IMG/VR virus record: IMGVR_UViG_3300042914_002848
Origin: a virus
Lineage: Duplodnaviria > Heunggongvirae > Uroviricota > Caudoviricetes
Direction: 5' to 3' (one strand)
Length of the DNA stretch: 64,000 nucleotides
This document shows, piece after piece, positions 1-64,000 of the stretch. The translations under genes were made by a program, and so were the position numbers. The notes beneath the pieces are model-generated. The model ran no database searches. It worked only from the letters and a program-made list of their open reading frames with translations, and was not told the origin of the DNA. Numbering within the stretch: the first letter of the stretch is position 1; every line of letters starts with the position of its first letter.

Positions 1-110
1 TACGTTGTTCTTCGGTTAATTTGGTTATTGATTCAATATCATTATAACCATAAGTTTTATCTGCACTTCCGCAGATTGATAGTAGTTTTTCTGTTAAATT
101 TGATTTCATA
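1..110 (-). CDS. hypothetical protein (N-terminal part; gene continues past the window's left edge)
   Basis: Minus-strand ATG at 108-110 opens a frame (MKSNLTEKLLSICGSADKTYGYNDIESITKLTEEQR...) that stays open to position 1. Confidence 0.35.
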
Positions 111-140
111 ATTTATTTTTTTTTAATTGATGGGTGTGAT

Positions 141-782
141 TTAAGATAACTCAAATGCTTCAATAGTTAATTCAAACGGATTATCTTCCAACTTTTTTAC
201 TTCATCTAACATCATTTGAGCCAATTCTCTTACCTCCAACTGCGCATGTTCACTATTTCTCAACTTTTGGAAATGATAAAATGAACGCCAATTAAACATA
301 ACATCCATACTAATTTGAGAGTTCATAGTTTTGAAAAACCTTGCACTCTCTTTTGCTCTTTTTCTACCTAATATGGGTGTGAGTTCTTCTAAACATTCAT
401 GATATAATCTATTACAATCATCGGTATTTTCTTTTAGTATCTTGGCCCAGTCTCTTACTACAGGGCTGTCGTGTGTAAACCAATCATCTGGAATGTAGGT
501 TTTATCTTCTTTTAGTTCTTTGTAACGGGCACTCTCCCCATTAATTGAAACACCAATGCGATGCTTGAGTAAGTGGATATGAGTTGCCTGGTCTACTGTA
601 ACAAGAAAATGAAGAGACGATTTTTCAAATGGTGTATGGTGTCCTTCACTTGCGAGCATCTTTAACAACTTACCAACTCTACCGATTTTTTCTTCAGTTA
701 AATCTCGTGATGTAGATGTCCATGCGGATTGGGCATGAACTAAATCCGAACCATAATATCCTAATAATTCTATTTTATTCAT
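141..782 (-). CDS. thyX: FAD-dependent thymidylate synthase ThyX
   Basis: 213 aa. ThyX signature KHRIGVSINGESARY matches RHRxxSxxxxSxR. Size and context fit a phage nucleotide-metabolism gene. Confidence 0.85.
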   Translation of the reverse strand: MNKIELLGYYGSDLVHAQSAWTSTSRDLTEEKIGRVGKLLKMLASEGHHTPFEKSSLHFLVTVDQATHIHLLKHRIGVSINGESARYKELKEDKTYIPDDWFTHDSPVVRDWAKILKENTDDCNRLYHECLEELTPILGRKRAKESARFFKTMNSQISMDVMFNWRSFYHFQKLRNSEHAQLEVRELAQMMLDEVKKLEDNPFELTIEAFELS

Positions 783-1305
783 AACTTTCTATTGTTTCGT
801 TGTTATAAGTTATTGTGATTAGTTTGGTTGGGATACTAGGATCTTTAGATTTAACTGTACCAATACTATAATTAGTATCCACTTTACCCACACCCCTTCT
901 TATATTATATAATATATTCAATTCACTTTTACTCAACTCTCTTTCCTCAATCTTTAATCCCCACCTTTCAGAGAACCCAGGTTGTGTTTTAGATTCAATA
1001 ATAAATTCATCTCTATTACACATACGACCCATAATACTTTTCCCGTCAGGTGATATTTCTACTTTACACCATCTGGTTTCCATAAAGTTTGTGGTCATAT
1101 AATTGTAGTAATTCTCATACGCCTCATCAATCATCTGATTGTAAATGTTTACCTCATCCCATTCTTTATGTTCATTATCACCAACTAGTTTATAGTATTT
1201 ACCTTCATATTCCCAGATACTATCCCAATTTTCTTTTAATCTTGGATTATCTGGATATGCTCTACCTGATTGGTCATAATTTAATTTACCCTTTTTAATT
1301 TTCAT
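775..1305 (-). CDS. hypothetical protein, tandem paralog A
   Basis: 176 aa. Shares QMIDEAYENY and FSERWGL(K/L)I(E/K)E blocks with the next ORF. Confidence 0.6.
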   Translation of the reverse strand: MKIKKGKLNYDQSGRAYPDNPRLKENWDSIWEYEGKYYKLVGDNEHKEWDEVNIYNQMIDEAYENYYNYMTTNFMETRWCKVEISPDGKSIMGRMCNRDEFIIESKTQPGFSERWGLKIEERELSKSELNILYNIRRGVGKVDTNYSIGTVKSKDPSIPTKLITITYNNETIESYE

Positions 1306-1621
1306 AAACTTCTATTATTTCGTTTTTATAAACAACAATCAATTTATTTTTTCTTTTTGGTTTTGTAATTATAACATCACCAAAATCTTCTGTATGTGGA
1401 ATCAAGTCGTAAGTTTCTTTTATTAACAATCCCCACCTTTCAGAGAACTTTGAATCAGTTTTACATTTGTCAATGAATTCTTCTTTTGTGTAGGGGATAG
1501 GTATATTCATTTTACCAATAGGAGTATCAACTTCCTCTTGTTTTAACCATTTAATATCACCACCTTTTAAGTAGTTCTCATACGCCTCATCAATCATCTG
1601 ATTCATTTTTTCGTTATTCAT
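1295..1621 (-). CDS. hypothetical protein, tandem paralog B
   Basis: 108 aa. Carries the same MIDEAYENY and FSERWGL motifs as 775..1305. Confidence 0.6.
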   Translation of the reverse strand: MNNEKMNQMIDEAYENYLKGGDIKWLKQEEVDTPIGKMNIPIPYTKEEFIDKCKTDSKFSERWGLLIKETYDLIPHTEDFGDVIITKPKRKNKLIVVYKNEIIEVYEN

Positions 1622-1622
1622 C

Positions 1623-1814
1623 TTATAAATCTTGATTTAACTCTTTGAGTTTATTTCCCAACTCTAAAAGAGCATGTTCGGTCCAATAACCCTTCTCATC
1701 TTCGGGTTCAAAATAGTAAAACCCATCAATATCAGGTACAAAATGTCCTATCAATTTATTACTATGTGGGACAGTGATTTTGTAAATGTTATTTATTATT
1801 TCGTAGTTTAACAT
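1623..1814 (-). CDS. hypothetical protein
   Basis: 63-aa ORF packed directly against the neighbouring genes. Confidence 0.45.
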   Translation of the reverse strand: MLNYEIINNIYKITVPHSNKLIGHFVPDIDGFYYFEPEDEKGYWTEHALLELGNKLKELNQDL

Positions 1815-1822
1815 TGATTTTA

Positions 1823-2425
1823 TTAATTCGTAAAGTTTACGGTTAAATTAGGATTACCAAGAAAATCAGGTTTTTTGTAATACTCCCATACTTCATCTAA
1901 TTGTTTTGGGTCTTTCACCCACATAATCCAATCAGCTTTTTTAATTTCTTCCTCCAACACATCAATGTAAAATGTTTTTGGTATAAATGGAAATCCTTTG
2001 ATTTCCAAAGAACTATGAAATCGGTTTGTATTGTTGATAGCATCTTCTCGAGTCATATAAATAGGTCCCGACCAAGTTGTTCCATTAGGACATCTTTTAA
2101 TAATAGCGTCATTATATGTAACCCTCCCATCGCTATCCTTAAACAATCCACTTTCTCTTTTATTTTGATACCAGGGTTCACCTGCTATATCTCTAATATC
2201 TCCCCACTCTTCATCTTTTCCTGTAATAGGCCCCAGTGGTTCGTAATTAGCTAATTTGTGAAATAAGGATGCTACAATCGGTGCTGAACCACCTGAGTGT
2301 CCTTGTTTTGCGAAGACTTCCATTAATTCCATAACCGCCTCCCCAATGGCTCCTGCGTAGTCAGAATCTTCATCAAAGAAGCCTGCTAATTCTAATTCAA
2401 ATTTTGCGTGTGATGTTGTGCTCAT
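1823..2425 (-). CDS. hypothetical protein
   Basis: 200-aa ORF; no motif recognised. Confidence 0.55.
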   Translation of the reverse strand: MSTTSHAKFELELAGFFDEDSDYAGAIGEAVMELMEVFAKQGHSGGSAPIVASLFHKLANYEPLGPITGKDEEWGDIRDIAGEPWYQNKRESGLFKDSDGRVTYNDAIIKRCPNGTTWSGPIYMTREDAINNTNRFHSSLEIKGFPFIPKTFYIDVLEEEIKKADWIMWVKDPKQLDEVWEYYKKPDFLGNPNLTVNFTN

Positions 2426-2585
2426 AAATTTCTATGTTTTAAATGTTTTTTCCAAATGTTTACTACCGCTTCTGCTCTTGGGCCTTTTAGTTTTGACCAA
2501 CGATTAATCCAGTGTTGTATTTCTTCTTTATCAATAAGTTTGTTCATCTTGATAATTTGTTGTTTATAGTTTTACAACCTATTAA

Positions 2586-2960
2586 TTAATCAATTTTTGA
2601 TTTAAACCCATCAATCAATAGAGATGCTGTTGCATAATTTGTAGCAAGTGGTACATTGTAAACATTACACACTCTCAATAACATATTGACATCTACTATG
2701 TGTGGGTGAACTGCTAATGGGTCTACAAAGAAAACAACCCCATCTATCTTTCCATCTGCTATCATTGCTGCTATTTGTGCATCACCACCCAATGGACCTG
2801 ATTTTTTCTTTTCAACTTTAATTCCGGCATGCTCTATATGAGTACCCGTTGTACCTGTTGCAATGATTCTTTGGTTTTTGAAGAAATCTAATCTCTTCAT
2901 TATAAAAGCCACCATATCGGCTTTTTTACCATCGTGTGCTATAACTGCGATATTAAACAT
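2586..2960 (-). CDS. mgsA: methylglyoxal synthase
   Basis: 124 aa, collinear with MgsA. Matching blocks: IAVIAHDGKK, ATGTTG, SGPLGGDAQIAAMIADGKIDGVVFFVDPL, HPHIVDVNMLLRVCNVYNVPLATNYATA. Confidence 0.85.
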   Translation of the reverse strand: MFNIAVIAHDGKKADMVAFIMKRLDFFKNQRIIATGTTGTHIEHAGIKVEKKKSGPLGGDAQIAAMIADGKIDGVVFFVDPLAVHPHIVDVNMLLRVCNVYNVPLATNYATASLLIDGFKSKID

Positions 2961-2962
2961 AT

Positions 2963-2994
2963 GTAAATATACAAAATTTATTCCATATTTACAA
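2963..2994 (-). promoter_or_regulatory. conserved phage promoter element (Bacteroidetes-type; variant with TTG upstream box) abutting the mgsA start codon
   Basis: Reads TTGTAAATATGGAATAAATTTTGTATATTTACAT|ATG on the minus strand. Member of an 11-copy family. Confidence 0.5.
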
Positions 2995-3259
2995 TACTTT
3001 CAATAATTTTTTTTACATTTTTTGAGTGAATTTTTACTTTGATAACGCCCTCACCATCAACTTTAATTCCATCCATCAATACATTTTTAAGTTTGGACAA
3101 TTCATCATCAGTTATTTTATTTTCAACGGGTATTAATTCTACATTCAATTCCAAAGCCTGCTCCTTTTGTGAAAAATAATATTTGGAGTTACTAAACCAT
3201 ATAAATTTATTAGGGGTCAATAATCCTTTCAAAAAGGAAATAAACTTGACCGGACTCAT
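2978..3259 (-). CDS. hypothetical protein
   Basis: 93-aa ORF. Confidence 0.45.
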   Translation of the reverse strand: MSPVKFISFLKGLLTPNKFIWFSNSKYYFSQKEQALELNVELIPVENKITDDELSKLKNVLMDGIKVDGEGVIKVKIHSKNVKKIIESIVNME

Positions 3260-3276
3260 AACTACAATACTCCATA

Positions 3277-3471
3277 TTAAGTACCTACTTCTACCTCTTG
3301 AACACGATACTTTCTACCAGTTGTATCTAACTGAGTAGCCTGTTGAGCAAAATCTTCTGCTTCTTCTAATGTATCAAATTCATCTACCATATCATCCGCA
3401 TCCAATTTTGCTACCCAAATCTTTGGAGTGCTTGCAAGTAATTGTTTGTAAACTCTAAATTTTGTTGCCAT
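3277..3471 (-). CDS. hypothetical protein
   Basis: 64-aa acidic ORF. Confidence 0.45.
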   Translation of the reverse strand: MATKFRVYKQLLASTPKIWVAKLDADDMVDEFDTLEEAEDFAQQATQLDTTGRKYRVQEVEVGT

Positions 3472-3482
3472 TTTACCCCTTT

Positions 3483-3827
3483 TTAGAAATCATCCCCATC
3501 TCGAACAGAATTCCACACAATAGCGTGACCTGAAGATTGTGTTATTTGTAGTATTGGACCATAAATAGGGGTGCCTGGATTAAAAGTTAATCCAGTACTA
3601 GTACCAACACCAATAAACCCACCATTTGCGACAGGATTAATACCATCCGTTTTCATTCTAATAACAGCAACCGATGCCTGTATTGGATAGTAGCAATACG
3701 CAGTTGATACAATGGTACGATTATTAATAGAGCCTGATGGAACTGAAAAACTCATACTCACAGAGCCTGATAGATATGTTCCCCCACCTAAACCAAATTC
3801 ACTTTTTAATGGATGTATTTGAGCCAT
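3483..3827 (-). CDS. hypothetical Gly/Ser-rich protein
   Basis: 114-aa ORF. Confidence 0.45.
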   Translation of the reverse strand: MAQIHPLKSEFGLGGGTYLSGSVSMSFSVPSGSINNRTIVSTAYCYYPIQASVAVIRMKTDGINPVANGGFIGVGTSTGLTFNPGTPIYGPILQITQSSGHAIVWNSVRDGDDF

Positions 3828-3845
3828 TATTTTCTCCTTTTTATT

Positions 3846-4604
3846 TTATAAACCACTCTTTTTCAATGCTCTTGCAGTCTCAACCCACTTTTTACCAATA
3901 GGGTTATACACAGGCCTTCTCATAAATTCATTTACAGCTTTTTGAACTGCGGATGGTGGTGGACCATAAGTTGTATTATCAATTATTCTATAATCTTTTG
4001 CACCAAATAGGGTTTGAAACTTACCCATGTTCTCTTGACAATCCTTCCAAATAGATGTTACTAACTCATCTGATAGTGTTCTATCTCTACCACGATTTCT
4101 TTCCTTAGCAACCTCCAATGATGTATTTACAAACACCATCATACAATCGTATCCCAACGATTCAGCGTGTTGTTTTTGTTTTTTAATTTTTGCAAAATCA
4201 TCACCCGTCCCATCTATAATCAAACCTAAACGGCCTGCTTCATAGAAATCTCGTTGGGCTTTAGTTATCTGCTTTGCTCTATCCCTAATACCATTAGGAA
4301 CTTCCGTAATTTTCTTCCATAATTCAGGCTCTTCTTTTTCAATTCTACCCAAATCTTTTGGATTAATACCATTTTTCTTTAATTGTGCTTCAAACGCAGT
4401 ATCGGAGTTAATTACTTTTAATCCAGATTGAGCAAAACTTGCTTTGAATCTTCTATCAATACCAAATATTTCTTCTGATGTGAAACTTTTCCCTGAACCA
4501 GGACCCCCTGCCATAAATATACACTTTAATATACCAGGGTCATCAACACCTTCTATAAGGTAATTATTCTGAATAATTTTATTAAGTATTTCTTTTAATT
4601 TCAT
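3846..4604 (-). CDS. P-loop NTPase, kinase-like (AAA_33 / zeta-toxin-like fold)
   Basis: Walker A motif FMAGGPGSGKSF near the N-terminus; 252 aa. Candidate nucleotide or polynucleotide kinase. Confidence 0.55.
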   Translation of the reverse strand: MKLKEILNKIIQNNYLIEGVDDPGILKCIFMAGGPGSGKSFTSEEIFGIDRRFKASFAQSGLKVINSDTAFEAQLKKNGINPKDLGRIEKEEPELWKKITEVPNGIRDRAKQITKAQRDFYEAGRLGLIIDGTGDDFAKIKKQKQHAESLGYDCMMVFVNTSLEVAKERNRGRDRTLSDELVTSIWKDCQENMGKFQTLFGAKDYRIIDNTTYGPPPSAVQKAVNEFMRRPVYNPIGKKWVETARALKKSGL

Positions 4605-4627
4605 TATTATACTCCCAATATAAATAG

Positions 4628-4864
4628 TTATTTTTTTGTTTTAAATGAGTTTGAAATACCCTTAAAAAACCCAACAACAAATCCGGCAATTAATGAAATT
4701 AAAAATATTGGCGCAAGGATTGGCCACATGAAAGGCCATCCAATGATAGCACCATCACTTAAAGTGAATTTTTCATCAATAAACCTAAGTGAGTATAATA
4801 TAGGAGAAAATATTAAATACCCCAATAGATATATCTGAATATATTCGTGTATCATTTCCAACAC
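4628..4864 (-). CDS. small membrane protein
   Basis: 78 aa with two hydrophobic helices. Confidence 0.45.
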   Translation of the reverse strand: MLEMIHEYIQIYLLGYLIFSPILYSLRFIDEKFTLSDGAIIGWPFMWPILAPIFLISLIAGFVVGFFKGISNSFKTKK

Positions 4865-5100
4865 CTCCTAAGAACTTCAATCAAATCCTTTAAATCAGTT
4901 TCATTTTTTATTTTGAATTCATTTGATTCAAAGAAATAACAATACCAAGTATCATCTTTGATTTCATCGCTTGATGATGTTATCAAACACAAATCACCGA
5001 TATCCAATGTATAATAGTGCCAATCGGTAGGAGCACCGGATTCTTCTGCAGTTACAACTGTTTTTTCAAATCCAAGTTCTAAAAATATTTGTTCTCTCAT
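4852..5100 (-). CDS. hypothetical protein
   Basis: 82-aa ORF. Confidence 0.45.
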   Translation of the reverse strand: MREQIFLELGFEKTVVTAEESGAPTDWHYYTLDIGDLCLITSSSDEIKDDTWYCYFFESNEFKIKNETDLKDLIEVLRRCWK

Positions 5101-5102
5101 TA

Positions 5103-5387
5103 TTATAATTTTTTAAATTTAGGACTACAACCCAAATAGATTGAGTTTTTGAATGGTGTTACTCTATGGGTTTTAATTTTATGTTTCTTAATAACTTCAT
5201 CTACGATTTCAGAAAATTCATATTCACAAATTTCATGTGCCATAAAATCAATTACCTTTTGCCCATTTTCATCTATGGAGGCGTTATTCATTAATTCATC
5301 AAAATCGGCTGATGGGGTGGATGCTTTATATAGTTTCCTATAGCATTCCCTCATTGCTTCTATTTCTTTTGTTGTTGCGTTCATCAC
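5103..5387 (-). CDS. hypothetical protein
   Basis: 94-aa ORF. Its first 10 codons lie inside the 57-bp direct repeat. Confidence 0.5.
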   Translation of the reverse strand: MMNATTKEIEAMRECYRKLYKASTPSADFDELMNNASIDENGQKVIDFMAHEICEYEFSEIVDEVIKKHKIKTHRVTPFKNSIYLGCSPKFKKL

Positions 5388-5414
5388 AATTTTTCTACTT
5401 TAAGTTCACCATCA
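5358..5414. repeat. 57-bp direct repeat, copy 1 (spans the GS 3' end and the 5103..5387 gene's 5' end)
   Basis: Differs from 6435..6491 at 2 of 57 positions. Confidence 0.85.
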
Positions 5415-6409
5415 ATTTGTTTTAAGGCATCCGAAATAACTTTAACAATCTTATACGGGTCTGCATTTGAAGCAGGCCTTCTATCCTCAATATATCCCTT
5501 CCACTTCAATGATGTTTGAATGGGAACTCTTAAAGATGCACCTCTATCAGAAACACCCCAACTAAACTTATGTATGGATTGGGTTTCATGCTTACCTGTT
5601 AATCGTTGTTCATTAGATGAACCATAATTTTCAATATGTAAAGTGTGTCTACTTTCAAAAACATTGAATATTTTAGAAAAGTATTCCATTCCCCCAATTT
5701 CTCTCATTATGTGGTTTGAAAAATTACAATGTAATCCACTACCATTCCAATCACCCATAACAGGTTTTGGGTGAAACTCAATTTTATATCCCCACTTTTC
5801 GGATAACCTTTGTAAGATATATCGTGATATCCACAAGTCATCTGCAGCAGATTTTGATGAGGTATTGAATATCTGATATTCCCACTGTCCCAAAAGTACT
5901 TCTGCGTTGGTGCCTGTTATTGATAATCCAGTATTTAAGCAAATTTCAAGATGTTCATCTACGAATTTTCTACCACTTACATGCCCATCACCCACACCAC
6001 AATAATACATACCCTGTGGTGGTGGAAATCCATTTATTGGAAACCCAATCGGTCTACCATCTTTTAAAATAGTATATTCCTGCTCAAATCCATACCATAC
6101 ATTATCATAATCAGGTAATATGTGTCTAATATTACTTTCGTGTGGTGTCCCATCAGGATTCATAACCTCACACAAAACAAAATAACTTACATATGACCCC
6201 CCATCCATAGAATTTTGGTATAAAGCAACAGGTTTAAGTATTCTGTCAGAATAATGCCCTTCGGCCTGTTTTGTGGATGAACCATCGAATGACCACTCTG
6301 GGCAATCAGATAGGGTTATAGAATCTTTTTTGGATAATATTTTAACTTTACTTCTTAGGTTTGGTTCGGGTGTATATCCATCCAACCAAATGTATTCTAA
6401 TTTTATCAT
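5384..6409 (-). CDS. glnII: glutamine synthetase, type II (eukaryote-like GSII) homolog
   Basis: 341 aa, collinear with GSII. Matching blocks: EYIWLDG, GMYYCGVG, NAEVLLGQWEYQIF, HCNFS, RLTGKHETQSIHKFSWGVSDRGASLRVP, GYIEDRRPASNADPY. Confidence 0.8.
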   Translation of the reverse strand: MIKLEYIWLDGYTPEPNLRSKVKILSKKDSITLSDCPEWSFDGSSTKQAEGHYSDRILKPVALYQNSMDGGSYVSYFVLCEVMNPDGTPHESNIRHILPDYDNVWYGFEQEYTILKDGRPIGFPINGFPPPQGMYYCGVGDGHVSGRKFVDEHLEICLNTGLSITGTNAEVLLGQWEYQIFNTSSKSAADDLWISRYILQRLSEKWGYKIEFHPKPVMGDWNGSGLHCNFSNHIMREIGGMEYFSKIFNVFESRHTLHIENYGSSNEQRLTGKHETQSIHKFSWGVSDRGASLRVPIQTSLKWKGYIEDRRPASNADPYKIVKVISDALKQIDGELKVEKL

Positions 6410-6434
6410 ATTAATCTTTTAATTTATTATATAT

Positions 6435-6491
6435 TTCTATTTCTTTTGTTGTTGCGTTCATCACAATTTTCCAACTTTAAGTTCACCATCA
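6435..6491. repeat. 57-bp direct repeat, copy 2 (spans the phosphatase 3' end and a truncated 16-codon copy of the 5103 gene's start)
   Basis: See copy 1. It encodes the shared C-terminal tail DGELKV(E/G)KL. Confidence 0.85.
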
Positions 6492-7180
6492 TATATTAAA
6501 TATTCTTTTGAAGGTAAAGCATCAATCATATAGTATTTACCCCCCATTGATTTATCTGTTGATTTAATATCAATAGATTCAACTCCGGTGTGACCTACAA
6601 TTTGGATGAACCTACCTTTAATAGAATCTTTTCCTCTTTTTTTATTTGACCATAACAAAGATCGTGGACGAATCCAAATTGGTGATTGAACTACATCATC
6701 ACCATAGGGGTCCCACCCATTAAATTTAAAAATAGATGGGGTGTATGTGAATGTTTCATTTAATTTCTCAACCAAATTATCACAATTCCACATATTTCTA
6801 AACCACCTATCCATAAATACTGAAGATACACCTGCGTGTGTGCATAGGAACTTATCAAACGAATATGCCATTTGAAGATGTTCCATATTTTCTTTCAGCA
6901 CCATTTCTATATCAAATTTAAGAGCAGGTTGAAAACCACTATAAGTTTGACCAACATTCATATAATGAAAGTCGTGATTACCTACTAATAGGATAACCTC
7001 TTTACCGCTTGTTTTTTTATATTCAATTATTTCTTTGAAATTATGAATTTGGTCTATGCCAGGTATATCAAAAGAATCAAAGTAATCTCCAATAAAGATA
7101 ACCCTATCAGCGTTTTCTTTTGCTACAATGTCCTTCCAAATTGGACGGCCATGTATATCTCCAATAAATATTGTTTTCAT
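6461..7180 (-). CDS. PPP-family metallophosphatase (lambda Ser/Thr phosphatase-like)
   Basis: Contains GDIHG, GDYFD and GNHDF metallophosphoesterase motifs. Start set at MKTIFIGDIHG, directly downstream of a promoter element. Confidence 0.75.
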   Translation of the reverse strand: MKTIFIGDIHGRPIWKDIVAKENADRVIFIGDYFDSFDIPGIDQIHNFKEIIEYKKTSGKEVILLVGNHDFHYMNVGQTYSGFQPALKFDIEMVLKENMEHLQMAYSFDKFLCTHAGVSSVFMDRWFRNMWNCDNLVEKLNETFTYTPSIFKFNGWDPYGDDVVQSPIWIRPRSLLWSNKKRGKDSIKGRFIQIVGHTGVESIDIKSTDKSMGGKYYMIDALPSKEYLIYDGELKVGKL

Positions 7181-7183
7181 ACT

Positions 7184-7216
7184 TAAATATACGAATAAGT
7201 TTTTATATTTCCAAAT
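7184..7216 (-). promoter_or_regulatory. conserved phage promoter element (TTTGGAAA, 20 nt, TATATTTA)
   Basis: Identical over 33 bp to 7619..7651. Matches the Bacteroidetes -33 TTTG / -7 TAnnTTTG architecture. Confidence 0.6.
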
Positions 7217-7293
7217 ATTACTTACACAAATACAACATAATCCCGGTGGATAGGTGAAGTAAAATGGGACAAATGGGCGAGTTATACACAATA

Positions 7294-7605
7294 CTAAGAT
7301 TGTGGCTCAAATTCAGATTTCAATTTAAGGTAATTTTCATACCTACGTTTTCTCAATTCTTCTTTAATGTATTCATTATCAGAAATTCGTTTTTGATATT
7401 CTTCGTCAGTTTCTTCTCGTTCTCGAATAACAACTAATTCAGTGTAGGCATCGTAAGAATTGTTTTTACTATAAAAACTTTCTTCTCTACGAATATCAAT
7501 AATATCATTTTCTTGAATGTCTTTCGGTAAATCAGAAAAACGAATTTCTTGAAAATTACCTTTGAAATCTTTAGTGTAGATTTCTTCTTTTACTTTCTGT
7601 TTCAT
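7294..7605 (-). CDS. hypothetical protein
   Basis: 103-aa charged ORF. Confidence 0.5.
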   Translation of the reverse strand: MKQKVKEEIYTKDFKGNFQEIRFSDLPKDIQENDIIDIRREESFYSKNNSYDAYTELVVIREREETDEEYQKRISDNEYIKEELRKRRYENYLKLKSEFEPQS

Positions 7606-7618
7606 ATTATTTATTTTG

Positions 7619-7651
7619 TAAATATACGAATAAGTTTTTATATTTCCAAAT
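7619..7651 (-). promoter_or_regulatory. conserved phage promoter element
   Basis: Exact 33-bp copy of 7184..7216, sitting 14 nt upstream of the ATG at 7605. Confidence 0.6.
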
Positions 7652-8158
7652 TTAATCCCACCAAGTCTTTAATCCTGTTTCCTTATCTTTTATGATATTA
7701 CAAAATTCTTCCCATTCCTTTTCATCCAATTCAGCAGAATATAAAAATACCTTGCTATTGTGTTCCCTCTCTTCATCGGTTAATTTATCTTCATAAGTAA
7801 ATAAATCCGGATTACCATCCAATGGAATAAAATCACCATCTTTATCAATTAACTTACCATACTTTTCTTCAGCCATATCCATATAAACATAATCATTCAA
7901 TTGGTTTTTTAGGATTTGACTTGCTCTTTCCATTTTAGCAATTTTAGGGATGCGAGTAGAAATGACTTCATTACTTTTGGCTAAAGTTCTATTCCCCATA
8001 TGCTCAATAGCTATCTGCATGAATTGCAATAGAGTGTAGTAATCCCACCATCTAAATTGATATAGTGGTTTTCTAAACCTCCAAATGTTTTTGAAAAAGT
8101 TTATTAGACATTTTACCTGATAGATAAATTCGGTGTAGTAATATTTAAGGCTGTTCAT
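7652..8158 (-). CDS. hypothetical protein
   Basis: 168-aa ORF. Confidence 0.5.
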   Translation of the reverse strand: MNSLKYYYTEFIYQVKCLINFFKNIWRFRKPLYQFRWWDYYTLLQFMQIAIEHMGNRTLAKSNEVISTRIPKIAKMERASQILKNQLNDYVYMDMAEEKYGKLIDKDGDFIPLDGNPDLFTYEDKLTDEEREHNSKVFLYSAELDEKEWEEFCNIIKDKETGLKTWWD

Positions 8159-8543
8159 AATCTGACATTAATTTATTTAGTAAATCGTTTCGTTCCTCAT
8201 CTGTCATAATTTGATATTTTGAGAGGTAGTAATCATTTACTTTATTTTCTTCCAAATATTGATGTAATTCTTCTATGGTTCTACATAGTTCATTCCCATC
8301 TTTATCTGTCATTGTCAAATCGGTTCGTTTCCCAAAATTCTTTTCATAACACCACCAATCGAATGTATCTATACCTTCCATACCATAAATTGAACCAATC
8401 AACATAGTGATAACACTTTCATATGAGCCTGTAAAATTTATATGGTCAATACCTGCTTCATATGCTTTATCTAATTTTTGTTGTTGTTCTTTAAGTTCAA
8501 AAATAATTCTTTCAAATACTTCCGGTCTTATGCTGTAATCCAT
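8145..8543 (-). CDS. hypothetical protein
   Basis: 132-aa ORF. Confidence 0.5.
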   Translation of the reverse strand: MDYSIRPEVFERIIFELKEQQQKLDKAYEAGIDHINFTGSYESVITMLIGSIYGMEGIDTFDWWCYEKNFGKRTDLTMTDKDGNELCRTIEELHQYLEENKVNDYYLSKYQIMTDEERNDLLNKLMSDYEQP

Positions 8544-8833
8544 TGTGTTTTGTTTTTAAATTGAATACTTTCATTTCCATCATATTCTTCAATAGTGAAT
8601 TCTTCACCTTCATCTACCCATACTACTTCTAAATCTTCAACCCCTCCCGTATAAAGCTTCGAATAAGTATTTCTAACATACTCGTTTGCACTATCATAAT
8701 CTTGTGATTCAACCAACTCTACTAACTTCGGGTCAAATATTGCTTCAAGAGGAGCACCCCAAGTATAAAATCCAGCTCCAAATCCATATGAAATAAGAAC
8801 TGCTACCTTACCATCTCTAATTACTTTGTTCAT
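8528..8833 (-). CDS. hypothetical protein
   Basis: 101-aa ORF. Confidence 0.5.
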   Translation of the reverse strand: MNKVIRDGKVAVLISYGFGAGFYTWGAPLEAIFDPKLVELVESQDYDSANEYVRNTYSKLYTGGVEDLEVVWVDEGEEFTIEEYDGNESIQFKNKTQWITA

Positions 8834-8838
8834 AACTT

Positions 8839-9405
8839 TTAATTTTTATCTAATTCACATTTGATTTTATTACAATCTTTTGTCCCCAAATGAACTGAAC
8901 TATCTACAGTTATATTTGAACGAGTTTCATCTTGTTTCCAAAATTCATGACGAATAACTTGAAGAATATCATAAGCCACTCTTGCACTTTCATCTACATC
9001 AGGATTATAAATACCAAAACTTCCACCATTACTAAAATTTTCCTGTAAAAGCATGTTAGCACCTGTGTGTAGAATCTTATCCGCCTCATCCCTAATTCTG
9101 TGGTATTCTCCATAATCAATGGATAGTTTTACATTCTCAACATCAGTCCATGTGCGGACTTCTTCACCATTACCCCAATGACCTTTGGTTTTAATATACC
9201 CATCTCCAATTTCTACAACTTCCCCACGTTCAGTACTATCACCAACTTCTATTTGTTTTTTGGGTCTAAGTTTATCACGTAAAACATTGTAATAAGTTGG
9301 GTGGTCTTTAATTGCCCATAATTGACCTATACCGATACGGGAATACATGTCTAGTGCTTGTTGAATTAATCTAAGTTGTTCGTTTGTAACTTCTAATGTT
9401 GCCAT
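8839..9405 (-). CDS. hypothetical protein
   Basis: 188-aa ORF. Confidence 0.5.
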   Translation of the reverse strand: MATLEVTNEQLRLIQQALDMYSRIGIGQLWAIKDHPTYYNVLRDKLRPKKQIEVGDSTERGEVVEIGDGYIKTKGHWGNGEEVRTWTDVENVKLSIDYGEYHRIRDEADKILHTGANMLLQENFSNGGSFGIYNPDVDESARVAYDILQVIRHEFWKQDETRSNITVDSSVHLGTKDCNKIKCELDKN

Positions 9406-9433
9406 AACTTTTAATTTTTATTTACGTGAATGT

Positions 9434-9461
9434 ACAAAAAGAGGTTGGAATCTCCAACCTC
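9434..9461 (-). terminator. rho-independent terminator
   Basis: Perfect 9-bp stem GAGGTTGGA/TCCAACCTC with a 3-nt loop, followed on the minus strand by TTTTTGT. It lies 28 nt past the SPFH gene's stop codon. Confidence 0.75.
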
Positions 9462-9488
9462 AATTTGCAAAAACCACAATTATTTTTT

Positions 9489-10349
9489 TTATTTACCCAA
9501 ATTATACATCATATTAGTTCCTGAACCCAGTTGTGTGGTAGGTAGAACTCCATTCCACTTATTAATGTATTCAAGTTGTAATAGTAATGGTGTTAAGGTT
9601 TGTTGTTTCATTCTATTGGCTTCAGCTTCGGCTTTGGCTGATGTCAACATCGCTTGAGCATTACCTTCAGCCTGAGCAATTTTGATTTTGGCTTCAGCTT
9701 CAGCTTGCTTTACCCTATTCTCAGCAGTAAGTGCGGACTGCACAGCGTTGTTCTTAGCCTCAATCGCTTTCTTAAATGTTTCAGGATAAACGAGATTTGA
9801 TGTGAATTGAGCCAAAATAAAACCTTCAGGTAATAGATGTGATTCCAAAACCTTTCGAACCTTTACCTCAAATTGTTCACGATTAGAAATAAGTTCATCA
9901 GCGGTGTATGAGTTGGCAACCAAACGAAACGCATCGTAAACAGCTGTTTTAAGAAACCCAGATTCAATTTCATCCAAGGTGACTCGGTATTTACTGAAGA
10001 TATAAGGTGCCTTTTCTCGTTTTACTGAATAGTTCAATAATGGTGATACGTGAAACTCAGAACCATCTTTTGAGTTGACTACAAATGATTCATCTGGGTT
10101 ATCTTCACCATTGTTCTTATACTCTTTGTGTTGAACAAAGGTTGGGAACTCAATAATTTTTGTGGTGAATGGGTTGTAGAATACAAGTCCAGTTACTTCG
10201 GTAACATCATCTACACCTTTACCATCTCCATAAAGATTTACTTTGACACCAACATGTCCAGCATCGATTCGTTCCCAGATTGAGAAACTGAGAAGTAGAA
10301 GAACAAAAGCGACGATTGCTCCGATTCCAAATTTGAAAGGGTTTTCCAT
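9489..10349 (-). CDS. SPFH/band-7 (prohibitin/stomatin/HflK-like) membrane protein
   Basis: N-terminal TM helix, then an Ala/Glu/Lys-rich coiled coil (KQAEAEAKIKIAQAEGNAQAMLTSAKAEAEANRMK) typical of SPFH proteins. Confidence 0.65.
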   Translation of the reverse strand: MENPFKFGIGAIVAFVLLLLSFSIWERIDAGHVGVKVNLYGDGKGVDDVTEVTGLVFYNPFTTKIIEFPTFVQHKEYKNNGEDNPDESFVVNSKDGSEFHVSPLLNYSVKREKAPYIFSKYRVTLDEIESGFLKTAVYDAFRLVANSYTADELISNREQFEVKVRKVLESHLLPEGFILAQFTSNLVYPETFKKAIEAKNNAVQSALTAENRVKQAEAEAKIKIAQAEGNAQAMLTSAKAEAEANRMKQQTLTPLLLQLEYINKWNGVLPTTQLGSGTNMMYNLGK

Positions 10350-10362
10350 AGTTTTTTGTTTT

Positions 10363-10569
10363 TTAGTTTTTTTTTGTTGTGGTTTTTGGTTTAAAAATGA
10401 ATTTTAAAATTAATTCAGAAATGTATATTCCTCCAAGTAAAATGGATACACCAACGAAAAAAGCAATTGTTGATGACATATTCATCAGAAAGAAACTGAA
10501 TTTCATTAGTTCTGAAAATGCTAATCCAAGTAGGATACAATAGAATGTTTTAATTAAAATGTTTTTCAT
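10363..10569 (-). CDS. small membrane protein
   Basis: 68 aa with two TM helices. Confidence 0.45.
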   Translation of the reverse strand: MKNILIKTFYCILLGLAFSELMKFSFFLMNMSSTIAFFVGVSILLGGIYISELILKFIFKPKTTTKKN

Positions 10570-10572
10570 ACT

Positions 10573-11232
10573 TTATTTTTTATTTTCTAATTCATCTAAA
10601 TAATCCTGAAGATCTGATGAGGTCATATATGTTTTACTAAAATCAGGTTCAATTTTCTTAATTTTTTTAATTGTGTCTTCTTTTTTACCAAGTCTGTAAT
10701 AATGAGCCTCAATAGCATCTGCTAAGTCTTGAATGTATTGAGGTGCAGCAACTGAGATTCTTAAATCATACCATTGCCATTTTGTTTTATAATCTACAAA
10801 TGTAATTCCTTTAGTTAGTTTTCTATGTAAGTTATGTAGTGTCATATTACGAACCCTTACAATAGAGTTATCGTTACCAAATACCTGAAGAAATCTAAGA
10901 AACCAACGAGGACACCACCAAGGTTTTGCTTCATAATCCATAGCCAAAACCAATGGGACCATAGCTTTATCATAGTTATTGTAATCAGGTACAGAACCTA
11001 AATAACCATACTTTTCAGAAAATCTTCTCGGAAAGAAAATATAACGAATATCATCCCACTCTATATTACGAGTATGTACTATACCTTTCTTTCTACCCTT
11101 CCAAAATAGGAGAGATTGTCCAAAGTCTTTTACTTTATCAATAAGTGGACGATTGTCCTTAAAAGGACCAAATTTACTTTTTTTCATATCAAAGGGGTCT
11201 GAATCGTATAAATCGTAGTTAATTTGTGTCAT
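10573..11232 (-). CDS. hypothetical protein
   Basis: 219-aa ORF. Confidence 0.5.
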   Translation of the reverse strand: MTQINYDLYDSDPFDMKKSKFGPFKDNRPLIDKVKDFGQSLLFWKGRKKGIVHTRNIEWDDIRYIFFPRRFSEKYGYLGSVPDYNNYDKAMVPLVLAMDYEAKPWWCPRWFLRFLQVFGNDNSIVRVRNMTLHNLHRKLTKGITFVDYKTKWQWYDLRISVAAPQYIQDLADAIEAHYYRLGKKEDTIKKIKKIEPDFSKTYMTSSDLQDYLDELENKK

Positions 11233-11233
11233 A

Positions 11234-11356
11234 CTACAATATTGGTTTAATTAGAGTAAAGACTAAGTACCCCAATAAACAACCCATTAAGGCGGCGGAT
11301 GCAACGAAAAATAGTTCGGTTATCAAATAAAAAATTGTGGATAGTTTGGTTTTCAT
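11234..11356 (-). CDS. small hydrophobic protein (below the ORF-track size cutoff)
   Basis: 40 aa (MKTKLSTIFYLITELFFVASAALMGCLLGYLVFTLIKPIL). It fills the gap between neighbours exactly, with ATG at 11354-11356 and TAG at 11234-11236. Confidence 0.4.
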   Translation of the reverse strand: MKTKLSTIFYLITELFFVASAALMGCLLGYLVFTLIKPIL

Positions 11357-11367
11357 ATGGTTTCCTT

Positions 11368-11781
11368 TTATTGTTTGTTTAAATAAGCAAGAACTTTTTT
11401 GTAGTATTTCTTTTCAGCATTCCTAGCATCTTTCTCCAATGGATTATTCCAATACCCATAAAAAATAGAATATACTGCATACTTTGTTTTCACAGGTTGT
11501 AGTGAGTGTTGGTATTCGTGTATAATGGTAGTTACTAATTTTTGTAAAGTACGAATCTTATTATGATAAAGAATAATTTGGTTCTCATCAGGGTCAAAAG
11601 CACCATAAGTTAGTGGTTCATACTCATCACGAACAACGGATAATGATATAGGTATTTTGTACCTACGATTGATACCCATATTCTTTTTACACCACCGAAA
11701 TACACGCTCTGATAGCAGTTTTTTTTCAGTTCGTGTCCAATTGGATAGGGACATACGCTGAGGATATTTTAGTTTTCTCAT
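11368..11781 (-). CDS. HExxH zinc-metallopeptidase-like protein (SprT/WLM-like)
   Basis: IIHEYQHS carries the HExxH motif. The ORF-track start at 11817 is a GTG; ATG at 11781 (MRKLKYPQ) lies 25 nt downstream of a promoter element. Confidence 0.5.
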   Translation of the reverse strand: MRKLKYPQRMSLSNWTRTEKKLLSERVFRWCKKNMGINRRYKIPISLSVVRDEYEPLTYGAFDPDENQIILYHNKIRTLQKLVTTIIHEYQHSLQPVKTKYAVYSIFYGYWNNPLEKDARNAEKKYYKKVLAYLNKQ

Positions 11782-11802
11782 ATCTTTTTCAATAAGTATA
11801 AT

Positions 11803-11837
11803 GTAAATATACCACACAAATGGTATATTTCCAAATT
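11803..11837 (-). promoter_or_regulatory. conserved phage promoter element
   Basis: Reads AATTTGGAAATATACCATTTGTGTGGTATATTTAC on the minus strand. Confidence 0.55.
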
Positions 11838-11876
11838 TTGTATATTAAATTTGCGTTAAGTTTTTTGAGTAAAAAA

Positions 11877-12104
11877 TTAACTATTAAAGTACTCCCTCAA
11901 ATGAGTAACTTTTTCAAGTCCAGACTCAAAATTACCCTCAACCCACCAAAAAAACTGAGCCCTCTCCCCCGTCATACCATCATTGGGTAATTGATTGAAA
12001 AGGTTTTTGGCCTGTTTATGCTGCCCATTATGGATACTCTCCAAAATATACTCATAATACTCTTCTTTGGTTGAAAAACCAAAATCATTTAATAGTTCTG
12101 TCAT
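11877..12104 (-). CDS. hypothetical protein
   Basis: The ORF-track start at 12131 is a TTG; ATG at 12104 (MTELLNDFG) is more likely the real start. Confidence 0.5.
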   Translation of the reverse strand: MTELLNDFGFSTKEEYYEYILESIHNGQHKQAKNLFNQLPNDGMTGERAQFFWWVEGNFESGLEKVTHLREYFNS

Positions 12105-12111
12105 TTTAAAA

Positions 12112-12270
12112 TTATTTAATAATATAATCAATTAATTGGGTAATTAGATAAAAAACCGATATCAACTGATAAGCCATCATCGTCAAAAAGCCAAGCGTAA
12201 TAATGGCCACCGATTGAACAAATATCCGAAGGGGTTTCATACTCATTGAGGTTGTTTCCATATCAATCAT
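12112..12270 (-). CDS. possible small membrane protein
   Basis: 52-aa ORF (MIDMETTSMSMKPLRIFVQSVAIITLGFLTMMAYQLISVFYLITQLIDYIIK) that starts 8 nt after a promoter element. Confidence 0.3.
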   Translation of the reverse strand: MIDMETTSMSMKPLRIFVQSVAIITLGFLTMMAYQLISVFYLITQLIDYIIK

Positions 12271-12278
12271 CTTACATA

Positions 12279-12311
12279 GTAAAGATACGAAGAAAACCCC
12301 ATATTTCCAAG
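12279..12311 (-). promoter_or_regulatory. conserved phage promoter element (part of a duplicated terminator-promoter module)
   Basis: Reads CTTGGAAATATGGGGTTTTCTTCGTATCTTTAC on the minus strand. Near-identical copy at 21619..21652. Confidence 0.55.
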
Positions 12312-12350
12312 CTTTCTATATTAAATTTAGGTTAAATTTATCCACATTTT

Positions 12351-12379
12351 TTGTGGAAAAGTGTCCAATTTATTGGACA
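12351..12379 (-). terminator. rho-independent terminator (in duplicated module)
   Basis: Inverted repeat TGTCCAAT-TT-ATTGGACA followed on the minus strand by CTTTTTCCACAAAAAA. It begins 5 nt after the NUDIX gene's stop. Confidence 0.55.
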
Positions 12380-12383
12380 GTTC

Positions 12384-12788
12384 CTACTTAACCCTCTTTT
12401 TCCTAAAGAAACCCCCATAAGAACCCACCACAGAGGTTATAATATCCTTTGTAAGAGGTGTAAAGGTGTACTGCTTTAGGTTGGGTATCTCTACGAATTT
12501 AACTTCGGTATGCGCTCCCAGAGAGGCTTTTCCTGATACAAAATCACACATAAAGGGTATTAACTCCACATCATCCCCTATGGCTGGTTTGAACTGGTGA
12601 AATGGTTGTATTTCTATCCCAAGCTCCTCTCTAAACTCTCTGATTAGTGCCTCATACTCCGTTTCCCCATCATCCACTTTACCACCAGGAAACTCCCAAT
12701 ACCCACCCCAATTGGGGTTGTTATCCAATCGTTTTCCTATTAAAACCTTATCCTCGTTTCTAAGTAATCCGCAAACTACTTTAATCAT
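12384..12788 (-). CDS. NUDIX hydrolase
   Basis: Nudix box GGKVDDGETEYEALIREFREELGIEI matches GX5EX7REUXEEXGU. Confidence 0.8.
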   Translation of the reverse strand: MIKVVCGLLRNEDKVLIGKRLDNNPNWGGYWEFPGGKVDDGETEYEALIREFREELGIEIQPFHQFKPAIGDDVELIPFMCDFVSGKASLGAHTEVKFVEIPNLKQYTFTPLTKDIITSVVGSYGGFFRKKRVK

Positions 12789-12924
12789 CCTCTATTCTTC
12801 AAATATACCAAATTGCTTATATATGAATGGAGCACCCATTTTTTTCATTGTCATTGCCACCTTCATTGTTACACCAATTATTCCACCCATATTGGTGTTC
12901 CAAAATAAAGATTGTATAAAATAG

Positions 12925-13518
12925 TTATTCACACTTAACTTTAAATTGACTTACAACCGTTGTTGTTGGTGGTACATTGTTAAAATAGTAGCAATCACAC
13001 ACACCCAATTTCGTTGAATGAATTCTTTTATAAAACCCGGATGGGATAGTAGCGCCACCTGGTACTTTTTTAAGTGGTGGTTTAAAATCTACTCTAATGT
13101 AGACCTGAATATCATCTGCTTTCTGCCTCATCACCCTCTCAGATTCTTCTAACTCCTTCCACGGACCTCTATTCAAAGATTGGTGTTGAAGAGCAGAGTT
13201 TAAATAAGTGAATGTTTGTTTAAGTAGGTTTATATCACAACCAAATGCAGCAGCGGGAGCCATATGTCCCTTATCCCACTCATTTGCTACATAATCCGCA
13301 TTATCGGATGTATGATATGATTTTTCTTTGTAGAAATCCAAACCTTTACGAGATACTGAATTTTCAGCACATTGAACTCTATACTTAATCCATTTTGGTT
13401 GCTCCAAAATTTCGGAATAAACCATTTCAAATATTTGGGTTTTAATATATACACTATCTCTCCCCTGTCCAAAGGAATATAGTGGTAAAAGTAGTAAAAG
13501 TAGTATTAGTTTTTTCAT
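12925..13518 (-). CDS. secreted DNA/RNA non-specific endonuclease (Serratia nuclease family)
   Basis: Signal peptide MKKLILLLLLLPLYSFGQ, then the catalytic DRGH-type motif WDKGHMAPAA. Start moved from 13593 to the Met that begins the signal peptide. Confidence 0.7.
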   Translation of the reverse strand: MKKLILLLLLLPLYSFGQGRDSVYIKTQIFEMVYSEILEQPKWIKYRVQCAENSVSRKGLDFYKEKSYHTSDNADYVANEWDKGHMAPAAAFGCDINLLKQTFTYLNSALQHQSLNRGPWKELEESERVMRQKADDIQVYIRVDFKPPLKKVPGGATIPSGFYKRIHSTKLGVCDCYYFNNVPPTTTVVSQFKVKCE

Positions 13519-13522
13519 AGTA

Positions 13523-14161
13523 TTAATCCTCATAGTGTTTTTTATTATTATCATCATCCCCATCATATAACCAATCGGGTAAATCATCATCAATTGTGTT
13601 TATTTCATAAGTATCATTATCATCCCAATCATCATCCCAATTGTAATCACCGTCATATCTCATATTAGATTGGGATTCTAACTCTTCAATACACTCTTCC
13701 AGCAAAGTATCTTTAATGGTAAATATTTTTGATTCAATTGTATCAACAGACTCATAATCCTCTTTACTCATCAAAGAACTCAATTGCTTTTCAGTAGAAA
13801 CCGAACCAATAGATGTTGCATAGTACGCGCCCGCACAAACGTATTCCATATGCTCATATGTTCCTCTTACTTCAAAATCCTCATCAATTTCTTTGAATAT
13901 CTCACACATTCTATCTACTAAGTTGTGAGGAAATTCGCTGTTAGATGATAGAACTAGCATTGATTCATCGCCAATGAATACATTACTTAATTCAGCCGAA
14001 CAACTTCCCACACAATTAGTGTCTACATCGGAAATTTGTTCGTAGAATTGGCTTAGTAACCAATCCGAATCATGTGTTTTAGGATTTACAAAAAGAGATG
14101 ATAGCATAGATTGCAGGTCATCATTGCCTTTGATTCTAATAGTTGATAGTACTCTGTCCAT
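13523..14161 (-). CDS. hypothetical acidic protein
   Basis: 212 aa, rich in Asp/Glu and Trp/Tyr toward the C-terminus. Confidence 0.5.
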   Translation of the reverse strand: MDRVLSTIRIKGNDDLQSMLSSLFVNPKTHDSDWLLSQFYEQISDVDTNCVGSCSAELSNVFIGDESMLVLSSNSEFPHNLVDRMCEIFKEIDEDFEVRGTYEHMEYVCAGAYYATSIGSVSTEKQLSSLMSKEDYESVDTIESKIFTIKDTLLEECIEELESQSNMRYDGDYNWDDDWDDNDTYEINTIDDDLPDWLYDGDDDNNKKHYED

Positions 14162-14174
14162 ATAAATAAATAGT

Positions 14175-14366
14175 TTAATTTTGTTCTTCGTGAATTTTTC
14201 CTATTGCTTTCACCTCATATTTGTATCCAGAATCTGAATTCGTTTCAAATACATTTGCATAATACTCTGCCGATTCTTCGGTATCAAACTCCCAAACTTC
14301 ACCATGCCCGTCCAATAAAATCACGGGAACATTCTTTTTAATGAATTTTACAATTACAAAGCTCAT
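14175..14366 (-). CDS. hypothetical protein
   Basis: 63-aa ORF. Confidence 0.45.
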   Translation of the reverse strand: MSFVIVKFIKKNVPVILLDGHGEVWEFDTEESAEYYANVFETNSDSGYKYEVKAIGKIHEEQN

Positions 14367-14941
14367 TTATCCTCCAAATTAATTTTTTCTAATGGTATTT
14401 CTTTTCCTATTTGCTTTTCAACGCTTTTAATTACATTAATTCTATCTTGTGGATTTTTAGATGTACACCATATCCAAGCCAATGATTTTTTTATATTGTC
14501 AATTTCACTCTCATACCCTTTGATGTTTTTTTCAATAAGTATTTCATCATCGGTATCCAACTCATATACTATATCATACTTAACTGCTAAATCAACCATT
14601 TCTATTAAATTATCAGTATCATATGCCTTTTTTAACCTTAAAAAATCATCACCACTACCCCCTCTATCGGGATGGGTTTTTATAGATAAGTTTTTAAATA
14701 ATTTTTTGTATTTACTATCAACCTTTTTTTCAATCTGAGGTTTTGATTTTGATGGTTCGGATGTATTGGGTTCATCGGGTCTAACTTCCCCCGTTTCCTC
14801 ATTCACCCAATACTCCGTAATACCATCTTTTGAATCTCCCCCAGATTCATTTTTTTTATTTTCAGACAAAAACTGTCCAAAAAAGGAGTTAAATTTATTT
14901 AGATAAGTATCAAAATCTGATTGCATATCCTCTAACTCCAT
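14363..14941 (-). CDS. J-domain (DnaJ-like) protein
   Basis: J-domain signature YKKLFKNLSIKTHPDRGGSGDDFLRLKKAYD includes the HPD tripeptide. Start set at MELEDMQ to avoid overlapping groEL. Confidence 0.55.
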   Translation of the reverse strand: MELEDMQSDFDTYLNKFNSFFGQFLSENKKNESGGDSKDGITEYWVNEETGEVRPDEPNTSEPSKSKPQIEKKVDSKYKKLFKNLSIKTHPDRGGSGDDFLRLKKAYDTDNLIEMVDLAVKYDIVYELDTDDEILIEKNIKGYESEIDNIKKSLAWIWCTSKNPQDRINVIKSVEKQIGKEIPLEKINLEDK

Positions 14942-14963
14942 TTGAATGTATTTACATTTCAAA

Positions 14964-17205
<2,242 letters not shown>

Positions 17206-17221
17206 ATTATGAAAAAAAATA

Positions 17222-17515
17222 TTAGTTATCGGATAATTTTACCATCAAAATTTCACTTTCACGGTATAGATTATATTTTACTCCATCAATTTTAATTTGG
17301 GTGCCTGTTCCATCTAAAAGAACTTCATCATCCACTCTTAATTTCATAGGTATCTTAACACCTTGCTGAGTAAATAATCCATCACCAACTGCAACAATTT
17401 TTCCATTCATTGTTTCTTTTGCAGTTTCGGGTTTGTATAACCCACCTTTTGTTTTTTCATCGTGCTTGCTTACCAAAACAAGCACATAATCATTCATTGG
17501 TTTATAGTTCATCAT
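17222..17515 (-). CDS. groES: co-chaperonin GroES (Cpn10)
   Basis: 97 aa following the GroES pattern: KPMNDYVLV, KTKGGLY, IVAVGDG, KIDGVKY, ILMV. Confidence 0.8.
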   Translation of the reverse strand: MMNYKPMNDYVLVLVSKHDEKTKGGLYKPETAKETMNGKIVAVGDGLFTQQGVKIPMKLRVDDEVLLDGTGTQIKIDGVKYNLYRESEILMVKLSDN

Positions 17516-17535
17516 AACTCCTTTTGTTTTTTTGA

Positions 17536-17570
17536 TAAATATACAAAATAATTTTTAAATTACCAAAATT
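17536..17570 (-). promoter_or_regulatory. conserved phage promoter element upstream of groES
   Basis: Reads TTTTGGTAATTTAAAAATTATTTTGTATATTTAT on the minus strand. Confidence 0.5.
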
Positions 17571-17997
17571 TTCCGTTAATAAAATCTTTTTGTTTTTCAA
17601 TAGCCCTTTTTAGTTCCTTTTTATCAATAACAACCTTTTCTGCTTTTTTCTCAACAATAGGTTTATTACTAACCAAATTTTTAGATTCACTCCATTCAAT
17701 TCTTTTTTTTACCAACTCTCTCTCACCATCCGTCATTGATTTCGTTAAAACTGATGATATGTAGCAATACGGGTCTTCTGGGTCATCCAACTGCATATCG
17801 GAATAAATGCATCCAGGTTTACTCGCTGATTTGATTTTATAACAAGCCCACCCATCTTTTGAGTGATAGCATTCCATAACATACCCAACTTCTTTTTCAG
17901 CATACCATTTATAAGCCACCATATCTTTTACTTTGAAATGGTGTTTCTTTAGTTTGTGTTTATCTTTGTTTACATTTTTTACATTAGGCAGTTCCAT
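17560..17997 (-). CDS. hypothetical protein
   Basis: 145-aa ORF. Confidence 0.5.
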   Translation of the reverse strand: MELPNVKNVNKDKHKLKKHHFKVKDMVAYKWYAEKEVGYVMECYHSKDGWACYKIKSASKPGCIYSDMQLDDPEDPYCYISSVLTKSMTDGERELVKKRIEWSESKNLVSNKPIVEKKAEKVVIDKKELKRAIEKQKDFINGKFW

Positions 17998-18002
17998 ACT
18001 GA

Positions 18003-18353
18003 TTAAATATCAATACCATTAAATCCACCATTTTTTTCAACTTCAATAGCAGTTGCCCTTTTTTCGGTCGGGTTTTTTACACTTTTGTTGTTAATCAGTA
18101 TTCGTTCACTTCTACCAATACCCATTACCAATTGGTGGTATGGAATATTTAATAGTTGCATTTCTTGCTTTGTAATCAGGTTGTATTCGGGTGGACGAGC
18201 GGTTGTCAATACAATATAATAGCCTGAATTGTACCACTCGTTCATTTTTTTTACAACTCCCGGCAAAGCCATACTCGTTGTTGGGTTAATTTCTTCAAAT
18301 GGAACCTGATATACAAGCGTTCCATCAATATCACAAAAAATCGTCTTACTCAT
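18003..18353 (-). CDS. HAD-family phosphatase-like protein
   Basis: DxDxT motif in IFCDIDGTLV. Confidence 0.55.
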   Translation of the reverse strand: MSKTIFCDIDGTLVYQVPFEEINPTTSMALPGVVKKMNEWYNSGYYIVLTTARPPEYNLITKQEMQLLNIPYHQLVMGIGRSERILINNKSVKNPTEKRATAIEVEKNGGFNGIDI

Positions 18354-18918
18354 TTTCCATATTTTTTAAATGTTCAAAATATACATCAACTTCTTCATCC
18401 ATCATATTTGATAGTTTATCACAATATGAATGATATTCTTCACCACCCTCTAAAAACTTATCTACATTCCAATCTTCCATATCAATATATTCATCCGAAG
18501 AATAACCTCTTGCTGCTAGGTGAACGCCTGCAAAATTGAAACCCTCATCTTCAAATTTGTTTTGAATCCAAACATCAGGCTTAATATCAGATAATACTTC
18601 TGCTAATTTTTCCACCCAGCCCATAATCGGGTCCCAAGCAGAATCTATATGTATCGTAATAGTTCCATCATCACCATAATCACTCACACACCCATTAAAC
18701 CACTTTGCTCCACATCTGTTTTCTACCCAATACCTATCATAATCACTACCACCATTGGGCCATATATTATCAAAAAGAGCATTTACCAATTGAACTGTTG
18801 ATGTTGTTTCAAATGGGTTATCTGATTCGGTTTTTGGTTGAAAAATTTCTTTAATTTTTTCTACCACAGCATCATCGGCATTGTTGATGGTGATATAATT
18901 AAATACGGTATTTGCCAT
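18346..18918 (-). CDS. hypothetical protein
   Basis: 190-aa ORF. Confidence 0.5.
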   Translation of the reverse strand: MANTVFNYITINNADDAVVEKIKEIFQPKTESDNPFETTSTVQLVNALFDNIWPNGGSDYDRYWVENRCGAKWFNGCVSDYGDDGTITIHIDSAWDPIMGWVEKLAEVLSDIKPDVWIQNKFEDEGFNFAGVHLAARGYSSDEYIDMEDWNVDKFLEGGEEYHSYCDKLSNMMDEEVDVYFEHLKNMENE

Positions 18919-18958
18919 AAAAATATCTAATGTGTAATGTAGTTGTTGTTAGTTAATT

Positions 18959-19285
18959 TTAACCTTTAAGTAAATCTTTTTTTAATTTTAAATCAAATTT
19001 GTCCATACGAGAATCAATCCCTCGCTCAACTTTATCAATATCTAATCCTATTCTAGTATGAACCTCATCTATATCTTTATAGATTTGATTCTCCAAATTA
19101 TCAATCCTAAGATTTAGGAGTTGTAATTCTTCTCTCGTTGATTGAATCAGTTCCGTGTTCTGCATCTGAATATTGGTTATTTTTTCAGAATACCTATTAA
19201 ATGTTTTTACCACACTAAACCAAGCCACAACCTCAGCCAACACCAAAGCTGTAACTAACCCTAATGCAAAATAAATAATTTCCAT
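18959..19285 (-). CDS. membrane-anchored coiled-coil protein
   Basis: TM helix MEIIYFALGLVTALVLAEVVAWF followed by a coiled coil. Start moved to the Met preceding the TM helix. Confidence 0.45.
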   Translation of the reverse strand: MEIIYFALGLVTALVLAEVVAWFSVVKTFNRYSEKITNIQMQNTELIQSTREELQLLNLRIDNLENQIYKDIDEVHTRIGLDIDKVERGIDSRMDKFDLKLKKDLLKG

Positions 19286-19325
19286 AATTTTTTTCCTTTC
19301 TTTTTTTATTAAACAACAACTAACA

Positions 19326-19517
19326 CTACACAATAGATAATTTTCTTTTTAAGTTTTTAATATGTTTACACTCCGAACCCCTACCGAATTCATAAGCAGG
19401 GCAGTTACATATAAATCGTTTATGATTAAAAGATGTAACATTGTAGTATTTGAGCCTCTTTGTTTTTTTATCACGAGAACCCATTTCAATGTAAACTTGT
19501 TTCCAATCTAAACTCAT
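19326..19517 (-). CDS. SWIM zinc-finger protein
   Basis: CxC-x(n)-CxH pattern in FICNCPAYEFGRGSECKHI. Confidence 0.45.
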   Translation of the reverse strand: MSLDWKQVYIEMGSRDKKTKRLKYYNVTSFNHKRFICNCPAYEFGRGSECKHIKNLKRKLSIV

Positions 19518-19535
19518 ATCTTTTATTTATTTTAG

Positions 19536-19618
19536 TAGTCAGGACAGGATTCGAACCTGTATTAGGGCTTACGACCTATGATACTCTATTTACTACAACG
19601 CCATGTAGCCACCTGACT
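19536..19618 (-). tRNA. tRNA-like element (83 nt)
   Basis: On the minus strand: 7-bp acceptor stem AGTCAGG/CCTGACT, T arm ACAGG-TTCGAAT-CCTGT, D stem CTAC/GTAG with GG in the loop. No canonical anticodon stem could be drawn by eye. Confidence 0.5.
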
Positions 19619-19624
19619 ATTTGT

Positions 19625-19834
19625 TTATTTTTCTAAAACATACCGCATCATTTCTTGCATCTTGAGAATCAAAACTTTCATTTCATCCTCATTAAGATAC
19701 AACCTACTGTTAGGTGTTTTATCATCTAATTCTTTGGTTTCTATGATGATTCCATCGAACTCTTCCGTGGGGTAAATTCCAACATTCTGTTCTTCTGTTG
19801 AAATAATAGTTTTAATCCAAACTTTGTTTTTCAT
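19625..19834 (-). CDS. hypothetical protein
   Basis: 69-aa ORF between the two tRNA-like elements. Confidence 0.45.
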   Translation of the reverse strand: MKNKVWIKTIISTEEQNVGIYPTEEFDGIIIETKELDDKTPNSRLYLNEDEMKVLILKMQEMMRYVLEK

Positions 19835-19852
19835 AACTTTTTATTTTTTTTG

Positions 19853-19974
19853 TAGTCAGGACAGGATTCGAACCTGCGGAGAACGGCTTGATAGTTTCTG
19901 CGCGAGGGCTACTTAATTCGCCACCCCTCAATCCTTGTTCTCAATTACGCTGCGGATACCACCGCCACCTGACT
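19853..19974 (-). tRNA. tRNA-like element, atypically long (122 nt)
   Basis: Same acceptor stem and T arm as 19536..19618, D arm GCGG-TGGTAT-CCGC, plus about 40 extra internal nucleotides. Confidence 0.35.
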
Positions 19975-20068
19975 GTGTTGAGGATGAGAAGTCCTCTGTG
20001 TTGTAAGTGTTTTCATAATTACTTCTAATTATCTACATTCCTTTCTCAAGAGAACAACACAATGTTGA

Positions 20069-20233
20069 TTACTGTGCTACAGCAGCAGTAGTATCAACAC
20101 TTCCACCACCCACAGTGTCTTGTGAGAGAGTTGAATCTACAGGTTCACCCATAGTTTCAGTTGTGGTGGTTTGGTTGTTTGAGCAAGCCGTAACTGTTAC
20201 AGCAAGCATCAAAATTGCGATTAGTTTTTTCAT
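20069..20233 (-). CDS. small lipoprotein (below the ORF-track size cutoff)
   Basis: 54 aa (MKKLIAILMLAVTVTAC|SNNQTTTTETMGEPVDSTLSQDTVGGGSVDTTAAVAQ) with a signal peptide and lipobox Cys. ATG at 20231-20233. Confidence 0.45.
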   Translation of the reverse strand: MKKLIAILMLAVTVTACSNNQTTTTETMGEPVDSTLSQDTVGGGSVDTTAAVAQ

Positions 20234-20278
20234 ATTGTTTTTTTTGTTTTTTGTTTAAAAATCATCATAACCATAAGG

Positions 20279-20482
20279 TCAGGCGTGCTTTTCTTCCCAA
20301 ATTCGTAAAGTTTCATCAATTTCTTCGGGAGAAAGTTTATCTGCTAACTCTTCTAATTCGTTAGCAACATCATCAGAACACATGCCATAGGTCTCAATCA
20401 TACGATTAGCCTTCTCTTGAAGGTGAATAAATCGGCGAACATTTTCGTTTCTCACAATAATGGGGGTTAGTATCTCAATCAT
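20279..20482 (-). CDS. hypothetical protein
   Basis: The ORF-track start is a TTG; ATG at 20482 (MIEILTP) lies 6 nt after the promoter's -7 box. Confidence 0.45.
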   Translation of the reverse strand: MIEILTPIIVRNENVRRFIHLQEKANRMIETYGMCSDDVANELEELADKLSPEEIDETLRIWEEKHA

Positions 20483-20488
20483 TACATA

Positions 20489-20522
20489 GTAAATATACAA
20501 CAGAAAAATGGAGTTTCCAAAC
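20489..20522 (-). promoter_or_regulatory. conserved phage promoter element
   Basis: Reads GTTTGGAAACTCCATTTTTCTGTTGTATATTTAC on the minus strand. Confidence 0.5.
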
Positions 20523-20636
20523 TTTGTATGTTAAATTTAGGTTAAATTTTTAACTTAATTAAGCCATCATCAGTTCATTTTTAAGTTGTTCCTGATAGGG
20601 GTTATCCGACATCACAAATGTATCGTATTACTGGTG

Positions 20637-21065
20637 TTACCAATCGTTTTCAGAACCAACTTTTACTAAATCCACACTTTCTGAATAATAACCGTTTGAT
20701 GAGCCATACCAACGAATATCTACATATCCTTTTATGGTTGCCAATTTGTAAAATGTCCAAGTGAACGAATATTCATAATCGTAATAGTTATCACCTTCTT
20801 CAAGTTTCTTCTTTTCCTTTTCAGCTAATTGTTCAGGCGTATGTTCACTTGAACTGTTTTCTTCTGCAACCAAAATAGGGCTACCTACCAAATCATTTAA
20901 GTCACCGTTGATGTCATCTATTGATACACCTTCGCAACAATCTTGTCTGTGGTACATTTTGTATTCAGTTCCATCATCAACGGTAAAAATTATTTCATCG
21001 TTGGCTTCGTTTTTTACTACGGCAGTTAATGTTTTGCCTAAAAGTTGTTCAATTCCTGTTTCCAT
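20637..21065 (-). CDS. hypothetical protein
   Basis: 142-aa ORF. Confidence 0.5.
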
Positions 21066-21165
21066 TTTAGTTATATTTAATTTTATGTATTTTCTTATAT
21101 TTTTAAATTATACCATAGGAAATCCGGCGCGGGAAATAGTTGTTGATGGTAGTGGTTTAGAATTT

Positions 21166-21588
21166 TTAGCTACCTACCAATGCAGCAACCAACGCATCGT
21201 GCGCTGCTCCTTTAGGTTGTTTAATCATTACACCATTATAATTGGTGTATTGTGGTGCGGATGAACTCCAACCTTTTGAGTGATTACTAAAAGCCCGTTG
21301 GCCATAGTTAGCAGCAACCATTGGTGATACCTTTCCAATATTATCCCATCCACTTTCCCACTTTTTCAATTCGGTTTTTTCCTTAAAAGTGATACTATCT
21401 TCGGTAAACCCAGCAATCATTTTAGTTGGTGCTTTACGGAAAATGTTTTTACGCTCCTCACGATTTATCTCAATAAACAATACTGAGCGGACTTTTACCC
21501 TACAAACCTTTAGGTTCATAGTGTAATCCTTACCATTCACTGGGATGGTCACTGCGACAACTTTACCTTCCAAACTTTGTAGTTCCAT
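21166..21588 (-). CDS. hypothetical protein
   Basis: 140-aa ORF. A G8/T7 homopolymer tract sits just upstream of its ATG. Confidence 0.5.
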   Translation of the reverse strand: MELQSLEGKVVAVTIPVNGKDYTMNLKVCRVKVRSVLFIEINREERKNIFRKAPTKMIAGFTEDSITFKEKTELKKWESGWDNIGKVSPMVAANYGQRAFSNHSKGWSSSAPQYTNYNGVMIKQPKGAAHDALVAALVGS

Positions 21589-21618
21589 AATATAGGGGGG
21601 GTTTTTTTATCTTACATA

Positions 21619-21652
21619 GTAAAGATACGAAGAAAAACCCATATTTCCAAAC
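21619..21652 (-). promoter_or_regulatory. conserved phage promoter element (second copy of the duplicated module)
   Basis: Near-identical to 12279..12311. Confidence 0.55.
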
Positions 21653-21692
21653 TTTTGAGATTAAAATTCCATTAAAGTTATCCACATTTGTG

Positions 21693-21718
21693 TGAAAAAG
21701 TGTCCAATTTATTGGACA
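21693..21718 (-). terminator. rho-independent terminator (second copy of the duplicated module)
   Basis: TGTCCAAT-TT-ATTGGACA hairpin followed by CTTTTTCACAC on the minus strand. Confidence 0.5.
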
Positions 21719-21724
21719 GTTGGG

Positions 21725-21916
21725 TTATTTGTATGGAAACAACTTATTTAGGGTTTCCTGCCGTTCATCACACCCACAATCAGATTGTCCTGCAATGTGG
21801 GCTATTTTTTCAGCCAACTTATCCAATTTGGTTGCCGATGTTACCTTTGCAATGGTATCACCCAAACCTTTACTTTTTTGCCCTTTTTCTACGCCCATTT
21901 TGTATCTCCGTTTCAA
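21725..21916 (-). CDS. hypothetical protein
   Basis: 63-aa ORF that overlaps the ClpS-like gene. Confidence 0.35.
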   Translation of the reverse strand: MKRRYKMGVEKGQKSKGLGDTIAKVTSATKLDKLAEKIAHIAGQSDCGCDERQETLNKLFPYK

Positions 21917-22115
21917 ACTTTAAATAGTTTAATTTATTTTGGTAATCAAATAATTCAGTATAACCACCCTCTTTTACACAGCAATTACCTGTTGTGTGGA
22001 TTATGTGAGCAATACTTGCGCACTGATTTAGGGGATAATCAAACATATTTGATAATATTAAAATGACATCATTAAAAGAATGGATATCATCATTATGAAT
22101 AAATAATTTTGCCAT
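21870..22115 (-). CDS. clpS: ClpS-like Clp protease adaptor
   Basis: MAKLFIHNDDIHSFNDVILILSNMF...AHIIHTTGNC aligns with the ClpS core ([22 protein letters not shown]...AVHYQGKA). Start set at MAKLF. Confidence 0.55.
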   Translation of the reverse strand: MAKLFIHNDDIHSFNDVILILSNMFDYPLNQCASIAHIIHTTGNCCVKEGGYTELFDYQNKLNYLKFETEIQNGRRKRAKK

Positions 22116-22287
22116 CGGGTATATCAAATTTTTTCTGATATTTGTTTAGGTAAATTGGTATTTCGTGCTCATTACACAACTCTGCTAATATTGGACGATT
22201 AGACCTATCCAACACATAGATAATATGAGTTTGGCCATTACTACCAAAATCTACTTCATACTTTAGCTTTTTTACTCTTATTTTCAT
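22093..22287 (-). CDS. hypothetical protein
   Basis: 64-aa ORF. Confidence 0.4.
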   Translation of the reverse strand: MKIRVKKLKYEVDFGSNGQTHIIYVLDRSNRPILAELCNEHEIPIYLNKYQKKFDIPDGKIIYS

Positions 22288-22471
22288 TTAGTTTCTCCAT
22301 CCTATCGGTAAAGTTTTTCAACTTTTGGAGTTTTTCGTATTCTTCGTGTTTTAGATAAAAATCAACTAAATGCGGAATTACAAGCTTTTTATAATCCGCA
22401 ATACCACGCTTCCTACTTAGAACAATCTCCAAAGTATCATCCATTGCCTTTTTTTCGTATTCGTTTACCAT
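22256..22471 (-). CDS. hypothetical protein
   Basis: 71-aa ORF. Confidence 0.4.
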   Translation of the reverse strand: MVNEYEKKAMDDTLEIVLSRKRGIADYKKLVIPHLVDFYLKHEEYEKLQKLKNFTDRMEKLNENKSKKAKV

Positions 22472-22481
22472 CTTATATATA

Positions 22482-23060
22482 TTAAAAAAGTTTTAATAAA
22501 TCGTTAAATCTTGATTGTACTAATGATTCAAATATACGAACTTTTTTCTCAGGAACAAAGTGGTCTACCACTAATTTTGTTTTAATGTTTATGTTTGGGT
22601 ATTTTGATTTAAGTTTATTTACCGCTTGAATGTTTGATGGAGAATCATCCATAAAGGCTATATCGGTATATCCTTTTTCTATATGCTTTTCAATCCAATC
22701 TGCTTTATCTTTTGGATTATTACTACCTAATGCAACGGGATATACATCTAAACCTAATTGGGTTTTAAAAAAATGTCTAATTGGAAATCCTAAAGACCTG
22801 GCCGTTAATATAGTTACTTTTTTGGATGGGTTTGATAGCATTCTTTTTAGTAATTCTACATTCTTTTTAATTAATTTTGGTTCTTTTAAGAGTTTGTTGA
22901 ATTCCCCAAAATCAAATTTATCGCCGGGTTTTTCCTTATAAACAGCATATTCACCTGGTGTAAGCATGGATTCTTTTCCATCTGAGTGGATTACTCTTAT
23001 TTTAGAAGATGTCTTTACTAAAGTATCATCTAAGTCAAATATTCTTAAAACTTTTCCCAT
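22482..23060 (-). CDS. HAD-family hydrolase (5'-nucleotidase-like)
   Basis: DxDxT motif in IFDLDDTLV. The ATG abuts a promoter element. Confidence 0.55.
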   Translation of the reverse strand: MGKVLRIFDLDDTLVKTSSKIRVIHSDGKESMLTPGEYAVYKEKPGDKFDFGEFNKLLKEPKLIKKNVELLKRMLSNPSKKVTILTARSLGFPIRHFFKTQLGLDVYPVALGSNNPKDKADWIEKHIEKGYTDIAFMDDSPSNIQAVNKLKSKYPNINIKTKLVVDHFVPEKKVRIFESLVQSRFNDLLKLF

Positions 23061-23063
23061 ACA

Positions 23064-23099
23064 TATAAATATACAAAAGAAAGTTTAATTATCCAAATT
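23064..23099 (-). promoter_or_regulatory. conserved phage promoter element
   Basis: Reads AAATTTGGATAATTAAACTTTCTTTTGTATATTTATATGT|ATG on the minus strand. Confidence 0.5.
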
Positions 23100-23196
23100 T
23101 ATTTTACTGGACTTGATTTAGTATCCTCACCCCTCTGTCTTGCTTTTCTTCCTGCACAATGTGCTTTTTGAGAAAACCCCTTTGGATTATTACAAT

Positions 23197-23892
23197 CTAT
23201 GGATTTTTTGTATTTTTTAGACCAATCCTCATTGACTTTTTTTTTAAAAGTTCAACGACCATATTTTCAATAGTTTTTAACTTATCGTAATATTTCGGGT
23301 CCTCAAAGATGTGGTCTTTTGCAATCTCAAATGCAACTTTCTTATCATCCGTATGTTCCATCTCCACTTTCACACCTTTAGCAATTTGAGATTTTATTTC
23401 ATCCACACCAATACCATGCTTTTTTGCCAAATCATTTAAAGAATACTTATCTGCCATTCCGCCAGGAAAAGCATCTTCAAAAACTGATGGTGTTTTTATT
23501 TTGGCCCAACCACCGCCTGGTACATCAAATAAACGAGATGGAATAGGGATTATACCATCCTTTGGTAACTTACTCCAATACTGCCTATCAATATGTATCA
23601 CCCGTACCATATAACTTCTGGTTCTATTATCAGCACCAACCATTTCTACTTCAACAGGTACAGGCGCCCCACCAATCTTTAACTTACCTTTGTATATACT
23701 ACCTTTAGTATGTTTTGCTTCCTCTATACCAGCTTCGGGCGAAGGTGTTGGTGCAGGAGTTGGTTCTTCTGCGGGTGGTTCTTCTTCTTTTTTCTGAAGC
23801 AGGTCTATTGGAAAAGCATAGGTGTATCCACCACATCTTTTCCTAAACTCTTGTTCAGTTTCACCCTTTAGTTTTGAGGAGCACGTCGCCAT
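23197..23892 (-). CDS. hypothetical protein
   Basis: 231 aa with a Pro/Glu-rich linker. Confidence 0.5.
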   Translation of the reverse strand: MATCSSKLKGETEQEFRKRCGGYTYAFPIDLLQKKEEEPPAEEPTPAPTPSPEAGIEEAKHTKGSIYKGKLKIGGAPVPVEVEMVGADNRTRSYMVRVIHIDRQYWSKLPKDGIIPIPSRLFDVPGGGWAKIKTPSVFEDAFPGGMADKYSLNDLAKKHGIGVDEIKSQIAKGVKVEMEHTDDKKVAFEIAKDHIFEDPKYYDKLKTIENMVVELLKKKSMRIGLKNTKNP

Positions 23893-24598
23893 TTTTTGTA
23901 ATCCTTATATTTTCTTTTATAAATTTAGATATTGTTAGTTTGGATTCCACCAACTTTTCAATTTTCTCTCCTAAAGGTCTACCAATTGTCATTGATACAT
24001 AAAATCCAATCGCATCTACAATTCCAGTACCATCCCAATCAGATAAAGTTGCTATTGTAGGTCCAACCTCATACTCATATTTTTCAATAAGTTTTTCTTC
24101 ATCACTCCCATTATAAATTGCGGTTGGGAACAACGAAGCAACTTTTTTAGATTCGGAACGAAAGTTAGCATCCCTCAAAGCACCTATCAATATATGCTTT
24201 ACTGCGAATTGATGTTCCGAACTACCTGGCTTTAAATTATTAAGTTTTCTTTTTAATAGTTGAGATACTTTTAAGTTTAGTTCACGATTTAATTCGTTTA
24301 TACTACCCTCTTTTACTATTGCTTTTAAATGCTTTTTGTATAAGTGCGCAAGAAATGGTATTAGTTCTTTTACCATTTTATCTTTATCGGCATCGGATAC
24401 GGGTTTACCCATTCTTTCTTTTCTATCCAGTGCTTTTTGGTATGATGTGTTAGTTCTACCACCTGTATCTTTATTTTGGTATGTAAATGATATTGGTGTA
24501 TTGTAGATAGCATTGTATGCCTGGTCTTCTAAATTATTCTTTGTTATTACCAAAGCCTCTTTTAGAGGTTTTTTATTTTGTTCACATCCACAGTCCAT
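23861..24598 (-). CDS. hypothetical protein
   Basis: 245-aa ORF. Confidence 0.5.
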   Translation of the reverse strand: MDCGCEQNKKPLKEALVITKNNLEDQAYNAIYNTPISFTYQNKDTGGRTNTSYQKALDRKERMGKPVSDADKDKMVKELIPFLAHLYKKHLKAIVKEGSINELNRELNLKVSQLLKRKLNNLKPGSSEHQFAVKHILIGALRDANFRSESKKVASLFPTAIYNGSDEEKLIEKYEYEVGPTIATLSDWDGTGIVDAIGFYVSMTIGRPLGEKIEKLVESKLTISKFIKENIRITKNGDVLLKTKG

Positions 24599-24600
24599 AC

Positions 24601-25044
24601 TTATACCTTTCTTATTCCTTTATGATTATCTATTTTATCAAGTATTTCATTTAACAAGCTCATCTTTATGTATCCAGCCATAGATGCGTTTTTAAGTGCG
24701 CTTACTAACTGAAATACCATAAATGGAACAACGATTACTTCACTCAACCACCCTGTACCACTAAATCCCTTTTCAACCATTAATATTGCGGATAGTATCA
24801 TTATCCAAACAAATGTGTTTCTTAATACACTTAGTGCTTTATGTGTTTTAAATCCCTCTCTTTTTGAACCGGCGATTATTCCAAATATACCATCTAAAAA
24901 CATTACACCAATTACTGCGGTGTATTGGTCTTGATTGTTCATATATAGATTAAGAAAATAACTGCATATAAAAGCACATAGTGCTGATACGGATGTTATT
25001 GTTAATATCAACGGATTGGTGAGTATTTGTAATTTACTTGTCAT
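24601..25044 (-). CDS. putative holin (Phage_holin_4_1-like)
   Basis: Multi-TM protein whose FLDGIFGIIAGSKREGFKTHKA block resembles the LDxITG motif of holin family 4_1. It lies in the lysis cluster. Confidence 0.5.
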   Translation of the reverse strand: MTSKLQILTNPLILTITSVSALCAFICSYFLNLYMNNQDQYTAVIGVMFLDGIFGIIAGSKREGFKTHKALSVLRNTFVWIMILSAILMVEKGFSGTGWLSEVIVVPFMVFQLVSALKNASMAGYIKMSLLNEILDKIDNHKGIRKV

Positions 25045-25045
25045 A

Positions 25046-25432
25046 CTATTCGTTCTTTAGTTTTTGTATTTCCGTTCTTAATAAATATTCTTCTACACTA
25101 TCGTTCCACTTTTTCAAACGTATCATTTCAATCTTTTTTTCAACAACAAATTCCAAAGAATCAGCTTTCGTTTTTGCTTTTCTAGCTTTTTCGTATTTTA
25201 TTTTTTTAGTGGGGGTGTATGCTGAATCACTCTGTCTAATAAATTCCTCTTCAATTATCTTTTCCCTACTTTGTGATATGTTATCAATCTCCCCTTCTAA
25301 CCCAGATATTTTATCTAGCAAAGCGGATTCAACATCTAAAAAGTTTTTTTCGGCACGCATATAACCATAATTATATCCCGCTATCCCACCAATAAAGGCA
25401 ATTATTAATATGTAAAATTTTTCTAATCGCAT
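25046..25432 (-). CDS. membrane-anchored coiled-coil protein (spanin-like)
   Basis: N-terminal TM helix followed by a coiled coil. Confidence 0.4.
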   Translation of the reverse strand: MRLEKFYILIIAFIGGIAGYNYGYMRAEKNFLDVESALLDKISGLEGEIDNISQSREKIIEEEFIRQSDSAYTPTKKIKYEKARKAKTKADSLEFVVEKKIEMIRLKKWNDSVEEYLLRTEIQKLKNE

Positions 25433-25635
25433 TCTTCTACTAATTTAACTACAGTTTGTTGTAATTTTTCAACATCCTGCTCTAATTTATTAATTCTAAC
25501 TTTCTGAGCTTCTATTTGTTCTTTGTAAACCATCCTATTATCAACATACAAAAAAACGATCCCCACCAAAACCAAAAACATAATGGCTTTGATGGGGTCT
25601 TTTATAAAATCCTCAAATGATATAGGAAATTTCAT
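25423..25635 (-). CDS. membrane-anchored coiled-coil protein (spanin-like)
   Basis: 70 aa with an N-terminal TM helix and a coiled coil. Confidence 0.4.
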   Translation of the reverse strand: MKFPISFEDFIKDPIKAIMFLVLVGIVFLYVDNRMVYKEQIEAQKVRINKLEQDVEKLQQTVVKLVEECD

Positions 25636-25638
25636 TTT

Positions 25639-26238
25639 TTATTTAAGTAATGCGTAATATTCTTTAAAGTGTTTGATACGGTCAGGTAAACCAATTGTAC
25701 CACCGTTTACTCTTTTAGTAATTGCGGTTACATCAGCATCAGTTGCGCCCTTATCTGCGATAGTATTCAAGCCATTGCTAGACCAAAACCAAGCAGCTGA
25801 TAATAATGGATACTTTGTTGCTACTAAATCTGGGTTTGCAGCGATATCTTCGTTGATAGCTTTACCAAAAGCTACATAGTTGTTCTTACCTGTCAATTGA
25901 ATATAACCTCTACCTCTGAATTTGTATCCATCACCACTTGCTTCATCACCATTACCCATTCTACCACCATATACTAAGTTAGCAATCTTCTCAGGCTTTC
26001 TTTCATATTGAAGAGCTTTAGCTTCAGTTGGGAAATATTTTTTAAAAATACCCAACAAACCTTTTGCACCATAGTTTAAATTTTCTTGAATGGCTTTAAA
26101 ACCAGCACTCTCGTGACCACATTGTGCTAAAAAGTGAGATAATCTCAAAGCTGAATCAATTTTGAATGTACTCATCACAGACGGGATTTGTCCAATTACT
26201 CCATCAGGAACATGCCCTTTTAACTTATTAATATCCAT
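25639..26238 (-). CDS. endolysin, glycoside hydrolase family 19 (chitinase-like lysozyme)
   Basis: GH19 catalytic blocks HFLAQCGHESAGF and YGGRMGNGDEASGDGYKFRGRGYIQLTGKNNY. Confidence 0.75.
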   Translation of the reverse strand: MDINKLKGHVPDGVIGQIPSVMSTFKIDSALRLSHFLAQCGHESAGFKAIQENLNYGAKGLLGIFKKYFPTEAKALQYERKPEKIANLVYGGRMGNGDEASGDGYKFRGRGYIQLTGKNNYVAFGKAINEDIAANPDLVATKYPLLSAAWFWSSNGLNTIADKGATDADVTAITKRVNGGTIGLPDRIKHFKEYYALLK

Positions 26239-26278
26239 AAATTATCCTTTCGTTTTGTTACTTATATAAATATTGGTT

Positions 26279-26680
26279 TTATTTTTTAAATGCGGATTCT
26301 AATGATTTTCTTAAAGCAGAACTAAATTCGGTTCTTTCAAATGGTAGGTTTTCATCTTGCAATTGTAAAATCGTAGAAGATACTGATGTTTTGTTTGTAC
26401 CTTCCCCAAAATACTCTTTACCATCCATCGTTATTTTAGTTTTTACAACAGTTTTCTTTTGCTTAAATTCAAATGGGCCCACTCTAATACCTTTCGTTGG
26501 TGCTTCAATTGATAAAATTTCTACAGTTACTGGTCTACCATCATCGCAGAGTGCGTATTTATCATTTACCAATTCAGTAACGATTTGTTTTGCACCATAA
26601 GTTAATTTTGTATCAGGCACTCCATTCATATGAGCAAGTGTGATAACGCTTGAAATAAAGTAACATACTATTGTGTTCAT
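26279..26680 (-). CDS. hypothetical protein with hydrophobic N-terminus
   Basis: 133 aa; possible signal peptide. Confidence 0.45.
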   Translation of the reverse strand: MNTIVCYFISSVITLAHMNGVPDTKLTYGAKQIVTELVNDKYALCDDGRPVTVEILSIEAPTKGIRVGPFEFKQKKTVVKTKITMDGKEYFGEGTNKTSVSSTILQLQDENLPFERTEFSSALRKSLESAFKK

Positions 26681-26692
26681 TGTGTTCTCCGT

Positions 26693-28408
26693 TTAATAAG
26701 TTAAAGTTGATTGATTTGTAAATCCTGGTGATAATAAATATAGGTTTGTTGTACCTCCACTCAAAGGAGTAAAAGTATAGGTAGATTGAACTCCTGGTAT
26801 TGAACTTCTTAAATCGGTTGTGCTGGTGGTTAAGGTTGTCCATTGTGAGTTTGTGAATAGTAAAGTTCTTTTAGTATAAGCCAACCCATTCACCCTTTTG
26901 ATTATTGTATTTATATCCCCAATCGTAATATTATTATCACCATTTAATTCATATTTGTGGTAGTGGTAAGACCTGAGTGGTGTTCTTTGTAATATAATAT
27001 CATCAACTCCTACAAAATCAATAGAAGATAGATTTGAGGTTGTAGTTGGGATTACTACTTCAATATACCATTCATCTCCGTTTGTTATTGGCTGTGAAAA
27101 TGAATATTCCCCTAAAGTGTTTGTTGTAGATGTGGTTTGTTGAGTCCAAGAAGTGAATGTTGGTGCTAATACACCCAACTCCGATGTTTGTAATGAATAG
27201 GTACTTTGATTGGGTCTTTTCCAAACAACAGCCAATCCATCACCCCCACCATATTCTTGCATCCTTGCTCTAAAAGTGTATTGAGTCCCCGCTACTAAGT
27301 TTATATTCCCATATATCGGCCCACTCATTCCGTGTCCACCATAATAACTTACTACAAAAGTTCCACCAATGAATAAATCACTACCATCATCTGAATTTAT
27401 ACCAAATGAGTATGTCCCACTTACAGCAGGTATAAATGTCCCCGTAACTTCAACCGAATAGTAATCTCCATTATTGGGAACAGTTGCACCTGCATTTCTT
27501 ATAGTTGTAAATGTATTAAAGTTTAAGCAAGTTGTTGTAGGTAATGTCCCCGACCATCTGAGTTGAGTATTCGTAAAGGTTGTATTGAACAATCTATCAA
27601 ATTCAGTTGTGTTCGTTGGATGCGCCACATATTGTGATGTGTTTCCATTTCCAGCATGCGTTGAAAAAACCTTTACATCCATCACATTAGATAATCCAAT
27701 TGTTTGACCCCTCTTAAAAAGTTTTGTAAGTATGTTTGAAACAGGTACATCGTTTTCAGTTCTGATAATGCCTGAGTGTGTAAAAGGTATGAAGGGTGTA
27801 AACAATACAGATGAATTAGAAGTCGGACTCCAATTAACACCATTTCTACCTGTTGTTGTGATTATTTGTGAGTTATTGTTGTTTGATATCCCTTGAAGAG
27901 ATGCACCAGAAGAACACCCCGGATGTGTACTGACATTTATTTGTATTGTATTTGTTGTTTCTGATAATACGATTTGAAAATCCGTAAAAAGTGTGGTGCT
28001 GGAATTACAGCTATAATAACCTATATGATAACTTACAACAAATTTTCGGTTTGGAGATGAACCAATGGTTTGGTATCTTACAAAGTAACCAGAGATTGGA
28101 AATAAATCCATAGCATTGGCATGAATACCATTACTTACTACACTATTAGGCGAACCACCAACAATATCACCACCTGCATTTGTAAAAGATATCCATCCAT
28201 TAGAACATATATTGACTGTTGTAAAATTTGTTCCCCAATAACTGAATGTAAAACCTATTGGTAAATTAGATATAGTTTGGTCATCCCCCAAAGTTAAAGC
28301 AGTCCCAGCAGTTGATTCGTATGAGTAGGTTGGTGTTGATTGGGTATAACTCATTTGCCCAAATACCGAAAATGGTAGTAATAGTAATAATATCAACTTT
28401 TTCATCAT
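26693..28408 (-). CDS. secreted PA14-domain protein (carbohydrate-binding, adhesin-like)
   Basis: Signal peptide MMKKLILLLLLPFSVFGQ. PA14-like block GTYSFGINSDDGSDLFIGGTFVVSYYGGHG...LVAGTQYTFRARMQEYGGGDGLAVVW. Confidence 0.6.
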   Translation of the reverse strand: MMKKLILLLLLPFSVFGQMSYTQSTPTYSYESTAGTALTLGDDQTISNLPIGFTFSYWGTNFTTVNICSNGWISFTNAGGDIVGGSPNSVVSNGIHANAMDLFPISGYFVRYQTIGSSPNRKFVVSYHIGYYSCNSSTTLFTDFQIVLSETTNTIQINVSTHPGCSSGASLQGISNNNNSQIITTTGRNGVNWSPTSNSSVLFTPFIPFTHSGIIRTENDVPVSNILTKLFKRGQTIGLSNVMDVKVFSTHAGNGNTSQYVAHPTNTTEFDRLFNTTFTNTQLRWSGTLPTTTCLNFNTFTTIRNAGATVPNNGDYYSVEVTGTFIPAVSGTYSFGINSDDGSDLFIGGTFVVSYYGGHGMSGPIYGNINLVAGTQYTFRARMQEYGGGDGLAVVWKRPNQSTYSLQTSELGVLAPTFTSWTQQTTSTTNTLGEYSFSQPITNGDEWYIEVVIPTTTSNLSSIDFVGVDDIILQRTPLRSYHYHKYELNGDNNITIGDINTIIKRVNGLAYTKRTLLFTNSQWTTLTTSTTDLRSSIPGVQSTYTFTPLSGGTTNLYLLSPGFTNQSTLTY

Positions 28409-29637
28409 AACATCAATTTAGTTCCTGTTAATACCTGCCAATTTAAGAATGTTTGATTCAATTGATAAACGCCTGAAAAACTTATAGTCCATTTAAACTT
28501 ATCAGTTACTTTCAAATCGGTATTCACCATTGGTATGAATAAAAATCCACTCTTATACCATTGCCCTGCATAGAAATAAATATAGGGAGAATACACAGCT
28601 AATCCAAGAAAATTAACACCAATTGATTTTCCACCTTTAAAGTTTGTAAATCCCCCACCAATCAAAGACCAATTTCTAAAAGTATTTTTACTAATCTCAC
28701 CCAATGTAAAGGTTGTTCCTCCCATAAGTGTTATCTTATTTATTTTTTGGGCATTGAGTAGGGAAGCAGTTAAAAACCAATCTTCTTTAAAGTTACTCAT
28801 ATACGATGTAGAAAATATACCCATATACTCTTTATACTTTAAAGAACCATACCCCGATACATTTAATATGTTTTGTCCAGTTTGATAGTTTATGTTTATA
28901 CCCTTAATAAAGGTTTGTGAGGTATTGACATGAGTTAGAGATGTATTGAATCTGAAATTATCACTACCCTTTTTTGTAATATCTGAATCGTTTCTTATTA
29001 TTACAATATCCCCCGTTGCTATTAAAGCACCATTTGATACTTTGGATGATGATTTACTCTTTCCACCACCACCTCCTCCTCCACCATCACCACTATTTTC
29101 ACTTTCACCACCACTTGCCGTTTGTTGGTTTTGTTCTCCCACTACACCATCTCCACCACCTTCAGTTGAGGAATTGCTGTTATTGTTGTTATTATTGCTT
29201 CCACCATCACTTCTCGGTGCGGGTGGGGGTGTGGGTATGCTTCCAACAGAACTGCCGATAGAACTCGCCATAGATACTACTGATGTTAGGTTAGCAACTC
29301 CTCCCGCAGTTACACTACCTATAAAGTTAGAAACATTATTTGATGCTTCCGCTCCTTCGGCTGCGCAAGGGTTTGAGCCGGGAGGTAAAGCATCTCTGAT
29401 AGATTGTACCCATTGTTCATACGCCCCACCACTCAATTCAGCATAGGTAAATATGCGGTATTGTCCCGCATAAAACATTGTTACTTCGGATGATTGTGTT
29501 TGTAGTTGAACTGATTCAGTTCTACCATTACATGGGTTGATATAAGAATAGGTGAAACTCTGAGCGTGTACACTCAAAATTCCACCTATAATTAAGATAG
29601 TAGTAAGTAGTAGTTTTTTACCAACCATTTTGCTCAA
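28405..29637 (-). CDS. secreted protein with Gly/Asn/Ser low-complexity linker and C-terminal beta-strand-rich region (candidate outer-membrane beta-barrel, PorP/SprF-like?)
   Basis: Signal peptide MSKMVGKKLLLTTILIIGGILSVHAQ. The C-terminal ~200 aa show amphipathic, alternating hydrophobic periodicity. Confidence 0.5.
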   Translation of the reverse strand: MSKMVGKKLLLTTILIIGGILSVHAQSFTYSYINPCNGRTESVQLQTQSSEVTMFYAGQYRIFTYAELSGGAYEQWVQSIRDALPPGSNPCAAEGAEASNNVSNFIGSVTAGGVANLTSVVSMASSIGSSVGSIPTPPPAPRSDGGSNNNNNNSNSSTEGGGDGVVGEQNQQTASGGESENSGDGGGGGGGGKSKSSSKVSNGALIATGDIVIIRNDSDITKKGSDNFRFNTSLTHVNTSQTFIKGININYQTGQNILNVSGYGSLKYKEYMGIFSTSYMSNFKEDWFLTASLLNAQKINKITLMGGTTFTLGEISKNTFRNWSLIGGGFTNFKGGKSIGVNFLGLAVYSPYIYFYAGQWYKSGFLFIPMVNTDLKVTDKFKWTISFSGVYQLNQTFLNWQVLTGTKLML

Positions 29638-30313
29638 GACGCTTTACGAGGTTCATTGTCGCAACCTCCAAAGCCTTCTGAGTAGCAATACCAACGGTTG
29701 ATTGGTCAAATCCCATTGTAGGGTTTTTAAAGTAACCCTCACCAAATTGAGTAGATTGTCCTTGACCTGAAGCAACTATAAATTGTGAGTTTTCTACATT
29801 TACTAAACGAATTTGGATACCCATAATGGTTGTATTCGTTTTCTTTAATTTACCCTTATCATAGTTTTCTGCGTATGAAACTGAAAAATCATAGATTTCA
29901 GCATAAACTATGTATTTAGGTAAACGAATACCCTGCATTTTAAGTTTTGTTTTACCATCATCTAAACCATCAATCTTCTTTTCCCACGCATCCAACATTT
30001 GGTTTACAACGGCATCTTTTTCTTCAGTAAATTCAAAACGATTAGTATATAATAGGTTTTCTATAATACGATTAGATACACCTAAGCCAAGTCTTTTCTC
30101 TCTCAATTCAGGAAATGTCTCCCAAAGTTCTTTGTTTACATTTAATTTTGAAAGTTGAAGCGTTTGTTTCTTACCTGTGTAGGTAGAGATAGATTCTAAT
30201 GTTCTATCTGTCTTTTCAAAATCCGCTTGATATTGTGTAGTTGATATAGATGATTTACACCCACTCAATAACAACAAGCAACTTACGATTGGAATTAAAA
30301 CTATTTCTCTCAT
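29618..30313 (-). CDS. lipoprotein
   Basis: Lipobox LLLSGC|KSS after an N-terminal hydrophobic segment. Confidence 0.55.
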   Translation of the reverse strand: MREIVLIPIVSCLLLLSGCKSSISTTQYQADFEKTDRTLESISTYTGKKQTLQLSKLNVNKELWETFPELREKRLGLGVSNRIIENLLYTNRFEFTEEKDAVVNQMLDAWEKKIDGLDDGKTKLKMQGIRLPKYIVYAEIYDFSVSYAENYDKGKLKKTNTTIMGIQIRLVNVENSQFIVASGQGQSTQFGEGYFKNPTMGFDQSTVGIATQKALEVATMNLVKRLEQNGW

Positions 30314-30708
30314 TCTTCACCTTCCTGTTCTGCTTGTTTAGCTCTCAATCTCTTCATTCTCTCAGCAGGTGTTTCTTTCTTTTCTTCAACAGGTGCTGCT
30401 GCAGCAGGAGCTGCGGTTTGAGCTGGTGCTACTTCTCTGATAGTTTCCTTTTCTCTGATTACAGTAGTTCCACCACCACTACCTGCGGATGAATTACTTT
30501 GGTTGTTGTTCTCCAAATTAAGATTGATTACTGGTGCTGCGGCAGGTGCGGCCTGTTCCGTTTTGGTTTCTTCACTATCGTTTCCACCACCACCGAATAA
30601 GGTTGTGGAAATCCACACACCACCACCCGTAACTACAGTGGCGAGTGTTCCAACGATGGTCTTTTTTAATCCACCCCAAGTACCATCATTTTCTGTCTCT
30701 TCTGCCAT
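30310..30708 (-). CDS. membrane protein with Gly-zipper TM and Ala/Pro-rich low-complexity region
   Basis: 132-aa ORF. Confidence 0.45.
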   Translation of the reverse strand: MAEETENDGTWGGLKKTIVGTLATVVTGGGVWISTTLFGGGGNDSEETKTEQAAPAAAPVINLNLENNNQSNSSAGSGGGTTVIREKETIREVAPAQTAAPAAAAPVEEKKETPAERMKRLRAKQAEQEGEE

Positions 30709-30721
30709 TTTTTCTCCTTTT

Positions 30722-32623
30722 TTAGAATTTAAATATTTTGTAAACTTTTTGCTTTTCGTTAGTGGTTAATCTTACAAAGTAAAAACCTGTCTTTAAATCA
30801 CTAACATTGATTTTTTTCGTAACTACTTGATTTTGATTTACGAACTCTTTTTCTGAATAAAAGTTTTTACCCATATAATCGTAGATTTCGTATGTTAAAT
30901 ATCCCCAATCAGTTTGGAAATAATCTATGTTTAAGTTGTCTTGAACAGGGTTAGGATATACTCTGAATCCATTCACCAATTGGTCTACCAACTCTCTTGC
31001 TCTTCTACCATTAACCACAGTCGCATCTACAGGTGAAGGGATGATATTCAAATCTTCTGCTTTTTCATTTCCCGCTGCTTTGTTGGTTATTTTAATAGGT
31101 GATTGTTCCCAGTTTTGATTTAAGATTTCAAATTGGAAATTGAACATTTGAGTTGGGTTGGTGATAAGTGATGGAGACATTTTAGATTCGTGTCCACCCC
31201 AAGTTATCTCACCAGGCTTTGCTGAAATGAATGCGTTCCAAGCACTTGCTTCAGGCCCTACATTAACATTTGTAAACCTAAAAATGGTTGGGTCATACTT
31301 TAAAGATAATTGTGCCGCACCTACTTTGTTTCCGTGTGTGATAAAGGTAACAGCAACATTTACTGAATTATCATCTGAAATAGTTAATTTAGGTATTCTA
31401 AATTGAACCGAATCTTCAATGTTTTGATAGATTGTTCCTTCATCCAATACATAAGATGTTCCGCTTGTTGGGTTGTTTACTCTTTGAATTTGGAATGATA
31501 AGTTGTTTAATCCAGTATTTGTTACATCCCCTAAAACATACCCTCTATAACTTAACGAACTTAATCCATTCAATGGAACATCAATGTTAGTTGTACCTAT
31601 GATATTGGTTTGGAATACATCTGGGTTAGCCATAATCGTAGCGTATTCTCCTGCGGTATAATACCTAATATTGTATTCATTTGCTACTACAGGAGACCAA
31701 GTAGTTCTACCTGTTGCTAAACGATTAAATATTAAATAAGCATCGGATACGGATAATGTGTTATTGCGGTTTACATCACCTTGTTGGAACTCGTATGCTT
31801 GGGCAGTATCAGCGTAAATACTCATATCGGATAATCTATAAGCATCGGTAATGTTGATAGCTGAATTATCAGATAGGGTATCTAAATTTGATACTAACTT
31901 AACATTGTAGAAAGATGTATCGTATGGGATTTTAATTCCTGCTAAACCAGCAGCGTCTGTTACAAATCTTTCACCACGACTATAAGTTTGTGTGGTTTTC
32001 AGTTTGTAATCAAATGCGAATGGCATATCCGGCGCAGGTGTTCCATCTACATTTAATAAGGTTACGGGGAACACCAAAGTATCCATTTGGAATCTACCTC
32101 CGTAGCTGTAAACACCTAAAGCGTTATCAACACCAGCGGTTGTGGTTGCTATGTTTGTGTAGGCAGGGGTAGATTGAACTTCTAATGAATCAACGGAAGA
32201 AGGATTGAACCCAACGGCGTGTGGGAGTAAAACTTCAAATATAGCACCATCTGGCCAATCAAATACTGCTGATGTCCCAGTATAGATTGCCGTTGCGTTT
32301 ACCCAACCAGGCTGACTATAATAAGAACCATACTTTGTACCGATTCCTGCTGCGGTTGGTCCCCATTTTACAATAGGTTGCTTGAAAGCTGCGGTAGGGT
32401 AAAAAAATCTTACCTGAAAACCAGCATAACTTACTGCAGTTGGATTGTGATAGTGTAAATATACTACAGTAGTGTCCTCTAATACACTACCCAATGTAAA
32501 CACCGTATCAATCAAAAAGTGTGGTGAGTTTGAGTTTGGTGATACTAATACTTCCGTTCTTCCGTTTTGAGCAAATGCTCCAAATGGTAAAAGTAACGCA
32601 AATAATAAAATAAGTTTTTTCAT
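30722..32623 (-). CDS. secreted protein with type IX secretion system C-terminal sorting domain (T9SS cargo)
   Basis: Signal peptide MKKLILLFALLLPFGAFAQ. C-terminal CTD: YPNPVQDNL...EIYDYMGK...INVSDLKTGFYFVRL...KVYKIFKF, matching the Por_Secre_tail pattern. Confidence 0.7.
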   Translation of the reverse strand: MKKLILLFALLLPFGAFAQNGRTEVLVSPNSNSPHFLIDTVFTLGSVLEDTTVVYLHYHNPTAVSYAGFQVRFFYPTAAFKQPIVKWGPTAAGIGTKYGSYYSQPGWVNATAIYTGTSAVFDWPDGAIFEVLLPHAVGFNPSSVDSLEVQSTPAYTNIATTTAGVDNALGVYSYGGRFQMDTLVFPVTLLNVDGTPAPDMPFAFDYKLKTTQTYSRGERFVTDAAGLAGIKIPYDTSFYNVKLVSNLDTLSDNSAINITDAYRLSDMSIYADTAQAYEFQQGDVNRNNTLSVSDAYLIFNRLATGRTTWSPVVANEYNIRYYTAGEYATIMANPDVFQTNIIGTTNIDVPLNGLSSLSYRGYVLGDVTNTGLNNLSFQIQRVNNPTSGTSYVLDEGTIYQNIEDSVQFRIPKLTISDDNSVNVAVTFITHGNKVGAAQLSLKYDPTIFRFTNVNVGPEASAWNAFISAKPGEITWGGHESKMSPSLITNPTQMFNFQFEILNQNWEQSPIKITNKAAGNEKAEDLNIIPSPVDATVVNGRRARELVDQLVNGFRVYPNPVQDNLNIDYFQTDWGYLTYEIYDYMGKNFYSEKEFVNQNQVVTKKINVSDLKTGFYFVRLTTNEKQKVYKIFKF

Positions 32624-32643
32624 TTTACTCCTTTAAGGTTTAA

Positions 32644-32988
32644 TTATTCTTCATTTGATGATAGCGAAACCCCATCTTCTTCGTCCATTTTCTGAACAAG
32701 CATCTTATCTCTATCTTCATTAGAGAACCAAAAGTCTACTACTTTGTTTAGATTACCCACAAAAGCACCTAAAAGGATAAGTAGTAACTCTTTCCACGCT
32801 TCTTCAATACTTGCTTTGAACATTACTGCTAAAACAATACCGAATATGATAAAAAAGAATGTAAATAAAATTAATAATGTAATTTTCCAACGATTTGACT
32901 GCATCGTTTGGAGCATGAAATTGAATCTTTGGTCGTTTTCAACTCTTTGAAAATCTTCGTTGTATAGTAATTTGTTAATAAGTCCCAT
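32644..32988 (-). CDS. membrane protein
   Basis: 114 aa with two TM helices. Confidence 0.45.
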   Translation of the reverse strand: MGLINKLLYNEDFQRVENDQRFNFMLQTMQSNRWKITLLILFTFFFIIFGIVLAVMFKASIEEAWKELLLILLGAFVGNLNKVVDFWFSNEDRDKMLVQKMDEEDGVSLSSNEE

Positions 32989-32990
32989 AA

Positions 32991-33242
32991 TTATTCCTCC
33001 CCTTTGTCGCAGTTACAATCTTTCTTTTTGAAAATCTTATCTGCGGATGCTAAACCTAAAGCTCCAAAAGCAAGTGCAGCAACTGCATTTACTAATGAAT
33101 CAGCTGGGGCGATGTGGGATTCGGTGAATTGATTGTGGTACATTGTAACACATAGTGTCAATGCTGATAAAATACCCACAAATCGTTTGGATGAAAATCC
33201 TCCTTTTTCGTCTTGGAAGATTTCAGTAAAAAATCTCTTCAT
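32991..33242 (-). CDS. membrane protein
   Basis: 83 aa with two TM helices. Confidence 0.45.
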   Translation of the reverse strand: MKRFFTEIFQDEKGGFSSKRFVGILSALTLCVTMYHNQFTESHIAPADSLVNAVAALAFGALGLASADKIFKKKDCNCDKGEE

Positions 33243-33300
33243 AGTCTTGTCCTTTCATTGTTTTTAACATAACCAAATTGACAAAACCAAATTTAAAACC

Positions 33301-33507
33301 TTATATAAATAGGTAATTTTTTGGAATAACCCACTCCATTCCGAATGGGTCTGAAACTTTTATTTCATTTCCCAGAAGTTCTTTTATCTGAACTCTCTCC
33401 CCCTCTAACAGGCTTCCCCTGTGGTTGGAGAATGTCATCAACATTCTCACCCTTTCTCCCTTTTTTGGGCTTAAACTTTTCAAATCCTGCGGGTTCTCCA
33501 TAATCAT
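33301..33507 (-). CDS. hypothetical protein
   Basis: 68-aa ORF. Confidence 0.4.
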   Translation of the reverse strand: MIMENPQDLKSLSPKKGERVRMLMTFSNHRGSLLEGERVQIKELLGNEIKVSDPFGMEWVIPKNYLFI

Positions 33508-33524
33508 AATTTTTTAAATCTATT

Positions 33525-34712
33525 TTAGGCATAATTATTCACAATTTTTATTAAATCATTTTCGTAATGTCTTACTGAACTAATATGGAATTTAAATATA
33601 TCCATTTCATAATAACCAACTGATATTTCATTCTCTGTTAAAATCTCCGATAATCTTTCAATAAATATAAAGTTATTTTGGTTTAACATCGTACCATCAA
33701 ACTCAACAACAATATCATTTTCACAAATAGGGTCGTGGTGGTTAATTAAACGAATTCTTCTACTTAAATCAAACTTTGTATTTTTTTGTTCTTCATCAAT
33801 GTAATTGGTGGTTATCATACCATATCCATCTTCTATGTATATTTTATCACACCAAGGTTCTAATGCCCTCAACAACTCTAAATTACAATTCTTTACTACT
33901 AACCCAACACCATATTTGTGGGGGATGATTGGATACTGATACTCATCGTTTTTTATCCAACTACCCCATTTACGCAGGTAGTTTCGGGCAGCAGATTGTT
34001 TCATATTATGAAAATCTACATCTTTGGTAACTTGCTCTATTCCATCCTGAAACTGACCTCCTCTACAAGTTAGATGATACACAAAAGCTGTCCATATTTG
34101 TGTAATATCATATCCATTTAAAATAAATCTATTAAAAATATCACTATCTTCGTGATAAGAGTGAAAAGTTTCATCGTGCATCCCAATTTTAGTAATATCT
34201 TCTTTATAACAAGCCCATGGAGCAAATATCCCTTTGGTTGTTATGTTTTGATTTTTCGTAATTAACTCCCTCACAAATTCATCAAATTCTTCTTTTTTAA
34301 AATCTTCAGGATAAAGTCCAAAGTTTTTAACTATTTTTTCTTTTCCTTCTGGGTGTAATGGTGGTTCAATTCTAGTTCCGGCTACAATACTACCCCGTTT
34401 CAAAAACTTTAAAATATTTTCATCAAACCCTCTAGCCACATACATATCAGCGTGAAACATACAAACTATTTCAGTAGTTGCCATTTCAATACACTTATTA
34501 TAAGCATGGGCAATTCCTTGTGGTTTATTTAAATCATTTTTAAGGTATTGAATTCCGTTTTCAATTAACCATGTTTCTGTCCCATCCTCATCCATATCAA
34601 CATAGACAATAATATGGTGTTCAATAGCACTATTTTCTTTAATAGATTTAATACTATTTTTTAAATATCTAAGATTGTTTTTGCTTGGGATACAAAAAGT
34701 TATTTTATTCAT
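33525..34712 (-). CDS. glycosyltransferase family 2 with C-terminal extension
   Basis: GT2 N-terminus ITFCIPSKNNLRYLKNSIKSI...VYVDMDEDGT. Start set at MNKITF to avoid overlapping the upstream gene. Confidence 0.6.
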   Translation of the reverse strand: MNKITFCIPSKNNLRYLKNSIKSIKENSAIEHHIIVYVDMDEDGTETWLIENGIQYLKNDLNKPQGIAHAYNKCIEMATTEIVCMFHADMYVARGFDENILKFLKRGSIVAGTRIEPPLHPEGKEKIVKNFGLYPEDFKKEEFDEFVRELITKNQNITTKGIFAPWACYKEDITKIGMHDETFHSYHEDSDIFNRFILNGYDITQIWTAFVYHLTCRGGQFQDGIEQVTKDVDFHNMKQSAARNYLRKWGSWIKNDEYQYPIIPHKYGVGLVVKNCNLELLRALEPWCDKIYIEDGYGMITTNYIDEEQKNTKFDLSRRIRLINHHDPICENDIVVEFDGTMLNQNNFIFIERLSEILTENEISVGYYEMDIFKFHISSVRHYENDLIKIVNNYA

Positions 34713-34713
34713 A

Positions 34714-35271
34714 TCAAACCCAATGTGTAAATTTAACTCCAATTTTTTCAATTTCTTTTATCAATTCAATTGTACTGTTTTTATCTTCCCCATTTTCTAA
34801 AATAGGATACATATCTTTGTGTGAATGAAACTCTACAAATAAATCATTTAGATATTGAATTGAATTATCTTCTATCATTTTTCTCAAAACAGCATATTCC
34901 GCACCTTCTATATCCATTTTAACAACTATAAAATCATCTTTAGAAAAATTTTGTATTATAAATTCGCTAAAATCCAAACACATTACATCAATAGAGCCAT
35001 AGTAATTTTTTCCTATATGGTTTTTATATATAGATGATGAATCGGTGTTTGGGTATGCAATATTAAACGTAATTATTTCATTATTAGTATATATTGCTTT
35101 ATTAATGTAATGAATATTATTGTGAATATTTTGTTCGTTGTGCTCTTGCCATAAATAAGTGTTAGGTTCAAATGAGTATATTTCCCAACTACTATCCATA
35201 TTATACATTTGTATGAATTTCATTAAACCCTCTGCCAAATGTGTCCCGCAATCTAAAAATATTTTTTTCAT
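34714..35271 (-). CDS. FkbM-family methyltransferase
   Basis: FLDCGTHLAEG and the overall FkbM layout. Confidence 0.55.
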   Translation of the reverse strand: MKKIFLDCGTHLAEGLMKFIQMYNMDSSWEIYSFEPNTYLWQEHNEQNIHNNIHYINKAIYTNNEIITFNIAYPNTDSSSIYKNHIGKNYYGSIDVMCLDFSEFIIQNFSKDDFIVVKMDIEGAEYAVLRKMIEDNSIQYLNDLFVEFHSHKDMYPILENGEDKNSTIELIKEIEKIGVKFTHWV

Positions 35272-35283
35272 ACTATCTAATTA

Positions 35284-36117
35284 TTATTTTGGTAAACACA
35301 ATAAGTTATGACCAGATTTCGGTGATATATCAGTATGTGTTTTAATTTTATTTCCTAAATTGTTAATATCAAATACACCATTACGTTCATCATAGCACTC
35401 ATAGTTTAAATCGGCTATAACATATAATAGTTCATCTATTTCTTTAAAATTTAAACCATCGTATAATTCTGTTATTAATACAGGTTTACATTCAGTTATA
35501 ATAGGTTTAAGGGTTGGAATTATATTTTTATCATGTCCTTCAGCATCTATTTTGATTAAACTAATATTATTTATTAAATTATTGTGGTGTTCTTTTAAAA
35601 AATCGGCTGTATTTACAGCAAAAACATCCAATGGAATAGTATGGCCGGTGACCCCGATACCAGCATTTAAAGATTCCGCGTATCCGCCATTACAAAAACC
35701 ATAGTCGGAATAATGAAAGGTTAAGTTTGTATTTTTTGTAGAACACGCTAAATTGTAAGGAATAATATTTTGATGTATGGTTGAATTTAATTCCAACACT
35801 TCATAAGCAACTGGATTTGGTTCGAATGAAATAACTTTATTTGCAAATAGTGAAAAAGCTATGGACATATTTCCTACTTGGGCACCAATATCTATTACAT
35901 TTGAATTTGGTCTAATTAACTTCTTTATATTATTTAATATGGTATTGGTAAATAATTCGCGTTGCTCCCAATTTCCTTGATATGGGTGATTCCATTTATA
36001 ATATTTAAAATTATATTCAATAATATTGTAATTAACAATACTGCTTGAATAGTGAAAGTTATTTTTTTTTAAAAATTGTATAACTTCTTCTCTGTATTCT
36101 TTAATTTCTTTTAACAT
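35284..36117 (-). CDS. SAM-dependent methyltransferase (FkbM-like)
   Basis: Motif I VIDIGAQVGNMSIAF. Confidence 0.55.
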   Translation of the reverse strand: MLKEIKEYREEVIQFLKKNNFHYSSSIVNYNIIEYNFKYYKWNHPYQGNWEQRELFTNTILNNIKKLIRPNSNVIDIGAQVGNMSIAFSLFANKVISFEPNPVAYEVLELNSTIHQNIIPYNLACSTKNTNLTFHYSDYGFCNGGYAESLNAGIGVTGHTIPLDVFAVNTADFLKEHHNNLINNISLIKIDAEGHDKNIIPTLKPIITECKPVLITELYDGLNFKEIDELLYVIADLNYECYDERNGVFDINNLGNKIKTHTDISPKSGHNLLCLPK

Positions 36118-36995
36118 AAAATTTTATTTTTAAATTTTTCTAATTCATTTAAAAGATTTGCTTCAGCGTGTCTTTTAAACTCCAATTGCTTATCAATTAA
36201 GTGTAAATATTTTTGATATGGATTATGGCGGTATTTAAAATTTTCTATAACTATTACTTCTTCTAGCACAAATTGTTGTATATTGTAATTACAGTTCTTC
36301 ATTATATCACAACACAACATAACATATGTATCATCCACACCATATGGTCCAAATGAATCAGGAATATCTGTTAATTTTAATAATTTAGTGGATAGCAAAT
36401 TAAACCAACCACCACCGAATTTAAAATAATTTATACTTTTTAAATTTACATCACCACTAAAAGAATAGTTGACAATTTTAAAAGGATCAACATTCCTATA
36501 TCTTTCTAAATTTGGTGATAAATTGATAAAATTTTTGTTTACTAAAGAATCCCAACTATTATCCCACATTTTCATTATTTCCGGTGATATAACGTAATAA
36601 TCAATATTAATTTTTTTAGAAGATTCTATCAAATAAAAAAAATGCTCGGGTTTAAATATAACATCACAATCTAAATAAAGAATATTATCAGAGGTGGTTG
36701 AACGTACAGCTTCTCTTCTTTTATCATCACACCCCATACATTTACTATCATCATCAATCACAAACTGAGTTTCCGCCCAATCCCACAATTTTTTTATTTG
36801 ATTAAATTTATCAATGAAAAATTGTTTAGGTATTTGTGATTTTTTCCAGTCAACTAAATTTAAATTTAAAGTGGTATCTATTATTATTTTATCTTCTGGA
36901 TTCAGATAATAACTACCAATTTTAAATTGTAATGATTGCCATTCAAACCAGTCTATTTCATGTGGTAGTAGATGAACTACTATATGCGTTTTCAT
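36111..36995 (-). CDS. hypothetical protein (glycan island)
   Basis: 294-aa ORF. Confidence 0.5.
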   Translation of the reverse strand: MKTHIVVHLLPHEIDWFEWQSLQFKIGSYYLNPEDKIIIDTTLNLNLVDWKKSQIPKQFFIDKFNQIKKLWDWAETQFVIDDDSKCMGCDDKRREAVRSTTSDNILYLDCDVIFKPEHFFYLIESSKKINIDYYVISPEIMKMWDNSWDSLVNKNFINLSPNLERYRNVDPFKIVNYSFSGDVNLKSINYFKFGGGWFNLLSTKLLKLTDIPDSFGPYGVDDTYVMLCCDIMKNCNYNIQQFVLEEVIVIENFKYRHNPYQKYLHLIDKQLEFKRHAEANLLNELEKFKNKILC

Positions 36996-37843
36996 TTTAG
37001 TAAATGTTTAAATTTATTTTTGTTTATTTTTATGTACTCAGGCAAGTTTACATTATCTATCCAATATTTAAATTCATTTCTACCTAGAATATCTGTATTA
37101 CTTTCTAAACTGTTAGAAATGTTGTTTTTAATATAATCATTATTATATTCTTGATGGCCAAAATTTTCTATTTTGGTTTTAATTCTATCAACACCACCTT
37201 GATAAGAAAAATGCCAACCAGCATTATCAATATAGGTGTATGTAGTTTTATTTGGAGTATCTAAGTGATTTACACTTGCATTTTTAACATTTTTAAATTT
37301 AGTATAATAAGTTCCGGCCCATTCTTCACTACTGCGCATGTTAAGATACATAGAAAAAACCAATTGTTTACACTTATATATTTGATTATCATCTATAACA
37401 TAACTAATATTTGGATTCCAAATTTCATCCAAATCCGATATATAGCACACGTCATCATCGGCAATTCCAGCATTAATTAAAGCATCTTTCATACATTCTT
37501 TTTGATAAAATTCACGCATCCAATGAAACTGCCCATATGGTACATTTGTAGTAGTTAAACAATTCAAATATTTTTGTTTATCAATAGTTGTTGATGCATT
37601 CAAAAATCTGAATTGAAGCTCCTCATACGATTTTGGGGTATCATCAACTATATGATGTATTATTTTGTGTGCATATTTTTTAAATAATTCTTTATTTTCA
37701 TCATAAAATAATTTTTTATTTAATCCAGAAAAAGAAATGTTTGATTCAACAATTACAAATTTATCTACAACATTTTCAAGTGTATTTAATCTAATTTCTA
37801 ATAATTCTAATTCATTAAAGAATATAAAGCAATCGTATATCAT
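36992..37843 (-). CDS. glycosyltransferase, GT17-like (tentative)
   Basis: N-terminus DCFIFFNELELLEIRL...VDKFVIVESNISFSG resembles bacterial Glyco_transf_17 homologs. Confidence 0.45.
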   Translation of the reverse strand: MIYDCFIFFNELELLEIRLNTLENVVDKFVIVESNISFSGLNKKLFYDENKELFKKYAHKIIHHIVDDTPKSYEELQFRFLNASTTIDKQKYLNCLTTTNVPYGQFHWMREFYQKECMKDALINAGIADDDVCYISDLDEIWNPNISYVIDDNQIYKCKQLVFSMYLNMRSSEEWAGTYYTKFKNVKNASVNHLDTPNKTTYTYIDNAGWHFSYQGGVDRIKTKIENFGHQEYNNDYIKNNISNSLESNTDILGRNEFKYWIDNVNLPEYIKINKNKFKHLLK

Positions 37844-38742
37844 TTTAAGTAAATTTTTGTTTGATTAATAAATAAATTTAATTCTCTTTTACATTCATCG
37901 TATGTTTGTAAATTTCCAAATCTATCCATATAAATAAAATCTTTATATAAATTACAACCCATAGACCAATACCCGTTAGATATATTATGTCTTGCCCAAT
38001 ATTTTGGAGCAATAATTAATTTTGCTAACTCATTTGTTAAAGCTGGGAAATATCCAAAGCTAGAGTTGGATAAAATTAACCACTTTGCGTTTTTTATTAT
38101 TGAATAATCCTCCCCAACACCCATGTGAAAAACATTATCGGATAACTCAGGTAATAAATTTTTTACACAATTTGGATTTTCGGTAATTACAGCAAAAGTC
38201 ATTTGGGGATTAATACTTAGCATATGATTAATAGCATTAACCCAATATGTTCTAGATAAAAATAATGTATCATCACCCTCATAGTCCCGTATATTTAAAA
38301 TACACACATCATCATTTGAAAAATCATATATATCATATTCGGGCTTAACACATAACCATTTTTTAATATCATTTTTATAATCATAAAAATAATCTTCCGA
38401 TTGTAATAATCCATCTATTTTGCAATTATCATGTAACGATAACACATTATAATCAGTCAACCGTATATCACACCCTATAGTTGCATCGTGCTGACTAGTA
38501 TTTAATTTGATTCTACATTCTTTTTCTTTGTAGTAATTAGTAATTGCGCTAATATCAACAGGCAATCCTAAATCCAAATCCATAAAATACACTCCTTTAT
38601 CGTTGTATCTTCTATCTCCAAAGTTTTCTAAACCAGTGAAACCAAATTCATACCCATTGCGTAGTGCAATAGCTCTTGTTGTAACATATACAGCAAGTTG
38701 GTTTCCAAAACCCTGTCCATAATAAAATTCGGTTGTTATCAT
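37840..38742 (-). CDS. glycosyltransferase family 11-like (alpha-1,2-fucosyltransferase-like)
   Basis: N-terminal GQGFGNQL resembles the GT11 GGLGNQMFQ motif. Confidence 0.5.
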   Translation of the reverse strand: MITTEFYYGQGFGNQLAVYVTTRAIALRNGYEFGFTGLENFGDRRYNDKGVYFMDLDLGLPVDISAITNYYKEKECRIKLNTSQHDATIGCDIRLTDYNVLSLHDNCKIDGLLQSEDYFYDYKNDIKKWLCVKPEYDIYDFSNDDVCILNIRDYEGDDTLFLSRTYWVNAINHMLSINPQMTFAVITENPNCVKNLLPELSDNVFHMGVGEDYSIIKNAKWLILSNSSFGYFPALTNELAKLIIAPKYWARHNISNGYWSMGCNLYKDFIYMDRFGNLQTYDECKRELNLFINQTKIYLK

Positions 38743-38760
38743 TAGATATAAATTTTATAG

Positions 38761-40113
38761 TTAATTGGATATTAAGTTATTATAATTATGATTTTTTCCA
38801 TGAAAGCCAAATGTTAATATACCATTATTTTCCGGTATTGGTGTTTCAAAAGAAAATTTTGATGCAACATCAATTGGTGCAAATTTACAACCATTTGCTT
38901 CATAAATGTGCTTGTTATGACAACAAAAAAATCCATCTTCGTTGTAAAACCCAAAGTAAGACTTCCACTCAAGATCCAATTCACTAGCTAATCTAAGTAG
39001 TTTTTTACTTCGCAGTGAAAAACCACCATTTCCAACTCGTTGTAAGTTACCATAACTATCTTTAAATGAAAAATCATCTTCAGGTATTGGCCACGGAGCT
39101 CCTATATAATCATATTCTAAAAACAAACCATCCCATTGTTCTGCATTAACAACAAACCCATCCTCTTGTATAATAAGGGCAAATTCAGTATTAATATATT
39201 TATGTAATTCATATACAATAAATTTACTGTATTCATCGGTATTTAGTATGGGGTTAATTTTAATAACATCTATATTATCTAACACACATTCTTCACTTGT
39301 TAATAATAAAACATTTTTAAATTCAATATTTTTTACAGAATATTGTAACGCTTTTATAGCACGTTGCACATTAACAGATGTAACACATACTAGTGTAACA
39401 TTTTCTAAATACTTTTTGTATTTTTTAGTAATGTAGTGCACTTCTTTTTCTATAATTTTATCATTAACTATTGTATTTGTTGTTCTGTTAGGATGTTCTC
39501 TATTTACAACAGTAACATAGTTACAAATACTTGGTAGTCCAAATTTATCATACAAACGTTTATAATAGTCAACATCAACCAACCATATTAGATTTTCATC
39601 AAACTCCAAAACATTTTTATTTTTAAACATTAAAACACTGGGTGAACTAATAGTATTTTCACCATAATGAATATTATCGTGATATTTAGGATATACTGTG
39701 TTGTAAAAATTTATTCCATCATTGGAATGACAGCAAGCTGTCACCATCCAATGGTTGTAATTTCCTACAAAATGATATATTTGATAGTATAAACTGTTTT
39801 CATCTACCAAAAAATCATCTTGACAAAGTATTTTTATAACATCACCCGAAGCCTTTGATATTACATTGTTTAAATTGGGCGCAAGTGTTCCGTATTTTTT
39901 TTGATAAAAAAAGTGTTTTATATTTAATTTATTAGACCATTCATAACACAAATTTTTTATTTCATCATTTTTACTATGATCTGAAATAATAATTTCAAAG
40001 TTAGTGTAAGTTTGTTTGGCTAATTTTTGAAAAGAAAAATCTAAATATTTTTTTCCGTTTCCACCCATTTCATATGTTGGTATGCATACACTAATTAAAG
40101 GTAAATTATTCAT
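38761..40113 (-). CDS. glycosyltransferase family 2 with additional C-terminal domain
   Basis: ISVCIPTYEMGGNGKKYLDFSFQKLAKQTYTNFEIIISDHS. Confidence 0.6.
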   Translation of the reverse strand: MNNLPLISVCIPTYEMGGNGKKYLDFSFQKLAKQTYTNFEIIISDHSKNDEIKNLCYEWSNKLNIKHFFYQKKYGTLAPNLNNVISKASGDVIKILCQDDFLVDENSLYYQIYHFVGNYNHWMVTACCHSNDGINFYNTVYPKYHDNIHYGENTISSPSVLMFKNKNVLEFDENLIWLVDVDYYKRLYDKFGLPSICNYVTVVNREHPNRTTNTIVNDKIIEKEVHYITKKYKKYLENVTLVCVTSVNVQRAIKALQYSVKNIEFKNVLLLTSEECVLDNIDVIKINPILNTDEYSKFIVYELHKYINTEFALIIQEDGFVVNAEQWDGLFLEYDYIGAPWPIPEDDFSFKDSYGNLQRVGNGGFSLRSKKLLRLASELDLEWKSYFGFYNEDGFFCCHNKHIYEANGCKFAPIDVASKFSFETPIPENNGILTFGFHGKNHNYNNLISN

Positions 40114-40114
40114 T

Positions 40115-40792
40115 TTAAAAAACTTTTTTTAATTTGCTTATATTCATTGTAATGTTATTTGGCGCATTAATTGGTGCGTTGATGGGTTTTGTATCAAATT
40201 CTTTTTTTGTAAGACTATGCCAAGTTTTTATTTCAGTACCTACATTATAAATACCAAAACAATTTTTATAAATTAACTTTATAATTAACTCTGATATTTT
40301 ATTTACATAATCACCATTTGTAAATTGATTATCCCATGCGTTTTTATATGGAAATGGGTATGGTTTATGAGATGTTCTAACTATTAAATAGTTTTTACAT
40401 TTTAATTGTATGTGGGCATCACCAAGTAATTTTGTGTAACCATACCAGGTTTCTAAATGAACAGGAACATCTTCCTCTGATGCTTCTGTTTTAGAATTTG
40501 CATAAATATAATCAGTAGATATATGAGCAAGTTTTTTTCCTGTCTCGTTACAAAAATTTACTAATGTATCAACAAACTCATAATTTACTTTCCAATGCAA
40601 TTCTTTATTATTTGAATATGTGTCTGTATTTGCTATGCAATTAATGATAACGTCATATTCAGAAAGTTTAAACATCCATTGGTTAAAGTCAAAAATATCT
40701 ATTCCATCTTTTTTTCTTGAAATATAATCCCAATTAGTTTGTTTAACCAATTCAGAACCTAATAAACCATCACCAAGAATTACTATTTTCAT
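40115..40792 (-). CDS. NAD(P)-dependent sugar-nucleotide 4-reductase (RmlD/Rmd-like)
   Basis: Rossmann N-terminus MKIVILGDGLLGSELV and the YxxxK region. Confidence 0.5.
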   Translation of the reverse strand: MKIVILGDGLLGSELVKQTNWDYISRKKDGIDIFDFNQWMFKLSEYDVIINCIANTDTYSNNKELHWKVNYEFVDTLVNFCNETGKKLAHISTDYIYANSKTEASEEDVPVHLETWYGYTKLLGDAHIQLKCKNYLIVRTSHKPYPFPYKNAWDNQFTNGDYVNKISELIIKLIYKNCFGIYNVGTEIKTWHSLTKKEFDTKPINAPINAPNNITMNISKLKKVF

Positions 40793-42075
40793 TTAAAATT
40801 TTTTACAACGGATTCAATATATTCAAAAACTACATCAGTATAGTGTGGTGCGGCCCCAATAAAAAATACTTTATCTAAAACTTTATTAGCTTCAGGATAG
40901 TTTGATGAATTGTCTAAAAATGAATATCCCGGATGTAACAAAATATTACCTGCAAAATAATTTCTCGTCTGAATTTTATTTTTTTCCAAATGTTCAACTA
41001 ATTTATGCTTTAACCCTTCTTCTTCACAAACAAATGGAGTACCAAACCAACTTACATCCGCTTTATCCAAAGATTTAATACCCCTAATTCCTTTTATATT
41101 TGAGGTAAAAATATTCTCAATTGTTTCTTTTGATTTTTTTCTATTAGTTTCAATCTCATCAAATTTATCCAATTGAACAGAACCTATAGCCCCCTGTAAA
41201 TCCAATGGTTTTAAATTATAGCCCATATTTGAAAAAACATATTTATGGTCTATTATACCATCATATGAATCTAACCAATTATTAAATCTTTTACCACAAG
41301 TACCACAACTTAACAAATTAGCTGAACCCACGCAGTAGCAATCTCTACCCCACCATGCTATACTTGTTAATAATTTTTTTAATTCTTCTTCATTAGTCCC
41401 AATCAACCCACCTTCTCCAGTAGAAATATGGTGTGCTGGGTAGAATGAATTTGAGTATGCTATATAATACTCATTTAAATATTTGCCACCCCATTTTGAA
41501 CCCAAACTATCACAGTTATCTCCAATTAGTTTTAAATTGTATTTTTCACAAATTTCAATAAGTTTATCAAAATCTGGCGGATTGCCTAAAACGGGGGAAA
41601 CAAATATTGCTTTAGTTTTATTTGTTATTTTTGATTCTATTTGATTTAAATCAAAATTCAAAGTATCCCATTCAATATCTACAAATACAGGCTTAAGTCT
41701 ATTTTGATATAAAACAGATATTGTTGTGGCAAAACCAACAGGTGAAACAATAACTTCATCATCATCTTCCCAACCAAAATATTTTTTTAAAGCGGTTATC
41801 ATTACTAAATTTGCAGAGCTACCTGAGTTTACCATTTGGTTGAATTTTGAATTAAATTTTTTACCAAATTTTCTTTCAAATTTCCAAACTTCTTCTCCAG
41901 CAGTAATCCATTTACCATTTAAAAATGTATTAACAGCAGCTTCTATTTCTTTATTATCCCAATATGGGCCTGAGTAGTAAATGGGTGTAGTTCCCGCTTT
42001 GAATTCTTTAGAATTGTATATGTAGGGGGCTACATGATTTCCAATTAAAGATTTAATTTCATTTTGTAAAATCAT
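40789..42075 (-). CDS. DegT/DnrJ/EryC1/StrS-family PLP-dependent sugar aminotransferase/dehydratase
   Basis: Family-typical size and NSGSSANLVMITAL block. A Cys cluster (CYCVGSANLLSCGTCGKRF) hints at an E1-type 3-dehydrase. Confidence 0.6.
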   Translation of the reverse strand: MILQNEIKSLIGNHVAPYIYNSKEFKAGTTPIYYSGPYWDNKEIEAAVNTFLNGKWITAGEEVWKFERKFGKKFNSKFNQMVNSGSSANLVMITALKKYFGWEDDDEVIVSPVGFATTISVLYQNRLKPVFVDIEWDTLNFDLNQIESKITNKTKAIFVSPVLGNPPDFDKLIEICEKYNLKLIGDNCDSLGSKWGGKYLNEYYIAYSNSFYPAHHISTGEGGLIGTNEEELKKLLTSIAWWGRDCYCVGSANLLSCGTCGKRFNNWLDSYDGIIDHKYVFSNMGYNLKPLDLQGAIGSVQLDKFDEIETNRKKSKETIENIFTSNIKGIRGIKSLDKADVSWFGTPFVCEEEGLKHKLVEHLEKNKIQTRNYFAGNILLHPGYSFLDNSSNYPEANKVLDKVFFIGAAPHYTDVVFEYIESVVKNFK

Positions 42076-42131
42076 ATTTTAATTTTTGTATTTTATTTTT
42101 TAAATTTATATAAAAACTATTTTATATAGAG

Positions 42132-43019
42132 TTATACAAAGTATTTAAAATTTGTTTGATCATATTTAGTATAAAGACCATAGCATGGCACAACACCCCA
42201 TAAAGGAATATATACTTCATTTGAAATACCAAAAAATAAAGAACTTAATGCATAATTACTTTTTGATAAAATTAATGTTTCGCAATTACACAATAAAAAC
42301 AAATCATAAGACTCATCAGTATTTGAAATACATTTGTAAGGAATATCCTCTAAATTTTCTTTTGGGTTTGTAATAACAATCACTTCATAATCAGTCTTAT
42401 CTTTTTTTAAAGAATCTACAATAGATTGTATTCTATTAAATGGTATCGGTGCTTGTCCGCTACAATTTGGATTTATTCTTAAAACATCATCATGTGTAAT
42501 ATGATTTGCTATATTACCATTTTCAATATGATTTTTAAAGTGAGTTGCACACACTCGCCCATCATAATCCGGTCTATTTCTAACATCCTCAAGCCGCAAA
42601 TGTATTAGAATAGTTTTTTTAGGATTAAATGGTATTGTATAACCGTTTGCAGCGCCTCTATCCATAAATGAATTTTTTATATCGGATGTATAGAGCTGTT
42701 TAAATGCTGAAAACATATCAATCTTCACATTAAGTAATGTTCTTGAAAAGGTTTCAAAGTGAGTTGGTGCAGCTAAATCAACAAATTGTGTAAAATCTTC
42801 ATTTTGAATTGTAGAATTATGCTTATCTATAATATCAAATAAAGTTTGTACAAAAATAGTACGATTGTAATTTTGATTATAATAATTATATGCCCGTATA
42901 ATGTCCCTACTATGATACCTGATATACATTTTGTTGTTTACGGCATATAGTATTTGTGCTACCATATCCGCTATATTACCACCAAGCCTATCACTTGAAC
43001 CAAATAAATCTATATACAT
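42132..43019 (-). CDS. hypothetical protein (possible glycosyltransferase)
   Basis: 295-aa ORF. Confidence 0.45.
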   Translation of the reverse strand: MYIDLFGSSDRLGGNIADMVAQILYAVNNKMYIRYHSRDIIRAYNYYNQNYNRTIFVQTLFDIIDKHNSTIQNEDFTQFVDLAAPTHFETFSRTLLNVKIDMFSAFKQLYTSDIKNSFMDRGAANGYTIPFNPKKTILIHLRLEDVRNRPDYDGRVCATHFKNHIENGNIANHITHDDVLRINPNCSGQAPIPFNRIQSIVDSLKKDKTDYEVIVITNPKENLEDIPYKCISNTDESYDLFLLCNCETLILSKSNYALSSLFFGISNEVYIPLWGVVPCYGLYTKYDQTNFKYFV

Positions 43020-43020
43020 A

Positions 43021-44001
43021 TTATTTTGATAATTTATTTCTCCAATAATTTAATAAATCTTCCATAGTTTGTTGAATTGTTATTTTAGGCTCCCAACCTG
43101 TCAAATTAACCAATTCAGTAGAGTCTCCGATTTGAACCTGTATATCAATTGGTCTGTAATATGGTTCATATATTTTTTGTTCTACTTCACCATATTCAAA
43201 CATAGATGAATTAATTAACAAATCGGTGTAGTATTGCATTTTATGAACTTCGCTACCACACACATTATAAACATTACCATTACTTTTTGGATTTAGCATC
43301 AATAAGTAATAAGCATTTACACAATCTCTAACATCAATAACTACTCGCTCAGTTTGTAGGTTTCCAATCTTTAATATTTTTTCTTGTAACCCAAGTTCCA
43401 TACAAGCTATTTGATATGCATCGGAACTTATACTAAATATCTTACCCCTACGCGGTCCTGTATGACTGAATGCTCTAGTTACAAACCCATCTAAAAACCC
43501 ATTACTAGTTCTCTCCTGAATGTATAAATCCATAGCTGCTTTTGATGCTCCATATGGATTGCTTGGTTTAATAGGCGTATCAACCGTCAATTTACCAACA
43601 TCTTTACAAGTATCACCATAAACTTCACTTGTTGAACAAAACATTAATCTGGTTTTAGATCCTTCCAATGCTGTTATTAAATTCATAGTTGCCGTAACAT
43701 TTTCTTCATAAGTTAAAATTGGGTCTTTAAAACTTGTAGGTGGGTGTGATTGAGCTGCAAGATGGAATACTCCATCAAACTTTTCATTTTTTAAAAGCTT
43801 ATCAATACTATAATAGTGCTTTAAATCTAAATAATGAAATTTAATTTTATTAAGTTCATCTAAACTCATAATATCAATTAAATCCAATTCCCTACCATTT
43901 GCCGTTCTAACTATACCATGAACTTCGTGTCCATTTTCTAATAACAGTTTTGCCAAATTAGGACCTGCAAATCCTGTAATTCCTGTGATGAGATATTTCA
44001 T
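43021..44001 (-). CDS. gmd: GDP-mannose 4,6-dehydratase-like SDR
   Basis: N-terminus MKYLITGITGFAGPNLAKLLLENGHEVHGIVR, then extended-SDR features. Confidence 0.65.
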   Translation of the reverse strand: MKYLITGITGFAGPNLAKLLLENGHEVHGIVRTANGRELDLIDIMSLDELNKIKFHYLDLKHYYSIDKLLKNEKFDGVFHLAAQSHPPTSFKDPILTYEENVTATMNLITALEGSKTRLMFCSTSEVYGDTCKDVGKLTVDTPIKPSNPYGASKAAMDLYIQERTSNGFLDGFVTRAFSHTGPRRGKIFSISSDAYQIACMELGLQEKILKIGNLQTERVVIDVRDCVNAYYLLMLNPKSNGNVYNVCGSEVHKMQYYTDLLINSSMFEYGEVEQKIYEPYYRPIDIQVQIGDSTELVNLTGWEPKITIQQTMEDLLNYWRNKLSK

Positions 44002-44024
44002 TTTTATTTATTTTTATTTATTAT

Positions 44025-44780
44025 TTAACAATATATGTAATTAACACAATCATACCAAAAGAATGATTTGTTAGTTGTTCCCCAGCCTGTTATACCACTA
44101 TCAGCTTTTAAACAATCAATTTGTAATTCTGGTTTATATGATTGTTTAATAGCCGTTGATAAATGGGCTCCACCTGACCAAAGACATATAAATCGTTTAC
44201 ATGAATAAATTAAATCAGTATAGTTAAAAATACCATTTGTTTTTATTGGTATAAACCCAAAAGTATTTAACAAATCAATATCAATAACCGATTTTCCATA
44301 ACTATTTTCACTTAAAGAATATATAACTTTTTCATTTTTAAATGATTCAATATGATTCAAAATCACATTAGTATTGTGAGAATAGTTTGCAACGGATGCG
44401 GCATTTAAATCTAAAAATATATAATCATTATATTCTTTTAAATTATTTGGTTTATAATAAATTTTAGGATAATCACTATCGCCATTCATACCATATAGAT
44501 TTTCTATATTCTTATGTATGGATAGTGATGTATTAAATTCTACTACATTATTTAATGCTAACCCCCAATTTTCTATATGCCCACAATTTGCTTCATCTGA
44601 CGAAAACCCTTTGATATATGGATTAGATTTCCATATTAAATCATAATGTTTCATATCTCTAAATACGGACTTATCGCTGATATAACAATCAAATCCGTTT
44701 TTATGAAACACTTCTGGTAAAGTTGAAAACGCTAAGTGGTCTCCTAACCCTCCCCAATTTATGTATAATATTTTTTTCAT
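44025..44780 (-). CDS. glycosyltransferase family 9-like (tentative)
   Basis: N-terminal ILYINWGGLGDHLAFSTLP resembles the heptosyltransferase SLGD motif. Confidence 0.4.
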   Translation of the reverse strand: MKKILYINWGGLGDHLAFSTLPEVFHKNGFDCYISDKSVFRDMKHYDLIWKSNPYIKGFSSDEANCGHIENWGLALNNVVEFNTSLSIHKNIENLYGMNGDSDYPKIYYKPNNLKEYNDYIFLDLNAASVANYSHNTNVILNHIESFKNEKVIYSLSENSYGKSVIDIDLLNTFGFIPIKTNGIFNYTDLIYSCKRFICLWSGGAHLSTAIKQSYKPELQIDCLKADSGITGWGTTNKSFFWYDCVNYIYC

Positions 44781-44789
44781 TGTTATTTT

Positions 44790-45458
44790 TTATCTTAAAT
44801 TCCAAGAAGCTTGTGGGTCGGAAATATTTGAAAATATAGTTCCATTAAAATTATTAATTACAGTTTGATGCAATCCCAAAGCGTCTTGAGAATTGTTATA
44901 ACTATGGTATTCTATACCTATATATTTAAAATCATTTAAGCTATGTAATATAGTTGGTAAAATATCATACTCACCGCCTTCACAATCTATTTTAAAATAT
45001 GTACAACCATTGATTAAATATTTATCAATTGTTTCAGTTTTACAATGTGAAACTTTACCTCCAATCTGATATATGGATGAACCTCCACTATTTGTTTCCG
45101 GTGTAGATATGTATATATCACCATCTTCCACATTTGTAATAGCCGTTTGATGTAATTCAAAATCGTTTTCTGAAAATCCATTAAGTATTATATTTTTTTT
45201 AAAGTTTTCAAAATTTTCCAATACGGGTTCAAAAGCTATAACTTTACATCCAAACCTTTTTTTAATATAGATTGAAAACATACCAACATTTGCACCAATA
45301 TCAATAACGGTATCATTTTCATTCAAAGATATTGCTTCTAAACCATAAAAGTTATTCAAAAATTCATTCCAAACATAAGGTACAGTATCTGACCTTTTTT
45401 TGTCTTGAAATGTAAATAACTGATCATCTTTTGTAAATGTAAAAATTTCTGTGTTCAT
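44790..45458 (-). CDS. FkbM-family methyltransferase
   Basis: VIDIGANVGMFSIYI. Confidence 0.55.
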   Translation of the reverse strand: MNTEIFTFTKDDQLFTFQDKKRSDTVPYVWNEFLNNFYGLEAISLNENDTVIDIGANVGMFSIYIKKRFGCKVIAFEPVLENFENFKKNIILNGFSENDFELHQTAITNVEDGDIYISTPETNSGGSSIYQIGGKVSHCKTETIDKYLINGCTYFKIDCEGGEYDILPTILHSLNDFKYIGIEYHSYNNSQDALGLHQTVINNFNGTIFSNISDPQASWNLR

Positions 45459-45523
45459 TTTGTTTTAAATTTTATTTTATCAAGCAATGTACTAAACCAC
45501 TTGAATTCATATATAATATTTTT

Positions 45524-46297
45524 TCATTTTAATTGATATAAAAAATTAAATGCGCTAATATCTTCTATTTCATTAAAGTTATTTTCATTAAAAGTACTAA
45601 TTGGTTTTTTTCCGTGACACGCATTACCCCTTTCAACTTTAGAAACAAATTCAGAATATGTTCTTATATAGTAATGGTTAAGTTGAGCGATGTTGTCATT
45701 AGCCAAGTAATTATGTGAGGCGGTGCCTCTGTTAAAATTCGGGTCCACCCACATTTCAGTATCCCAATGATTATTGTGTTTCATTTCAGGTCTTAATTTA
45801 CAAATACTTTTAAATTGGTGGTGTAAATCTTTTTTTCTTTTTGTGAACCTTTTAACTGAACTAGTTTCAGAATAATCAAAATCTTTTATATTGTTATCTC
45901 CAAACATCGCCCAATTTATTACTAAACAATTAAAATCTTTATAATCGTCTATAAATAATTTTATGTCTTTTGTTTTTTTCAATACTAAAAATTCGTCTAC
46001 ATCAAAAAAAGCAGCCCATTCATATTCTGTGTGATATTTTTTTGCAAAATCTACATAACATTTTGTTTGTATATTTTTAACCCATTCAGGCTCATTTGAT
46101 TCCACATAGTTTGAGAACGATTTACCATCATAAATGTGAAAATGCACCCTTTCGTTTGGTATTGGATTTTTAAATCTCCAATCGTTTTGGAAAATATGAA
46201 TATCATCAAATCCAAGAAGTAAATGGTAATCAATCCATTCTTGTAAATAGTAATCTTCTTCTTTAGCTATACAAACTAACGATATCTTTTTTTTCAT
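45524..46297 (-). CDS. glycosyltransferase (GT92/GT2-like)
   Basis: ISLVCIAKEEDYYLQEWIDYHLLLGFDDIHIF. Confidence 0.45.
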   Translation of the reverse strand: MKKKISLVCIAKEEDYYLQEWIDYHLLLGFDDIHIFQNDWRFKNPIPNERVHFHIYDGKSFSNYVESNEPEWVKNIQTKCYVDFAKKYHTEYEWAAFFDVDEFLVLKKTKDIKLFIDDYKDFNCLVINWAMFGDNNIKDFDYSETSSVKRFTKRKKDLHHQFKSICKLRPEMKHNNHWDTEMWVDPNFNRGTASHNYLANDNIAQLNHYYIRTYSEFVSKVERGNACHGKKPISTFNENNFNEIEDISAFNFLYQLK

Positions 46298-46303
46298 ATA
46301 ATA

Positions 46304-47089
46304 TTAGTTATAATTAGGTGTGTATAGTGAATTAATTTTAAAATCATTATTATACAATGCGTACATAGCTCTTTCTAATAAATATGCTTCTCCAGGCTGT
46401 TTACTCCAAGAACAATACATTTTCATAGTATTATAAAAATTTAAATTATATCGTAAAATATCCTGTTTATTAAAAATGTAATTACAACCAGGAGCAAATC
46501 GTGTGTAATCATAAAGTATTGGATTTTCAAATATTGAAAACATTAAATCTTGATAGGTTGATACATATTTGTATCCAAATTGACCGTTAACCTGACCATT
46601 AACGATGGATATATGTTCGTAGTATTCATCGGTATCTTCTGTTACAAATCCAGAGCAACCATTGGTGAATTGAGGTGCTTCTCGTATATAATTTTCAATT
46701 GGTGTAAATGTTTGATTATTTATAATTTTAATAAATTTTAAAAAACCACAATGTCTAGGAACTACATTTCCTTTACAAAAAATAATTACTTCTGGCAAAT
46801 TATAATAATTATTTGTAATATAATCAAATATATCATATACATTTGCACCAACATTTTTTTGGTGTATTATTTTATCAGATGGTTCAAATCTATGAGCCTT
46901 ATCATAAATTAAGTAATTATCTGTAAAATCAAAAAACCAAGATTCTTCCAATGCTTCTGGTAACATATTATAATCTGTTATAACTAGCAATGCATCATTA
47001 GTAATAATTTTTGGAAATTTATATACTGGGTGTTTTTTTTGAATTATCATAATGTAATTTTTAAGATTAAATTTTAAATTACTAACCAA
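46304..47089 (-). CDS. hypothetical protein (glycan island)
   Basis: 261-aa ORF. Confidence 0.45.
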   Translation of the reverse strand: MVSNLKFNLKNYIMIIQKKHPVYKFPKIITNDALLVITDYNMLPEALEESWFFDFTDNYLIYDKAHRFEPSDKIIHQKNVGANVYDIFDYITNNYYNLPEVIIFCKGNVVPRHCGFLKFIKIINNQTFTPIENYIREAPQFTNGCSGFVTEDTDEYYEHISIVNGQVNGQFGYKYVSTYQDLMFSIFENPILYDYTRFAPGCNYIFNKQDILRYNLNFYNTMKMYCSWSKQPGEAYLLERAMYALYNNDFKINSLYTPNYN

Positions 47090-47811
47090 TTTTGTGGATA
47101 TAGATAGGATAGATTTCTATCTTCAGAAAACCATTTAGTGGGGGCAATCACTTTTTTATTTATATTTTTATTTAAAAATGCGCCCCACCAACTAAAAGTA
47201 CTATTACATATCACATTATGATGGCACAATGACATTAAACACATATCTTCAAATTGATTTCCTTGAATAAAAACAACTCCATCAGGAAATACTTGCTTAC
47301 ACCAATCAATATCATCGGAAAATATCAAAAAAGTATAGTCGTTATCATTAAAGTAATTTAAAGCTTCTTGAATATATTCGGGTGTAATCACCCAATAGTC
47401 GGAATGATTAATATAGTCTTGTCTACGAACGTGAATAGATACTGGATTTTTATACAAATTAATTATTTGATTACATTTAGTAAGTATGTGGGGTTTAAAT
47501 TTGAATTCTTTTATTATTTCTTCTTCATGTCCGCTGATGTATTCATAGGTTTGAAAATACCCATCTATAACAACATTATCCCCCTCTATGTTTCCTATTG
47601 TACAATTTAAATCAAATCCCTCTAATAAATCCAATTTATAGGGAATCCAAATATTATTGGTAAAGTCAAAACAACCATTTTTTTTTATATTTGTATTATC
47701 CGGCAATATAATAGGTTGTTTCATAGCAATTGAAATGACTTTTAAGGCAGCATACTGAAACATTTGGTTTCCCAATCTTCCACTATAACCAATACTTTTA
47801 TGTGTTATCAT
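47074..47811 (-). CDS. glycosyltransferase family 11 (alpha-1,2-fucosyltransferase)
   Basis: GT11 motif GYSGRLGNQMFQYAALKVIS. Confidence 0.65.
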   Translation of the reverse strand: MITHKSIGYSGRLGNQMFQYAALKVISIAMKQPIILPDNTNIKKNGCFDFTNNIWIPYKLDLLEGFDLNCTIGNIEGDNVVIDGYFQTYEYISGHEEEIIKEFKFKPHILTKCNQIINLYKNPVSIHVRRQDYINHSDYWVITPEYIQEALNYFNDNDYTFLIFSDDIDWCKQVFPDGVVFIQGNQFEDMCLMSLCHHNVICNSTFSWWGAFLNKNINKKVIAPTKWFSEDRNLSYLYPQNWLVI

Positions 47812-48016
47812 AACATTCTAAAAAATATGTTTGATCTATTTCAACTGAAAGAATTTTATTAAAGCCCAAGTCTAGGGCTTTTAGTATGCCATCTCCATGA
47901 TGAGTGCATGTTTCAAAAAATATATTATGATTAAATTTATATTTTTTGGATAATTCAAAAAAAGTTAATCCTTTAATTCCTTCAACTGTGACTTGAGAAT
48001 GTGTTTTATATATCAT
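47798..48016 (-). CDS. hypothetical protein
   Basis: 72-aa ORF. Confidence 0.35.
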   Translation of the reverse strand: MIYKTHSQVTVEGIKGLTFFELSKKYKFNHNIFFETCTHHGDGILKALDLGFNKILSVEIDQTYFLECYDNT

Positions 48017-49047
48017 ATAATTTGCTTATTAATCCAATAATATGTGTCTAAAATTCCATCATAAAGTGATTTAGTTGGCTCCCACTTCATTTTTTCTTTA
48101 TATAATGTATTATCTGAATTTCTGCCTCTAACACCAACCGGACATTTGAATCCATATTTTTCTTTAAATTCACTACCACCTATATTTTTGATAGTAATGT
48201 TTTTACCTGAAGCATCAATAGCAAATTGTGCAAGTTGATTAATAGTAACCATTTCTTCTGAACCAATATTAACCGGGCCTAAAAACCCATCTTGCCTCAT
48301 AAACCTCAATACTGCTTCTACACATTCATCAATATAAAGAAATGAACGAGTTTGTTGTCCATCACCCCAAACCTCTATCTCACCACCATCAGGAGTTTCT
48401 GCTGCTTTTCTACACATAGCGGCTGGTGCTTTTTCTTTACCACCTTTCCAAGTTCCCATAGGACCAAATATGTTATGAAATCTAGCTACTCTAACATCTA
48501 AACCATAATTGCGATTAAATGCTAAAAATAAGCGCTCACTAAATAATTTTTCCCACCCATATTCAGAATCGGGATTTGCAGGATAAGCGGAGGATTCTTC
48601 GCAATTTGGGTTATTTGGGTCTAATTGATTATGTTCAGGATACATACAAGCTGATGAACTATAAAAGATTCGTTTTATGGAATGTCTAATTGCTTCAGGA
48701 GTCACATTTAAATTAATTAAGGCTGAGTTGTGCATTACATTTGCATCGTTCTCACCTGTAAAAATATACCCCGCCCCACCCATATCGGCTGCTAATTGAT
48801 ATACTTCATCAAATGACAGTTCTTTATCGGCTAATGAGCGTTGATTTGGAGAAAACATTACTCTACTTACTAACTTTGGGTCTCGTAAATCTCCGCAGAT
48901 ATATTCATCACAAATATCTTCATTGTTCCAATATTCGTGTTTGGGTTTAATGTCTACTATACGAACCCAAAATCCTTCATTTTTAAGTCGCTTTGCCAAA
49001 TGGCCTCCAATAAAGCCTCCCCCACCTAATACTAATGCTGTTTTCAT
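48013..49047 (-). CDS. NAD-dependent epimerase/dehydratase (GDP-mannose 3,5-epimerase-like)
   Basis: LVLGGGGFIGGHL Rossmann motif and a SEYGWEKL YxxxK block. Confidence 0.6.
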   Translation of the reverse strand: MKTALVLGGGGFIGGHLAKRLKNEGFWVRIVDIKPKHEYWNNEDICDEYICGDLRDPKLVSRVMFSPNQRSLADKELSFDEVYQLAADMGGAGYIFTGENDANVMHNSALINLNVTPEAIRHSIKRIFYSSSACMYPEHNQLDPNNPNCEESSAYPANPDSEYGWEKLFSERLFLAFNRNYGLDVRVARFHNIFGPMGTWKGGKEKAPAAMCRKAAETPDGGEIEVWGDGQQTRSFLYIDECVEAVLRFMRQDGFLGPVNIGSEEMVTINQLAQFAIDASGKNITIKNIGGSEFKEKYGFKCPVGVRGRNSDNTLYKEKMKWEPTKSLYDGILDTYYWINKQII

Positions 49048-49667
49048 AATGTTTCGTAATAGTTGTTTTGTTTTTCTTGCCTTTCAATTGTTTTGGGATG
49101 ATACAACGACCACTCTTCTTCCATAGGAAGGTAAGCGAATTGTTTATGTCCATCAAGTCTCTCATGTACTTTATTTATCCATTTTATTTCAGGAGTGTTT
49201 CTATAAATACGAGTTTGAAAATCAGGCCAATTCACCCATCCATTTTCATTTACATTCCACCCCCACTTTTGAATGTGTTGAGGTGTTAAACCTTCCACCG
49301 TGTTTACTCTTGGAACAGCGTATAAATCAACTGAAGAATTGTTTTCTAAAACCAAAGGTAATTGAGATATCAGATTTTCGTGTGGTAATTCATCCGCATC
49401 AATCTGAAAGATGTAATCACCACTACAAAGAGAATTTAGATAATTTTTATGGTCTGCAAAATGATTATCAAAATCCCTACTATACCACTTATACCAGTCC
49501 AATAAGGAGTAGGCTTTGAGTATATCCAAAACTTTAGATGTTCCATTTTTAGAATCAAAAAGAACAACAATCTCATCTTCTTCCCTCTTTTTTTCTAAAA
49601 GGAATCCAAGCAATCTTTGGATTTCTACTTCTTCATTTTTGACTGTTAATCCGTAACTTAGTTTCAT
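49044..49667 (-). CDS. glycosyltransferase family 2
   Basis: YGLTVKNEEVEIQRLLGFLLEKKREEDEIVVLFDS. Confidence 0.5.
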   Translation of the reverse strand: MKLSYGLTVKNEEVEIQRLLGFLLEKKREEDEIVVLFDSKNGTSKVLDILKAYSLLDWYKWYSRDFDNHFADHKNYLNSLCSGDYIFQIDADELPHENLISQLPLVLENNSSVDLYAVPRVNTVEGLTPQHIQKWGWNVNENGWVNWPDFQTRIYRNTPEIKWINKVHERLDGHKQFAYLPMEEEWSLYHPKTIERQEKQNNYYETL

Positions 49668-50151
49668 TTATTTCTTGTTCGTTTGTTTTTTGCTGTGCTT
49701 CTCTTACATTCTTTGGTTCTACCATATCAACAGGTTTATATTTGTAATTGTAAACTATTGCTGATTTGATGTTTTTCCATATAAAAGTTCTATATCCTTC
49801 TTGCAACAATTTGTTTCTAATTTTTGCGGTATATATCCCCTTTGATGCTTCATTGAACTCTAACTTTGCTAATTCTAATTTTTTAACTCTTGCTGATTCA
49901 GATATTACTTCACGAAATTCTTTTGATAATCTTTCAAATATTTGAGGTCTTAAATAATTCAAGTCTAAGCAATGAAAGTAGTTTTTGTATCTTGGTTCTA
50001 AAACAAGTACCCAATAATAATTCAATTCACCATTTACCTTTTCATACTGAAGCTTTGCTACCATTCCCCTTTCCAAATACATTTTGTTTAGAGGTTGAGC
50101 ATCACTCAATCTGAGTAAATGTTGATTTATGAATTTCTTATCCGTTGGCAT
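49633..50151 (-). CDS. hypothetical protein
   Basis: 172-aa ORF. Confidence 0.45.
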   Translation of the reverse strand: MPTDKKFINQHLLRLSDAQPLNKMYLERGMVAKLQYEKVNGELNYYWVLVLEPRYKNYFHCLDLNYLRPQIFERLSKEFREVISESARVKKLELAKLEFNEASKGIYTAKIRNKLLQEGYRTFIWKNIKSAIVYNYKYKPVDMVEPKNVREAQQKTNEQEINETKLRINSQK

Positions 50152-51508
50152 CTACTTTTTTCAATTCAGGTAGTTTTATTTTTGGTAGTTCGTTTGTTTC
50201 ACCAACCTTATTAAGTTTTGGTAATTCAATCTTTTTAAGTGTTGGTAGTTTTAAACCAACCATTTGAGGAGCGGAGTCTGCCCCATACTTTTCCAAGTAT
50301 TCAGATAACTTTTCGGTCATTTTATCAAAGGTAAAGTTATCTTTTGCATACTTACGATTCTTTCTGGATAGTTCTAAATACTTATTGTAATTTTCGTAGA
50401 TATCCTTCATATACCCAGCTGCTTCGCTTATATTGATTTTAAACCACTTAGAACCTTTAATCAACCAATCATTCACAGCTGATTGATGTATTTCTTCTAA
50501 TTCCCCACTAACTAACACATTAAACCCATTATCCAAAAAGTCCATATGACCACTCCACTTAGGAGCAATGATTGGTTTACCACTTATCATTGCTTCTAAT
50601 AGTGGTCTACCGAATCCTTCACCCTTTGTAAAAGATAGATGCGCTTTAACCTTTGTATGGTTGTATAGGGAGTTCATTTCAATATCTGATAAATCACCAC
50701 TCAATAAATAAATATTAGGTAGTTTTGATTCCCCACTTTCTTTTCGGACCTGCTCTTTCAACGATTCAATTCTTTTCCTTATCTCATGAGTATCCACATA
50801 AGAAGGCGCCATCAAACTTGTTTTTAGAACAAGAGCAGGTGCGGTTTTTTTACCTTTGAATGATTGTAAAAAGGTATATATCATCGCACATACATTCTTA
50901 CGGTCTTGCCCACATTCGCCAGGCAACCAATGTCCTACGAATAGGAAGCAAAACTCTTCTGAAACATCACTCAATACATCTTTTACAGATTGTTCAACAG
51001 GCAGTTTATTATCGTATATCTGCTCATCAAACCCTTCAAAGAGAACTTCAACAGGCTTCGTTAATCCTAACTCACCAACCTTTTGTTGAGTTTTTTCATC
51101 CTGCATATCATACTTTATCTCCAACCCAGATTTGGCGTGGTTGGATGATACCAAAGTTAGATTCATTCTATTACACCCCTCAATAAATTGAGGTGAAGCC
51201 TGATTTGTTTCAATCCCCGCAGTTATACCAATGTTATAGTTACCCATAGGTTGGAACTCATTTGGTATTGTAATTTGTATCCAAACATCAGGCTTTTGAT
51301 TAATCTGCCCCAAAACCAATCTACTCACCAAATCATCATCAATTGGTGATATCAAAGCGTTTTGAGGTGTAGCACCCCATCTCTGAGGTAAAATCTTAAC
51401 ATCCCAATCCGGCCTTGCTTTTATCAAACTACGGACAAAGTCACGACTACGCGCACCGTATCCACTACGGGTTGCTATTGGGCAACTAACTATACATAAC
51501 TTCTTCAT
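50138..51508 (-). CDS. glycosyltransferase family 4 (GT-B, GT1 fold)
   Basis: EGFGRPLLEAMISGKPIIAP. Confidence 0.65.
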   Translation of the reverse strand: MKKLCIVSCPIATRSGYGARSRDFVRSLIKARPDWDVKILPQRWGATPQNALISPIDDDLVSRLVLGQINQKPDVWIQITIPNEFQPMGNYNIGITAGIETNQASPQFIEGCNRMNLTLVSSNHAKSGLEIKYDMQDEKTQQKVGELGLTKPVEVLFEGFDEQIYDNKLPVEQSVKDVLSDVSEEFCFLFVGHWLPGECGQDRKNVCAMIYTFLQSFKGKKTAPALVLKTSLMAPSYVDTHEIRKRIESLKEQVRKESGESKLPNIYLLSGDLSDIEMNSLYNHTKVKAHLSFTKGEGFGRPLLEAMISGKPIIAPKWSGHMDFLDNGFNVLVSGELEEIHQSAVNDWLIKGSKWFKINISEAAGYMKDIYENYNKYLELSRKNRKYAKDNFTFDKMTEKLSEYLEKYGADSAPQMVGLKLPTLKKIELPKLNKVGETNELPKIKLPELKKVDANG

Positions 51509-52926
51509 ACTTTTACTATTTCAAACTTTTTACGAGGTTTCCAATTTTCAAATACCACCTCCATTGATTCAATAAAGGTTTCACCCATTTTTTCAGCTGT
51601 CATATTACCAACACCATTTACAAATGCGTGCGCTAACATCCCCGCTTTTGCTCTTTCATCTGCTGGGGTATCATACCATTCCTTAATTGCGTTTCCAAAA
51701 TCTCTGAAATCACATCTATCATCAAATATATAAGGTGTCAATGGTGAACCTTGCAATGAACGATTTGATGGCCATACAGGCTTTACCCACTCACCCCAAG
51801 TCAATCTACTCAAATAATCAGAACGAACATCGTGCAACGAACCCAATTCCAAATAATCATCTTCGGTTAAGAACTTACCATCCATTTTAAACCCACATTG
51901 GTCTTGCAATCCACCAGTAACATTTACCACAATTGGTAAACCAGCTCTCATCCCTTCACAAGTACTCAACCCAAAACCTTCATTGGATGTAAGGTTTACA
52001 ATTATATCACCTGAGTTGTAGTACAGGTTTAATTCTTCAGTTGATATGCCAGGATTTGTAAATACATATTTACCACCACTGGAGCAATTCTTAATAACTT
52101 CAGGTATATCCGTTCCATTTTCATCTACAGGCTGTGTGTGTAAAAACAAACAAACCTTATCACGCTTCTCCTTTGGTAATTGCTGAACAAAACTATCAAA
52201 AGCAATAATCAAATCACCTGGTTGTTTTCTACGAATATTTCTATTGTTCCACAACACCACAAATTCCATATCATCAATTCCATACTTTTTCTTAAACTCC
52301 ACCAATTTTTCATTATCTTTTGGTAGTGGTTTAAAATGTTCGGATACACCATGCGGTACATACTTAAATGTCCAATCAGGTAAATCCATACCATACTTTT
52401 TCAAACACCTTTTGTTGATACCATAAGTTTGTTTTGATATCGCCATCAGCAAATCACAACTTGCGTAATAAGGTGAATTCCAAACTGGGTCAGGTAAATC
52501 ATCCCAAATATTATAATAAAATATTGGAATCATCTGCCTAAGTTCATGCTCCATTTGATACAACCATATCCAATATCTTGGGTCGGTAAAGTGTAGAATA
52601 GCATCAGGCTTTTCCACATTTATCAATTGACGAACAATATCAGGATTTCCATATCCATTAGTGCAGTATATTTTTAGATATGCATCCTCAACACCAGTTT
52701 CTTTTGCAGCATCCTGCGATACATCTAAAACCTTTCCGTTTTCTGGGTGATTTAATGCAGCACCTAATTGAACCCAATCGTATTTGTGTAGGGTTTTTAG
52801 GACAAACTCTTTTGATTGAGTTGCTATTCCACTAAATAATCTTAAATCATCTGAAAGAAGGAGTATCTTCTTTTTCTTTGGTTTGTTAGGGTCTATTTTC
52901 CTAAGCTTTGGTAATTTTAATTCCAT
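51505..52926 (-). CDS. glycosyltransferase family 4 (GT-B)
   Basis: NEGFGLSTCEGMRAGLPIVV. Confidence 0.65.
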   Translation of the reverse strand: MELKLPKLRKIDPNKPKKKKILLLSDDLRLFSGIATQSKEFVLKTLHKYDWVQLGAALNHPENGKVLDVSQDAAKETGVEDAYLKIYCTNGYGNPDIVRQLINVEKPDAILHFTDPRYWIWLYQMEHELRQMIPIFYYNIWDDLPDPVWNSPYYASCDLLMAISKQTYGINKRCLKKYGMDLPDWTFKYVPHGVSEHFKPLPKDNEKLVEFKKKYGIDDMEFVVLWNNRNIRRKQPGDLIIAFDSFVQQLPKEKRDKVCLFLHTQPVDENGTDIPEVIKNCSSGGKYVFTNPGISTEELNLYYNSGDIIVNLTSNEGFGLSTCEGMRAGLPIVVNVTGGLQDQCGFKMDGKFLTEDDYLELGSLHDVRSDYLSRLTWGEWVKPVWPSNRSLQGSPLTPYIFDDRCDFRDFGNAIKEWYDTPADERAKAGMLAHAFVNGVGNMTAEKMGETFIESMEVVFENWKPRKKFEIVKV

Positions 52927-52963
52927 AAATTTTCGTAACTAACTTTATTATAAATATTATTTT

Positions 52964-53398
52964 CTACCCAATAAAAGTTACTTTTGAACCAGTTATTTTC
53001 AACATTTTTTTGAAATGGGATAGTTCCCCGTGTGATATTTCTCCAAAATATAGAATCTTATCTGCGTTCCTAGCAATCAACTCATACTGATGCAGTTTTT
53101 GTGTTGCGTGATAAGGTTTTTCATAATACGATTCGGTCATTCCGCTGTATAGGTTCATTGGAGTGGATGCTAAGTTGTATTCAATATACTTAACACCCAT
53201 TTCCAATGCCCATTTCTTAACCCACTTTTCAGCACCATTCTGATTACCTCTTGAAATCAATATTAGGTTATCACCATATAAATTCTTCAACTTAAAAACC
53301 AAATCTTTGATTTCCATTCGGTTTTCGTATCGTTCACTACCAATTAATGCTACCCTGGTCATAATCTTGCTCCTGTAAAATCTCTGTGTTACTTTCAT
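52964..53398 (-). CDS. hypothetical protein
   Basis: 144 aa; an alternative start lies at 53362. Confidence 0.45.
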   Translation of the reverse strand: MKVTQRFYRSKIMTRVALIGSERYENRMEIKDLVFKLKNLYGDNLILISRGNQNGAEKWVKKWALEMGVKYIEYNLASTPMNLYSGMTESYYEKPYHATQKLHQYELIARNADKILYFGEISHGELSHFKKMLKITGSKVTFIG

Positions 53399-54386
53399 CT
53401 TTTCTACGATAAATACTCAATAAAAAATCGGTTTTAATTCTATCAGTTTTTGGGCATAAATCGTATCTACTTTTAAAAGGACAAAACTTACACTGCTTAT
53501 TACTAAATCCAGCAGTTGCTGGGAAATTGTTATCAACCCTATGAGAACCATCGTTATTAAAGGCTTCTTTTACAAAGTCCTCAAACATTTTAAGAGTTTT
53601 CTTTATAGTTCTACCCCCATTTGTTGGTGAAAACTTTTGTAATCGGGTTACATTATACATCATCGCCTCATTCAACTTTCTTTTCAAGATTAAATACTTT
53701 ACATCAATCTTTTTGTATTCAATCCCAAATTGTTGTGAGAAAAAGTGTTTGTATAAAATAAGCTGTGCTGTTTTTGTTTCATCTGCTTTCTGATAACTAT
53801 TCCAACCATTGGTGGATGTTTTGATATCAACGATTAAGATGTTACCTGTTTCAATTTCCTCAAAAACCAAATCTAAGTAACTAATCATTTTTATGTTTTC
53901 CATACCCTTTACTATGGGTTGGTACAACTTTGTTTCAATACCAAATAACTTCCACTTTCTGGTTGAAAATAACTCTGCCCTACTTTTCTTTAGCTCATTC
54001 AGTATTTCTATCCCATCCAAATAAAACTCATTCATTTGAGATTTTGTAATCCAATCTTTTAAATCAGGTCTATTTTCTAAAAGAGATTTATACTCCCTAG
54101 CCATTGTATCTCTTAACAAAGCCCCCAAATCCATTTCATCGGATTCTAATGGAGATTTTGTAAAAAGTATTTTTAACCACTCCTGAATAGTTTCGTGCAT
54201 ACTTGTCCCAAACAGCAGGTGAATAGAAGGCTCATCCTCTTTATGCCCATCCATATAGGTTAATTTCCATTTCTTAGGACAATTAATCCACATTGTGAAC
54301 TGAGAATAAGAAACCCTCACATCGCCTGGAGACTCCGTTGGGGTTGTAAAATCAAGTATACTATTAAAACTATTTTTCATAATCAA
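53337..54386 (-). CDS. PD-(D/E)XK nuclease (RecB/Cas4-like exonuclease)
   Basis: LIVDIKTS D-x-K motif. C-terminal Cys cluster CKFCPFKSRYDLC. Confidence 0.55.
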   Translation of the reverse strand: MIMKNSFNSILDFTTPTESPGDVRVSYSQFTMWINCPKKWKLTYMDGHKEDEPSIHLLFGTSMHETIQEWLKILFTKSPLESDEMDLGALLRDTMAREYKSLLENRPDLKDWITKSQMNEFYLDGIEILNELKKSRAELFSTRKWKLFGIETKLYQPIVKGMENIKMISYLDLVFEEIETGNILIVDIKTSTNGWNSYQKADETKTAQLILYKHFFSQQFGIEYKKIDVKYLILKRKLNEAMMYNVTRLQKFSPTNGGRTIKKTLKMFEDFVKEAFNNDGSHRVDNNFPATAGFSNKQCKFCPFKSRYDLCPKTDRIKTDFLLSIYRRKDESNTEILQEQDYDQGSINW

Positions 54387-54624
54387 TCAAAAAAGCTGGG
54401 AATGGTTCTTGTCCATGCAAACCTAAAATATTGTATTCATAAAACTCATAGGCCTCTTCATAACTCATACCATCCCTCTCCATAAGTTTTGATAGAATGG
54501 CTTTAATTGAATAGAGTATTTTTGTATCACTACCCGCCTGCTCAACCCTACCTAAAATACAATCATTGAATCCATCCAATACAATCATACCCTCATAAAC
54601 ATCATCTAATATATTATTTTCCAT
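54370..54624 (-). CDS. hypothetical protein
   Basis: 84-aa ORF. Confidence 0.4.
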   Translation of the reverse strand: MENNILDDVYEGMIVLDGFNDCILGRVEQAGSDTKILYSIKAILSKLMERDGMSYEEAYEFYEYNILGLHGQEPFPAFLIDYEK

Positions 54625-54883
54625 TTTGTAAGTTTTGAATTTTTCTATCTAAGTACCACTTTGCTTTTAATAAATCTTCCAATTCTTTATCTTGATGCTT
54701 TTTTCCGGCACGGGATATGTACTTGACTGTATTACCCAAATGAAAATCTAAATCCCATGCTTCTATAACCTTAATTGCCTCATAAGGATTATCTACCCCA
54801 CCATAATGATTGGGGTGGTTTACCATTTCTTTACTTTGCTGCATCTTTATACATTTTATCAATTTGAGAATCTTTAACTCCAT
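54614..54883 (-). CDS. hypothetical protein
   Basis: 89-aa ORF. Confidence 0.4.
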   Translation of the reverse strand: MELKILKLIKCIKMQQSKEMVNHPNHYGGVDNPYEAIKVIEAWDLDFHLGNTVKYISRAGKKHQDKELEDLLKAKWYLDRKIQNLQNGK

Positions 54884-55358
54884 ACTTTTTTATAATACTT
54901 CTAACCTCATCCTCTGATAATATCTCTAAATAATCATCAGCTTCTCTGCTTGAGACCTCAAAGTACTTACAAATATACGAAATAATTTCTTCAGAAACAA
55001 CATTCCCGCCAGATTTTTTTATGTATTTATCAAAAGTTTTTTTCTTTGGTAAAAAATCATAATATACCTTATACACCTCCCTAGCACCTAATTTTCCATT
55101 GGTGAATCTTTGAACTTCATTTACTAAATCAATGAATTCATAGTTCATACTCAACCAACGATTGGCAAGATAAACCGAAAACGATTTTTTATCAACATCC
55201 GAAAGGGATTCCCATTTCGTTTTGTTTTCTTTCAAACCACTTAAATGGTCAAAAAGAGTTTTAGCTTTTATCGTTCCTTCAGAACTATCACTTTTTTTCT
55301 TCGGGGGCATCGAATAAACCTTTTGGTACAAATTTTGGATGAACAGTTCCACACTCAC
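54831..55358 (-). CDS. hypothetical protein
   Basis: 175-aa ORF. Confidence 0.45.
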   Translation of the reverse strand: MSVELFIQNLYQKVYSMPPKKKSDSSEGTIKAKTLFDHLSGLKENKTKWESLSDVDKKSFSVYLANRWLSMNYEFIDLVNEVQRFTNGKLGAREVYKVYYDFLPKKKTFDKYIKKSGGNVVSEEIISYICKYFEVSSREADDYLEILSEDEVRSIIKKYGVKDSQIDKMYKDAAK

Positions 55359-55569
55359 TACAAACTACCACTGGGATAGGAATCATTGATGCTTTCCCAT
55401 TTGGAGATTGAATCGCAGGTAGTTCTTTGAACATCATTTTTTCTTCAAAAAAGATACTATCACAATTTGGACAAGTAACTGTTTGAAGCTTCATCGGGTC
55501 TACATTGAACTGAATCGGTTGTTCATGTTGTTGGGGTGCTCCCCCTTTAAAATCTACTAATTTTGCCAT
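55288..55569 (-). CDS. zinc-ribbon protein
   Basis: CPNC...CSEC Cys pairs. Confidence 0.45.
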   Translation of the reverse strand: MAKLVDFKGGAPQQHEQPIQFNVDPMKLQTVTCPNCDSIFFEEKMMFKELPAIQSPNGKASMIPIPVVVCSECGTVHPKFVPKGLFDAPEEKK

Positions 55570-55582
55570 TTTTATCCTTTAT

Positions 55583-56500
55583 TTACATTAAAATATTTAC
55601 AAACATTGCCATTACATTTATTTCTTTATCCACCACCAACGAATCCTTATATTGCGCTTCGGCTATATTAACAATTGTAGTTCCAACCTTATTTCCCGCA
55701 TACTCATCCACCCTTTCATATAGGGATGAATACAACTTTGTATAATCTCTTACTTTTGAATCTGCCAATATTTGACGAATCTGAGTAAACTTACTTTTAG
55801 TATCTACTCCACTTTTTAAGATATCCACAATTTTTTCGGAATAGGTTGATTCAATGCTGGATTGTTTATCAATAACCAACCTACCATTAATAACCTGTCG
55901 CTGTGCAGCGTTTATTACCCTACGAATATCGGGGTATCCACTATTAACAATAACCGCAAGGTCTTGCATTTCAAATTGAATACCCTCATTAATTAAGATA
56001 TCATTCAATCTTTTAGCCACATCTTTTTTAGTTGGTGGTATAATTTCAAATGTTTGACATCTACTTTGAATTGGGTCAATAACCTTTTCAGGATAATTAC
56101 AAGTCAATATAAACCTCGTACTCTTACTAAATGTTTCCATTAGATTACGAAGAGCTGCTTGTGCATCTCTTGTTAGGTAATCAGATTCATCCAATATTAC
56201 AACCTTCCAAGTCCGAAATCCAACCGATGCTGCAAATCCTCTGATTTTCTCTCTTAAAGTATCAATACCCCTTTCATCGGATGCGTTGACATAAAGATAA
56301 TCACAATCAATAGCATTTACTATAATTTTTGCTAATGTGGTTTTACCAGTCCCCGCATCACCATGTAGTAACAAGTGCGGAACATCATTGTTTTCTATGT
56401 AAATATTAACTTTTTGTATGATATGTTCATTACCAACATATCCCTCAAGTCCAGATGGGCGATATCGTTCTACCCATAAGCTATTTTCATTATTACTCAT
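55583..56500 (-). CDS. clamp loader large subunit (T4 gp44 / RFC small-subunit-like AAA+ ATPase)
   Basis: WVERYRP, Walker A GDAGTGKTT, DExx in ILDESD, and the SRC motif in QSRCQ. Confidence 0.85.
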   Translation of the reverse strand: MSNNENSLWVERYRPSGLEGYVGNEHIIQKVNIYIENNDVPHLLLHGDAGTGKTTLAKIIVNAIDCDYLYVNASDERGIDTLREKIRGFAASVGFRTWKVVILDESDYLTRDAQAALRNLMETFSKSTRFILTCNYPEKVIDPIQSRCQTFEIIPPTKKDVAKRLNDILINEGIQFEMQDLAVIVNSGYPDIRRVINAAQRQVINGRLVIDKQSSIESTYSEKIVDILKSGVDTKSKFTQIRQILADSKVRDYTKLYSSLYERVDEYAGNKVGTTIVNIAEAQYKDSLVVDKEINVMAMFVNILM

Positions 56501-56775
56501 CTTCCTACTTCTTTTAAATATGTTTCTTTTGCTTTTTCCCAGCTCATTCCTATGATATCTACATAAAAAAGTGCTTCGGGTTTAATTCTTACTTCATCAA
56601 ACAGAGGGGTGTATCTGCGAATTGCTTTAGGTTTCCACCAATTTATAGTATATTCATCACCTTTAACAAACTTATCCTTCATAACCAATTTATCTTCTTC
56701 TATTTCCCCCTTCAGAAATTCGTTACCATTTTCGTAGAATGGTGCAAGATACACCCCCTGTTTGAAGAAAAACAT
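56497..56775 (-). CDS. clamp loader small subunit (gp62-like, tentative)
   Basis: 92-aa ORF lying between the clamp-loader and clamp genes. Confidence 0.4.
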   Translation of the reverse strand: MFFFKQGVYLAPFYENGNEFLKGEIEEDKLVMKDKFVKGDEYTINWWKPKAIRRYTPLFDEVRIKPEALFYVDIIGMSWEKAKETYLKEVGR

Positions 56776-56776
56776 A

Positions 56777-57475
56777 TTATTTCACTTCAACTAAAAAGTA
56801 TTCTGATTTAAAACCTTCACTCTCAAATGTACAATGCGCCAAACCCGCAGTTGCGATTTTTAGATTAGCTGCTTTTGGAGCCCGGTTCGCATTTAGGATT
56901 TCTTTCAAATACTTTGCAGAAAATGAAATAGGCCCAACCGAATCTTTGGTGCAAGTACAATCAACCTTAATAGAAATTCTATTTGAGTTAATCTTTGAAT
57001 ACCCCAAAATAATCTCACCCTTACCATCTTTACATTGGAAGGTAAAAGTATCGGAATCACTTAAAGCGCCTTTTGACTTGATGAACCTACTAATAAATTC
57101 ATCACTCAAAGTGATTTCAGATTCAAAATCAGGCACCTGTTTGATATCCGGCACAGCAGGAATAACTGATAGGTCAGCCATCATATAGTTCACCGTAGTT
57201 GAATTATCGGAGAACTCCAATGCAGCACTTCCCGCAGTTACATTGATATTAGCATCCAACACACCTAATAGATTTTTGAGTTGGGATGTAGTATAGACAC
57301 CAAATTCACCATCAGCAAATTCAGCATCTTCAGATGTAACAGTTCCCAATAGGGTTTTATCATCTGAAATGAATTTAACACTCATACCAGTTTTATCTGA
57401 TACGATTTTTACCGATTCAATCTCACCACCTAAATTATAGCGGCTTATGAATCCCTCTAACGAAGATTTTTTCAT
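56777..57475 (-). CDS. sliding clamp (T4 gp45-like, tentative)
   Basis: 232 aa (T4 gp45 is 228 aa), adjacent to the clamp loader and preceded by a promoter element. Confidence 0.5.
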   Translation of the reverse strand: MKKSSLEGFISRYNLGGEIESVKIVSDKTGMSVKFISDDKTLLGTVTSEDAEFADGEFGVYTTSQLKNLLGVLDANINVTAGSAALEFSDNSTTVNYMMADLSVIPAVPDIKQVPDFESEITLSDEFISRFIKSKGALSDSDTFTFQCKDGKGEIILGYSKINSNRISIKVDCTCTKDSVGPISFSAKYLKEILNANRAPKAANLKIATAGLAHCTFESEGFKSEYFLVEVK

Positions 57476-57496
57476 AGTTTTTAATTTTTAAAGTTT

Positions 57497-57530
57497 ATAC
57501 AATATACGAAATTTTTATCAATTATCCAAA
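57497..57530 (-). promoter_or_regulatory. conserved phage promoter element
   Basis: Reads GTTTGGATAATTGATAAAAATTTCGTATATTGTA on the minus strand. Confidence 0.5.
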
Positions 57531-58111
57531 CATTTATAGAAAATAATTTTACGATTTTCACCAGTTGGTTTTACAAACTTTTTAGATAACTCTTCCGAAT
57601 TATCCCATTTCATAGATGATGATTTATGTTCAGGTAAGCCTGCTGTAAAACCAATAGATTGCCAATTATCTGCTTTATAAACTGCTCCAGTATTACCACC
57701 TGCTACAAATGTAATGATATGTTTAAGTTCATCTCCATATTTTTGTTTCCAAGCAATCGGGCCTTTTTTTCTCAATTCTTTTAAAATACGAGTTCCTGCA
57801 TTCTTTATTGATTTTACCATACAAAATCTCCAATTATTACATATTGTATTGAAAACTTCTCTATACTCCAACTTACTTAATTGTAACTTATTTAACAAGT
57901 CTTTTGGTGGTGGATATACTGAAGAACCTATACCAATCATACCAACAGGCTGCGATGGAAATGAATCTTCTTCGTATATTAACCAATCAATTCTCCTACC
58001 AACAGAAGCATTATGTGGAACATACGAATGATAGTTTTCAATTATTTTTTTAACAATATCTTTTTGAGATTGTGTTTTAACTTCAACTAAAACCATCGTT
58101 TTAAAATCCAA
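57518..58111 (-). CDS. hypothetical protein
   Basis: 197-aa ORF. Confidence 0.45.
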   Translation of the reverse strand: MDFKTMVLVEVKTQSQKDIVKKIIENYHSYVPHNASVGRRIDWLIYEEDSFPSQPVGMIGIGSSVYPPPKDLLNKLQLSKLEYREVFNTICNNWRFCMVKSIKNAGTRILKELRKKGPIAWKQKYGDELKHIITFVAGGNTGAVYKADNWQSIGFTAGLPEHKSSSMKWDNSEELSKKFVKPTGENRKIIFYKCLDN

Positions 58112-60599
58112 AAAATTGTGAAGCTTTTTGTAAATTTTTATTTGGTAAATCCCACTTCATCGCATTATAGAAATCATCTATTTTGTTTTGAAGAGCACCT
58201 TCCCAAATAGCATCCAAGTCGGTGTAATCGTTAATTATTTTTTCAATCTCCGGCGGGTCATTCCATCCCGTAAAACCAACGGTATCTAACCCCAAATTGT
58301 TTCTTTTCAAATAAACCCACTTAATCTTATCACCATCTTTCATTGGTTCAAATTTAAATGGACATTTGTAGTATTTCAATAGTTGATTATATGCAATGGC
58401 TGATTTGACATGCGCAGGTGTTCCTTTAGGGAACTTACCCAATGAATATGTACCATCATCATACTTACTCAATTCTTTTACAGCGGAGTTCTTTGCTACA
58501 TCCTTCTTTGGTTGAGTTTCCATCCCCTCCTTAAAATCCAATATCTTCTTATCAATATCATTCTTATTTACCCCCTTTAAGATATCCGATAGAACCTGCT
58601 CCATCACACCCTTAAAGTAAGTTGGAAAATCAGAGCGTTTAACATCTAACCCCTTTGCATCAATTTTATCACATGGGACGGTATTATCATTGATAATCCA
58701 TTGAGCATATCGTTTTTTGGCAACCCAAAATCCAGACTTAGCAATTGTTTCTTGCTTAATATCAAATCGGTGTTTCTCTATATTGAACAACCTTTTTGAC
58801 ATTACATCATAGGTTTTATTAATATACTGCTGCACCTCCTTTGCAACTGCTAAGATAGCAGGCACCATTTCCTCATCCGATTGTTCATTAATAGTTGGGT
58901 TTCGGTGCTTTACAAGCGGAAGAGCTGAAAAATACACAGAGTCAGTGTCCGTGTAAATGTTGTAATCCCCGTCCGTTCCAATCTGCGAAATATAATACTG
59001 ATTCGCAATCTTTTCAGTAGTTTTAATTACCGTCTGCCCCGTCATTGTAACTGCTTCTGCGTTATCAACATCGTAGAATCTAAACGATGGTAATCCTAAT
59101 ACACCATATAGTGAGTTAAGCATAATCTTTTGAACAAGTTGGCGTTGGGAATAAAACTTATACAAATCTTTATTACCCTCTTTACCATACTTTTTCATCA
59201 AATCCTTATACTCAACCCTTTTATCAAACCACACATTTAGGATTTCAGGTATTACTCCCACCTGCTCATTTGAATATATAACCCCATTTGAAGCAATGGA
59301 GTAGTTATTGGATTTTATCAACTCATTAAACTCACTATGCACTAATGGTGGTAATTGATTACCATCATCATCAACCACAACATAAAGTTCAATTTTATTC
59401 TTTACATATTCCTCACTCGTAAACCCTTTAACCTTACCAACTTTTGTTTCAGGGCTGATATTCAAACTCATAATAATGGATGGATATAGAGATGTTAAAT
59501 CCAAGTCATACAACCATTGGTATAAGCCTGGTACAGGCTCTTTCACATACGCACCTTCAAACTTACCCTCACTATCCTCACCTTTCCTTTTTGGTTTGTT
59601 AGGAGCAACCCTACCACTTCTACGCAAGAATGTGAGTATCGCACCCTCTAACCACTTAGATGAAAATAAGAAATCTTCATAAGGAACATGCCCCGCGTGA
59701 CATATCGCTCTAGCCAAATCAATGAATTGGAGTTTTGCATCCAAGTCCACAACCAATTTAACATCTTCAACATTGTACTCAATGAATCGTTCCAAGTCAT
59801 CTCGCATCAATTGGTCTAAGTTTCCCGTATATTGAACCTTACCTCTACCCAACTCTAACTTTGAAATGGTATCCAATCTGTAATTAGGAAATTCCTGATA
59901 AGTGTAGGTTTTGTAAAGAGCAAGGTAATCTAAGCAAGAAACACCTGCTATCACATAACGCTCCCTATTTTTTAGATAATCCACCTTTCCTATAGGTGAT
60001 AAGGAATTAGCATTCTTATGCCCCAATACCTTTTTTAACCTATTGTAAAGGTATGGTATATCAAAGAAATCAATATTCCACCCAGTTACAATTGTTGGAT
60101 TTATTTCCTGCCACTTTTGAAGAAATGCCCACAACAAATCCCGTTCGTTGTTATATATGTTTACTTCTGCACCGCCAATAGTTTTGTTCAGTTTAGTATC
60201 ACCCAAAACATAAACAAAATAATCTCCAGTCGCAGAGTCGTGAGCTGCGATGGAGGTTATACTATTATCGGCTTTTTCAACATTTGGGAGACCTGTATTC
60301 ATCTCCACCTCAATATCAAATGTCAATACAACATTCCCCGTTGAAACATCATCAGATGTTCCATACTCATCAATCAAAAATCGGGTGTAATCATTTACAT
60401 CGGATTCATATAATTCTAAATTGGTATCCTTTTCCCAATAAGTAAGCTTCTTTAAGCGTTTACCATATATAGAAAAATAAGAACCATTTCCATCAGGTGT
60501 GTAGGCGTATCTACTATACTTTTTAATATAGTATCCTTTAACATCATCCCAACAGTGTATTGTGTTTGTTTCTTTATCATAGTATAGATTCTGATACAT
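58101..60599 (-). CDS. DNA polymerase, family B (T4 gp43-like)
   Basis: Exo I FDIE, motif A DLTSLYPS, motif B KIMLNSLYG, motif C YTDTDSVY. Confidence 0.95.
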   Translation of the reverse strand: MYQNLYYDKETNTIHCWDDVKGYYIKKYSRYAYTPDGNGSYFSIYGKRLKKLTYWEKDTNLELYESDVNDYTRFLIDEYGTSDDVSTGNVVLTFDIEVEMNTGLPNVEKADNSITSIAAHDSATGDYFVYVLGDTKLNKTIGGAEVNIYNNERDLLWAFLQKWQEINPTIVTGWNIDFFDIPYLYNRLKKVLGHKNANSLSPIGKVDYLKNRERYVIAGVSCLDYLALYKTYTYQEFPNYRLDTISKLELGRGKVQYTGNLDQLMRDDLERFIEYNVEDVKLVVDLDAKLQFIDLARAICHAGHVPYEDFLFSSKWLEGAILTFLRRSGRVAPNKPKRKGEDSEGKFEGAYVKEPVPGLYQWLYDLDLTSLYPSIIMSLNISPETKVGKVKGFTSEEYVKNKIELYVVVDDDGNQLPPLVHSEFNELIKSNNYSIASNGVIYSNEQVGVIPEILNVWFDKRVEYKDLMKKYGKEGNKDLYKFYSQRQLVQKIMLNSLYGVLGLPSFRFYDVDNAEAVTMTGQTVIKTTEKIANQYYISQIGTDGDYNIYTDTDSVYFSALPLVKHRNPTINEQSDEEMVPAILAVAKEVQQYINKTYDVMSKRLFNIEKHRFDIKQETIAKSGFWVAKKRYAQWIINDNTVPCDKIDAKGLDVKRSDFPTYFKGVMEQVLSDILKGVNKNDIDKKILDFKEGMETQPKKDVAKNSAVKELSKYDDGTYSLGKFPKGTPAHVKSAIAYNQLLKYYKCPFKFEPMKDGDKIKWVYLKRNNLGLDTVGFTGWNDPPEIEKIINDYTDLDAIWEGALQNKIDDFYNAMKWDLPNKNLQKASQFFGF

Positions 60600-60637
60600 C
60601 TAATATTCCTTTCGTTAAAATTATTCTTTTAGGTGAA

Positions 60638-62209
60638 TTATGGTTTATAAAAAACAAAAATAGGTTCAAATTTGTAAAACTGTCCCTCTATCTGCATTGA
60701 ATTTTTAGCTTTAGATAAATCCATTCCGGTCATCGGACTCATAGTCATTCTTAGTTTACCTTTGTATTCACATCCTAACGCAGTTAATATATCAATACTA
60801 TCACGTTCTAATGGATAAAATTTATCAGGTCCAACTTTAATATCTGCGATATTCCAACAAACATAGCGGTCATTTCTAAGATATTCGTAGATTGTTGTAA
60901 GTGTTGGTTTTAAGAAACCATCTCGCCAACTTTCATAGTTACTAAACTTTTTAAATGATTGGGTATCATCATCTGAATATCTTTCTCTATCAAAGTATGG
61001 TGGTGAGGTAAATGCGAAATCCAACTTACCTTTATACTTCTGAAATCTTGTATCATCAGCAATCACCTCAGAACCCGTTGTAAATATTTCATATGTATTT
61101 GCATGCCCCCAAAAGGAATTTGCCGCACCCGGTACTTTGCTATTAAAGAATTCTGCAAGATACTCATAGCGAGTTTTACCAATTTCAGGTATTTGATTTT
61201 CAGTATTTGGGTCATTACCGATGTAGTGAATATTTCTATCATCTATACTCAATGCTCCCAATATTCTTCCACCCCAACCCGCGGATGGGTCATAGATGTT
61301 AATCACATCTTGCTCCTTAATATGTTGTGTAAACCTTTGATACAAATACTTTGCAGTAAGTGGTGGGAAGTTTACAACTGCTTGTGTTCCCATTCCAATA
61401 CGAAACGCTGCAGTTGCTTCGGGAAATATTCTCTGTCCTAGCGGATAGATTTTAATCTGAATTGGTTGTTTGTGGATATCAACTAAATTATCAATATTTT
61501 CACCCCAATCTGCAGTTTTAAGAGAAGATATATTTTCATACTTCAATATACCAGCGTTGTAAAGGTCTTTAACCTCTTTCGCAGTAATTGGTGGAGATGG
61601 GACTTTACTATCCGCCTGAGATAAACAAAAGTTATATCCGCTCTTATTATCACCGGCTACCCATTTTTCAATCCACTCTTTACCACTTTGAATATGCGAG
61701 TTATGAAATTGCGGATTATCTAAATGCAATGTTTTAGAAAAACGATACATACCATCCTGTCTTGTTAATCTTCTCATTTGTTTAACAAACTCTGGCAAAT
61801 ACTGGTCATCTGCAAATACATCATAGATAGATGGTTTGGGCTTATCGTATGTCGAACCACCAATACCTGTCTTATACATTGCAGGAAAGAATTGATTGAC
61901 TGGTGTTGCGAACTTATTAAAGTTAAAGATTACTTCGTTTCCGTCATCATCTTTTTCTTCAAACTCATTTACTTTGTAAGTTTGTAGTTTAGAAAACTGT
62001 TCAATTATTTCTGATTCGTCAACACCAATTCGTGGTGGTGCTCCAGTTTCGTTCCACTTTCTTACTGCAAGTTCTCTAAAAAATGCCACCCACTTTTCAA
62101 AGTCAGCAAATGGCATTTTGAGAATATCTTCGTATAATAAGTTTACGGCGGGTTCATACAACCAATCATTCTTTTCGTAAAAATACTTTTTAGAATAATT
62201 GAAACTCAT
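60638..62209 (-). CDS. gamma-class amino-methyltransferase-like protein with ~300-aa N-terminal domain of unknown function
   Basis: Motif I YDPSAGWGGR and motif IV FTSPPYF. Paralogous to 62408..63628. Confidence 0.55.
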   Translation of the reverse strand: MSFNYSKKYFYEKNDWLYEPAVNLLYEDILKMPFADFEKWVAFFRELAVRKWNETGAPPRIGVDESEIIEQFSKLQTYKVNEFEEKDDDGNEVIFNFNKFATPVNQFFPAMYKTGIGGSTYDKPKPSIYDVFADDQYLPEFVKQMRRLTRQDGMYRFSKTLHLDNPQFHNSHIQSGKEWIEKWVAGDNKSGYNFCLSQADSKVPSPPITAKEVKDLYNAGILKYENISSLKTADWGENIDNLVDIHKQPIQIKIYPLGQRIFPEATAAFRIGMGTQAVVNFPPLTAKYLYQRFTQHIKEQDVINIYDPSAGWGGRILGALSIDDRNIHYIGNDPNTENQIPEIGKTRYEYLAEFFNSKVPGAANSFWGHANTYEIFTTGSEVIADDTRFQKYKGKLDFAFTSPPYFDRERYSDDDTQSFKKFSNYESWRDGFLKPTLTTIYEYLRNDRYVCWNIADIKVGPDKFYPLERDSIDILTALGCEYKGKLRMTMSPMTGMDLSKAKNSMQIEGQFYKFEPIFVFYKP

Positions 62210-62317
62210 TGGGCTGTTAATTGTTGTTCTACCAAATCAGCGAGAGTGTACTTTTGTACGAAGCGATTAATTTTGTTTTTTTCCATATTTAAAGTTTATA
62301 GTTTTTATATTTTGAAT

Positions 62318-62352
62318 GTAACGATACGAAAAAAATTTCATACCACCAAATT
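62318..62352 (-). promoter_or_regulatory. degenerate copy of the conserved promoter element
   Basis: Reads AATTTGGTGGTATGAAATTTTTTTCGTATCGTTAC on the minus strand. Confidence 0.35.
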
Positions 62353-62407
62353 ATTTTGGTACTTTTTTGTTGTTTACATCGGTTCGTGCCACGCGCGATG
62401 GATTTTT

Positions 62408-63628
62408 TTACTTTTTCCAAACCCATATAGGTTCACAAAAAGTTTGATTTTTTGCATCTTTTGCAAGTTTAAGTGTATCATCTGAATAGTATTCACTAAC
62501 TGCAGTTCCTGCACCACCACTATTAGGTCTTTTGGTCATTTCCATTCCGATACAACCCATATAGGTAAGACCCGTTGAGTTAATAAAATCATTCATACAA
62601 TTTACAATATCCACATAACCTTTATCGGGCGCAGAATATACATCTGCAATGTTAATCGCGAGGATACCATCTTTTTTTAGAGTTGGTATCATTTTCTCCA
62701 ATGCTTTGTGTAAAAAGTTTTTATTCCAATCGTCAATTTGTTTATACCTCAAATATGACTGTGTATCATGGTCTGAGTATCTTTCAGTATTAAAGTAAGG
62801 TGGTGATGTAAAAATAGTATCAAAGTAATTTTCATACTTTGAGTAATCCACATCTTCTGCAGGTTCCGAAATAAATGTTGCTCTTTTTGGTTCTTCAAAA
62901 AAAGTTTGGTATTTCTTGTAGTATTCTTCTTGTAAAAGATAGTTCTGATAATTGTTTAAATTTGGGTCTATACCAACATAGTGTTTTGTGTTTTGTGATG
63001 TATAGAATCCTGCAAATCTATCTCCCCATCCAGCAGAAAAATCCAATATGTATTCTGAATTGAAATACTCATAAAGTGATTTTGCAACCGATGGTTTGAA
63101 TTGTGATGCAACATACTTTCTTAAATTCATTGCCATTTTTAAGGTGTTGATATTGATTTCTGTCAAAACTTTCTCCAAACTAAAAAATGCCCTAACAATT
63201 GTTTTAATACCTTCTACTGTCTGCCAGGTTTTCCAACCCGATGGTCCTCTAACCCAATCTACTTTGTATCGGTTTTCAACATGGAATTTGTTGGAACATT
63301 TATTGCCAGTTGTGTTCTTTTTAAAGTAAAGGTATTTCCCATCAAAAGTAATCGGATATCTACTTTCGTGTCCGTTACGAGGATACCATTCACCTTCTAC
63401 CAAAATATCTGCCCACCAGATTCCTTTCAATTTTTTGTAATCATCCAAAATTTCATCATCGGTGTAAACCGGAATTGGAAGTGGGTAGGTATGACATACT
63501 TCTGATAGAGTTTCTATAATATCTTCTTTTGGGTAAGTATTTTTAATATACTCCCATTGTTGTTCGTTTATTTTAAGGTAAGGGGTCATTCCCCTAAATT
63601 GCTGAAAATGTTCTCTTATATCTTGCAT
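62408..63628 (-). CDS. gamma-class amino-methyltransferase-like protein (paralog)
   Basis: Motif I LDFSAGWGDR, motif IV FTSPPYF...ERYSDHDTQS, and a KSLYEYF block shared with the paralog. Confidence 0.55.
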   Translation of the reverse strand: MQDIREHFQQFRGMTPYLKINEQQWEYIKNTYPKEDIIETLSEVCHTYPLPIPVYTDDEILDDYKKLKGIWWADILVEGEWYPRNGHESRYPITFDGKYLYFKKNTTGNKCSNKFHVENRYKVDWVRGPSGWKTWQTVEGIKTIVRAFFSLEKVLTEININTLKMAMNLRKYVASQFKPSVAKSLYEYFNSEYILDFSAGWGDRFAGFYTSQNTKHYVGIDPNLNNYQNYLLQEEYYKKYQTFFEEPKRATFISEPAEDVDYSKYENYFDTIFTSPPYFNTERYSDHDTQSYLRYKQIDDWNKNFLHKALEKMIPTLKKDGILAINIADVYSAPDKGYVDIVNCMNDFINSTGLTYMGCIGMEMTKRPNSGGAGTAVSEYYSDDTLKLAKDAKNQTFCEPIWVWKK

Positions 63629-63981
63629 TAATTTGGTTTTTTACTTTTGTTGAGAGCTTCTGAGGTGTATTTTTCATATACTTCTTCAAAACCCCAATCT
63701 TTAACATCAATTAGTGCATCGTCCAATTGAAAAGATAATTGACCACTACCTTTAACCTTAGTAAAATACTTGTTCCAAGATTCAACATGTTTGGAACTAA
63801 TGTGTCTTGATACACCTATAATCATTATAGTGTTTTTAGTGCTAGAAACATATGCTATTGCTTGCTGTCTTGCAGCAGTGTTAAAGTCATCCCTTTTAAC
63901 TTCAATGATTATATTTTTTGTATCGGCAGTTACAATACCTTCATTATCGGTAACAAAAATTTTAAAATCATGTCTACCCAC
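63628..63981 (-). CDS. hypothetical protein (possible small PD-(D/E)XK-like fold)
   Basis: D...EVK pattern in VTADTKNIIIEVKRDD. Confidence 0.35.
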   Translation of the reverse strand: MGRHDFKIFVTDNEGIVTADTKNIIIEVKRDDFNTAARQQAIAYVSSTKNTIMIIGVSRHISSKHVESWNKYFTKVKGSGQLSFQLDDALIDVKDWGFEEVYEKYTSEALNKSKKPN

Positions 63982-64000
63982 ATCAGAATCCCATTCAAGA

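Follow-up and report, generated by a model that had tools for sequence, protein, structure and literature searches.

The window analysed here, a 64-kb stretch of a viral contig (IMG/VR record IMGVR_UViG_3300042914_002848), very probably encodes a methylglyoxal synthase (MGS), as judged from profile, structural and active-site comparisons. As a whole, we consider it likely that this enzyme belongs to a phage-specific branch of the MGS family, is transcribed from a host-type promoter and converts dihydroxyacetone phosphate (DHAP) to methylglyoxal and inorganic phosphate (Pi) during infection. The gene in question is the following:

2586..2960 (stop codon included), minus strand: mgsA-like coding sequence, predicted methylglyoxal synthase (EC 4.2.3.3), assigned from the open reading frame, equivalog HMMs, PDB matches, active-site residues and an AlphaFold model

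The open reading frame (ORF) runs from ATG to TAA and occupies exactly the interval in which a first-pass annotation had placed a phage-encoded MGS; its 124-amino-acid (aa), single-domain product is a short-form MGS that lacks the E. coli-type C-terminal tail. The protein matches the Pfam family MGS (PF02142) with E=1.4e-15, and its only NCBIfam matches are the two MGS equivalogs, both covering residues 3-119, namely NF003559 with 161.1 bits (cut-off 84) and TIGR00160 with 147.8 bits against a cut-off of 146.9, a narrow margin of 0.9 bit. Profile searches against Pfam and NCBIfam recovered no family besides MGS. Among all PDB sequences, there were eleven significant matches, each a methylglyoxal synthase and each collinear over residues 3-121, ranging from the Thermus enzyme 1wo8 (1.2e-33) through E. 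coli 1b93 (1.6e-26) down to 2e-25, and the identity of the phage protein to structurally solved MGS enzymes is 42-52%. Such agreement greatly exceeds what chance would produce. With both equivalog cut-offs passed and all PDB sequence matches being MGS, the original assignment stands, and so does the accompanying claim that the protein is collinear with MgsA through its strongest conserved blocks: the BLASTP alignment to E. coli MgsA (reference sequence identical to PDB chain 1b93_A) shows 42% identity and a single 1-residue gap. The PHROGs database contains no family for the phage MGS (best E=0.023), which is thus missing from the catalogued phage protein families.

PF02142 is a generic 'MGS-like domain' model, and a match to it could also be produced by a fragment or relative of the allosteric domain of CPSase or of the N-terminal domain of PurH, the two families that the first-pass annotation had named as possible better matches. 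The NCBIfam matches, which are to MGS equivalogs only, argue against such an origin, as does the predicted structure. An AlphaFold2 monomer model of the protein (pLDDT 86, pTM 0.82) was compared with the PDB using Foldseek, and the top 26 matches are all MGS (TM 0.79-0.84, 43-52% identity), whereas the MGS-like domains of CPSase rank below them (TM 0.54-0.68, 16-21% identity, E 1e-4 or worse) and the PDB matches include no PurH structure. True MGS are far closer in both TM score and identity than the CPSase domains. Given the equivalog HMM matches, the Foldseek ranking and the single-domain organization of the 124-aa ORF, we regard a CPSase or PurH derivation as refuted, its residual probability being negligible.

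The residues of E. coli MgsA that are involved in catalysis, phosphate binding and allostery correspond to positions of the phage protein as follows:

Catalytic residues (E. coli to phage): H19 to H9, D71 to D60, H98 to H87
Phosphate-binding residues (E. coli to phage): K23 to K13, T45-G49 (TGTTG) to T35-G39, S65 to S54, G66 to G55, P67 to P56
Other matched positions (E. coli to phage): D20 to D10, D91 to D80, P92 to P81, D101 to D90, R107 to R96, V111 to V100

D71 is the catalytic base, with H19 and H98 acting on O3 and O2, and K23, S65, T45-G49 and G66-P67 form the phosphate and substrate cage (PMC7843640). An alignment examining the catalytic Asp and His and the phosphate-binding residues had been proposed along with the initial assignment, and it shows that the Asp, both His and all phosphate-binding residues are present in the phage protein. 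Moreover, D60, H9 and H87 are invariant across 201 sequences of the clade, and the active-site residues in general are nearly all invariant in this set, the exceptions being the positions equivalent to D20 (one sequence), S65 (four) and G66 (two). The phage MGS is accordingly predicted from its sequence to be catalytically competent. The PH(E/D)PD motif reads PHIVD in the phage protein and PH(I/Q/E)VD across the clade, with the Val of PHxVD being universal in the viral clade and also found in cellular MGS of Saprospiraceae (PHEVD).

The phage protein stops about 15 residues short of the E. coli C-terminus, and the arm carrying Arg150 is absent. In the E. coli enzyme, this arm links subunits through a salt bridge to Asp20 and makes inhibition by phosphate more cooperative, and the Hill coefficient is 1.5 in the naturally short Thermus enzyme vs 3.4 in E. 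coli (PMC4133812). The Asp20 partner of the bridge is present in the phage protein (D10), but the Arg150 equivalent is missing, as it is in the Thermus enzyme. The nearest cellular enzymes, those of Bacteroidota, likewise lack the E. coli tail sequence, so the short form is not phage-specific. The residues of the second allosteric pathway, Pro92/Arg107/Val111 (PMC4133812), are kept as P81, R96 and V100. Allosteric control by phosphate is, however, not a defining trait of MGS enzymes.

The genome that carries the gene is that of a large lytic-type T4-like phage and not host DNA. Of the 67 ORFs of at least 120 aa in the window (GC about 33%), 66 are on the minus strand, and MGS is flanked on both sides by phage-type genes of the same orientation. 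The window encodes a T4 gp43-like family-B DNA polymerase (PolB), with the best match to that of Microcystis phage Mel-JY01 (50%), as well as a sliding clamp, a clamp loader, an exonuclease, GroES/GroEL and ThyX, all of which share the orientation of MGS; a glutamine-synthetase-like (GlnA-like) protein and many small family-less ORFs are also present. No tRNA genes were detected in the 64-kb window. A megablast search of the first 20 kb against GenBank phages gave no match, indicating that there is no close cultured relative. Two other genes of the window bear on the discussion below:

1823..2425, same strand as MGS: Tad3-family protein (counter-defence homologue, Thoeris inhibitor), adjoining MGS
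30722..32623: protein with a T9SS C-terminal sorting domain

By composition, MGS is indistinguishable from its surroundings, with a GC3 z-score of 0.05 relative to the phage genome and a codon-usage cosine of 0.83 vs 0.84 +/- 0.05 for genes of similar size in the window. The gene order metallophosphatase, GlnA-like gene, three small ORFs, AAA_33 kinase, three small ORFs and MGS is shared by the independent assemblies L001-L003, L006-L008, L047, L166, L167 and L169, and by L168 except for the GlnA-like gene, and synteny around MGS extends to more than ten independent contigs. The genes downstream of MGS differ between the syntenic contigs, and the adjacency to Tad3 is not conserved: in L166, L168 and L169, genes are inserted between Tad3 and MGS. 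In all, 346 indexed sample blocks contain the identical 124-aa protein. Contigs that contain the GroEL, glycosyltransferase and PolB of the window reach 126 kb, with a few in the 0.2-1 Mb class.

A search of the GenBank phage collection (INPHARED, August 2025) calls for some caution with respect to viral provenance. The protein search returned 22 records at 36-50% identity, all unannotated, and the two that were fetched are marked 'UNVERIFIED'. Both records that were checked, OR848172 and MT835478, were rejected as cases of an MGS from an isolated phage, the gene being located in a bacterial chromosomal context in each (dapB-mgsA-cca-birA and PBP-MinD-RodA-mgsA-DacA, respectively). Nor did the collection contain any close relative of the viral MGS clade described here. 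One could therefore ask whether the gene in the window is itself host DNA, part of a chimeric assembly, or a cellular gene beside a prophage. However, it is enclosed by phage-type genes, has genome-like composition and codon usage, shares the promoter motif of the phage itself (see below), recurs beside the same genes in many contigs (up to 126 kb or more) that were assembled independently, and has no copy with more than 64% identity among the matches listed for species-representative cellular genomes. Viral neighbours, composition, the shared motif and recurring synteny together refute host contamination, and a non-viral origin in any form appears extremely unlikely. The phage-encoded status claimed at the outset thus holds, given that a T4-like PolB, a clamp and a clamp loader share the strand of the gene and that independent viral contigs are syntenic.

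Relatives of the phage MGS are encoded by at least 175 contigs of IMG/VR; the best 80 of these are 63-97% identical to it, and many are located on contigs of 100-300 kb. Several genomic contexts could be discerned among them, one being that of the window. In one lineage (L010, L013, L014 and L038), MGS directly follows a tRNA gene that heads an array of 9-27 tRNAs; in another, with contigs of up to about 290 kb, it is flanked by DUF2452 plus small ORFs on one side and ThyA on the other, with a Clp protease and a SusC-like Plug-domain protein encoded in the vicinity. Single-linkage clustering by shared flank proteins placed 62 of the 80 loci in one network and did not separate the lineages. On the cellular side, we scanned 185,579 prokaryotic species, each represented by one genome. 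Among the matches listed, the best identity to the phage MGS is 64%, the nearest cellular enzymes fall at 54-64%, and the top 80 are mostly from Bacteroidota, namely Saprospiraceae, Sphingobacterium, Odoribacter, Flavobacteriales and Cyclobacteriaceae.

A neighbor-joining (NJ) tree (about 120 columns) was built from 49 unique viral and 80 cellular sequences plus 3 references, and in it the viral MGS are monophyletic in 76 of 100 bootstraps, with no sister group resolved. Within this set, viral sequences are as little as 54% identical to each other, and viral-to-cellular identity does not exceed 66%. The viral clade is also marked by four residues, M21, R23, N99 and Y109, which hardly vary within it and seldom occur in cellular MGS; none of them belongs to the active site. 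The phage MGS is under strong purifying selection: pairwise dN/dS (Nei-Gojobori) is 0.04-0.07 against close relatives, and the median over 290 usable pairs is 0.14. These relationships suggest that the clade probably goes back to an old capture from Bacteroidota-like bacteria, and given that the nearest cellular MGS are mostly those of Bacteroidota, the gene was plausibly acquired from the host lineage.

The first-pass annotation also noted that a promoter -7 box abuts the start codon of the gene, and this observation proved accurate. The elements found upstream of MGS are:

2964..2971 (box 2971..2964), minus strand: -7-type promoter box TATATTTA, 3 nt upstream of the ATG at 2960..2958
2991..2994, minus strand: -33-type element TTGT, within the 3'-terminal codons of the upstream ORF 2978..3259, 18 nt from GTAT

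The spacer between the upstream ORF and the MGS ATG is 17 nt. The box forms the downstream half of a bipartite motif, TTGK-N18-GTATNTTTA, that occurs in nine exact copies in the window (at 2964, 7184, 7619, 11804, 12280, 17536, 20490, 21620 and 23066), all on the coding (minus) strand; GTATATTTAC is repeated upstream of several window genes. The other eight copies read TTGG at the -33-type element, with the same 18-nt spacing, and the copy at 7184 has the same box-to-ATG spacing as the MGS copy. When one mismatch is allowed, the window contains 15 matches vs 3.1 +/- 1.9 in shuffled sequences, and none of 100 shuffles reaches 15; for a similar exact pattern with a 19-nt gap, the chance expectation is about 0.1. 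A looser version of the bipartite pattern shows no significant excess in the window, and a generic sigma-70 scan was uninformative (21 sites vs 16.9 +/- 4.6 in shuffles). L001-L008 and L047 all keep the -7 box at the same distance of 3 nt from the ATG; this is true even of L004 and L005, which have another upstream gene, implying that the promoter and the MGS gene travel together.

In Bacteroidota, sigma-A promoters consist of a -33 TTG and a -7 box, the latter having the consensus TAnnTTTG and being located at -12..-5 according to PMC9723704. The exact TAnnTTTG is absent upstream of the MGS gene, and TATATTTA departs from this consensus in that the last G is replaced by A; nevertheless, the architecture of the motif (-33 TTG, -7 TAnnTTT(G/A)) is, by sequence comparison, of the Bacteroidota sigma-A type. 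Together with the T9SS sorting domain protein, these Bacteroidota-type promoters suggest that the phage probably infects a member of Bacteroidota. With the box at -12..-5 and 3 nt from the ATG, transcription is predicted to begin at the start codon or 1 nt inside it, with the A of the ATG or its neighbour as the first transcribed base. The MGS mRNA is therefore possibly leaderless or near-leaderless, a class that constitutes 5.5% of the mRNAs in Flavobacterium psychrophilum (PMC9723704); alternatively, translation of MGS may depend on read-through from upstream promoters. All nine motif copies are confined to the accessory-gene region between 3 and 23 kb, which suggests that the genes bearing them form an early set that the host RNA polymerase transcribes.

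Taken together, these features are compatible with the following course of events. Early in infection, the host RNA polymerase would transcribe the MGS gene from the sigma-A-like promoter at its start codon, and the enzyme would convert DHAP to methylglyoxal and Pi in the infected cell. Adding to the capacity of the cell, the phage copy would open the methylglyoxal bypass and drain the triose-phosphate pool, with two potential gains for the phage: phosphate locked in sugar phosphates would be freed and could help to meet the high demand that a large phage makes through nucleotide and DNA synthesis, and sugar catabolism could continue when the Pi-requiring lower glycolysis stalls. The toxicity of methylglyoxal would be of little account in a cell due to lyse. 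In bacteria, phosphate inhibits MGS allosterically, and the enzyme has been proposed to act when phosphate is deficient (PMC4133812). By analogy with what MGS does in bacteria, we tentatively favour phosphate release and flux redirection as the benefit to the phage over a toxic function of the product, at a confidence just short of even. The Pfam listings, which cover nearly all of the window, include no pho-type genes (phoH, pstS), and this counts against a phosphate benefit.

The same listings include no glyoxalase, DJ-1/PfpI or aldo-keto reductase, so that the product would accumulate, a circumstance that fits a toxic role equally well. Methylglyoxal could then be a weapon, an early burst of which halts growth and macromolecular synthesis of the host (host shut-off) or renders the cell unfit for competing phages, with phosphate release being incidental. 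Apart from the lack of a detoxification gene in the 64-kb window, an early-type promoter located directly at the MGS gene and the position of the latter in the accessory region, beside the counter-defence homologue Tad3, would suit this role. So would the missing C-terminal arm with the Arg150 equivalent, which in E. coli confers strong cooperative inhibition by phosphate, considering the lower Hill coefficient of the short Thermus enzyme (1.5 vs 3.4; PMC4133812). However, the tail-less form is normal in the closest cellular MGS, those of Bacteroidota, and hence does not amount to phage-specific deregulation; the residues of the second allosteric pathway are kept; the clade residues M21, R23, N99 and Y109 are outside the active site; and methylglyoxal acts indiscriminately, so that phage DNA and proteins would suffer damage as well. 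We consider the use of methylglyoxal as a weapon unlikely. Because neither detoxifying nor pho-type genes are found in the window, the gene content does not strongly discriminate between the phosphate and toxin roles.

The proximity to the Tad3-family gene at 1823..2425, a homologue of a Thoeris inhibitor, also brings to mind a different kind of function, whereby the MGS fold would have been recruited to bind or cleave another small phosphorylated molecule, such as an immune signal. The four signature residues of the phage clade that are rare in cellular MGS and the change of PHEPD to PH(I/Q/E)VD might be viewed as marks of such a shift. Yet the Val of PHxVD is found in cellular Saprospiraceae MGS too, the Tad3 adjacency is interrupted in L166, L168 and L169, and other lineages have unrelated contexts. 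Furthermore, the HMM scores are at the equivalog level, and the residues for catalysis and for binding the phosphate of DHAP are all conserved and nearly all invariant in the 201 sequences. With an active site that is nearly invariant across the clade, neofunctionalization appears highly improbable, and methylglyoxal production from DHAP, with release of phosphate as the tentative benefit, is the interpretation that we retain.

Under this interpretation, the phage gene would fit the category of auxiliary metabolic genes (AMGs), the enzyme family itself being ordinary. What is new here is the existence of a phage-specific clade, its breadth, the strong purifying selection that acts on it, and the dedicated promoter of host type. 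MGS occupies a branch point that links carbon flow and phosphate availability with self-poisoning, and the toxicity of its product is the reason why bacteria keep the enzyme under tight control. The breadth of the clade, the selection and the occurrence of the exact sequence in 346 sample blocks suggest that manipulation of triose phosphate and phosphate is common, and has been overlooked, in large phages that infect Bacteroidota, a phylum of major polysaccharide degraders. A bolder scenario, which we deem conceivable although doubtful, is that the monophyletic phage MGS has spread among many large uncultured phages, apparently those of Bacteroidota, and is expressed as a leaderless message from an early promoter of host type, serving these phages either to strip phosphate or to poison the host and competing phages. 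If this were true, making a toxic electrophile would rank among the recurrent strategies of viral takeover and would not be a metabolic accident; in the phosphate variant of this scenario, the triose-phosphate pool of the host would be stripped in phosphorus-poor waters. Being small, easily expressed and amenable to clear assays, the enzyme offers a test of phosphate economy vs host shut-off in AMGs, and the promoter family gives access to the early gene expression of a phage group that is uncultured.

In the searchable literature, viral mgsA appears only in a study of Lake Baikal viromes, where it is listed as an AMG in a table and in the text on the basis of automated annotation (PMC8066274); literature searches turned up no paper on its function in phages. 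The Baikal gene likewise comes from fresh water and from a large scaffold classified as T4-like (120 kb, 'virotype Caulobacter phage Cr30'); the listing is not accompanied by an analysis of residues, phylogeny, distribution or expression signals (PMC8066274). In view of this listing and of the at least 175 IMG/VR contigs, the first-pass annotation was right to consider the gene an AMG but overstated the case in calling it 'unexpected'.

Among characterized enzymes, the closest in kind are the short-form bacterial MgsA from Thermus (1wo8, 2x8w), Bacillus subtilis (6f2c) and Borrelia (8u2v), which belong to the same length class (about 120-135 aa), are 48-52% identical to the phage protein, and share with it the fold, Asp71, His19 and His98, the TGTTG loop and the equivalents of K23, S65, G66 and P67. 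The phage protein differs from them in being phage-encoded, in having PHIVD in place of PHEPD, and in the signature residues M21, R23, N99 and Y109. E. coli MgsA (1b93, 1egh, 1ik4) is more distant, with 42-44% identity; the active-site residues and those of the P92/R107/V111 set are common to both proteins, whereas the phage MGS lacks the C-terminal helix of about 15 residues with Arg150 and the 10-residue N-terminal extension. The nearest cellular relatives are the MGS of Bacteroidota, for which the Elizabethkingia enzyme (6phe) has been solved. These are 54-64% identical to the phage MGS among the matches listed, and some of the Saprospiraceae enzymes share the PHEVD variant with members of the viral clade, but the viral MGS form a clade of their own with 76% bootstrap support.

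At the level of strategy, the phage MGS can be compared with the carbon and phosphate AMGs of T4-like cyanophages, such as talC, cp12, zwf, gnd, phoH and pstS. The concept is the same, namely a host-derived enzyme that is kept by a large lytic phage and rewires the flow of carbon and phosphate. However, the phage MGS involves another enzyme, another metabolic branch (the methylglyoxal bypass) and another host phylum, and, in contrast to the cyanophage systems, its product is a toxic electrophile.

In four further viral contigs (L010, L013, L014 and L038), the methylglyoxal synthase (MGS) gene lies directly 3' of a tRNA-Met/Ile gene, at the head of a tRNA array with 9-27 tRNA genes in 10 kb (MGS and array at about 9900-20100 in each locus). 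Loci L004 and L005 encode, a few kb downstream of MGS, a homolog of the T4 gp43-like family-B DNA polymerase (PolB) of the window, with 35-37% identity to the latter; because this homolog is present as two separate ORFs, the sequences suggest a split or interrupted polymerase gene. The MGS-clade phage contigs L083-L085, which reach about 290 kb, encode near MGS (3275..6200) a 917-aa SusC/TonB-receptor-like protein with CarboxypepD_reg and Plug domains, along with a Clp protease.

Two records matched in the MGS protein search, OR848172.1 and MT835478.1, are labeled phage in GenBank and marked 'UNVERIFIED'. We rejected both as phage carriers of mgsA because the gene resides in ordinary bacterial chromosomal neighborhoods, namely dapB-mgsA-cca-birA (OR848172.1) and PBP-MinD-RodA-mgsA-DacA (MT835478.1). 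Such records can be a source of false 'phage AMG' matches.

Within the window, the following genes with putative defense-related, metabolic, chaperone, secretion and glycan-synthesis functions were identified:

1823..2425, minus: Tad3-family protein, 200 aa (Pfam PF25185 'Type I Thoeris inhibitor Tad3', residues 1-117, E=1.8e-35)
5384..6409, minus: glutamine-synthetase-like protein, 341 aa (Gln-synt_N and partial Gln-synt_C)
14964..16571, minus: GroEL (Cpn60), E=5e-66
17222..17515, minus: GroES (Cpn10) homolog
about 21870..22115, minus: ClpS-like adaptor
26693..28408, minus: 571-aa protein with a PA14 domain
30722..32623, minus: 633-aa protein with a cohesin-like domain and a T9SS C-terminal sorting domain (Por_Secre_tail)
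about 34000-48000: GT2, GT11, GT17-like and GT92-like glycosyltransferases, epimerases/dehydratases, DegT aminotransferase, methyltransferases
50138..52926: two GT1 genes
57518..58111, minus: DruA-like protein, about 192-197 aa (precomputed Pfam PF14236 match in the corresponding contig L172)

The Tad3-family gene is located two genes downstream of MGS, with extra genes between the two in relatives, and the DruA-like gene, whose counterpart in L172 matches the Druantia defense-system protein family PF14236, lies directly 3' of PolB. The glutamine-synthetase-like gene belongs to a conserved block upstream of MGS, is missing in one relative (L168) and is a second metabolic-looking gene besides MGS. 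The T9SS sorting domain of the 633-aa protein, a neighbor of the PA14 protein, is a Bacteroidota-specific secretion signal on a phage. The approximately 15 glycan-synthesis genes form a low-GC island (25-29% vs about 33%), followed by the two GT1 genes; the island may serve a host surface glycan or glycosylation of the virion or DNA.

The bipartite promoter-like motif TTGK-N18-GTATNTTTA has nine exact copies in the window, every one of them on the coding strand and within the 3-23 kb accessory region:

start 2964, 7184, 7619, 11804, 12280, 17536, 20490, 21620 and 23066, minus: 31-nt matches to TTGK-N18-GTATNTTTA
about 12280-12355, 20490-20565 and 21620-21695, also 11804, minus: repeated intergenic element with the motif

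Three or four copies are embedded in this longer element (AACCTAAATTTAAYATAsAAAGYTTGGAAA...), where the downstream, -7-type box is followed by ACTATGTAA, that is, an ATG with a stop codon directly after it. The embedded copies may act as promoters of small RNAs or of the genes downstream; alternatively, they may form a start-stop element. The organization of the motif family resembles the -33/-7 architecture of Bacteroidota sigma-A, and the family suggests both the phylum of the host and a class of early genes.

Follow-up and report, generated by a model that had tools for sequence, protein, structure and literature searches.

Eleven copies of a two-box element, each of 32 bp and scoring at least 22 bits in a whole-length scan with a position weight matrix (PWM) of the family, lie on the minus (coding) strand of the window, that is, the whole 64,000-nt stretch of caudoviricete DNA analysed here, and these are very probably T4-like phage promoters, which the host RNA polymerase would recognise through its Bacteroidota-type primary sigma factor (sigma-A / sigma-ABfr). 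Here, the (T)TTGG block would serve as the -33 element and the (ttcG)TAT(A/C)TTT(A) block as the -7 element, separated by a fixed 20-nt gap (counted from TTTG) and preceded by an A-rich stretch, and transcription is predicted to start 4-5 nt past the -7 box. Two-box promoter elements are an ordinary kind of feature, present here in two architectures (class A and class B), and since phages are expected to copy the promoter consensus of their hosts the finding is unsurprising in principle. The set presumably provides strong and compact promoters for the Bacteroidota, for which few are characterised. The copies are as follows, with the distance from the end of the -7 box to the ATG where one is given:

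62319..62350, minus strand, promoter copy, class A: TTTGG with TATCGTTA; 29.1 bits
57499..57530, minus strand, promoter copy, class A: TTTGG with TATATTGT; 27.1 bits; sliding-clamp ATG (57475) 23 nt on
23066..23097, minus strand, promoter copy, class A: TTTGG with TATATTTA; 34.8 bits; ATG 23060 5 nt on
21620..21651, minus strand, promoter copy, class B: TTTGG with TATCTTTA, then CTAT-GTAA; 27.4 bits; ATG 21588 31 nt on; repeat family D1
20490..20521, minus strand, promoter copy, class B: TTTGG with TATATTTA, then CTAT-GTAA; 27.8 bits; ATG 20482 7 nt on
17536..17567, minus strand, promoter copy, class A: 31.3 bits; groES ATG (17515) 20 nt on
12280..12311, minus strand, promoter copy, class B: CTTGG with TATCTTTA, then CTAT-GTAA; 22.8 bits; ATG 12270 9 nt on
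11804..11835, minus strand, promoter copy with the class-B upstream element: 26.0 bits; ATG 11781 22 nt on
7619..7650, minus strand, promoter copy, class A: 35.6 bits; ATG 7605 13 nt on
7184..7215, minus strand, promoter copy, class A: 32.2 bits; Metallophos phosphatase ATG (7180) 3 nt on, a leaderless geometry
2964..2995, minus strand, promoter copy, class A: weak -33 ATTGT with TATATTTA; 22.2 bits; mgsA ATG (2960) 3 nt on, a leaderless geometry

All of the copies named in the first-pass annotation are thus present on the minus strand, with family PWM scores of 22-36 bits against a top score of 12.0 on the plus strand. The PWM comprises 125 instances from related phage contigs; its starting point was the window copies, on which its consensus therefore depends in part. 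In 100 dinucleotide-preserving shuffles, matches of at least 18 bits arose at a mean of 0.01 (maximum score 19.0). The simple pattern TTGG-N19-GTATNTTTA has eight exact matches on the minus strand and none on the plus strand; three further copies are degenerate, those at 62350 (box TATCGTTA), 57530 (box TATATTGT) and 2995 (-33 box ATTGT). Word enrichment led to the same element, as the most enriched intergenic words (GTATATT, GAAATAT, TGGAAAT and TTCGTAT) are fragments of the motif, and the four biggest direct-repeat families of the window are motif cassettes. The identity earlier claimed for 7184..7216 and 7619..7651 is exact (100% over 33 nt, repeat family D3).

In all 11 copies the -7 box lies in non-coding DNA, which makes up 5.5% of the window, and directly 5′ of a gene, while the -33 box of several copies runs into the last codons of the preceding gene and at 17536..17567 overlaps its stop codon. 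Eight of the 11 copies are located at 7-23 kb amid small ORFs. The genes that follow comprise small ORFans, mgsA (whose product has an MGS domain), the phosphatase, groES/groEL, the sliding-clamp/clamp-loader genes and a block leading into PolB. The sliding clamp gene (56777-57475) belongs to phrog_223, and the gene starting at 23060 encodes 192 aa with DUF2608, under the curated cut-off, as its sole Pfam match. The uppermost copy, described earlier as immediately upstream of 62209, is in fact 110 nt 5′ of that ATG; what follows it is a 26-codon mini-ORF (62206-62286) 32 nt away, then a 523-aa gene and then PolB. Three weaker candidates were also noted:

9423..9465, minus strand, weak candidate: 16.6 bits; TTGG contributed by the terminator hairpin 9441-9461, whose T-run leads into GTACATTCAC; before ATG 9405
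54966..55008, minus strand, weak candidate within an ORF: GTTG-N20-TATATTTG; 15.8 bits; box end 86 nt from ATG 54883
22525..22567, minus strand, weak candidate within the end of gene 22482-23060: TTTG-N19-TATATTTG; 8.9 bits; box end 57 nt from ATG 22471

An occurrence of GTAGTATATTTAC at 32467 was considered as the sliding-clamp copy and rejected, being inside an ORF and without a -33 box; the true copy is 57530-57499.

The geometry of the element is highly constrained. The gap from TTTG to TA is exactly 20 nt in 11/11 copies, giving the overall form (T)TTG-N20-TAnnTTTN, and the -33 element reads TTTG in nine copies, CTTG in one and ATTG in one. The -7 element has TA in every copy and a TTT run in 9/11; its third and fourth positions are T followed by A or C in all 11, and hence free of G at -10/-9 as in TAHHTTTG. 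In the transcription start site maps of F. johnsoniae and F. psychrophilum, TAnnTTTG occupies positions -12 to -5 and G is absent at -10/-9 (PMC6847099, PMC9723704), and the G at -5 is near-invariant among F. johnsoniae promoters (PMC6847099). Compared with the sigma-A consensus proposed earlier (-33 TTTG, -7 TAnnTTTG), the copies agree in the 20-nt gap and the TA and depart from it in the final G, the last base being A in 10/11 copies, T in one and G in none. In related phages the last base is most often G (75/130), and the commonest box of their class-A instances is the exact consensus TATATTTG (47/121 non-redundant instances).

In common with Bacteroidota sigma-A / sigma-ABfr promoters, the window copies have two boxes, a TA and a TTT run placed alike, A/T-rich flanks and a location on the coding strand before genes (PMC6847099, PMC9723704, PMC7366714). 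They differ in having A in place of G at -5 in 10/11 copies, in the high conservation of the -33 TTTGG, which is weak in host sets and barely detectable in F. johnsoniae, and in a conserved TTCG right before the -7 box. The distance to the start codon differs as well, the share of boxes 3-9 nt from the ATG being unusually high (5/11 copies here, about 25% in relatives), whereas leaderless or very short leaders amount to 3.7-5.5% in hosts.

Related sequences support the Bacteroidota sigma-A reading. Upstream of groES the boxes are invariant and the spacer is divergent in most of seven aligned phages (65-95% GroEL identity). A genome scan for TTTGG-N15-TTCGTATATTTG returned Bacteroidota (including Ignavibacteria and Kapabacteria) in about 73 of 80 records (about 91%) among the matches listed, which were capped at 120 stretches, and genomic instances of the extended motif are aimed at the next ORF at a median of 34 nt, with 71/124 within 60 nt versus 12/124 in a reverse-orientation control. 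The 41.6 kb of Flavobacterium phage immuto, which has a known Flavobacterium host, contain eight sense and no antisense matches; the boxes end in A, and one annotated CDS starts 3 nt past a box. The T4-like phage Melnitz (GC 37%) of OM43, a methylotrophic betaproteobacterium, has no match. In addition, the product of ORF 30722-32623 contains a Por_Secre_tail sorting domain of the type IX secretion system (T9SS). The Bacteroidota host proposed in the first-pass annotation is accordingly backed by the conservation pattern, the distribution and orientation of genomic matches, the immuto and Melnitz controls and the T9SS domain; the phage is predicted to infect a member of the Bacteroidota. The motif may serve as a simple sequence-only host marker for an abundant group of uncultured freshwater T4-like phages.

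The closest cultured relative by PolB (50% identity) is Mel-JY01, for which the annotated host is Microcystis elabens; a 10-kb nucleotide search against cultured phages gave no match. Mel-JY01 has 17 matches to the broader family PWM, a result that depends on the matrix (a narrow PWM of eight window copies gives none), and all of these follow gene orientation, with none in the structural modules. If the Microcystis host is correct, the motif would not be exclusive to the Bacteroidota; the motif can be used to flag doubtful host labels, of which this one is an example. A search of published literature on this phage motif, on Mel-JY01 and on promoters in phages of flavobacteria or in T4-like phages of Bacteroidota found nothing relevant.

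The 17 matches of Mel-JY01 can also be read as TTGCAT-N17-TATATT, and several window copies fit a moderate sigma-70 promoter, TTGGAA-N17-TATATT, with 9/12 matches in a consensus scan. Together with the annotated Microcystis elabens host, this raises the alternative that the elements are classical sigma-70 promoters (-35 TTGGAA, 17-nt spacer, -10 TATATT) of a phage with a non-Bacteroidota host, such as the cyanobacterium annotated for Mel-JY01. We regard this as distinctly unlikely, as conservation continues for two bases past the -10 hexamer (T 79%, purine 96% in the 125-instance PWM) and the fifth base of the hexamer is T in 98% of instances, in agreement with the near-invariant T-8 of the Bacteroidota, whereas TATAAT has A there. 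Many relatives have the exact TAnnTTTG box, about 91% of the extended-motif genomic matches listed are from Bacteroidota, and the motif is present in a phage of Flavobacterium yet absent from an AT-rich proteobacterial T4-like phage; the T9SS sorting domain of a window protein likewise argues against it, as does the number of sigma-70 promoter matches overall, which is not enriched in the region (73 found versus 87 expected).

Under the preferred reading, that of host-read Bacteroidota-type promoters, a start 4-5 nt past the -7 box would coincide with the ATG or lie within a few nt of it in five genes, and would precede it by 9-28 nt in the remainder. The gaps between box end and ATG are 3, 3, 5, 7, 9, 13, 20, 22, 23, 31 and 32 nt, so that the spacing of 4-6 nt given earlier for several cases applies roughly to five copies. 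Leaderless starts are plausible for two to five genes on this spacing. Shine-Dalgarno sequences are mostly absent, AGGAG being found before the ATG only at the groES copy, and the high share of leaders that are very short or missing could offer a way to study translation start in a phylum that does without Shine-Dalgarno pairing. Because the genes served have pre-late functions, the promoter class is most likely early, and it would operate ahead of any alteration of the polymerase by the phage.

The clamp, clamp loader and PolB-block genes are early or middle in T4, and their presence among the genes served is one of the observations that would suit a phage-directed class, in which the elements are middle or late promoters dependent on a phage sigma factor or a re-targeted host polymerase, not on unmodified host sigma-A. 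The phage copies also vary less than host promoters do, with a strong TTTGG at -33, A at -5 and an extended TTCG, and class B includes elements specific to the phage both upstream and at +1. Such a class is nevertheless improbable on the whole, although for class B it may hold. The same extended two-box motif precedes ordinary genes in many Bacteroidota genomes, and unmodified host polymerase should therefore read class A. T4-type late promoters, moreover, have no upstream box, whereas the window copies have one, and the T4-type late promoter sequence TATAAATA does not precede any gene in the window.

The copies had been attributed to probably one temporal promoter class, which is too simple, as 4/11 (21651, 20521, 12311 and 11835) have the distinct class-B architecture, with an upstream TTTAAC-N6-TTAAY repeat and, in three of these four, GTAA at the predicted +1 (a CTAT-GTAA start region). 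The upstream elements are:

21660..21676, minus strand, class-B upstream element, degenerate: TTTAATGGAATTTTAAT
20530..20546, minus strand, class-B upstream element: TTTAACCTAAATTTAAC
12320..12336, minus strand, class-B upstream element: TTTAACCTAAATTTAAT
11844..11859, minus strand, class-B upstream element: TTAACGCAAATTTAAT

Among 162 phage instances the upstream repeat is found at a fixed offset in 41, and GTAA occupies the predicted +1 in 36 of these 41 versus 13 of the 121 others (Fisher p = 8e-20). The architecture is kept in divergent relatives, and in bacterial instances the upstream repeat and GTAA occur in 0/119 and 1/119, respectively. We infer that the class-B additions probably provide for a bound factor, or other timing, on the same core promoter. 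The upstream sequence AAATTTAATATACAAA resembles a reversed -7 box and was considered as a divergent promoter, which was rejected as there is no plus-strand -33 box at the right distance and there are no plus-strand genes.

A more specific proposal, which we put forward tentatively and consider somewhat doubtful, is that class B constitutes a separate phage-controlled class in T4-like phages of Bacteroidota, in which a protein of the phage or of the host would bind the TTAACA repeat and so activate or time transcription of the ORFan cassettes, the whole unit moving small genes by recombination. The parts of such a unit would be TTTAACA-N5-TTAACA (its halves one helical turn apart), the -33 TTGG, a relaxed -7 box and CTAT-GTAA. 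Solely by analogy, T4 middle promoters (MotA box plus -10) offer a likeness, in that class B joins an element of the phage's own to a core of host type and its -7 box is weaker, a trait expected where promoters depend on an activator. In class B, however, the -33 box is intact and not replaced, the element being upstream of it (about -58 to -42), and TTTAAC-N6-TTAAC is unrelated to the MotA box. If the proposal is true, class B would give the unusual transcription machinery of the Bacteroidota its first described promoter architecture of middle or activator-dependent type, and the promoter-early stem-loop (PeSL) cassettes of T4-type phages an equivalent outside the sigma-70 world.

The stem-loops associated with the copies include two at the 5′ ends of paralogous cassettes:

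21701..21718, minus strand, stem-loop TGTCCAATAAATTGGACA with T-run, terminator-like, 5′ end of cassette (terminator scan, fold, repeat family D18)
12362..12379, minus strand, stem-loop TGTCCAATAAATTGGACA, 5′ end of the paralogous cassette (fold, repeat family D18)

These two hairpins and a third at 9441-9461 contain GC, while an AT-rich internal hairpin at 11835-11804 is formed by the spacer of that copy pairing with its -7 box (11 bp, fold z = -3.8). Folding gave terminator-quality stem-loops at only 3-4 copies, the rest being not above the level of shuffled sequences. The whole class-B unit measures 80-115 bp, and in two copies it includes the terminator hairpin and a DnaA-box-like TGTGGATAA.

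Comparison of close relatives connects the copies with gene gain and loss. The close relative L007 lacks window positions 7618-7221; the loss corresponds exactly to a single 435-bp period of the repeat, and its junction falls within the 33 bp that are identical. A second breakpoint between the window and L007 is at the 21651 cassette, and in another relative, L009, partial copies are followed by different ORFs. A promoter copy is present at the breakpoint in only about two of about eight indels between the window phage and L007. As near-identical direct repeats, the copies would act as recombination points for the gain or loss of small gene cassettes, and at the sequence level they behave like T4-type PeSL cassettes, marking sites of small-gene gain and loss.

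The PeSL cassettes (Arbiol et al. 2010, PMC2839356; Comeau et al. 2014, PMC4122927) share with the window copies near-identical strong promoters of host type with an AT-rich upstream part, a concentration in variable regions, between small ORFans, as well as beside replication genes, stem-loops on some copies, and indel junctions between close relatives inside the repeats. They differ in that the PeSL consensus is of sigma-70 type and that of the window of Bacteroidota type, in having a Shine-Dalgarno sequence at the 3′ end, which window copies mostly lack, and in their stem-loops, which are of terminator quality at only 3-4 of the copies here. Gene gain and loss bounded by repeats would extend the modular shuffling of PeSL cassettes to phages with a different sigma-factor specificity.

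Indel junctions inside copies would also suit a reading in which the repeats primarily serve a dimeric regulator as operators, or are sites of recombination or homing or a small mobile repeat, with a promoter look that is incidental to AT-richness. In about 5 of 11 copies, furthermore, the AAATAT after the -33 box can pair with the ATATTT of the -7 box, which produces hairpins or palindromes and accounts for the 12-bit echo on the plus strand. This explanation is extremely improbable, however, since the family consensus is only weakly palindromic, the two conserved blocks are separated by a spacer of constant length and freely varying sequence, strand specificity is strict (13 to 0) with a fixed place just 5′ of start codons, and identical motifs precede genes in bacterial genomes. 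Promoters that occur in many copies are known to recombine as a by-product of being repeated (PMC2839356).

Scans of the window for tRNA genes and Rfam families returned nothing, nor did a permissive Rfam scan of 19450-20120. DnaA boxes with one mismatch are not enriched in the window (42 versus 31 +/- 6); the DnaA box TGTGGATAA has just two exact copies there, both in the paralogous cassettes.

The window is a fragment of a T4-like phage, because its family-B DNA polymerase shares 50% identity with the enzyme of Microcystis phage Mel-JY01 and ~31-34% with those of T4-like phages. Every long ORF is on the minus strand, GC content is 32.5%, and an identical sequence is contained in a 126.8-kb metagenome contig. 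In addition to the two replication genes listed here, the window encodes clamp-loader subunits, GroES/GroEL, an MGS-like protein, a metallophosphatase, a NUDIX protein and a glycosyltransferase block.

58101-60599, minus strand: family-B DNA polymerase
56777-57475, minus strand: sliding clamp

The first-pass annotation had named eleven promoter copies at eleven genes, and the finding is real: a family PWM, derived from related viral contigs (~125 non-redundant instances), recovers all of them in the window at 22-36 bits and on the minus strand only, the top plus-strand score being 12.0. The strict pattern TTGG-N19-GTATNTTTA has 8 minus-strand and 0 plus-strand matches. A set of 100 dinucleotide-preserving shuffles gave a mean of 0.01 matches at ≥18 bits and, in unbiased checks, the most enriched intergenic 7-mers are motif fragments and the four largest direct-repeat families of the window are promoter cassettes. 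Direct-repeat analysis also returns the 33-nt pair described earlier (7184-7216 and 7619-7651) at 100% identity. Degenerate copies and weaker candidates are as follows.

62350-62319, minus strand: degenerate copy, box TATCGTTA
57530-57499, minus strand: degenerate copy, that of the sliding clamp, box TATATTGT
2995-2964, minus strand: degenerate copy, -33 element ATTGT
9465-9423, minus strand: weaker candidate
55008-54966, minus strand: weaker candidate
22567-22525, minus strand: weaker candidate
12807-12800, minus strand: -7-only box

The region's best intrinsic-terminator-like hairpin (9441-9461, minus strand; 9 bp followed by a T-run) carries TTGG within its 5′ arm, and its T-run extends into a -7-like GTACATTCAC, so that a terminator overlaps a weak promoter; this layout is common among relatives and in Flavobacterium phage vB_FspM_immuto.

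Every copy is laid out as (A-rich)-TTTGG-(15 variable nt)-ttcG-TAT(A/C)TTTA, with a TTTG-to-TA distance of 20 nt in 11/11. In published TSS maps the sigma-A box TAnnTTTG occupies -12 to -5, with 4-5 nt between box and start and TTTG as the -33 element; T-12, A-11, T-8, T-7, T-6 and G-5 are near-invariant and G is absent at -10/-9 (PMC6847099, PMC9723704, PMC7366714). The Bacteroidota sigma-A geometry proposed for the copies agrees with most of this consensus, with A in place of G as the last box base in 10/11, and the commonest box in related phages is the exact consensus TATATTTG (47/121 instances of class A, the plain two-box copies).

The copies can also be read as sigma-70 promoters, TTGGAA-N17-TATATT, a reading against which sequence conservation, a taxonomic scan, phage controls and a secretion-system domain all weigh; sigma-70-like matches are moreover unenriched overall in the region (73 found, 87 expected). 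In the family PWM the fifth box position is T in 98%, and two bases past the would-be -10 hexamer are conserved as well, a pattern that fits the Bacteroidota consensus and not TATAAT. Most of the seven phages aligned upstream of groES (65-95% GroEL identity) combine invariant boxes with a divergent spacer. When one genome per prokaryotic species was scanned for TTTGG-N15-TTCGTATATTTG, Bacteroidota made up ~73/80 records among the matches listed, six of them Ignavibacteria or Kapabacteria. The listed bacterial matches aim at the next ORF (median distance 34 nt), which lies within 60 nt in 71/124 instances versus 12/124 in the reverse-orientation control. Phage immuto, whose host is known, served as positive control: its 41.6 kb yield 8 sense matches and no antisense match, its boxes mostly end in A, and in one case an annotated CDS begins 3 nt past the box. 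The negative control, T4-like OM43 phage Melnitz (GC 37%), gives no match in 50 kb, its maximum score being 5.7 bits. Independently of the motif, ORF 30722-32623 carries a C-terminal sorting domain of the type IX secretion system (T9SS), which to our knowledge is restricted to Bacteroidota. The earlier interpretation, including its pointer to a Bacteroidota host, is essentially right: the copies are almost certainly phage promoters mimicking the host consensus, here that of Bacteroidota. Promoters of this general kind are already known, and a literature search found no description of the motif for these phages.

Mel-JY01 (PP395634.1) is the nearest relative in culture, and its annotation names a cyanobacterium as host. 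It has 17 Bacteroidota-type promoter matches (cTTGCATA-N-TTTCGTATATTTGTA) oriented as its genes, and its products include ribosomal protein S21 and chitinase-like proteins. The host label may be wrong, for example if the phage really infects a Bacteroidota bacterium that was present in a non-axenic culture; a correct label would mean that the motif is not confined to this phylum.

The gaps between the final box base and the ATG are 3, 3, 5, 7, 9, 13, 20, 22, 23, 31 and 32 nt. In three copies the end of the upstream gene, its last codons or its stop codon, extends into the -33 box. Setting the box at -12 to -5 places the A of the ATG at a predicted -1/+1 or so for mgsA and the phosphatase, whose N-termini look complete and whose Pfam domain matches start near the N-terminus; predicted leaders are 1 nt (gene 23060), 3 nt (20482) and 5 nt (12270). 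Among relatives, the box lies ≤9 nt from the first long-ORF ATG in ~25% of 130 instances. Leaderless or very short-leader mRNAs stand at 3.7-5.5% in Bacteroidota hosts (PMC9723704, PMC7366714). The box-to-ATG geometry is suggestive of leaderless mRNAs. Between the 62350 promoter and a 523-aa gene lies a 26-codon mini-ORF (62206-62286, minus strand), and translational coupling is suggested because its TGA stop overlaps the following ATG (ATGA).

Behind the copies lie ORFans, auxiliary metabolic genes, chaperonins and replication genes. All 17 matches in Mel-JY01, a fully annotated relative, fall within 53.7-150.7 kb, on the strand of the genes and outside the terminase-capsid-sheath and baseplate/tail modules. 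Because of these gene types and positions, the copies fit a pre-late class, most simply early. The proposal of a single temporal class is refined by the presence of two promoter architectures. An upstream repeat, TTTAAC(A)-N5-7-TTAAY, is present in 41/162 non-redundant instances (window and relatives), and in 37/41 begins 16-17 nt before the promoter 43-mer, at roughly -58 to -42. GTAA sits exactly at the predicted start site in 36/41 of these versus 13/121 others (Fisher p = 8e-20, for instances that are not phylogenetically independent). The -7 boxes of these class B copies are looser (TACTTTAG, TACCTTTA, TATCTTTA). Both features are phage-specific additions, since bacterial instances have the repeat in 0/119 and GTAA in only 1/119. 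The window's class B copies (21651, 20521, 12311 and 11835) together form direct-repeat family D1, and ORFans lie downstream of 4/4; copy 11835 has the upstream element, with ATAC in place of GTAA. Class B copies may plausibly bind a factor or make up a second timing class.

An exact DnaA-box TGTGGATAA (reverse complement of TTATCCACA) occurs at 12338-12346 and 21678-21686 (minus strand), and in related contigs L007 (~5730, 14216) and L011 (~6747, 6767), 17-48 nt before class B 43-mers. In the window and contigs L007-L024 it is found 27 times in sense and once in antisense, from only three non-redundant phages; with one mismatch allowed there is no enrichment.

Contig L007 (95% GroEL identity) lacks window 7618-7221, which is one promoter copy plus a 103-aa gene and exactly one 435-bp repeat period; the alignments on either side of the gap share 36 bp of promoter sequence. 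At the same spot contig L009 has other ORFs, each behind a full or partial promoter copy. A second replacement involves genes 21166-21588 and 20637-21065, with the 21651 cassette as left breakpoint. Repeat-bounded gene gain and loss is known for the promoter-early stem-loop (PeSL) cassettes of T4-type phages (PMC2839356, PMC4122927), which the window copies resemble in repeat-bounded indels and replacements between relatives. The match is partial, however: terminator-quality stem-loops occur at only 3-4 window copies, the promoter type differs, and other indels in the same comparison lack a promoter boundary. The copies have a PeSL-like evolutionary role and a second, possibly distinct promoter architecture. 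Direct repeats of 57 bp (5358-5414 and 6435-6491, 96% identical) flank a glutamine-synthetase-like gene (5384-6409) that is absent from L007 with the same overlap signature. This is a second case in which recombination between repeats has removed or added a cassette, and it is unrelated to the promoters.

Several further features were noted. A tRNA-like 3′ end, GGTTCGAATCCTGTCCTGACTAC, occurs twice on the minus strand (19514-19559 and 19831-19876; intergenic 19518-19624 and 19835-20068), each directly upstream of a small gene, and at least one copy has the matching 5′ acceptor strand, TAGTCAGG; neither site is called by ARAGORN, or by Rfam with a cut-off as loose as E ≤ 1. Intergenic DNA is enriched in the 7-mer GAAAGGA (5/8 occurrences), which lies 7-9 nt before the ATGs at 60599, 33242, 26238 and 19285. 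This 7-mer resembles a Shine-Dalgarno sequence, an unexpected feature given the presumed host phylum, Bacteroidota, where such pairing is largely unused. The 30722-32623 protein combines a cohesin domain with its T9SS sorting signal, and a neighbour (26693-28408) has a PA14 domain; both could be secreted or displayed via the host type IX system. Across the glycosyltransferase-type block (34000-48000; for example GT2 plus DUF5672 at 38761-40113) GC falls to 25-29% and promoter copies are absent, and the annotation of phage immuto includes a comparable sugar-modification block.

Follow-up and report, generated by a model that had tools for sequence, protein, structure and literature searches.

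A type II glutamine synthetase gene between duplicated phosphatase/ORF94 junctions in the genome of a T4-type phage

Known routes of gene gain and the present locus

Phage mosaicism is mostly inferred from genomes in which the recombination junctions have long been eroded. In the Hendrix/Juhala model, illegitimate recombination between co-infecting phages reportedly creates mosaic genomes and 'moron' additions, and classical morons bring a promoter and a terminator with them. The T4 insertion/substitution vector system, which Selick and colleagues are said to have presented in 1988, yields insertion-duplication products by a single crossover. In T4-type phages, PeSL cassettes and their mini-circles have been described (Arbiol et al. 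2010, PMC2839356; Comeau et al. 2014, PMC4122927). Glutamine synthetase (GS, glnA) is reported as a viral AMG in metagenomic studies (e.g. PMC8115048, PMC11944383).

We analysed a 64,000-nucleotide stretch of a Caudoviricetes genome (IMG/VR record IMGVR_UViG_3300042914_002848; the window below), in which a type II GS (GSII) gene lies between two 57-bp direct repeats. Very probably, this repeat is the duplicated junction between the stop of a phosphatase gene and the start of the next gene, ORF94, made when GSII joined the backbone via two non-homologous junctions. In addition to what is reported of viral GS as an AMG, the locus shows a footprint of acquisition and a chimeric tail. The full record is still legible here: the empty site and both junctions can be read, as can two filled haplotypes and relatives with the older context. 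The locus is a clean example of a known route of gene gain in phages, and not a new type of element or mechanism.

As with PeSL, a small gene cassette with direct repeats on either side lies in a hyperplastic region of a T4-type genome, close relatives have an empty site with a single repeat (chimeric in PeSL; here seven empty against about 24 filled contigs), and recombination between the repeats would release a circle able to reintegrate. Unlike the PeSL repeat, which is an intergenic composite of promoter and stem-loop terminator and occurs at many genome sites, the 57-mer is an overlapping gene end and gene start at one locus only, and its duplication produced a chimeric protein tail. The Hendrix/Juhala model is matched in that GS lies between genes that adjoin each other in relatives, the junctions are non-homologous, working arrangements near gene boundaries survive, and the module appears to spread through homologous recombination in its flanks. 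In contrast to classical morons, the insert has no promoter or terminator of its own, both GS junctions lie within coding sequence, and the 57-bp duplication attributed to staggered breakpoints is still visible. The products of T4 insertion/substitution vectors share with this locus the directly duplicated target homology around an insert and the possibility of loss via the duplicates, but the present case is natural, its homology is just 57 bp, and a circular intermediate is hypothetical here.

Gene layout, repeat pair and the GS protein

All genes of the locus are on the minus strand, in the order Metallophos phosphatase, repeat copy 2, type II GS, repeat copy 1 and ORF94. The calcineurin-like phosphatase (6461..7180, 239 aa; Pfam PF00149, E 5.5e-11) ends in YLIYDGELKVGKL, and its final 9-10 codons fall within repeat copy 2 (6435..6491, the upstream copy on the coding strand), which holds the phosphatase tail, its TGA, an overlapping GTG/ATG and the first 10 codons of ORF94. 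The head of ORF94 then runs into the insert as a remnant ORF of 16 codons plus stop (6411..6461; MNATTKEIE followed by IYNKLKD), whose TAA ends 1 nt short of the GS ATG at 6409. In the second haplotype the remnant is likewise open and has the identical stop (after MMNTTAKKEEVYNKLKD). The insert-specific DNA of 1020 bp (5415..6434) consists of a 25-nt leader (6434..6410) and the GS codons from 1 up to about 331; its identity is 98.5% to the other filled haplotype, called T, and 89.8% to L095-type phages, and it has no blastn match within the empty-site loci. The GS gene (5384..6409; 341 aa, Pfam Gln-synt_N and Gln-synt_C) has a chimeric C-terminus and ends in repeat copy 1 (5358..5414, the downstream copy), which comprises the GS tail with its TGA and the beginning of full-length ORF94 (5103..5387). 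ORF94, to which no function is assigned, directly follows the phosphatase in the empty-site relatives. Adjoining reading frames overlap or abut GS at either end. Between the phosphatase and GS there is neither a promoter-like motif of the window's own TTTGG-N19-GTATATTTA type nor a terminator-like site, and a scan for sigma-70-type promoters performed overall no better than on shuffled sequence. We infer an unbroken chain of termination and re-initiation from the phosphatase through the remnant ORF, which would be translated, to GS and ORF94, all on one transcript that would start at a promoter-like element upstream of the phosphatase; the translational coupling is judged from gene spacing only.

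The two repeats are identical at 55 of 57 bases and start 1077 bp apart. The mismatches are adjacent, within 4 nt (GTTGGA against GTAGAA on the minus strand), and turn V-G in the phosphatase tail into V-E in the GS tail. Each copy reads D-G-E-L-K-V-(G/E)-K-L on the minus strand, then a TGA stop overlapped by GTGATG, then (M)MNATTKEIE. The 57-mer is coding sequence confined to the phosphatase/ORF94 junction; it has no significant stem-loop or RNA fold (z 0.25 and -0.57) and no promoter-like or terminator-like match. The initial annotation had given the positions and the number of matching bases correctly. Our reading of the minus strand also agrees with what it had described in each copy (the upstream gene's tail, a stop, the ORF94 start), and the truncated 16-codon remnant that it had placed at copy 2 is found as ORF 6461..6411.

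The protein scores above the cutoffs of both GS domains (PF03951, 37.4 bits against 33.4; PF00120, 54.6 bits against 24) and is homologous to solved type II enzymes, namely 3fky from yeast (E 3.9e-94) and 4bax (344 aa; E 1.2e-92, query residues 2-328). Its length of 341 aa falls in the range of about 330-370 aa that characterizes GSII, and its identity to GSI records is about 26% at most. The translation contains KPVMGDWNGSGLHCNFS, which fits the ATP-binding signature that we take to be PROSITE PS00181 (K-P-x...N-G-S-G-x-H-x3-S). Homology to the solved enzymes stops near residue 328; residues 1 to about 331 are GS proper and the last 10 are the phosphatase tail. Among the 120 best GS relatives, viral GSII tails are hypervariable beyond VISxAL, so the swapped tail is likely tolerated. 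A dN/dS of 0.11-0.22 indicates that GS is maintained. GSII homologues number thousands in the protein collection and occupy 44 loci in IMG/VR, and among GenBank phage records this kind of GSII matches uncultured huge phages only.

Empty sites, filled alleles and relatives with GS

Relatives without GS, in which the phosphatase directly precedes an ORF94 homologue, had been anticipated from the window, and seven such viral contigs exist (3300020204_000192, 3300020183_003550, 3300020204_000022, 3300020196_000267, 3300046003_006630, 3300046001_009672 and 3300017747_003569). In each, the phosphatase stop overlaps the ORF94 start and the junction is single-copy. ORF94 homologues occur in nine viral loci at 69-97% amino acid identity, and seven of the nine abut a phosphatase stop. 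Downstream of ORF94 all seven empty sites are unlike the window, ORF82, TM (a small membrane-protein ORF) and AAA_33 being absent within about 4 kb. A recipient backbone of phosphatase (P), ORF94 and ORF82 without an insert is suggested by the outgroup L116/L117, which has the order P-ORF136-ORF94-ORF82-TM-AAA_33 and, in L117, a slot without GS. This order shows the backbone arrangement and marks the gap between P and ORF94 as a hot spot.

These comparisons also bear on the origin of the tail. Members of the phosphatase family with as little as about 50% identity still have the conserved YLIYDGELKVGKL motif. Of the 120 best GS cluster representatives, one has DGELKV(E/G)KL, the sister filled haplotype; the other 119 lack it, and the nearest of them (87-90% identical) end in ...ALREVEK, ...ALKEVGGI or ...ALIEVENIKK. 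The tail is native to the phosphatase family and not to GS, and the last 10 residues of GS (DGELKVEKL plus a junction residue), which the initial annotation had recognized as common to both proteins, derive from the phosphatase.

About 24 contigs, which come from JGI, ENA and Logan assemblies of several metagenome sources, carry the filled allele. Ten contigs encode the window's exact GS protein, and 14 encode the GS of the T haplotype (protein cluster P0001). Nine loci from as many samples (L103-L111) were fetched, and the junction layout was read in them directly. In the T haplotype the two repeat copies mismatch at 8 of 57 bases and stem from different alleles. Between the two haplotypes, GS is 98.5% identical but the phosphatase 93.9% and copy 2 86%, which implies either recombination of the module onto diverged backbones or an origin from two parents. 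Once formed, the module would have been moved to, or kept on, diverged backbones by homologous recombination in the flanks. The closest match of the window phosphatase is that of an empty-site genome, L010 (97.5%).

GS is also found in relatives with an older context. The order in L095 and L097 is P-DUF2452-GS-ORF78'-ORF86-...-AAA_33, with a phosphatase ending in ...DGELKVGTINE and with ORF86 as a homologue of the window's ORF82. In L135 it is DUF2452-GS-ORF94, with a GS ending in ...ALKEVGGI and an ORF94 that is 94% nucleotide-identical to that of the empty-site contig L009. In these relatives GS is 87-90% identical, has a native tail and occupies the same variable slot, with a DUF2452 gene beside it. 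The locus had been interpreted as the footprint of an inserted cassette; that GS was joined at the junction holds, but GS is not foreign to this phage group. A metabolic gene, GSII, is reshuffled inside a group of freshwater T4-type phages. No flanking repeats surround other fillings of the slot (ORF136 in L117, DUF2452-GS in L095), and neither a second GS nor DUF2452 nor other L095-type slot genes occur elsewhere in the window. Compared with GenBank phages at the nucleotide level, the locus had weak matches only, to huge uncultured phages and to Pelagibacter phage HTVC008M.

Formation of the locus and alternative readings

The locus was likely formed by illegitimate recombination, with staggered breakpoints, between co-linear relatives. 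GS probably came from a related phage in which it was already present in the same slot, most likely in the order phosphatase-DUF2452-GS, and not from an unrelated source. The left junction would lie after ORF94 codon 10-11, and at the right junction GS codon ~331 would be fused to the tenth-last codon of the phosphatase gene. Re-entry into the backbone upstream of the exit, by 57 bp (by 58 bp for the T haplotype), would place this stretch on both sides of GS. This could have happened in a single replicative template-switch event or in two successive unequal crossovers between co-linear co-infecting relatives, and the sampled genomes may fit both. The earlier idea of an insertion with duplication of the junction was largely right, as the empty sites and the origin of the tail show, but two successive unequal crossovers instead of one insertion are possible. 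The two intermediates, DUF2452-GS with the phosphatase tail and P-copy 2-GS with the native tail, are both absent from the sampled genomes. As a result, GS has lost its native tail and ends with the last residues and the stop of the phosphatase, ORF94 has kept its overlapping start, and the end of the phosphatase is intact. The GS junctions lie inside reading frames. Staggered breakpoints would keep the stop/start overlaps of all three genes, and the cost would be an enzyme with a chimeric tail.

No direct donor was found, and beyond the filled alleles the nearest GS protein has 90% identity. When metagenome contigs were scanned for exact matches to 24 nt of the leader plus the GS start, one T-haplotype contig and two unrelated chance matches came up. 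Since GS and the 25-nt leader have no donor match, neither junction is mappable to the base and microhomology is only suggested. It is possible at the right junction, where native GS reads ...AAAGAAGTTGGTGGT, the window ...AAACAAATTGATGGT and the phosphatase ...TATGATGGT. As a 3' end of DUF2452, the leader gave a weak, out-of-frame similarity (ATTAAAA...TAA...ATG) that is uninterpretable in AT-rich DNA, and this candidate was rejected.

That an assembly artefact or chance similarity lies behind the repeats is practically negligible. Repeats in metagenome assemblies carry a general risk, and nothing further speaks for an artefact; the layout is constant across JGI, ENA (megahit) and Logan contigs, several samples and two haplotypes. 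The longest exact run common to the copies is 36 nt, against 15-18 nt for the longest exact direct repeat in each of 30 Markov-shuffled windows. A transposon-like or homing element that brought GS and left a target-site duplication would explain a discrete insert between direct repeats with both filled and empty alleles, but it is extremely improbable. The 1020-bp insert is the leader and GS coding sequence only, which leaves no space for a transposase, integrase or endonuclease gene; inverted repeats are absent from its ends, the right junction lies inside the GS frame with the native tail removed, and typical target-site duplications are far shorter than 57-58 bp. We also consider it very unlikely that the filled state is ancestral and that the empty sites are deletions between the 57-bp repeats. 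In favor of this direction, the L010 junction equals the left part of T-haplotype copy 2 plus the right part of copy 1, the window phosphatase is closest to that of L010, and 57 bp is about the length that Singer and colleagues reportedly gave in 1982 as the minimum for efficient recombination in T4. Such an origin is disfavored by the repeats themselves, which need a prior duplication and whose tail belongs natively to the phosphatase but not to GS, and by empty sites that reach lineages at 69-78% ORF94 identity and the outgroup L117 slot without GS. Furthermore, the G marker (TTGTGATG), which is tied to copy 1 in both haplotypes, occurs in none of the seven empty sites, and IMG/VR has no empty-site allele with it.

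Integration of the Campbell type, in which a circle of GS and one junction copy enters an empty site by a single homologous crossover, is possible though doubtful. It corresponds to the mini-circle route described for PeSL cassettes of T4-type phages and experimentally shown in RB49 and phi1 (PMC2839356), and a repeat-insert-repeat allele next to a single-copy empty site is exactly its predicted product. The phage encodes a T4-type family B DNA polymerase, and the adjoining ORF103 cassette has a classic PeSL-like repeat pair. The T haplotype (copy 2 recipient-type, copy 1 donor-type) would result if the crossover fell close to the repeat's right end, and the haplotypes are far more alike in GS than in the phosphatase flank. 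Against this, it accounts for spread and not for origin, because a 57-mer on a circle presupposes an earlier filled locus, and the 57-mer is a coding junction without a stem-loop and not a promoter/terminator cassette. Neither a circle junction nor a product of excision was found. The sequence is TTATGATG at all seven empty sites, whereas excision would mostly give TTGTGATG from either haplotype, so that no sampled site resembles a recent excision; a degenerate pattern of phosphatase flank, G-allele junction and ORF94 flank had no match in IMG/VR. Renewed loss of GS through recombination of one repeat with the other, as had been proposed, is plausible, but the sampled genomes, with no excision-type allele, do not support it. 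If the Campbell-type route were true, GS would be reversibly excisable. It is unlikely, in our estimation, that the duplicated junction serves as a portable adaptor, which would combine about 57 bp of homology for excision and reintegration of a GS mini-circle with a stop/start overlap for operon coupling. Cargo on such an adaptor would reintegrate into any co-infecting relative with a phosphatase/ORF94 junction; this would be a coding-sequence counterpart of PeSL cassettes and would make a nitrogen-assimilation gene reversibly mobile in the phage population. Illegitimate recombination between co-linear relatives is our preferred reading, and the locus offers a concrete case for asking if, in natural phage populations, a coding homology of about 57 bp is enough for excision and reintegration.

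The second repeat-flanked cassette (7184..7651, minus strand) fits the PeSL pattern closely. Perfect 33-nt promoter-like repeats at 7651..7619 and 7216..7184 surround ORF103 (7605..7294), and in L010 and L012 a single 33-mer lies between the ORF168 stop and the phosphatase ATG, with ORF103 absent. Elsewhere, tRNA prediction returned zero genes in the window, and tRNA-like ends were observed at 19514-19876.

Layout of the repeat pair and its occurrence in relatives

The type II glutamine synthetase (GS) gene lies between direct repeats at 5358-5414 (copy 1) and 6435-6491 (copy 2), which are 1077 bp apart. As proposed in the initial annotation, the copies are identical at 55 of 57 bases. The two mismatches are confined to a 4-nt stretch, and the longest exact run common to both is 36 nt, compared with 15-18 nt for the longest exact direct repeat in 30 Markov-shuffled windows (window G+C, 32.5%). 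All genes of the region are on the minus strand. The phosphatase (Pfam Metallophos, 239 aa, 7180..6461) ends in ...YLIYDGELKVGKL, and its TGA stop shares bases with GTGATG, where MMNATTKEIE begins. Next comes a 25-nt leader, in which a remnant ORF of 16 codons (6461..6411) is completed; a single nucleotide separates the TAA of this ORF from the GS ATG. GS (Pfam Gln-synt_N and Gln-synt_C, 341 aa, 6409..5384) ends in ...VISDALKQI-DGELKVEKL, and its TGA is overlapped by the start of full-length ORF94 (5387..5103). Read on the minus strand, each copy thus holds the tail of the upstream gene, a stop and an MNATTKEIE start, and copy 2 the truncated downstream ORF, as had been described. The closest solved GS structures are the type II enzymes 3fky and 4bax, with similarity ending near residue 328.

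Relatives were gathered by IMG/VR scans using ORF94, phosphatase and GS. Relatives with the phosphatase directly before ORF94 had been anticipated, and in seven contigs the phosphatase stop overlaps the ORF94 start directly, with one junction copy and no GS (phosphatase identity 99% to 92%; ORF94 identity 95% to 69%). The window-type filled arrangement was also found in two IMG/VR contigs. Filled sites fall into two haplotypes, W (window and L109-L111) and T (L103-L108, L131, L011 and L015). Exact-protein look-ups in JGI, ENA and Logan assemblies yielded 14 contigs with the T-haplotype GS and 10 with that of the window. Nine fetched loci (L103-L111), which come from nine samples, show the junction layout directly, and an assembly artefact is therefore excluded.

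Origin of the GS tail and history of the slot

YLIYDGELKVGKL or close variants terminate phosphatase homologues down to ~50% identity (...YDGEIKVGKV, ...YDGELKVGNMS, ...YDDGEFKLGKI). Of the 120 top-ranking GS cluster representatives in a 5.8-billion-protein collection, P0001, the cluster of the T-haplotype GS, is the only one with DGELKV; the other 119 lack it. The DGELKVEKL tail is thus not native to GS but is that of the phosphatase family. The GS proteins next in similarity (87-90% identity, 334-337 aa) end in ...ALREVEK, ...ALKEVGGI or ...ALIEVENIKK. Because viral GSII tails beyond the conserved VISxAL are highly variable (26 to 113 residues after DRRP), the swapped tail is plausibly tolerated. 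GS is under purifying selection, its dN/dS (Nei-Gojobori) against three relatives being 0.22, 0.15 and 0.11. In the more distant relatives L053-L059 (e.g. L056, 3980-5257), GS has 421-427 aa with a Cys-rich C-terminal extension (...CGICGIKTRQLKSAHIDTRIGYVEGAGQSCDGSCGTFK) and is on the same contig as the phosphatase, ~28 kb away.

Related phages carry the 87-90% GS clade, and in them the gene occupies the same neighbourhood. In L095 and L097 the order is phosphatase (...DGELKVGTINE*)-DUF2452-GS-ORF78'-ORF86-Metallophos_2-GT2-TM-AAA_33 kinase, where ORF86 is homologous to window ORF82 and TM denotes an ORF for a small membrane protein; from the kinase onward, these contigs and the window share their genes. 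The 1.5-kb contig L135 reads DUF2452-GS (...ALKEVGGI*)-ORF94, with 94% nucleotide identity between its ORF94 and that of empty-site contig L009. The outgroup L116/L117 (phosphatase 74%) reads phosphatase-ORF136-ORF94-ORF82-TM-AAA_33. These arrangements show that the order ORF94-ORF82-TM-kinase is old. The phosphatase/ORF94 gap is a hot spot with at least three different fillings, and among the fillings compared only the window type has a junction duplication. Neither a direct GS donor nor an intermediate genome between the empty and filled forms was found.

A 121-aa DUF2452 gene (L095 3706-4071; also L097, L134, L135 and L136) stands directly upstream of GS in every examined contig of the 87-90% clade. 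The window lacks DUF2452 and carries a single GS, and the two genes may have formed a functional pair that was lost when GS relocated. The first ten codons of ORF94 (codons 2-11) vary unusually strongly among genomes that are otherwise close (NATTKEIE, IYATAKEEE, NATTKEQE, YVTPNEEK, SLATKKEEQ), followed in relatives by a conserved A-x-RECYRKLY.

Haplotypes, direction and mechanism

Insert boundaries are identical in W and T. The copies differ at 2/57 positions in W and 8/57 in T; T copy 2 reads ...GTAGGAAAATTATGATGAATACAACAGCAAAAAAAGAAGAAg, and T copy 1 differs by 1-2 bases from window copy 1. In T the base that follows GAA is the ORF94-type g, which extends the duplication to 58 nt. W and T are 93.9% identical at the nucleotide level in the phosphatase, 86% in copy 2, 98.5% in GS, 98% in copy 1, 96.5% in ORF94 and 98.4% in ORF82, and the window phosphatase is nearer to that of empty-site contig L010 (97.5%). 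Ancestry therefore changes precisely where copy 2 meets the insert. Either diverged backbones received the module or continued to recombine with it, or the copies derive from two different parents. All seven empty sites carry AAATTATGATG, whereas AAATTGTGATG is found in copy 1 of W and T and in W copy 2. Excision from W or T should mostly yield the G form. No G-form empty site was found among the seven or in a dedicated IMG/VR scan, so the empty sites sampled look ancestral, unlike recent GS losses.

The insert has two non-homologous junctions, both within reading frames, and the backbone is re-entered 57-58 bp upstream of its exit point. Together with the single-copy empty sites, this upholds the proposed insertion of GS with junction duplication. 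At the right junction, native GS (...AAAGAAGTTGGTGGT), window (...AAACAAATTGATGGT) and phosphatase (...TATGATGGT) suggest short microhomology. The insertion could have occurred in one step, by template switching in recombination-dependent replication or by circle integration, which would account for the near-identity of the copies in W. Alternatively, a GS-bearing phage and an empty-site relative could have undergone unequal crossover twice in succession, which would require no special mechanism and would account for the differences between the copies in T. A transposon was rejected, as the insert leaves no space for a mobility gene and lacks terminal inverted repeats. It also has neither promoter-like nor terminator-like sites of its own, and hence it is not a classical moron, which carries its own signals; no RNA structure was found. 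Judging from spacing, transcription would start at a promoter-like element upstream of the phosphatase, and re-initiation would run from phosphatase through remnant ORF and GS to ORF94. In topology the locus resembles PeSL-type (mobile promoter and stem-loop cassettes) or Campbell-type insertion-duplication, but it fails the PeSL definition because its repeat, a coding junction, is unique, where a dispersed promoter/terminator motif would be expected. The best classification is a well-preserved illegitimate recombination between related phages, relocating an auxiliary metabolic gene. GS genes have already been reported in viruses, and GSII of the window type matches only uncultured huge phages among GenBank phage records. 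The locus is of value for its clarity and for predicting excision and reintegration in a testable way; it reveals no new principle.

Phage context and other repeats

The window phage is uncultured and has a T4-type family B DNA polymerase (best cultured match, Microcystis phage Mel-JY01, 50%); it also encodes GroEL, an aminotransferase and glycosyltransferases. The region around the GS locus is mosaic among relatives. Directly upstream of the phosphatase, a second repeat-flanked cassette (7184-7651, minus strand) consists of ORF103 (7605..7294) bracketed by two perfect 33-nt promoter-like repeats (7651..7619 and 7216..7184; coding strand ATTTGGAAATATAAAAACTTATTCGTATATTTA). In L010 and L012, ORF103 is missing and just one 33-mer separates the ORF168 stop from the phosphatase ATG. 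This pair fits the PeSL filled/empty pattern and the mini-circle model described in T4-type phages (PMC2839356).

Motifs of a promoter-like family, TTTGG-N19-GTATATTTA, end a few bases upstream of start codons; on the minus strand, seven sites look like members (2964, 7184, 7619, 11804, 17536, 20490 and 23066). Counting both strands, the pattern matches 10 times, whereas shuffles predict 2.75. It resembles the Bacteroidota -33/-7 promoter type (TTTG ... TAnnTTTG), which may hint at the host. Within 11793-12382 and 20479-21721, an 81-nt repeat family (four copies, at 11793, 12269, 20479 and 21609, up to 88% identical) and an adjacent 35-nt repeat (12348-12382/21687-21721, 94%) may be further cassette boundaries. 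A 46-nt repeat (19514-19559/19831-19876, 89%) contains GTAGTCAGGACAGGATTCGAACCTG, reminiscent of a tRNA 3' half on the minus strand, although ARAGORN found no tRNA genes in the window. Repeat pairs at 956-1012/1428-1484 (75%) and 1107-1140/1570-1603 (97%), spaced ~465-472 bp, suggest a tandemly duplicated gene close to where the window begins, and relatives carry paralogous ORFs at this region (L117 12148-12847).

Follow-up and report, generated by a model that had tools for sequence, protein, structure and literature searches.

The locus described here raises the question of whether a glutamine synthetase (GS) gene found among phage genes encodes a competent enzyme, from which lineage it derives, how it came to its present position and what it would do during infection. 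On the evidence presented below, we give a probability of about 0.75 to the following explanation as a whole: the gene encodes a competent type II GS (GSII), is an auxiliary metabolic gene (AMG) of a T4-like jumbo phage, arrived recently as a single-gene cassette and serves the glutamine pool. The window, that is, the whole stretch of 64,000 nucleotides analysed, contains the following features at this site.

5103 to 5387, minus strand: ORF94, hypothetical protein, downstream flank
5358 to 5414, minus strand: downstream copy of a 57-nt repeat (family D7), from repeat search and empty-site alignment
5384 to 6409, minus strand: GSII coding sequence, 341 aa, ATG start, from reading frame, domain, profile and structure matches
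5384 to 5414, minus strand: GS codons 333-341 and stop, copied from the metallophosphatase tail, from alignment to empty sites
about 5415 to 6409, minus strand: native part of GS, codons 1-332, from alignment to empty sites
6410 to 6434, minus strand: 25-nt AT-rich leader, ATATATAATAAATTAAAAGATTAAT, found in the GS-bearing lineage only
6411 to 6464, minus strand: remnant mini-ORF, VMNATTKEIEIYNKLKD and stop, in which the orphaned ORF94 start runs on into the GS leader
6435 to 6491, minus strand: upstream copy of the 57-nt repeat, from repeat search and empty-site alignment
6461 to 7180, minus strand: calcineurin-like metallophosphatase, 239 aa, upstream flank, with its real ATG start at 7180
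7184 to 7216, minus strand: conserved 33-nt intergenic motif (families D2-D4), directly 5' of the metallophosphatase ATG

The phage genes of the window include a T4-type PolB (phrog_262, 644 bits), a gp44-like clamp loader, a phage-type GroEL and a Tad3-like anti-Thoeris gene. Genes are packed in one direction, those flanking GS are phage genes on the same strand, and identical arrangements occur on IMG/VR viral contigs; GS, a cellular-type metabolic gene amid bona fide phage genes, qualifies as an AMG. The source genome is a T4-like jumbo phage whose nearest PolB, at 50%, is that of Microcystis phage Mel-JY01. A megablast search of window positions 4000-9000 against 50,697 phage records returned no match, which indicates that no close isolate has been sequenced. 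A T9SS sorting domain in the window and CHU_C in a relative point indirectly to a host that is probably a member of the Bacteroidota, most likely a freshwater one.

The 341-aa protein carries the Pfam domains Gln-synt_N (PF03951, residues 4-85) and Gln-synt_C (PF00120), both above their gathering scores, and shows the two-domain organization (N-terminal beta-grasp and C-terminal catalytic domain, about 330-375 aa) of GSII. Residues 2-328 align to positions 3-327 of the 333 positions of the NCBIfam GlnII profile (NF041605), with an E-value of 1.8e-115 and 385.7 bits. Among the NCBIfam models compared, GlnII scored 386 bits, versus 51 for type I GlnA and 28 for type III. GSII enzymes of known structure (yeast, plants, Streptomyces, human) were matched with E-values from 1e-86 to 4e-94, versus 1e-10 or weaker for GSI. 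The strength of these matches is far above chance expectation.

The phage protein does not reach the equivalog cutoff of NF041605 (500 bits). Chromosomal GlnII proteins of the same branch also remain below it (429 bits in Bacteroidota, 411 in Heimdall, 374 in Opitutaceae), and Streptomyces GlnII scores 665 bits. A reading of the low score as degeneration was rejected, since cellular members of the branch score alike; the shortfall reflects the sampling of the model and not decay of the phage copy.

As the first-pass annotation had proposed, the protein is collinear with GSII through all of its catalytic blocks, the metal and substrate positions aligning without gaps. Using the numbering of human GLUL, confirmed to be identical to 8dnu_A, the six metal ligands E134, E136, E196, E203, H253 and E338 correspond to E109, E111, E170, E177, H227 and E308 of the phage protein and are all present (6/6). 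Loss of these Glu/His residues, which had been named as the sign of a pseudo-enzyme, was thus looked for and not found. In addition, the residues of the ammonium (D63, S66, Y162, E305), glutamate (N248, G249, R299, R340) and ATP sites (N255, S257, R319, R324, Y336, R341) are kept, and G192 and R262 are likewise unchanged with respect to the human enzyme. In alanine scanning of mammalian GS, mutation of these positions abolished between 50% and more than 95% of the activity (PMC6601560), and the Mn- and substrate-binding roles of the residues have been described (PMC9713474). The sole departure at a critical residue is human K333, which is W303 in the phage protein and is also other than lysine in the active GSII enzymes of plants, yeast and Streptomyces. 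Across 40 phage homologs 128 columns are invariant, all the catalytic residues among them. The pseudo-enzyme reading was rejected by this residue audit.

The AlphaFold model of the monomer reached a pTM of 0.84, and its best Foldseek match was the Streptomyces GSII 4bax (TM 0.86), with human, maize and yeast enzymes at about 0.8. In this monomer model, the active-site loops 136-138, 215-222 and 265-277 have low pLDDT. GSII enzymes are decamers of two stacked pentameric rings with the active sites located between subunits, and the dip in the loops would fit their becoming ordered at the subunit interfaces of a putative decamer. From the intact active site and the conserved fold, we infer that the phage protein is active and catalyses the conversion of glutamate, NH4+ and ATP to glutamine, ADP and Pi.

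A GSII-like protein could instead act as a gamma-glutamyl ligase on an amine other than ammonia, such as a polyamine, ethanolamine or a sugar amine, in a phage-specific modification pathway. Such specificities have evolved repeatedly among GS-fold enzymes, and the window contains a large island of glycan-biosynthesis genes, among them one for a DegT-type sugar aminotransferase, which makes unusual nitrogen-containing products plausible; moreover, W303 and the Y of the GH-Y-SD position are invariant residues specific to the phage clade, and the score lies under the GlnII equivalog cutoff. The small ammonium pocket is, however, intact in the phage protein (D42, S45, Y136, E170 and the E275 flap), and for this reason the non-canonical ligase is disfavoured. 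Furthermore, the known alternative ligases are GSI-like: the PuuA/GlnA3-type architecture (about 440-470 aa) differs from the 341-aa GSII architecture found here, and the gamma-glutamylputrescine synthetase model (NF045547, GGputSyn) reached 20.2 bits, far below its cutoff of 650. Sub-cutoff GlnII scores are shared by same-branch cellular members in ordinary chromosomal contexts, and the glycan island lies about 27 kb from GS, not adjacent to it. On balance, we consider this alternative improbable.

Although the label "eukaryote-type (GSII)", given to the protein at first, holds for the family, it does not hold for the origin. In a neighbour-joining tree, whose sequences were sampled via peptide patterns and whose donor inference is provisional, the phage protein falls within an extensive viral clade, which joins GlnII of Bacteroidota and Verrucomicrobiota in 99/100 bootstraps, in a Bacteroidota/Verrucomicrobiota-like branch of bacterial GlnII. 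Eukaryotic GSII forms a separate clade joined by one giant-virus MAG (90/100), and a eukaryotic origin of the phage gene was rejected on this tree. The gene would be a member of an old and diverse phage-borne branch of bacterial GlnII. The sub-branch also includes one Heimdallarchaeota MAG, whose GSII is nested in a viral GS subclade and lies on a genuinely archaeal contig; as far as the sequences go, this placement hints at a virus-to-Asgard transfer. Mis-binned phage DNA as a source of the Heimdallarchaeota and Catalimonadaceae matches was considered and rejected, both contexts being cellular.

The comparison with related phages lacking GS clarifies how the gene came to its site. In seven related GS-less contigs, the metallophosphatase gene directly adjoins ORF94; the relatives without GS include the 102-kb contig IMGVR_UViG_3300020204_000022. 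In the GS lineage the inserted segment measures 1077 bp and consists of the 25-nt leader, which arrived together with the cassette, GS codons 1-332 and a duplication of the 57-nt junction; the breakpoints are the same in contigs carrying a 98%-identical GS. The two direct repeat copies bracket GS and are identical at 55/57 positions. Specifically, the upstream copy encodes the authentic end of the metallophosphatase (DGELKVGKL and stop) and, after it, an ORF94 start that has been orphaned; the downstream copy gives GS its final residues DGELKVEKL and its TGA stop and, through a TGATG overlap, contains the true ORF94 start with the first 10 codons of that gene. Since the insertion duplicated the junction, GS owes its final 9 codons and its stop to the metallophosphatase tail.

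Therefore, the chimeric C-terminus noticed by the first-pass annotation is real, as both the repeat and the empty-site relatives attest. The doubt it had cast on activity has dissipated: judging from the alignments, the swapped tail replaces about 2-5 native residues past the last conserved helix and would leave the catalytic core untouched, and so poses no threat to activity. Among natural GSII homologs, the shortest stop close to the boundary between the native part and the tail.

As for expression, the mini-ORF stops 1 nt ahead of the GS ATG, a position that may allow translational coupling. A sigma-70 promoter scan for GS gave 16 sites versus 16.6 in shuffled sequence, hence no excess, and no promoter or terminator belonging to the GS cassette was found. 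The only non-random regulatory candidate is the repeated 33-nt motif ahead of the metallophosphatase, of which an identical second copy lies at 7619-7651. This motif is a candidate for a promoter or other control element that would drive GS along with the metallophosphatase. The program-listed TTG start of the metallophosphatase at 7291 was rejected as an over-extension. A glnA riboswitch or other structured RNA upstream of GS was also rejected, as Rfam scans were empty both over the whole window at gathering thresholds and over positions 4500-7800 at E-values up to 1. ThyX and a kinase lie close to GS; no glutamine amidotransferase or other nitrogen-metabolism gene was found by Pfam among 51 of the 54 window ORFs of at least 150 aa.

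Cells build purines, pyrimidines, NAD and amino sugars with nitrogen donated by glutamine. The phage enzyme would most likely serve to maintain a large glutamine pool in the infected cell, whatever regulation acts on host GS, and so supply the glutamine-dependent amidotransferases with which purines, pyrimidines and amino sugars are made for the replication of a genome of more than 200 kb. The gene would probably be co-transcribed with its neighbours, in an early or accessory gene region.

The same catalysis could serve signalling, in that a raised glutamine/2-oxoglutarate ratio, or the binding of a regulator by the protein, would fake nitrogen sufficiency and rewire host regulation. Published speculation on phage GS points in this direction, and the neighbourhood of GS includes takeover and anti-defence genes, the Tad3-like one for instance. 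GSI enzymes are regulated by adenylylation and inactivating factors, and a GSII would presumably, in this host, escape controls directed at the GS types of the host itself. Nevertheless, nothing in the sequence separates signalling from plain glutamine supply, no regulator-binding motifs were identified in GS, and a signalling device, which needs the same catalysis, elaborates the glutamine-supply explanation more than it competes with it. As a distinct function we hold it to be quite improbable.

We then consider whether the gene is maintained. Against a 90%-identical phage ortholog (L005, dS 0.39) its dN/dS is 0.16, and against a second one (L001) 0.25; GS is under purifying selection in the phage. 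The exact protein occurs on 11 contigs, some in the 0.2-1 Mb size class, and a variant with 98% identity was seen on 14, from several samples. GS was found at 44 IMG/VR loci in very divergent phage lineages, and homologs about 70-74% identical occur in moraphage-like contexts with Hc1 and DnaJ (L009), the contig homologs being a biased sample retrieved by exact peptide patterns. By tblastn, GSII-type copies appeared solely in four uncultured huge-phage genomes, with copies 46-57% identical in huge phages of 735 kb and 634-642 kb; the remaining matches were GSI-type and on bacterial or short fragment records. GS is dispensable, at least at this site, since close relatives do not carry it there, and the flanking 57-nt repeats make the cassette easy to lose. 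That it is a neutral or transient passenger with little or no function, on its way out by recombination between the repeats, is nonetheless very improbable: the insertion counts as recent because the repeats are still 55/57 identical, the site is empty in 7 close contigs, the cassette lacks its own promoter and terminator and the C-terminus of GS was changed on entry, but the dN/dS values, the spread of the exact and 98% proteins, the retention in very divergent phages (44 IMG/VR loci; 248 huge-phage genes), the intact catalytic residues and an upstream repeat that in one contig (L090) is down to 50/57 identity, consistent with retention over time, all speak against it.

In conclusion, our data favour a competent GSII that would have arrived recently in this lineage as a promoter-less single-gene cassette. 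Insertion would have taken place precisely at the overlapping stop/start junction of the metallophosphatase and ORF94 with duplication of 57 nt, so that GS ends on the copied metallophosphatase tail and stop and both neighbour genes stay intact. A broader version of this explanation regards GS as a reversible module. A Campbell-type or microhomology-mediated insertion would have duplicated the 57-nt stop/start junction, the stop codon and the translational-coupling signals being borrowed from it, and recombination between the repeats would excise the gene cleanly. GS+ and GS- alleles, found together in metagenomes whose sample numbers are close, would in that case form a balanced polymorphism tuned to nitrogen availability, and the locus would exemplify a general, undescribed route of AMG trade among jumbo phages. 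We put this forward tentatively, as a rather doubtful extension.

A GS of its own, free of host regulation, could uncouple virion production from the nitrogen status of the host; if so, nitrogen flux through infected Bacteroidota in lakes and oceans would shift. The locus also provides an argument for an intact, selected phage GS, corrects the "eukaryote-type" assignment to a bacterial branch, and offers a rare before-and-after view of AMG gain at nucleotide resolution. The compact 341-aa protein is a candidate for expression and glnA complementation.

Among cellular enzymes, the Streptomyces coelicolor GSII (4BAX, NF041605) is like the phage protein in length class (about 330-345 aa), two-domain organization and catalytic residues; it is about 48% identical and belongs to a separate sub-branch. 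Human GLUL (8DNU/2QC8), maize GS1a (2D3A) and yeast Gln1 (3FKY) are 45-47% identical, with identical active-site residues and the same fold. Two features of animal GS, its N-terminal extension and its 'DPKGGLDN'-type loop insertion, are missing from the phage protein. Nucleocytoviricota also encode GSII, one giant-virus MAG copy being 43-44% identical. Unlike the phage protein, this copy joins the eukaryotic enzymes in the tree, a sign that it was acquired independently and from eukaryotic hosts. Giant-virus GS has been read as supporting virocell nitrogen metabolism.

With regard to acquisition, Arbiol, Comeau and Krisch are said to have described in 2010 a modular shuffling of cassettes in T4-type phages, involving PeSL-flanked cassettes and mini-circles. 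Those cassettes likewise consist of a single accessory gene between conserved genes, with short direct repeats and possible Campbell-type insertion and excision. The GS repeat differs from their regulatory stem-loops in being a duplicated 57-nt coding junction.

Phage GS was already reported in 2025, and the present locus is a well-documented further example that overturns nothing. One preprint counts 248 GS genes in 247 huge phages (bioRxiv 10.1101/2025.02.27.640493), a second study finds GS in 9/25 moraphages (PMC12619734) and a large jumbo-phage survey lists glnA as an AMG (PMC13037316). The gene is of the same kind, and its carriers are large phages of aquatic habitats, for the most part freshwater or marine, whose predicted hosts are Bacteroidota. 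The passages considered here list the gene and speculate on its role, without GS type, active-site audit, selection test, phylogeny or acquisition mechanism; with respect to them, the locus described here belongs to a T4-like lineage with GroEL and adds the type of the enzyme, the audit of its active site, the selection acting on it, its phylogenetic placement and the anatomy of its acquisition.

Glutamine synthetases are defined by two Pfam domains, Gln-synt_N and Gln-synt_C, and a Pfam scan found both, the former at residues 4-85, in the product of the following gene:

5384..6409, minus strand: type II glutamine synthetase (GS) coding sequence, a single ORF of 341 aa with an ATG start

Specifically, the protein matched the NCBIfam GlnII model end to end (E 1.8e-115; residues 2-328 align with positions 3-327 of the 333 in the profile). 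Its top matches among all PDB sequences were type II enzymes (yeast 3.9e-94, plants, Streptomyces coelicolor 1.2e-92, human ~1e-86), type I enzymes reaching only ~1e-10. It falls below the NCBIfam GlnII cutoff because its whole sub-branch, cellular members included, scores low (374-429 bits; Streptomyces, 665). On the Pfam, NCBIfam and PDB matches, the first-pass annotation of a GSII gene at 5384-6409 was correct in position and content, far beyond chance.

Active-site residues were audited in an alignment of human GLUL (100% identical to PDB 8dnu_A over 373 residues), the window protein, phage homologs and two cellular relatives. The first-pass annotation had named loss of the key metal-binding Glu/His residues as the mark of a pseudo-enzyme; all six ligands are kept, human E134, E136, E196, E203, H253 and E338 corresponding to window E109, E111, E170, E177, H227 and E308. 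The glutamate and ATP residues are likewise kept (human G192, N248, G249, N255, S257, R262, R299, R319, R324, Y336, R340 and R341). This comparison with GSII references, proposed together with the annotation, thus found every metal and ATP residue present, and human K333, which is W303 in the window protein, is the one critical position to differ; the same position is also non-lysine in active plant, yeast and Streptomyces enzymes. The audited positions are those at which Mn2+ and substrates bind in a cryo-EM structure of the human enzyme (PMC9713474), and alanine at these positions cuts mammalian GS activity to <5%, 5-15% or 15-50% (PMC6601560). In the alignment of 40 phage homologs the catalytic residues are all invariant. 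A ligase acting on an amine other than ammonium is disfavoured by the conserved ammonium pocket (human D63, S66, Y162 and the E305 flap; window D42, S45, Y136 and E275) and by an architecture that is GSII and not GSI-like.

The AlphaFold model, built from the 40-homolog alignment, reached a pTM of 0.84 and a mean pLDDT of 79.9, the low-confidence stretches being active-site loops. In the PDB it resembled most closely the Streptomyces enzyme, a bacterial GSII (TM 0.86), with the human, maize and yeast decamers next. By the Nei-Gojobori method, dN/dS was 0.16 against the 90%-identical ortholog on the related contig L005 (dS 0.39) and 0.25 against a 98% variant. These low values, together with retention of GS across lineages and its recurrence on 11 contigs (exact protein) and 14 contigs (98% variant), argue against a neutral passenger, which is also disfavoured. 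A nitrogen-signalling decoy is given a low probability, although the present data fit it and glutamine supply equally well.

All together, intact residues, fold and dN/dS support the earlier GSII interpretation, with its origin corrected. The best-supported reading is that of a functional GSII serving as an auxiliary metabolic gene, for which we predict canonical GS activity with a probability of roughly three in four. Such an enzyme would maintain the pool of glutamine on which nucleotide and amino-sugar synthesis draw, acting during replication of a very large genome and outside host GS regulation. Pfam scans of 51 of the 54 longer ORFs (≥150 aa) and an Rfam search of the window found no glutamine amidotransferase or riboswitch tying GS to a specific pathway.

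As for its origin, a large protein database contained at least 8000 relatives, the best 120 of them sharing 65% identity or more with the window protein. Contexts sampled at 75%, 73% and 70% identity were all phage-like (T4 RNA ligase, DUF3310, Hc1, DnaJ, CHU_C and many unannotated ORFs), and IMG/VR yielded 44 GS loci at 43-98% identity. With one genome taken per species, the closest cellular sequences found were from a Heimdallarchaeota MAG (63%) and a Catalimonadaceae member of the Bacteroidota (62%, 717-kb contig), both in genuinely cellular gene contexts, followed by Saprospiraceae (58%), Opitutae (~52%) and Myxococcota (46-48%).

In an unrooted neighbour-joining (distance) tree of homologs retrieved by peptide patterns (70 sequences, 322 columns, 100 bootstraps), the window GS lies in a large viral clade, which joins the Heimdall sequence with 87% support. 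The donor phylogeny suggested at first pass, run on this pattern-retrieved sample, groups the phage GS with Bacteroidota and Verrucomicrobiota, and this assemblage is set apart with 99% support from Actinobacteria, from Myxococcota and from every eukaryote. Eukaryotic GSII and a giant-virus MAG form a separate group (90%), and 'eukaryote-type' is therefore a family nickname: the label holds for the GSII family but not for a eukaryotic origin. On this tree, the phage GS belongs to a bacterial GlnII sub-branch, compatible with the presumed host phylum.

The Heimdallarchaeota gene (L012, MAG RS678, PBWW01000069.1, 3989-4978) lies between archaeal exosome, SBDS and IleRS genes and is nested in a viral subclade (L058-L063, L086) in 100/100 bootstraps; an Asgard archaeon could here have acquired the gene from a virus or a bacterium. 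In addition, many phage GSII homologs have 370-430 aa with variable C-terminal extensions (P0018, P0080, P0038; loci L009, L010/L011). The P0018 extension is rich in Cys (…CGICG…CDGSCG), suggesting that GS is fused there to a zinc-binding module.

GS is bracketed by a direct repeat of 57 nt (55/57 identical) at 5358-5414 and 6435-6491, with a spacing of 1077 nt. Each copy comprises the last nine codons and stop of the upstream calcineurin-like metallophosphatase (…DGELKV[G/E]KL*), overlapping the start and first ten codons of the downstream hypothetical gene ORF94. The metallophosphatase ortholog of L005 likewise ends in …YDGELKVGTINE, but the L005 GS ends in …DALREVEK; therefore, the tail motif is the phosphatase's and not that of GS. 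Searching viral contigs with ORF94 retrieved seven empty-site contigs (L092-L098; metallophosphatase 92-99% and ORF94 68-95% identical to the window), and in 7/7 the two genes are directly adjacent, without GS between them. Nucleotide alignment showed their junction unbroken; in the window it is broken after …GAAATAGAA by a 25-nt AT-rich leader followed by GS codons 1-332, and the 57 nt then recur. Because even the most divergent relatives keep the unbroken junction, the empty site is ancestral. Since breakpoints are identical in all contigs with 98-100% identical GS, the insertion by this comparison was one event, inherited since.

The chimeric C-terminus noticed at first pass is thereby borne out, nine residues coming from the metallophosphatase tail via the repeat, with ~2-5 native residues lost (close homologs have REVEK, IEVENIKK and KEVGGI as their native tails). 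The junction falls beyond the last conserved helix, about where the Heimdall sequence, at 329 aa the shortest natural homolog, stops. Extensions of 30-90 aa in other phage homologs clearly point to a C-terminal end tolerant of change. As judged from these comparisons, effects on the protein are small, and the chimeric tail is explained and benign.

Insertion could have occurred by Campbell-type integration of a circle with 57-nt homology or, alternatively, by staggered illegitimate recombination; by either route, homologous recombination between the repeats would permit precise GS loss. In the sister lineage L005 (3706-4071), GS has a DUF2452 gene before it and, on its downstream side, a second metallophosphatase and a GT2 gene. 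GS slots thus differ between closely related genomes, consistent with cassette mobility.

Upstream of GS, the orphaned ORF94 start opens a mini-ORF of 17 codons that terminates 1 nt ahead of the GS ATG; the GS stop and ORF94 ATG overlap as TGATG. This arrangement could preserve translational coupling from metallophosphatase through mini-ORF and GS to ORF94. A promoter and terminator scan found neither belonging to GS. The nearest candidate promoter is a motif directly 5' of the metallophosphatase ATG:

7184-7216, 7619-7651, 11804-11836, 17536-17568, 23066-23096: ~33-nt intergenic motif directly upstream of start codons, the first two copies (33 nt) 100% identical

Its gene-strand sequence is ATTTGGAAATAT...TATATTTA, possibly that of a phage promoter of Bacteroidota-like TTTG / TAnnTTTG flavour.

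Of the 54 window ORFs with 150 aa or more, all but one are on the minus strand, and neither tRNAs (ARAGORN) nor Rfam families were found in the window. Its other genes include:

window: T4 gp43-type family-B DNA polymerase (phrog_262, 644 bits)
window: phage-type GroEL (phrog_5725, 530 bits)
window: gp44-like clamp loader, ThyX and PD-(D/E)XK nuclease
1823-2425, minus strand: Tad3-like protein strongly matching PF25185 (Tad3 family, inhibitors of type I Thoeris; E 1.8e-35), probably an anti-defence protein
57518-58111, minus strand: DruA-like 197-aa ORF adjoining the DNA polymerase, matching a defence-system domain, DruA of Druantia (PF14236, E 3e-8)
33525-52926, minus strand: glycan-biosynthesis island of ~20 kb, low in GC (25-29% vs about 33%)

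The island carries at least eight glycosyltransferases (GT2, GT17, GT11, GT92-like, GT1/GT4), three FkbM-type methyltransferases, an RmlD-like reductase, a DegT/DnrJ/EryC1 sugar aminotransferase, a GDP-mannose-4,6-dehydratase-like enzyme and an epimerase; it is an unusually large phage-encoded glycosylation module. Among sequenced polymerases, the one of Microcystis phage Mel-JY01 is nearest (50%), and a megablast of 4000-9000 against 50,697 phage records gave no DNA-level match. One protein combines a cohesin domain with a T9SS C-terminal sorting domain (Por_Secre_tail) and has a PA14-bearing neighbour (30722-32623, 26693-28408, minus strand); a relative encodes a CHU_C protein. The sorting domain, through which phage proteins seem to exploit the type IX secretion signal of Bacteroidota, and the CHU_C protein point to a Bacteroidota host. 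Among contigs carrying the exact GS, one measures 126.8 kb and some belong to the 0.2-1 Mb class, and related GS-bearing IMG/VR contigs reach 213-228 kb; the window genome is that of a jumbo phage.

Two intergenic elements, at 19535-19618 and ~19850-19960 (minus strand), share an identical 3' tRNA-type T-arm and acceptor strand, CAGGTTCGAATCCTGTCCTGACTAC. The former folds into acceptor stem, D-arm and T-arm with the anticodon arm absent (MFE -25.7 kcal/mol, z -2.4). Neither ARAGORN nor Rfam called a tRNA or tmRNA at these sites, which may encode tRNA-like RNA. An 81-nt repeat family (four copies, at most 88% identical) occupies intergenic DNA at 11793-12382 and 20479-21721, ~9.3 kb apart, adjoined by a 35-nt repeat (94% identical) with the inverted-repeat core GTGTCCAATTTATTGGACA. 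At 775-1621 (minus strand), a 57-nt and a 34-nt repeat pair with offsets of ~465-472 nt (956/1428; 1107/1570, the latter 97% identical), indicate a tandem partial duplication between ORFs 775..1305 and 1295..1621.

Phage-borne GS has precedents. Recent work counts 248 GS genes in 247 huge phages, with nitrogen modulation as a speculated role (bioRxiv 10.1101/2025.02.27.640493), GS occurs in 9/25 large aquatic phages, the moraphages, with predicted Bacteroidota hosts (PMC12619734), and a 2026 jumbo-phage survey names glnA among auxiliary metabolic genes (PMC13037316). GSII copies in published 634-735-kb huge phages are 46-57% identical to the window GS, and the phage collection searched had none in cultured phages. 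The published phage-GS accounts, in their accessible text, give no GS type, active-site audit, selection test, acquisition mechanism or assay. The most distinctive of the new details is the insertion scar, for which there are matching empty sites.
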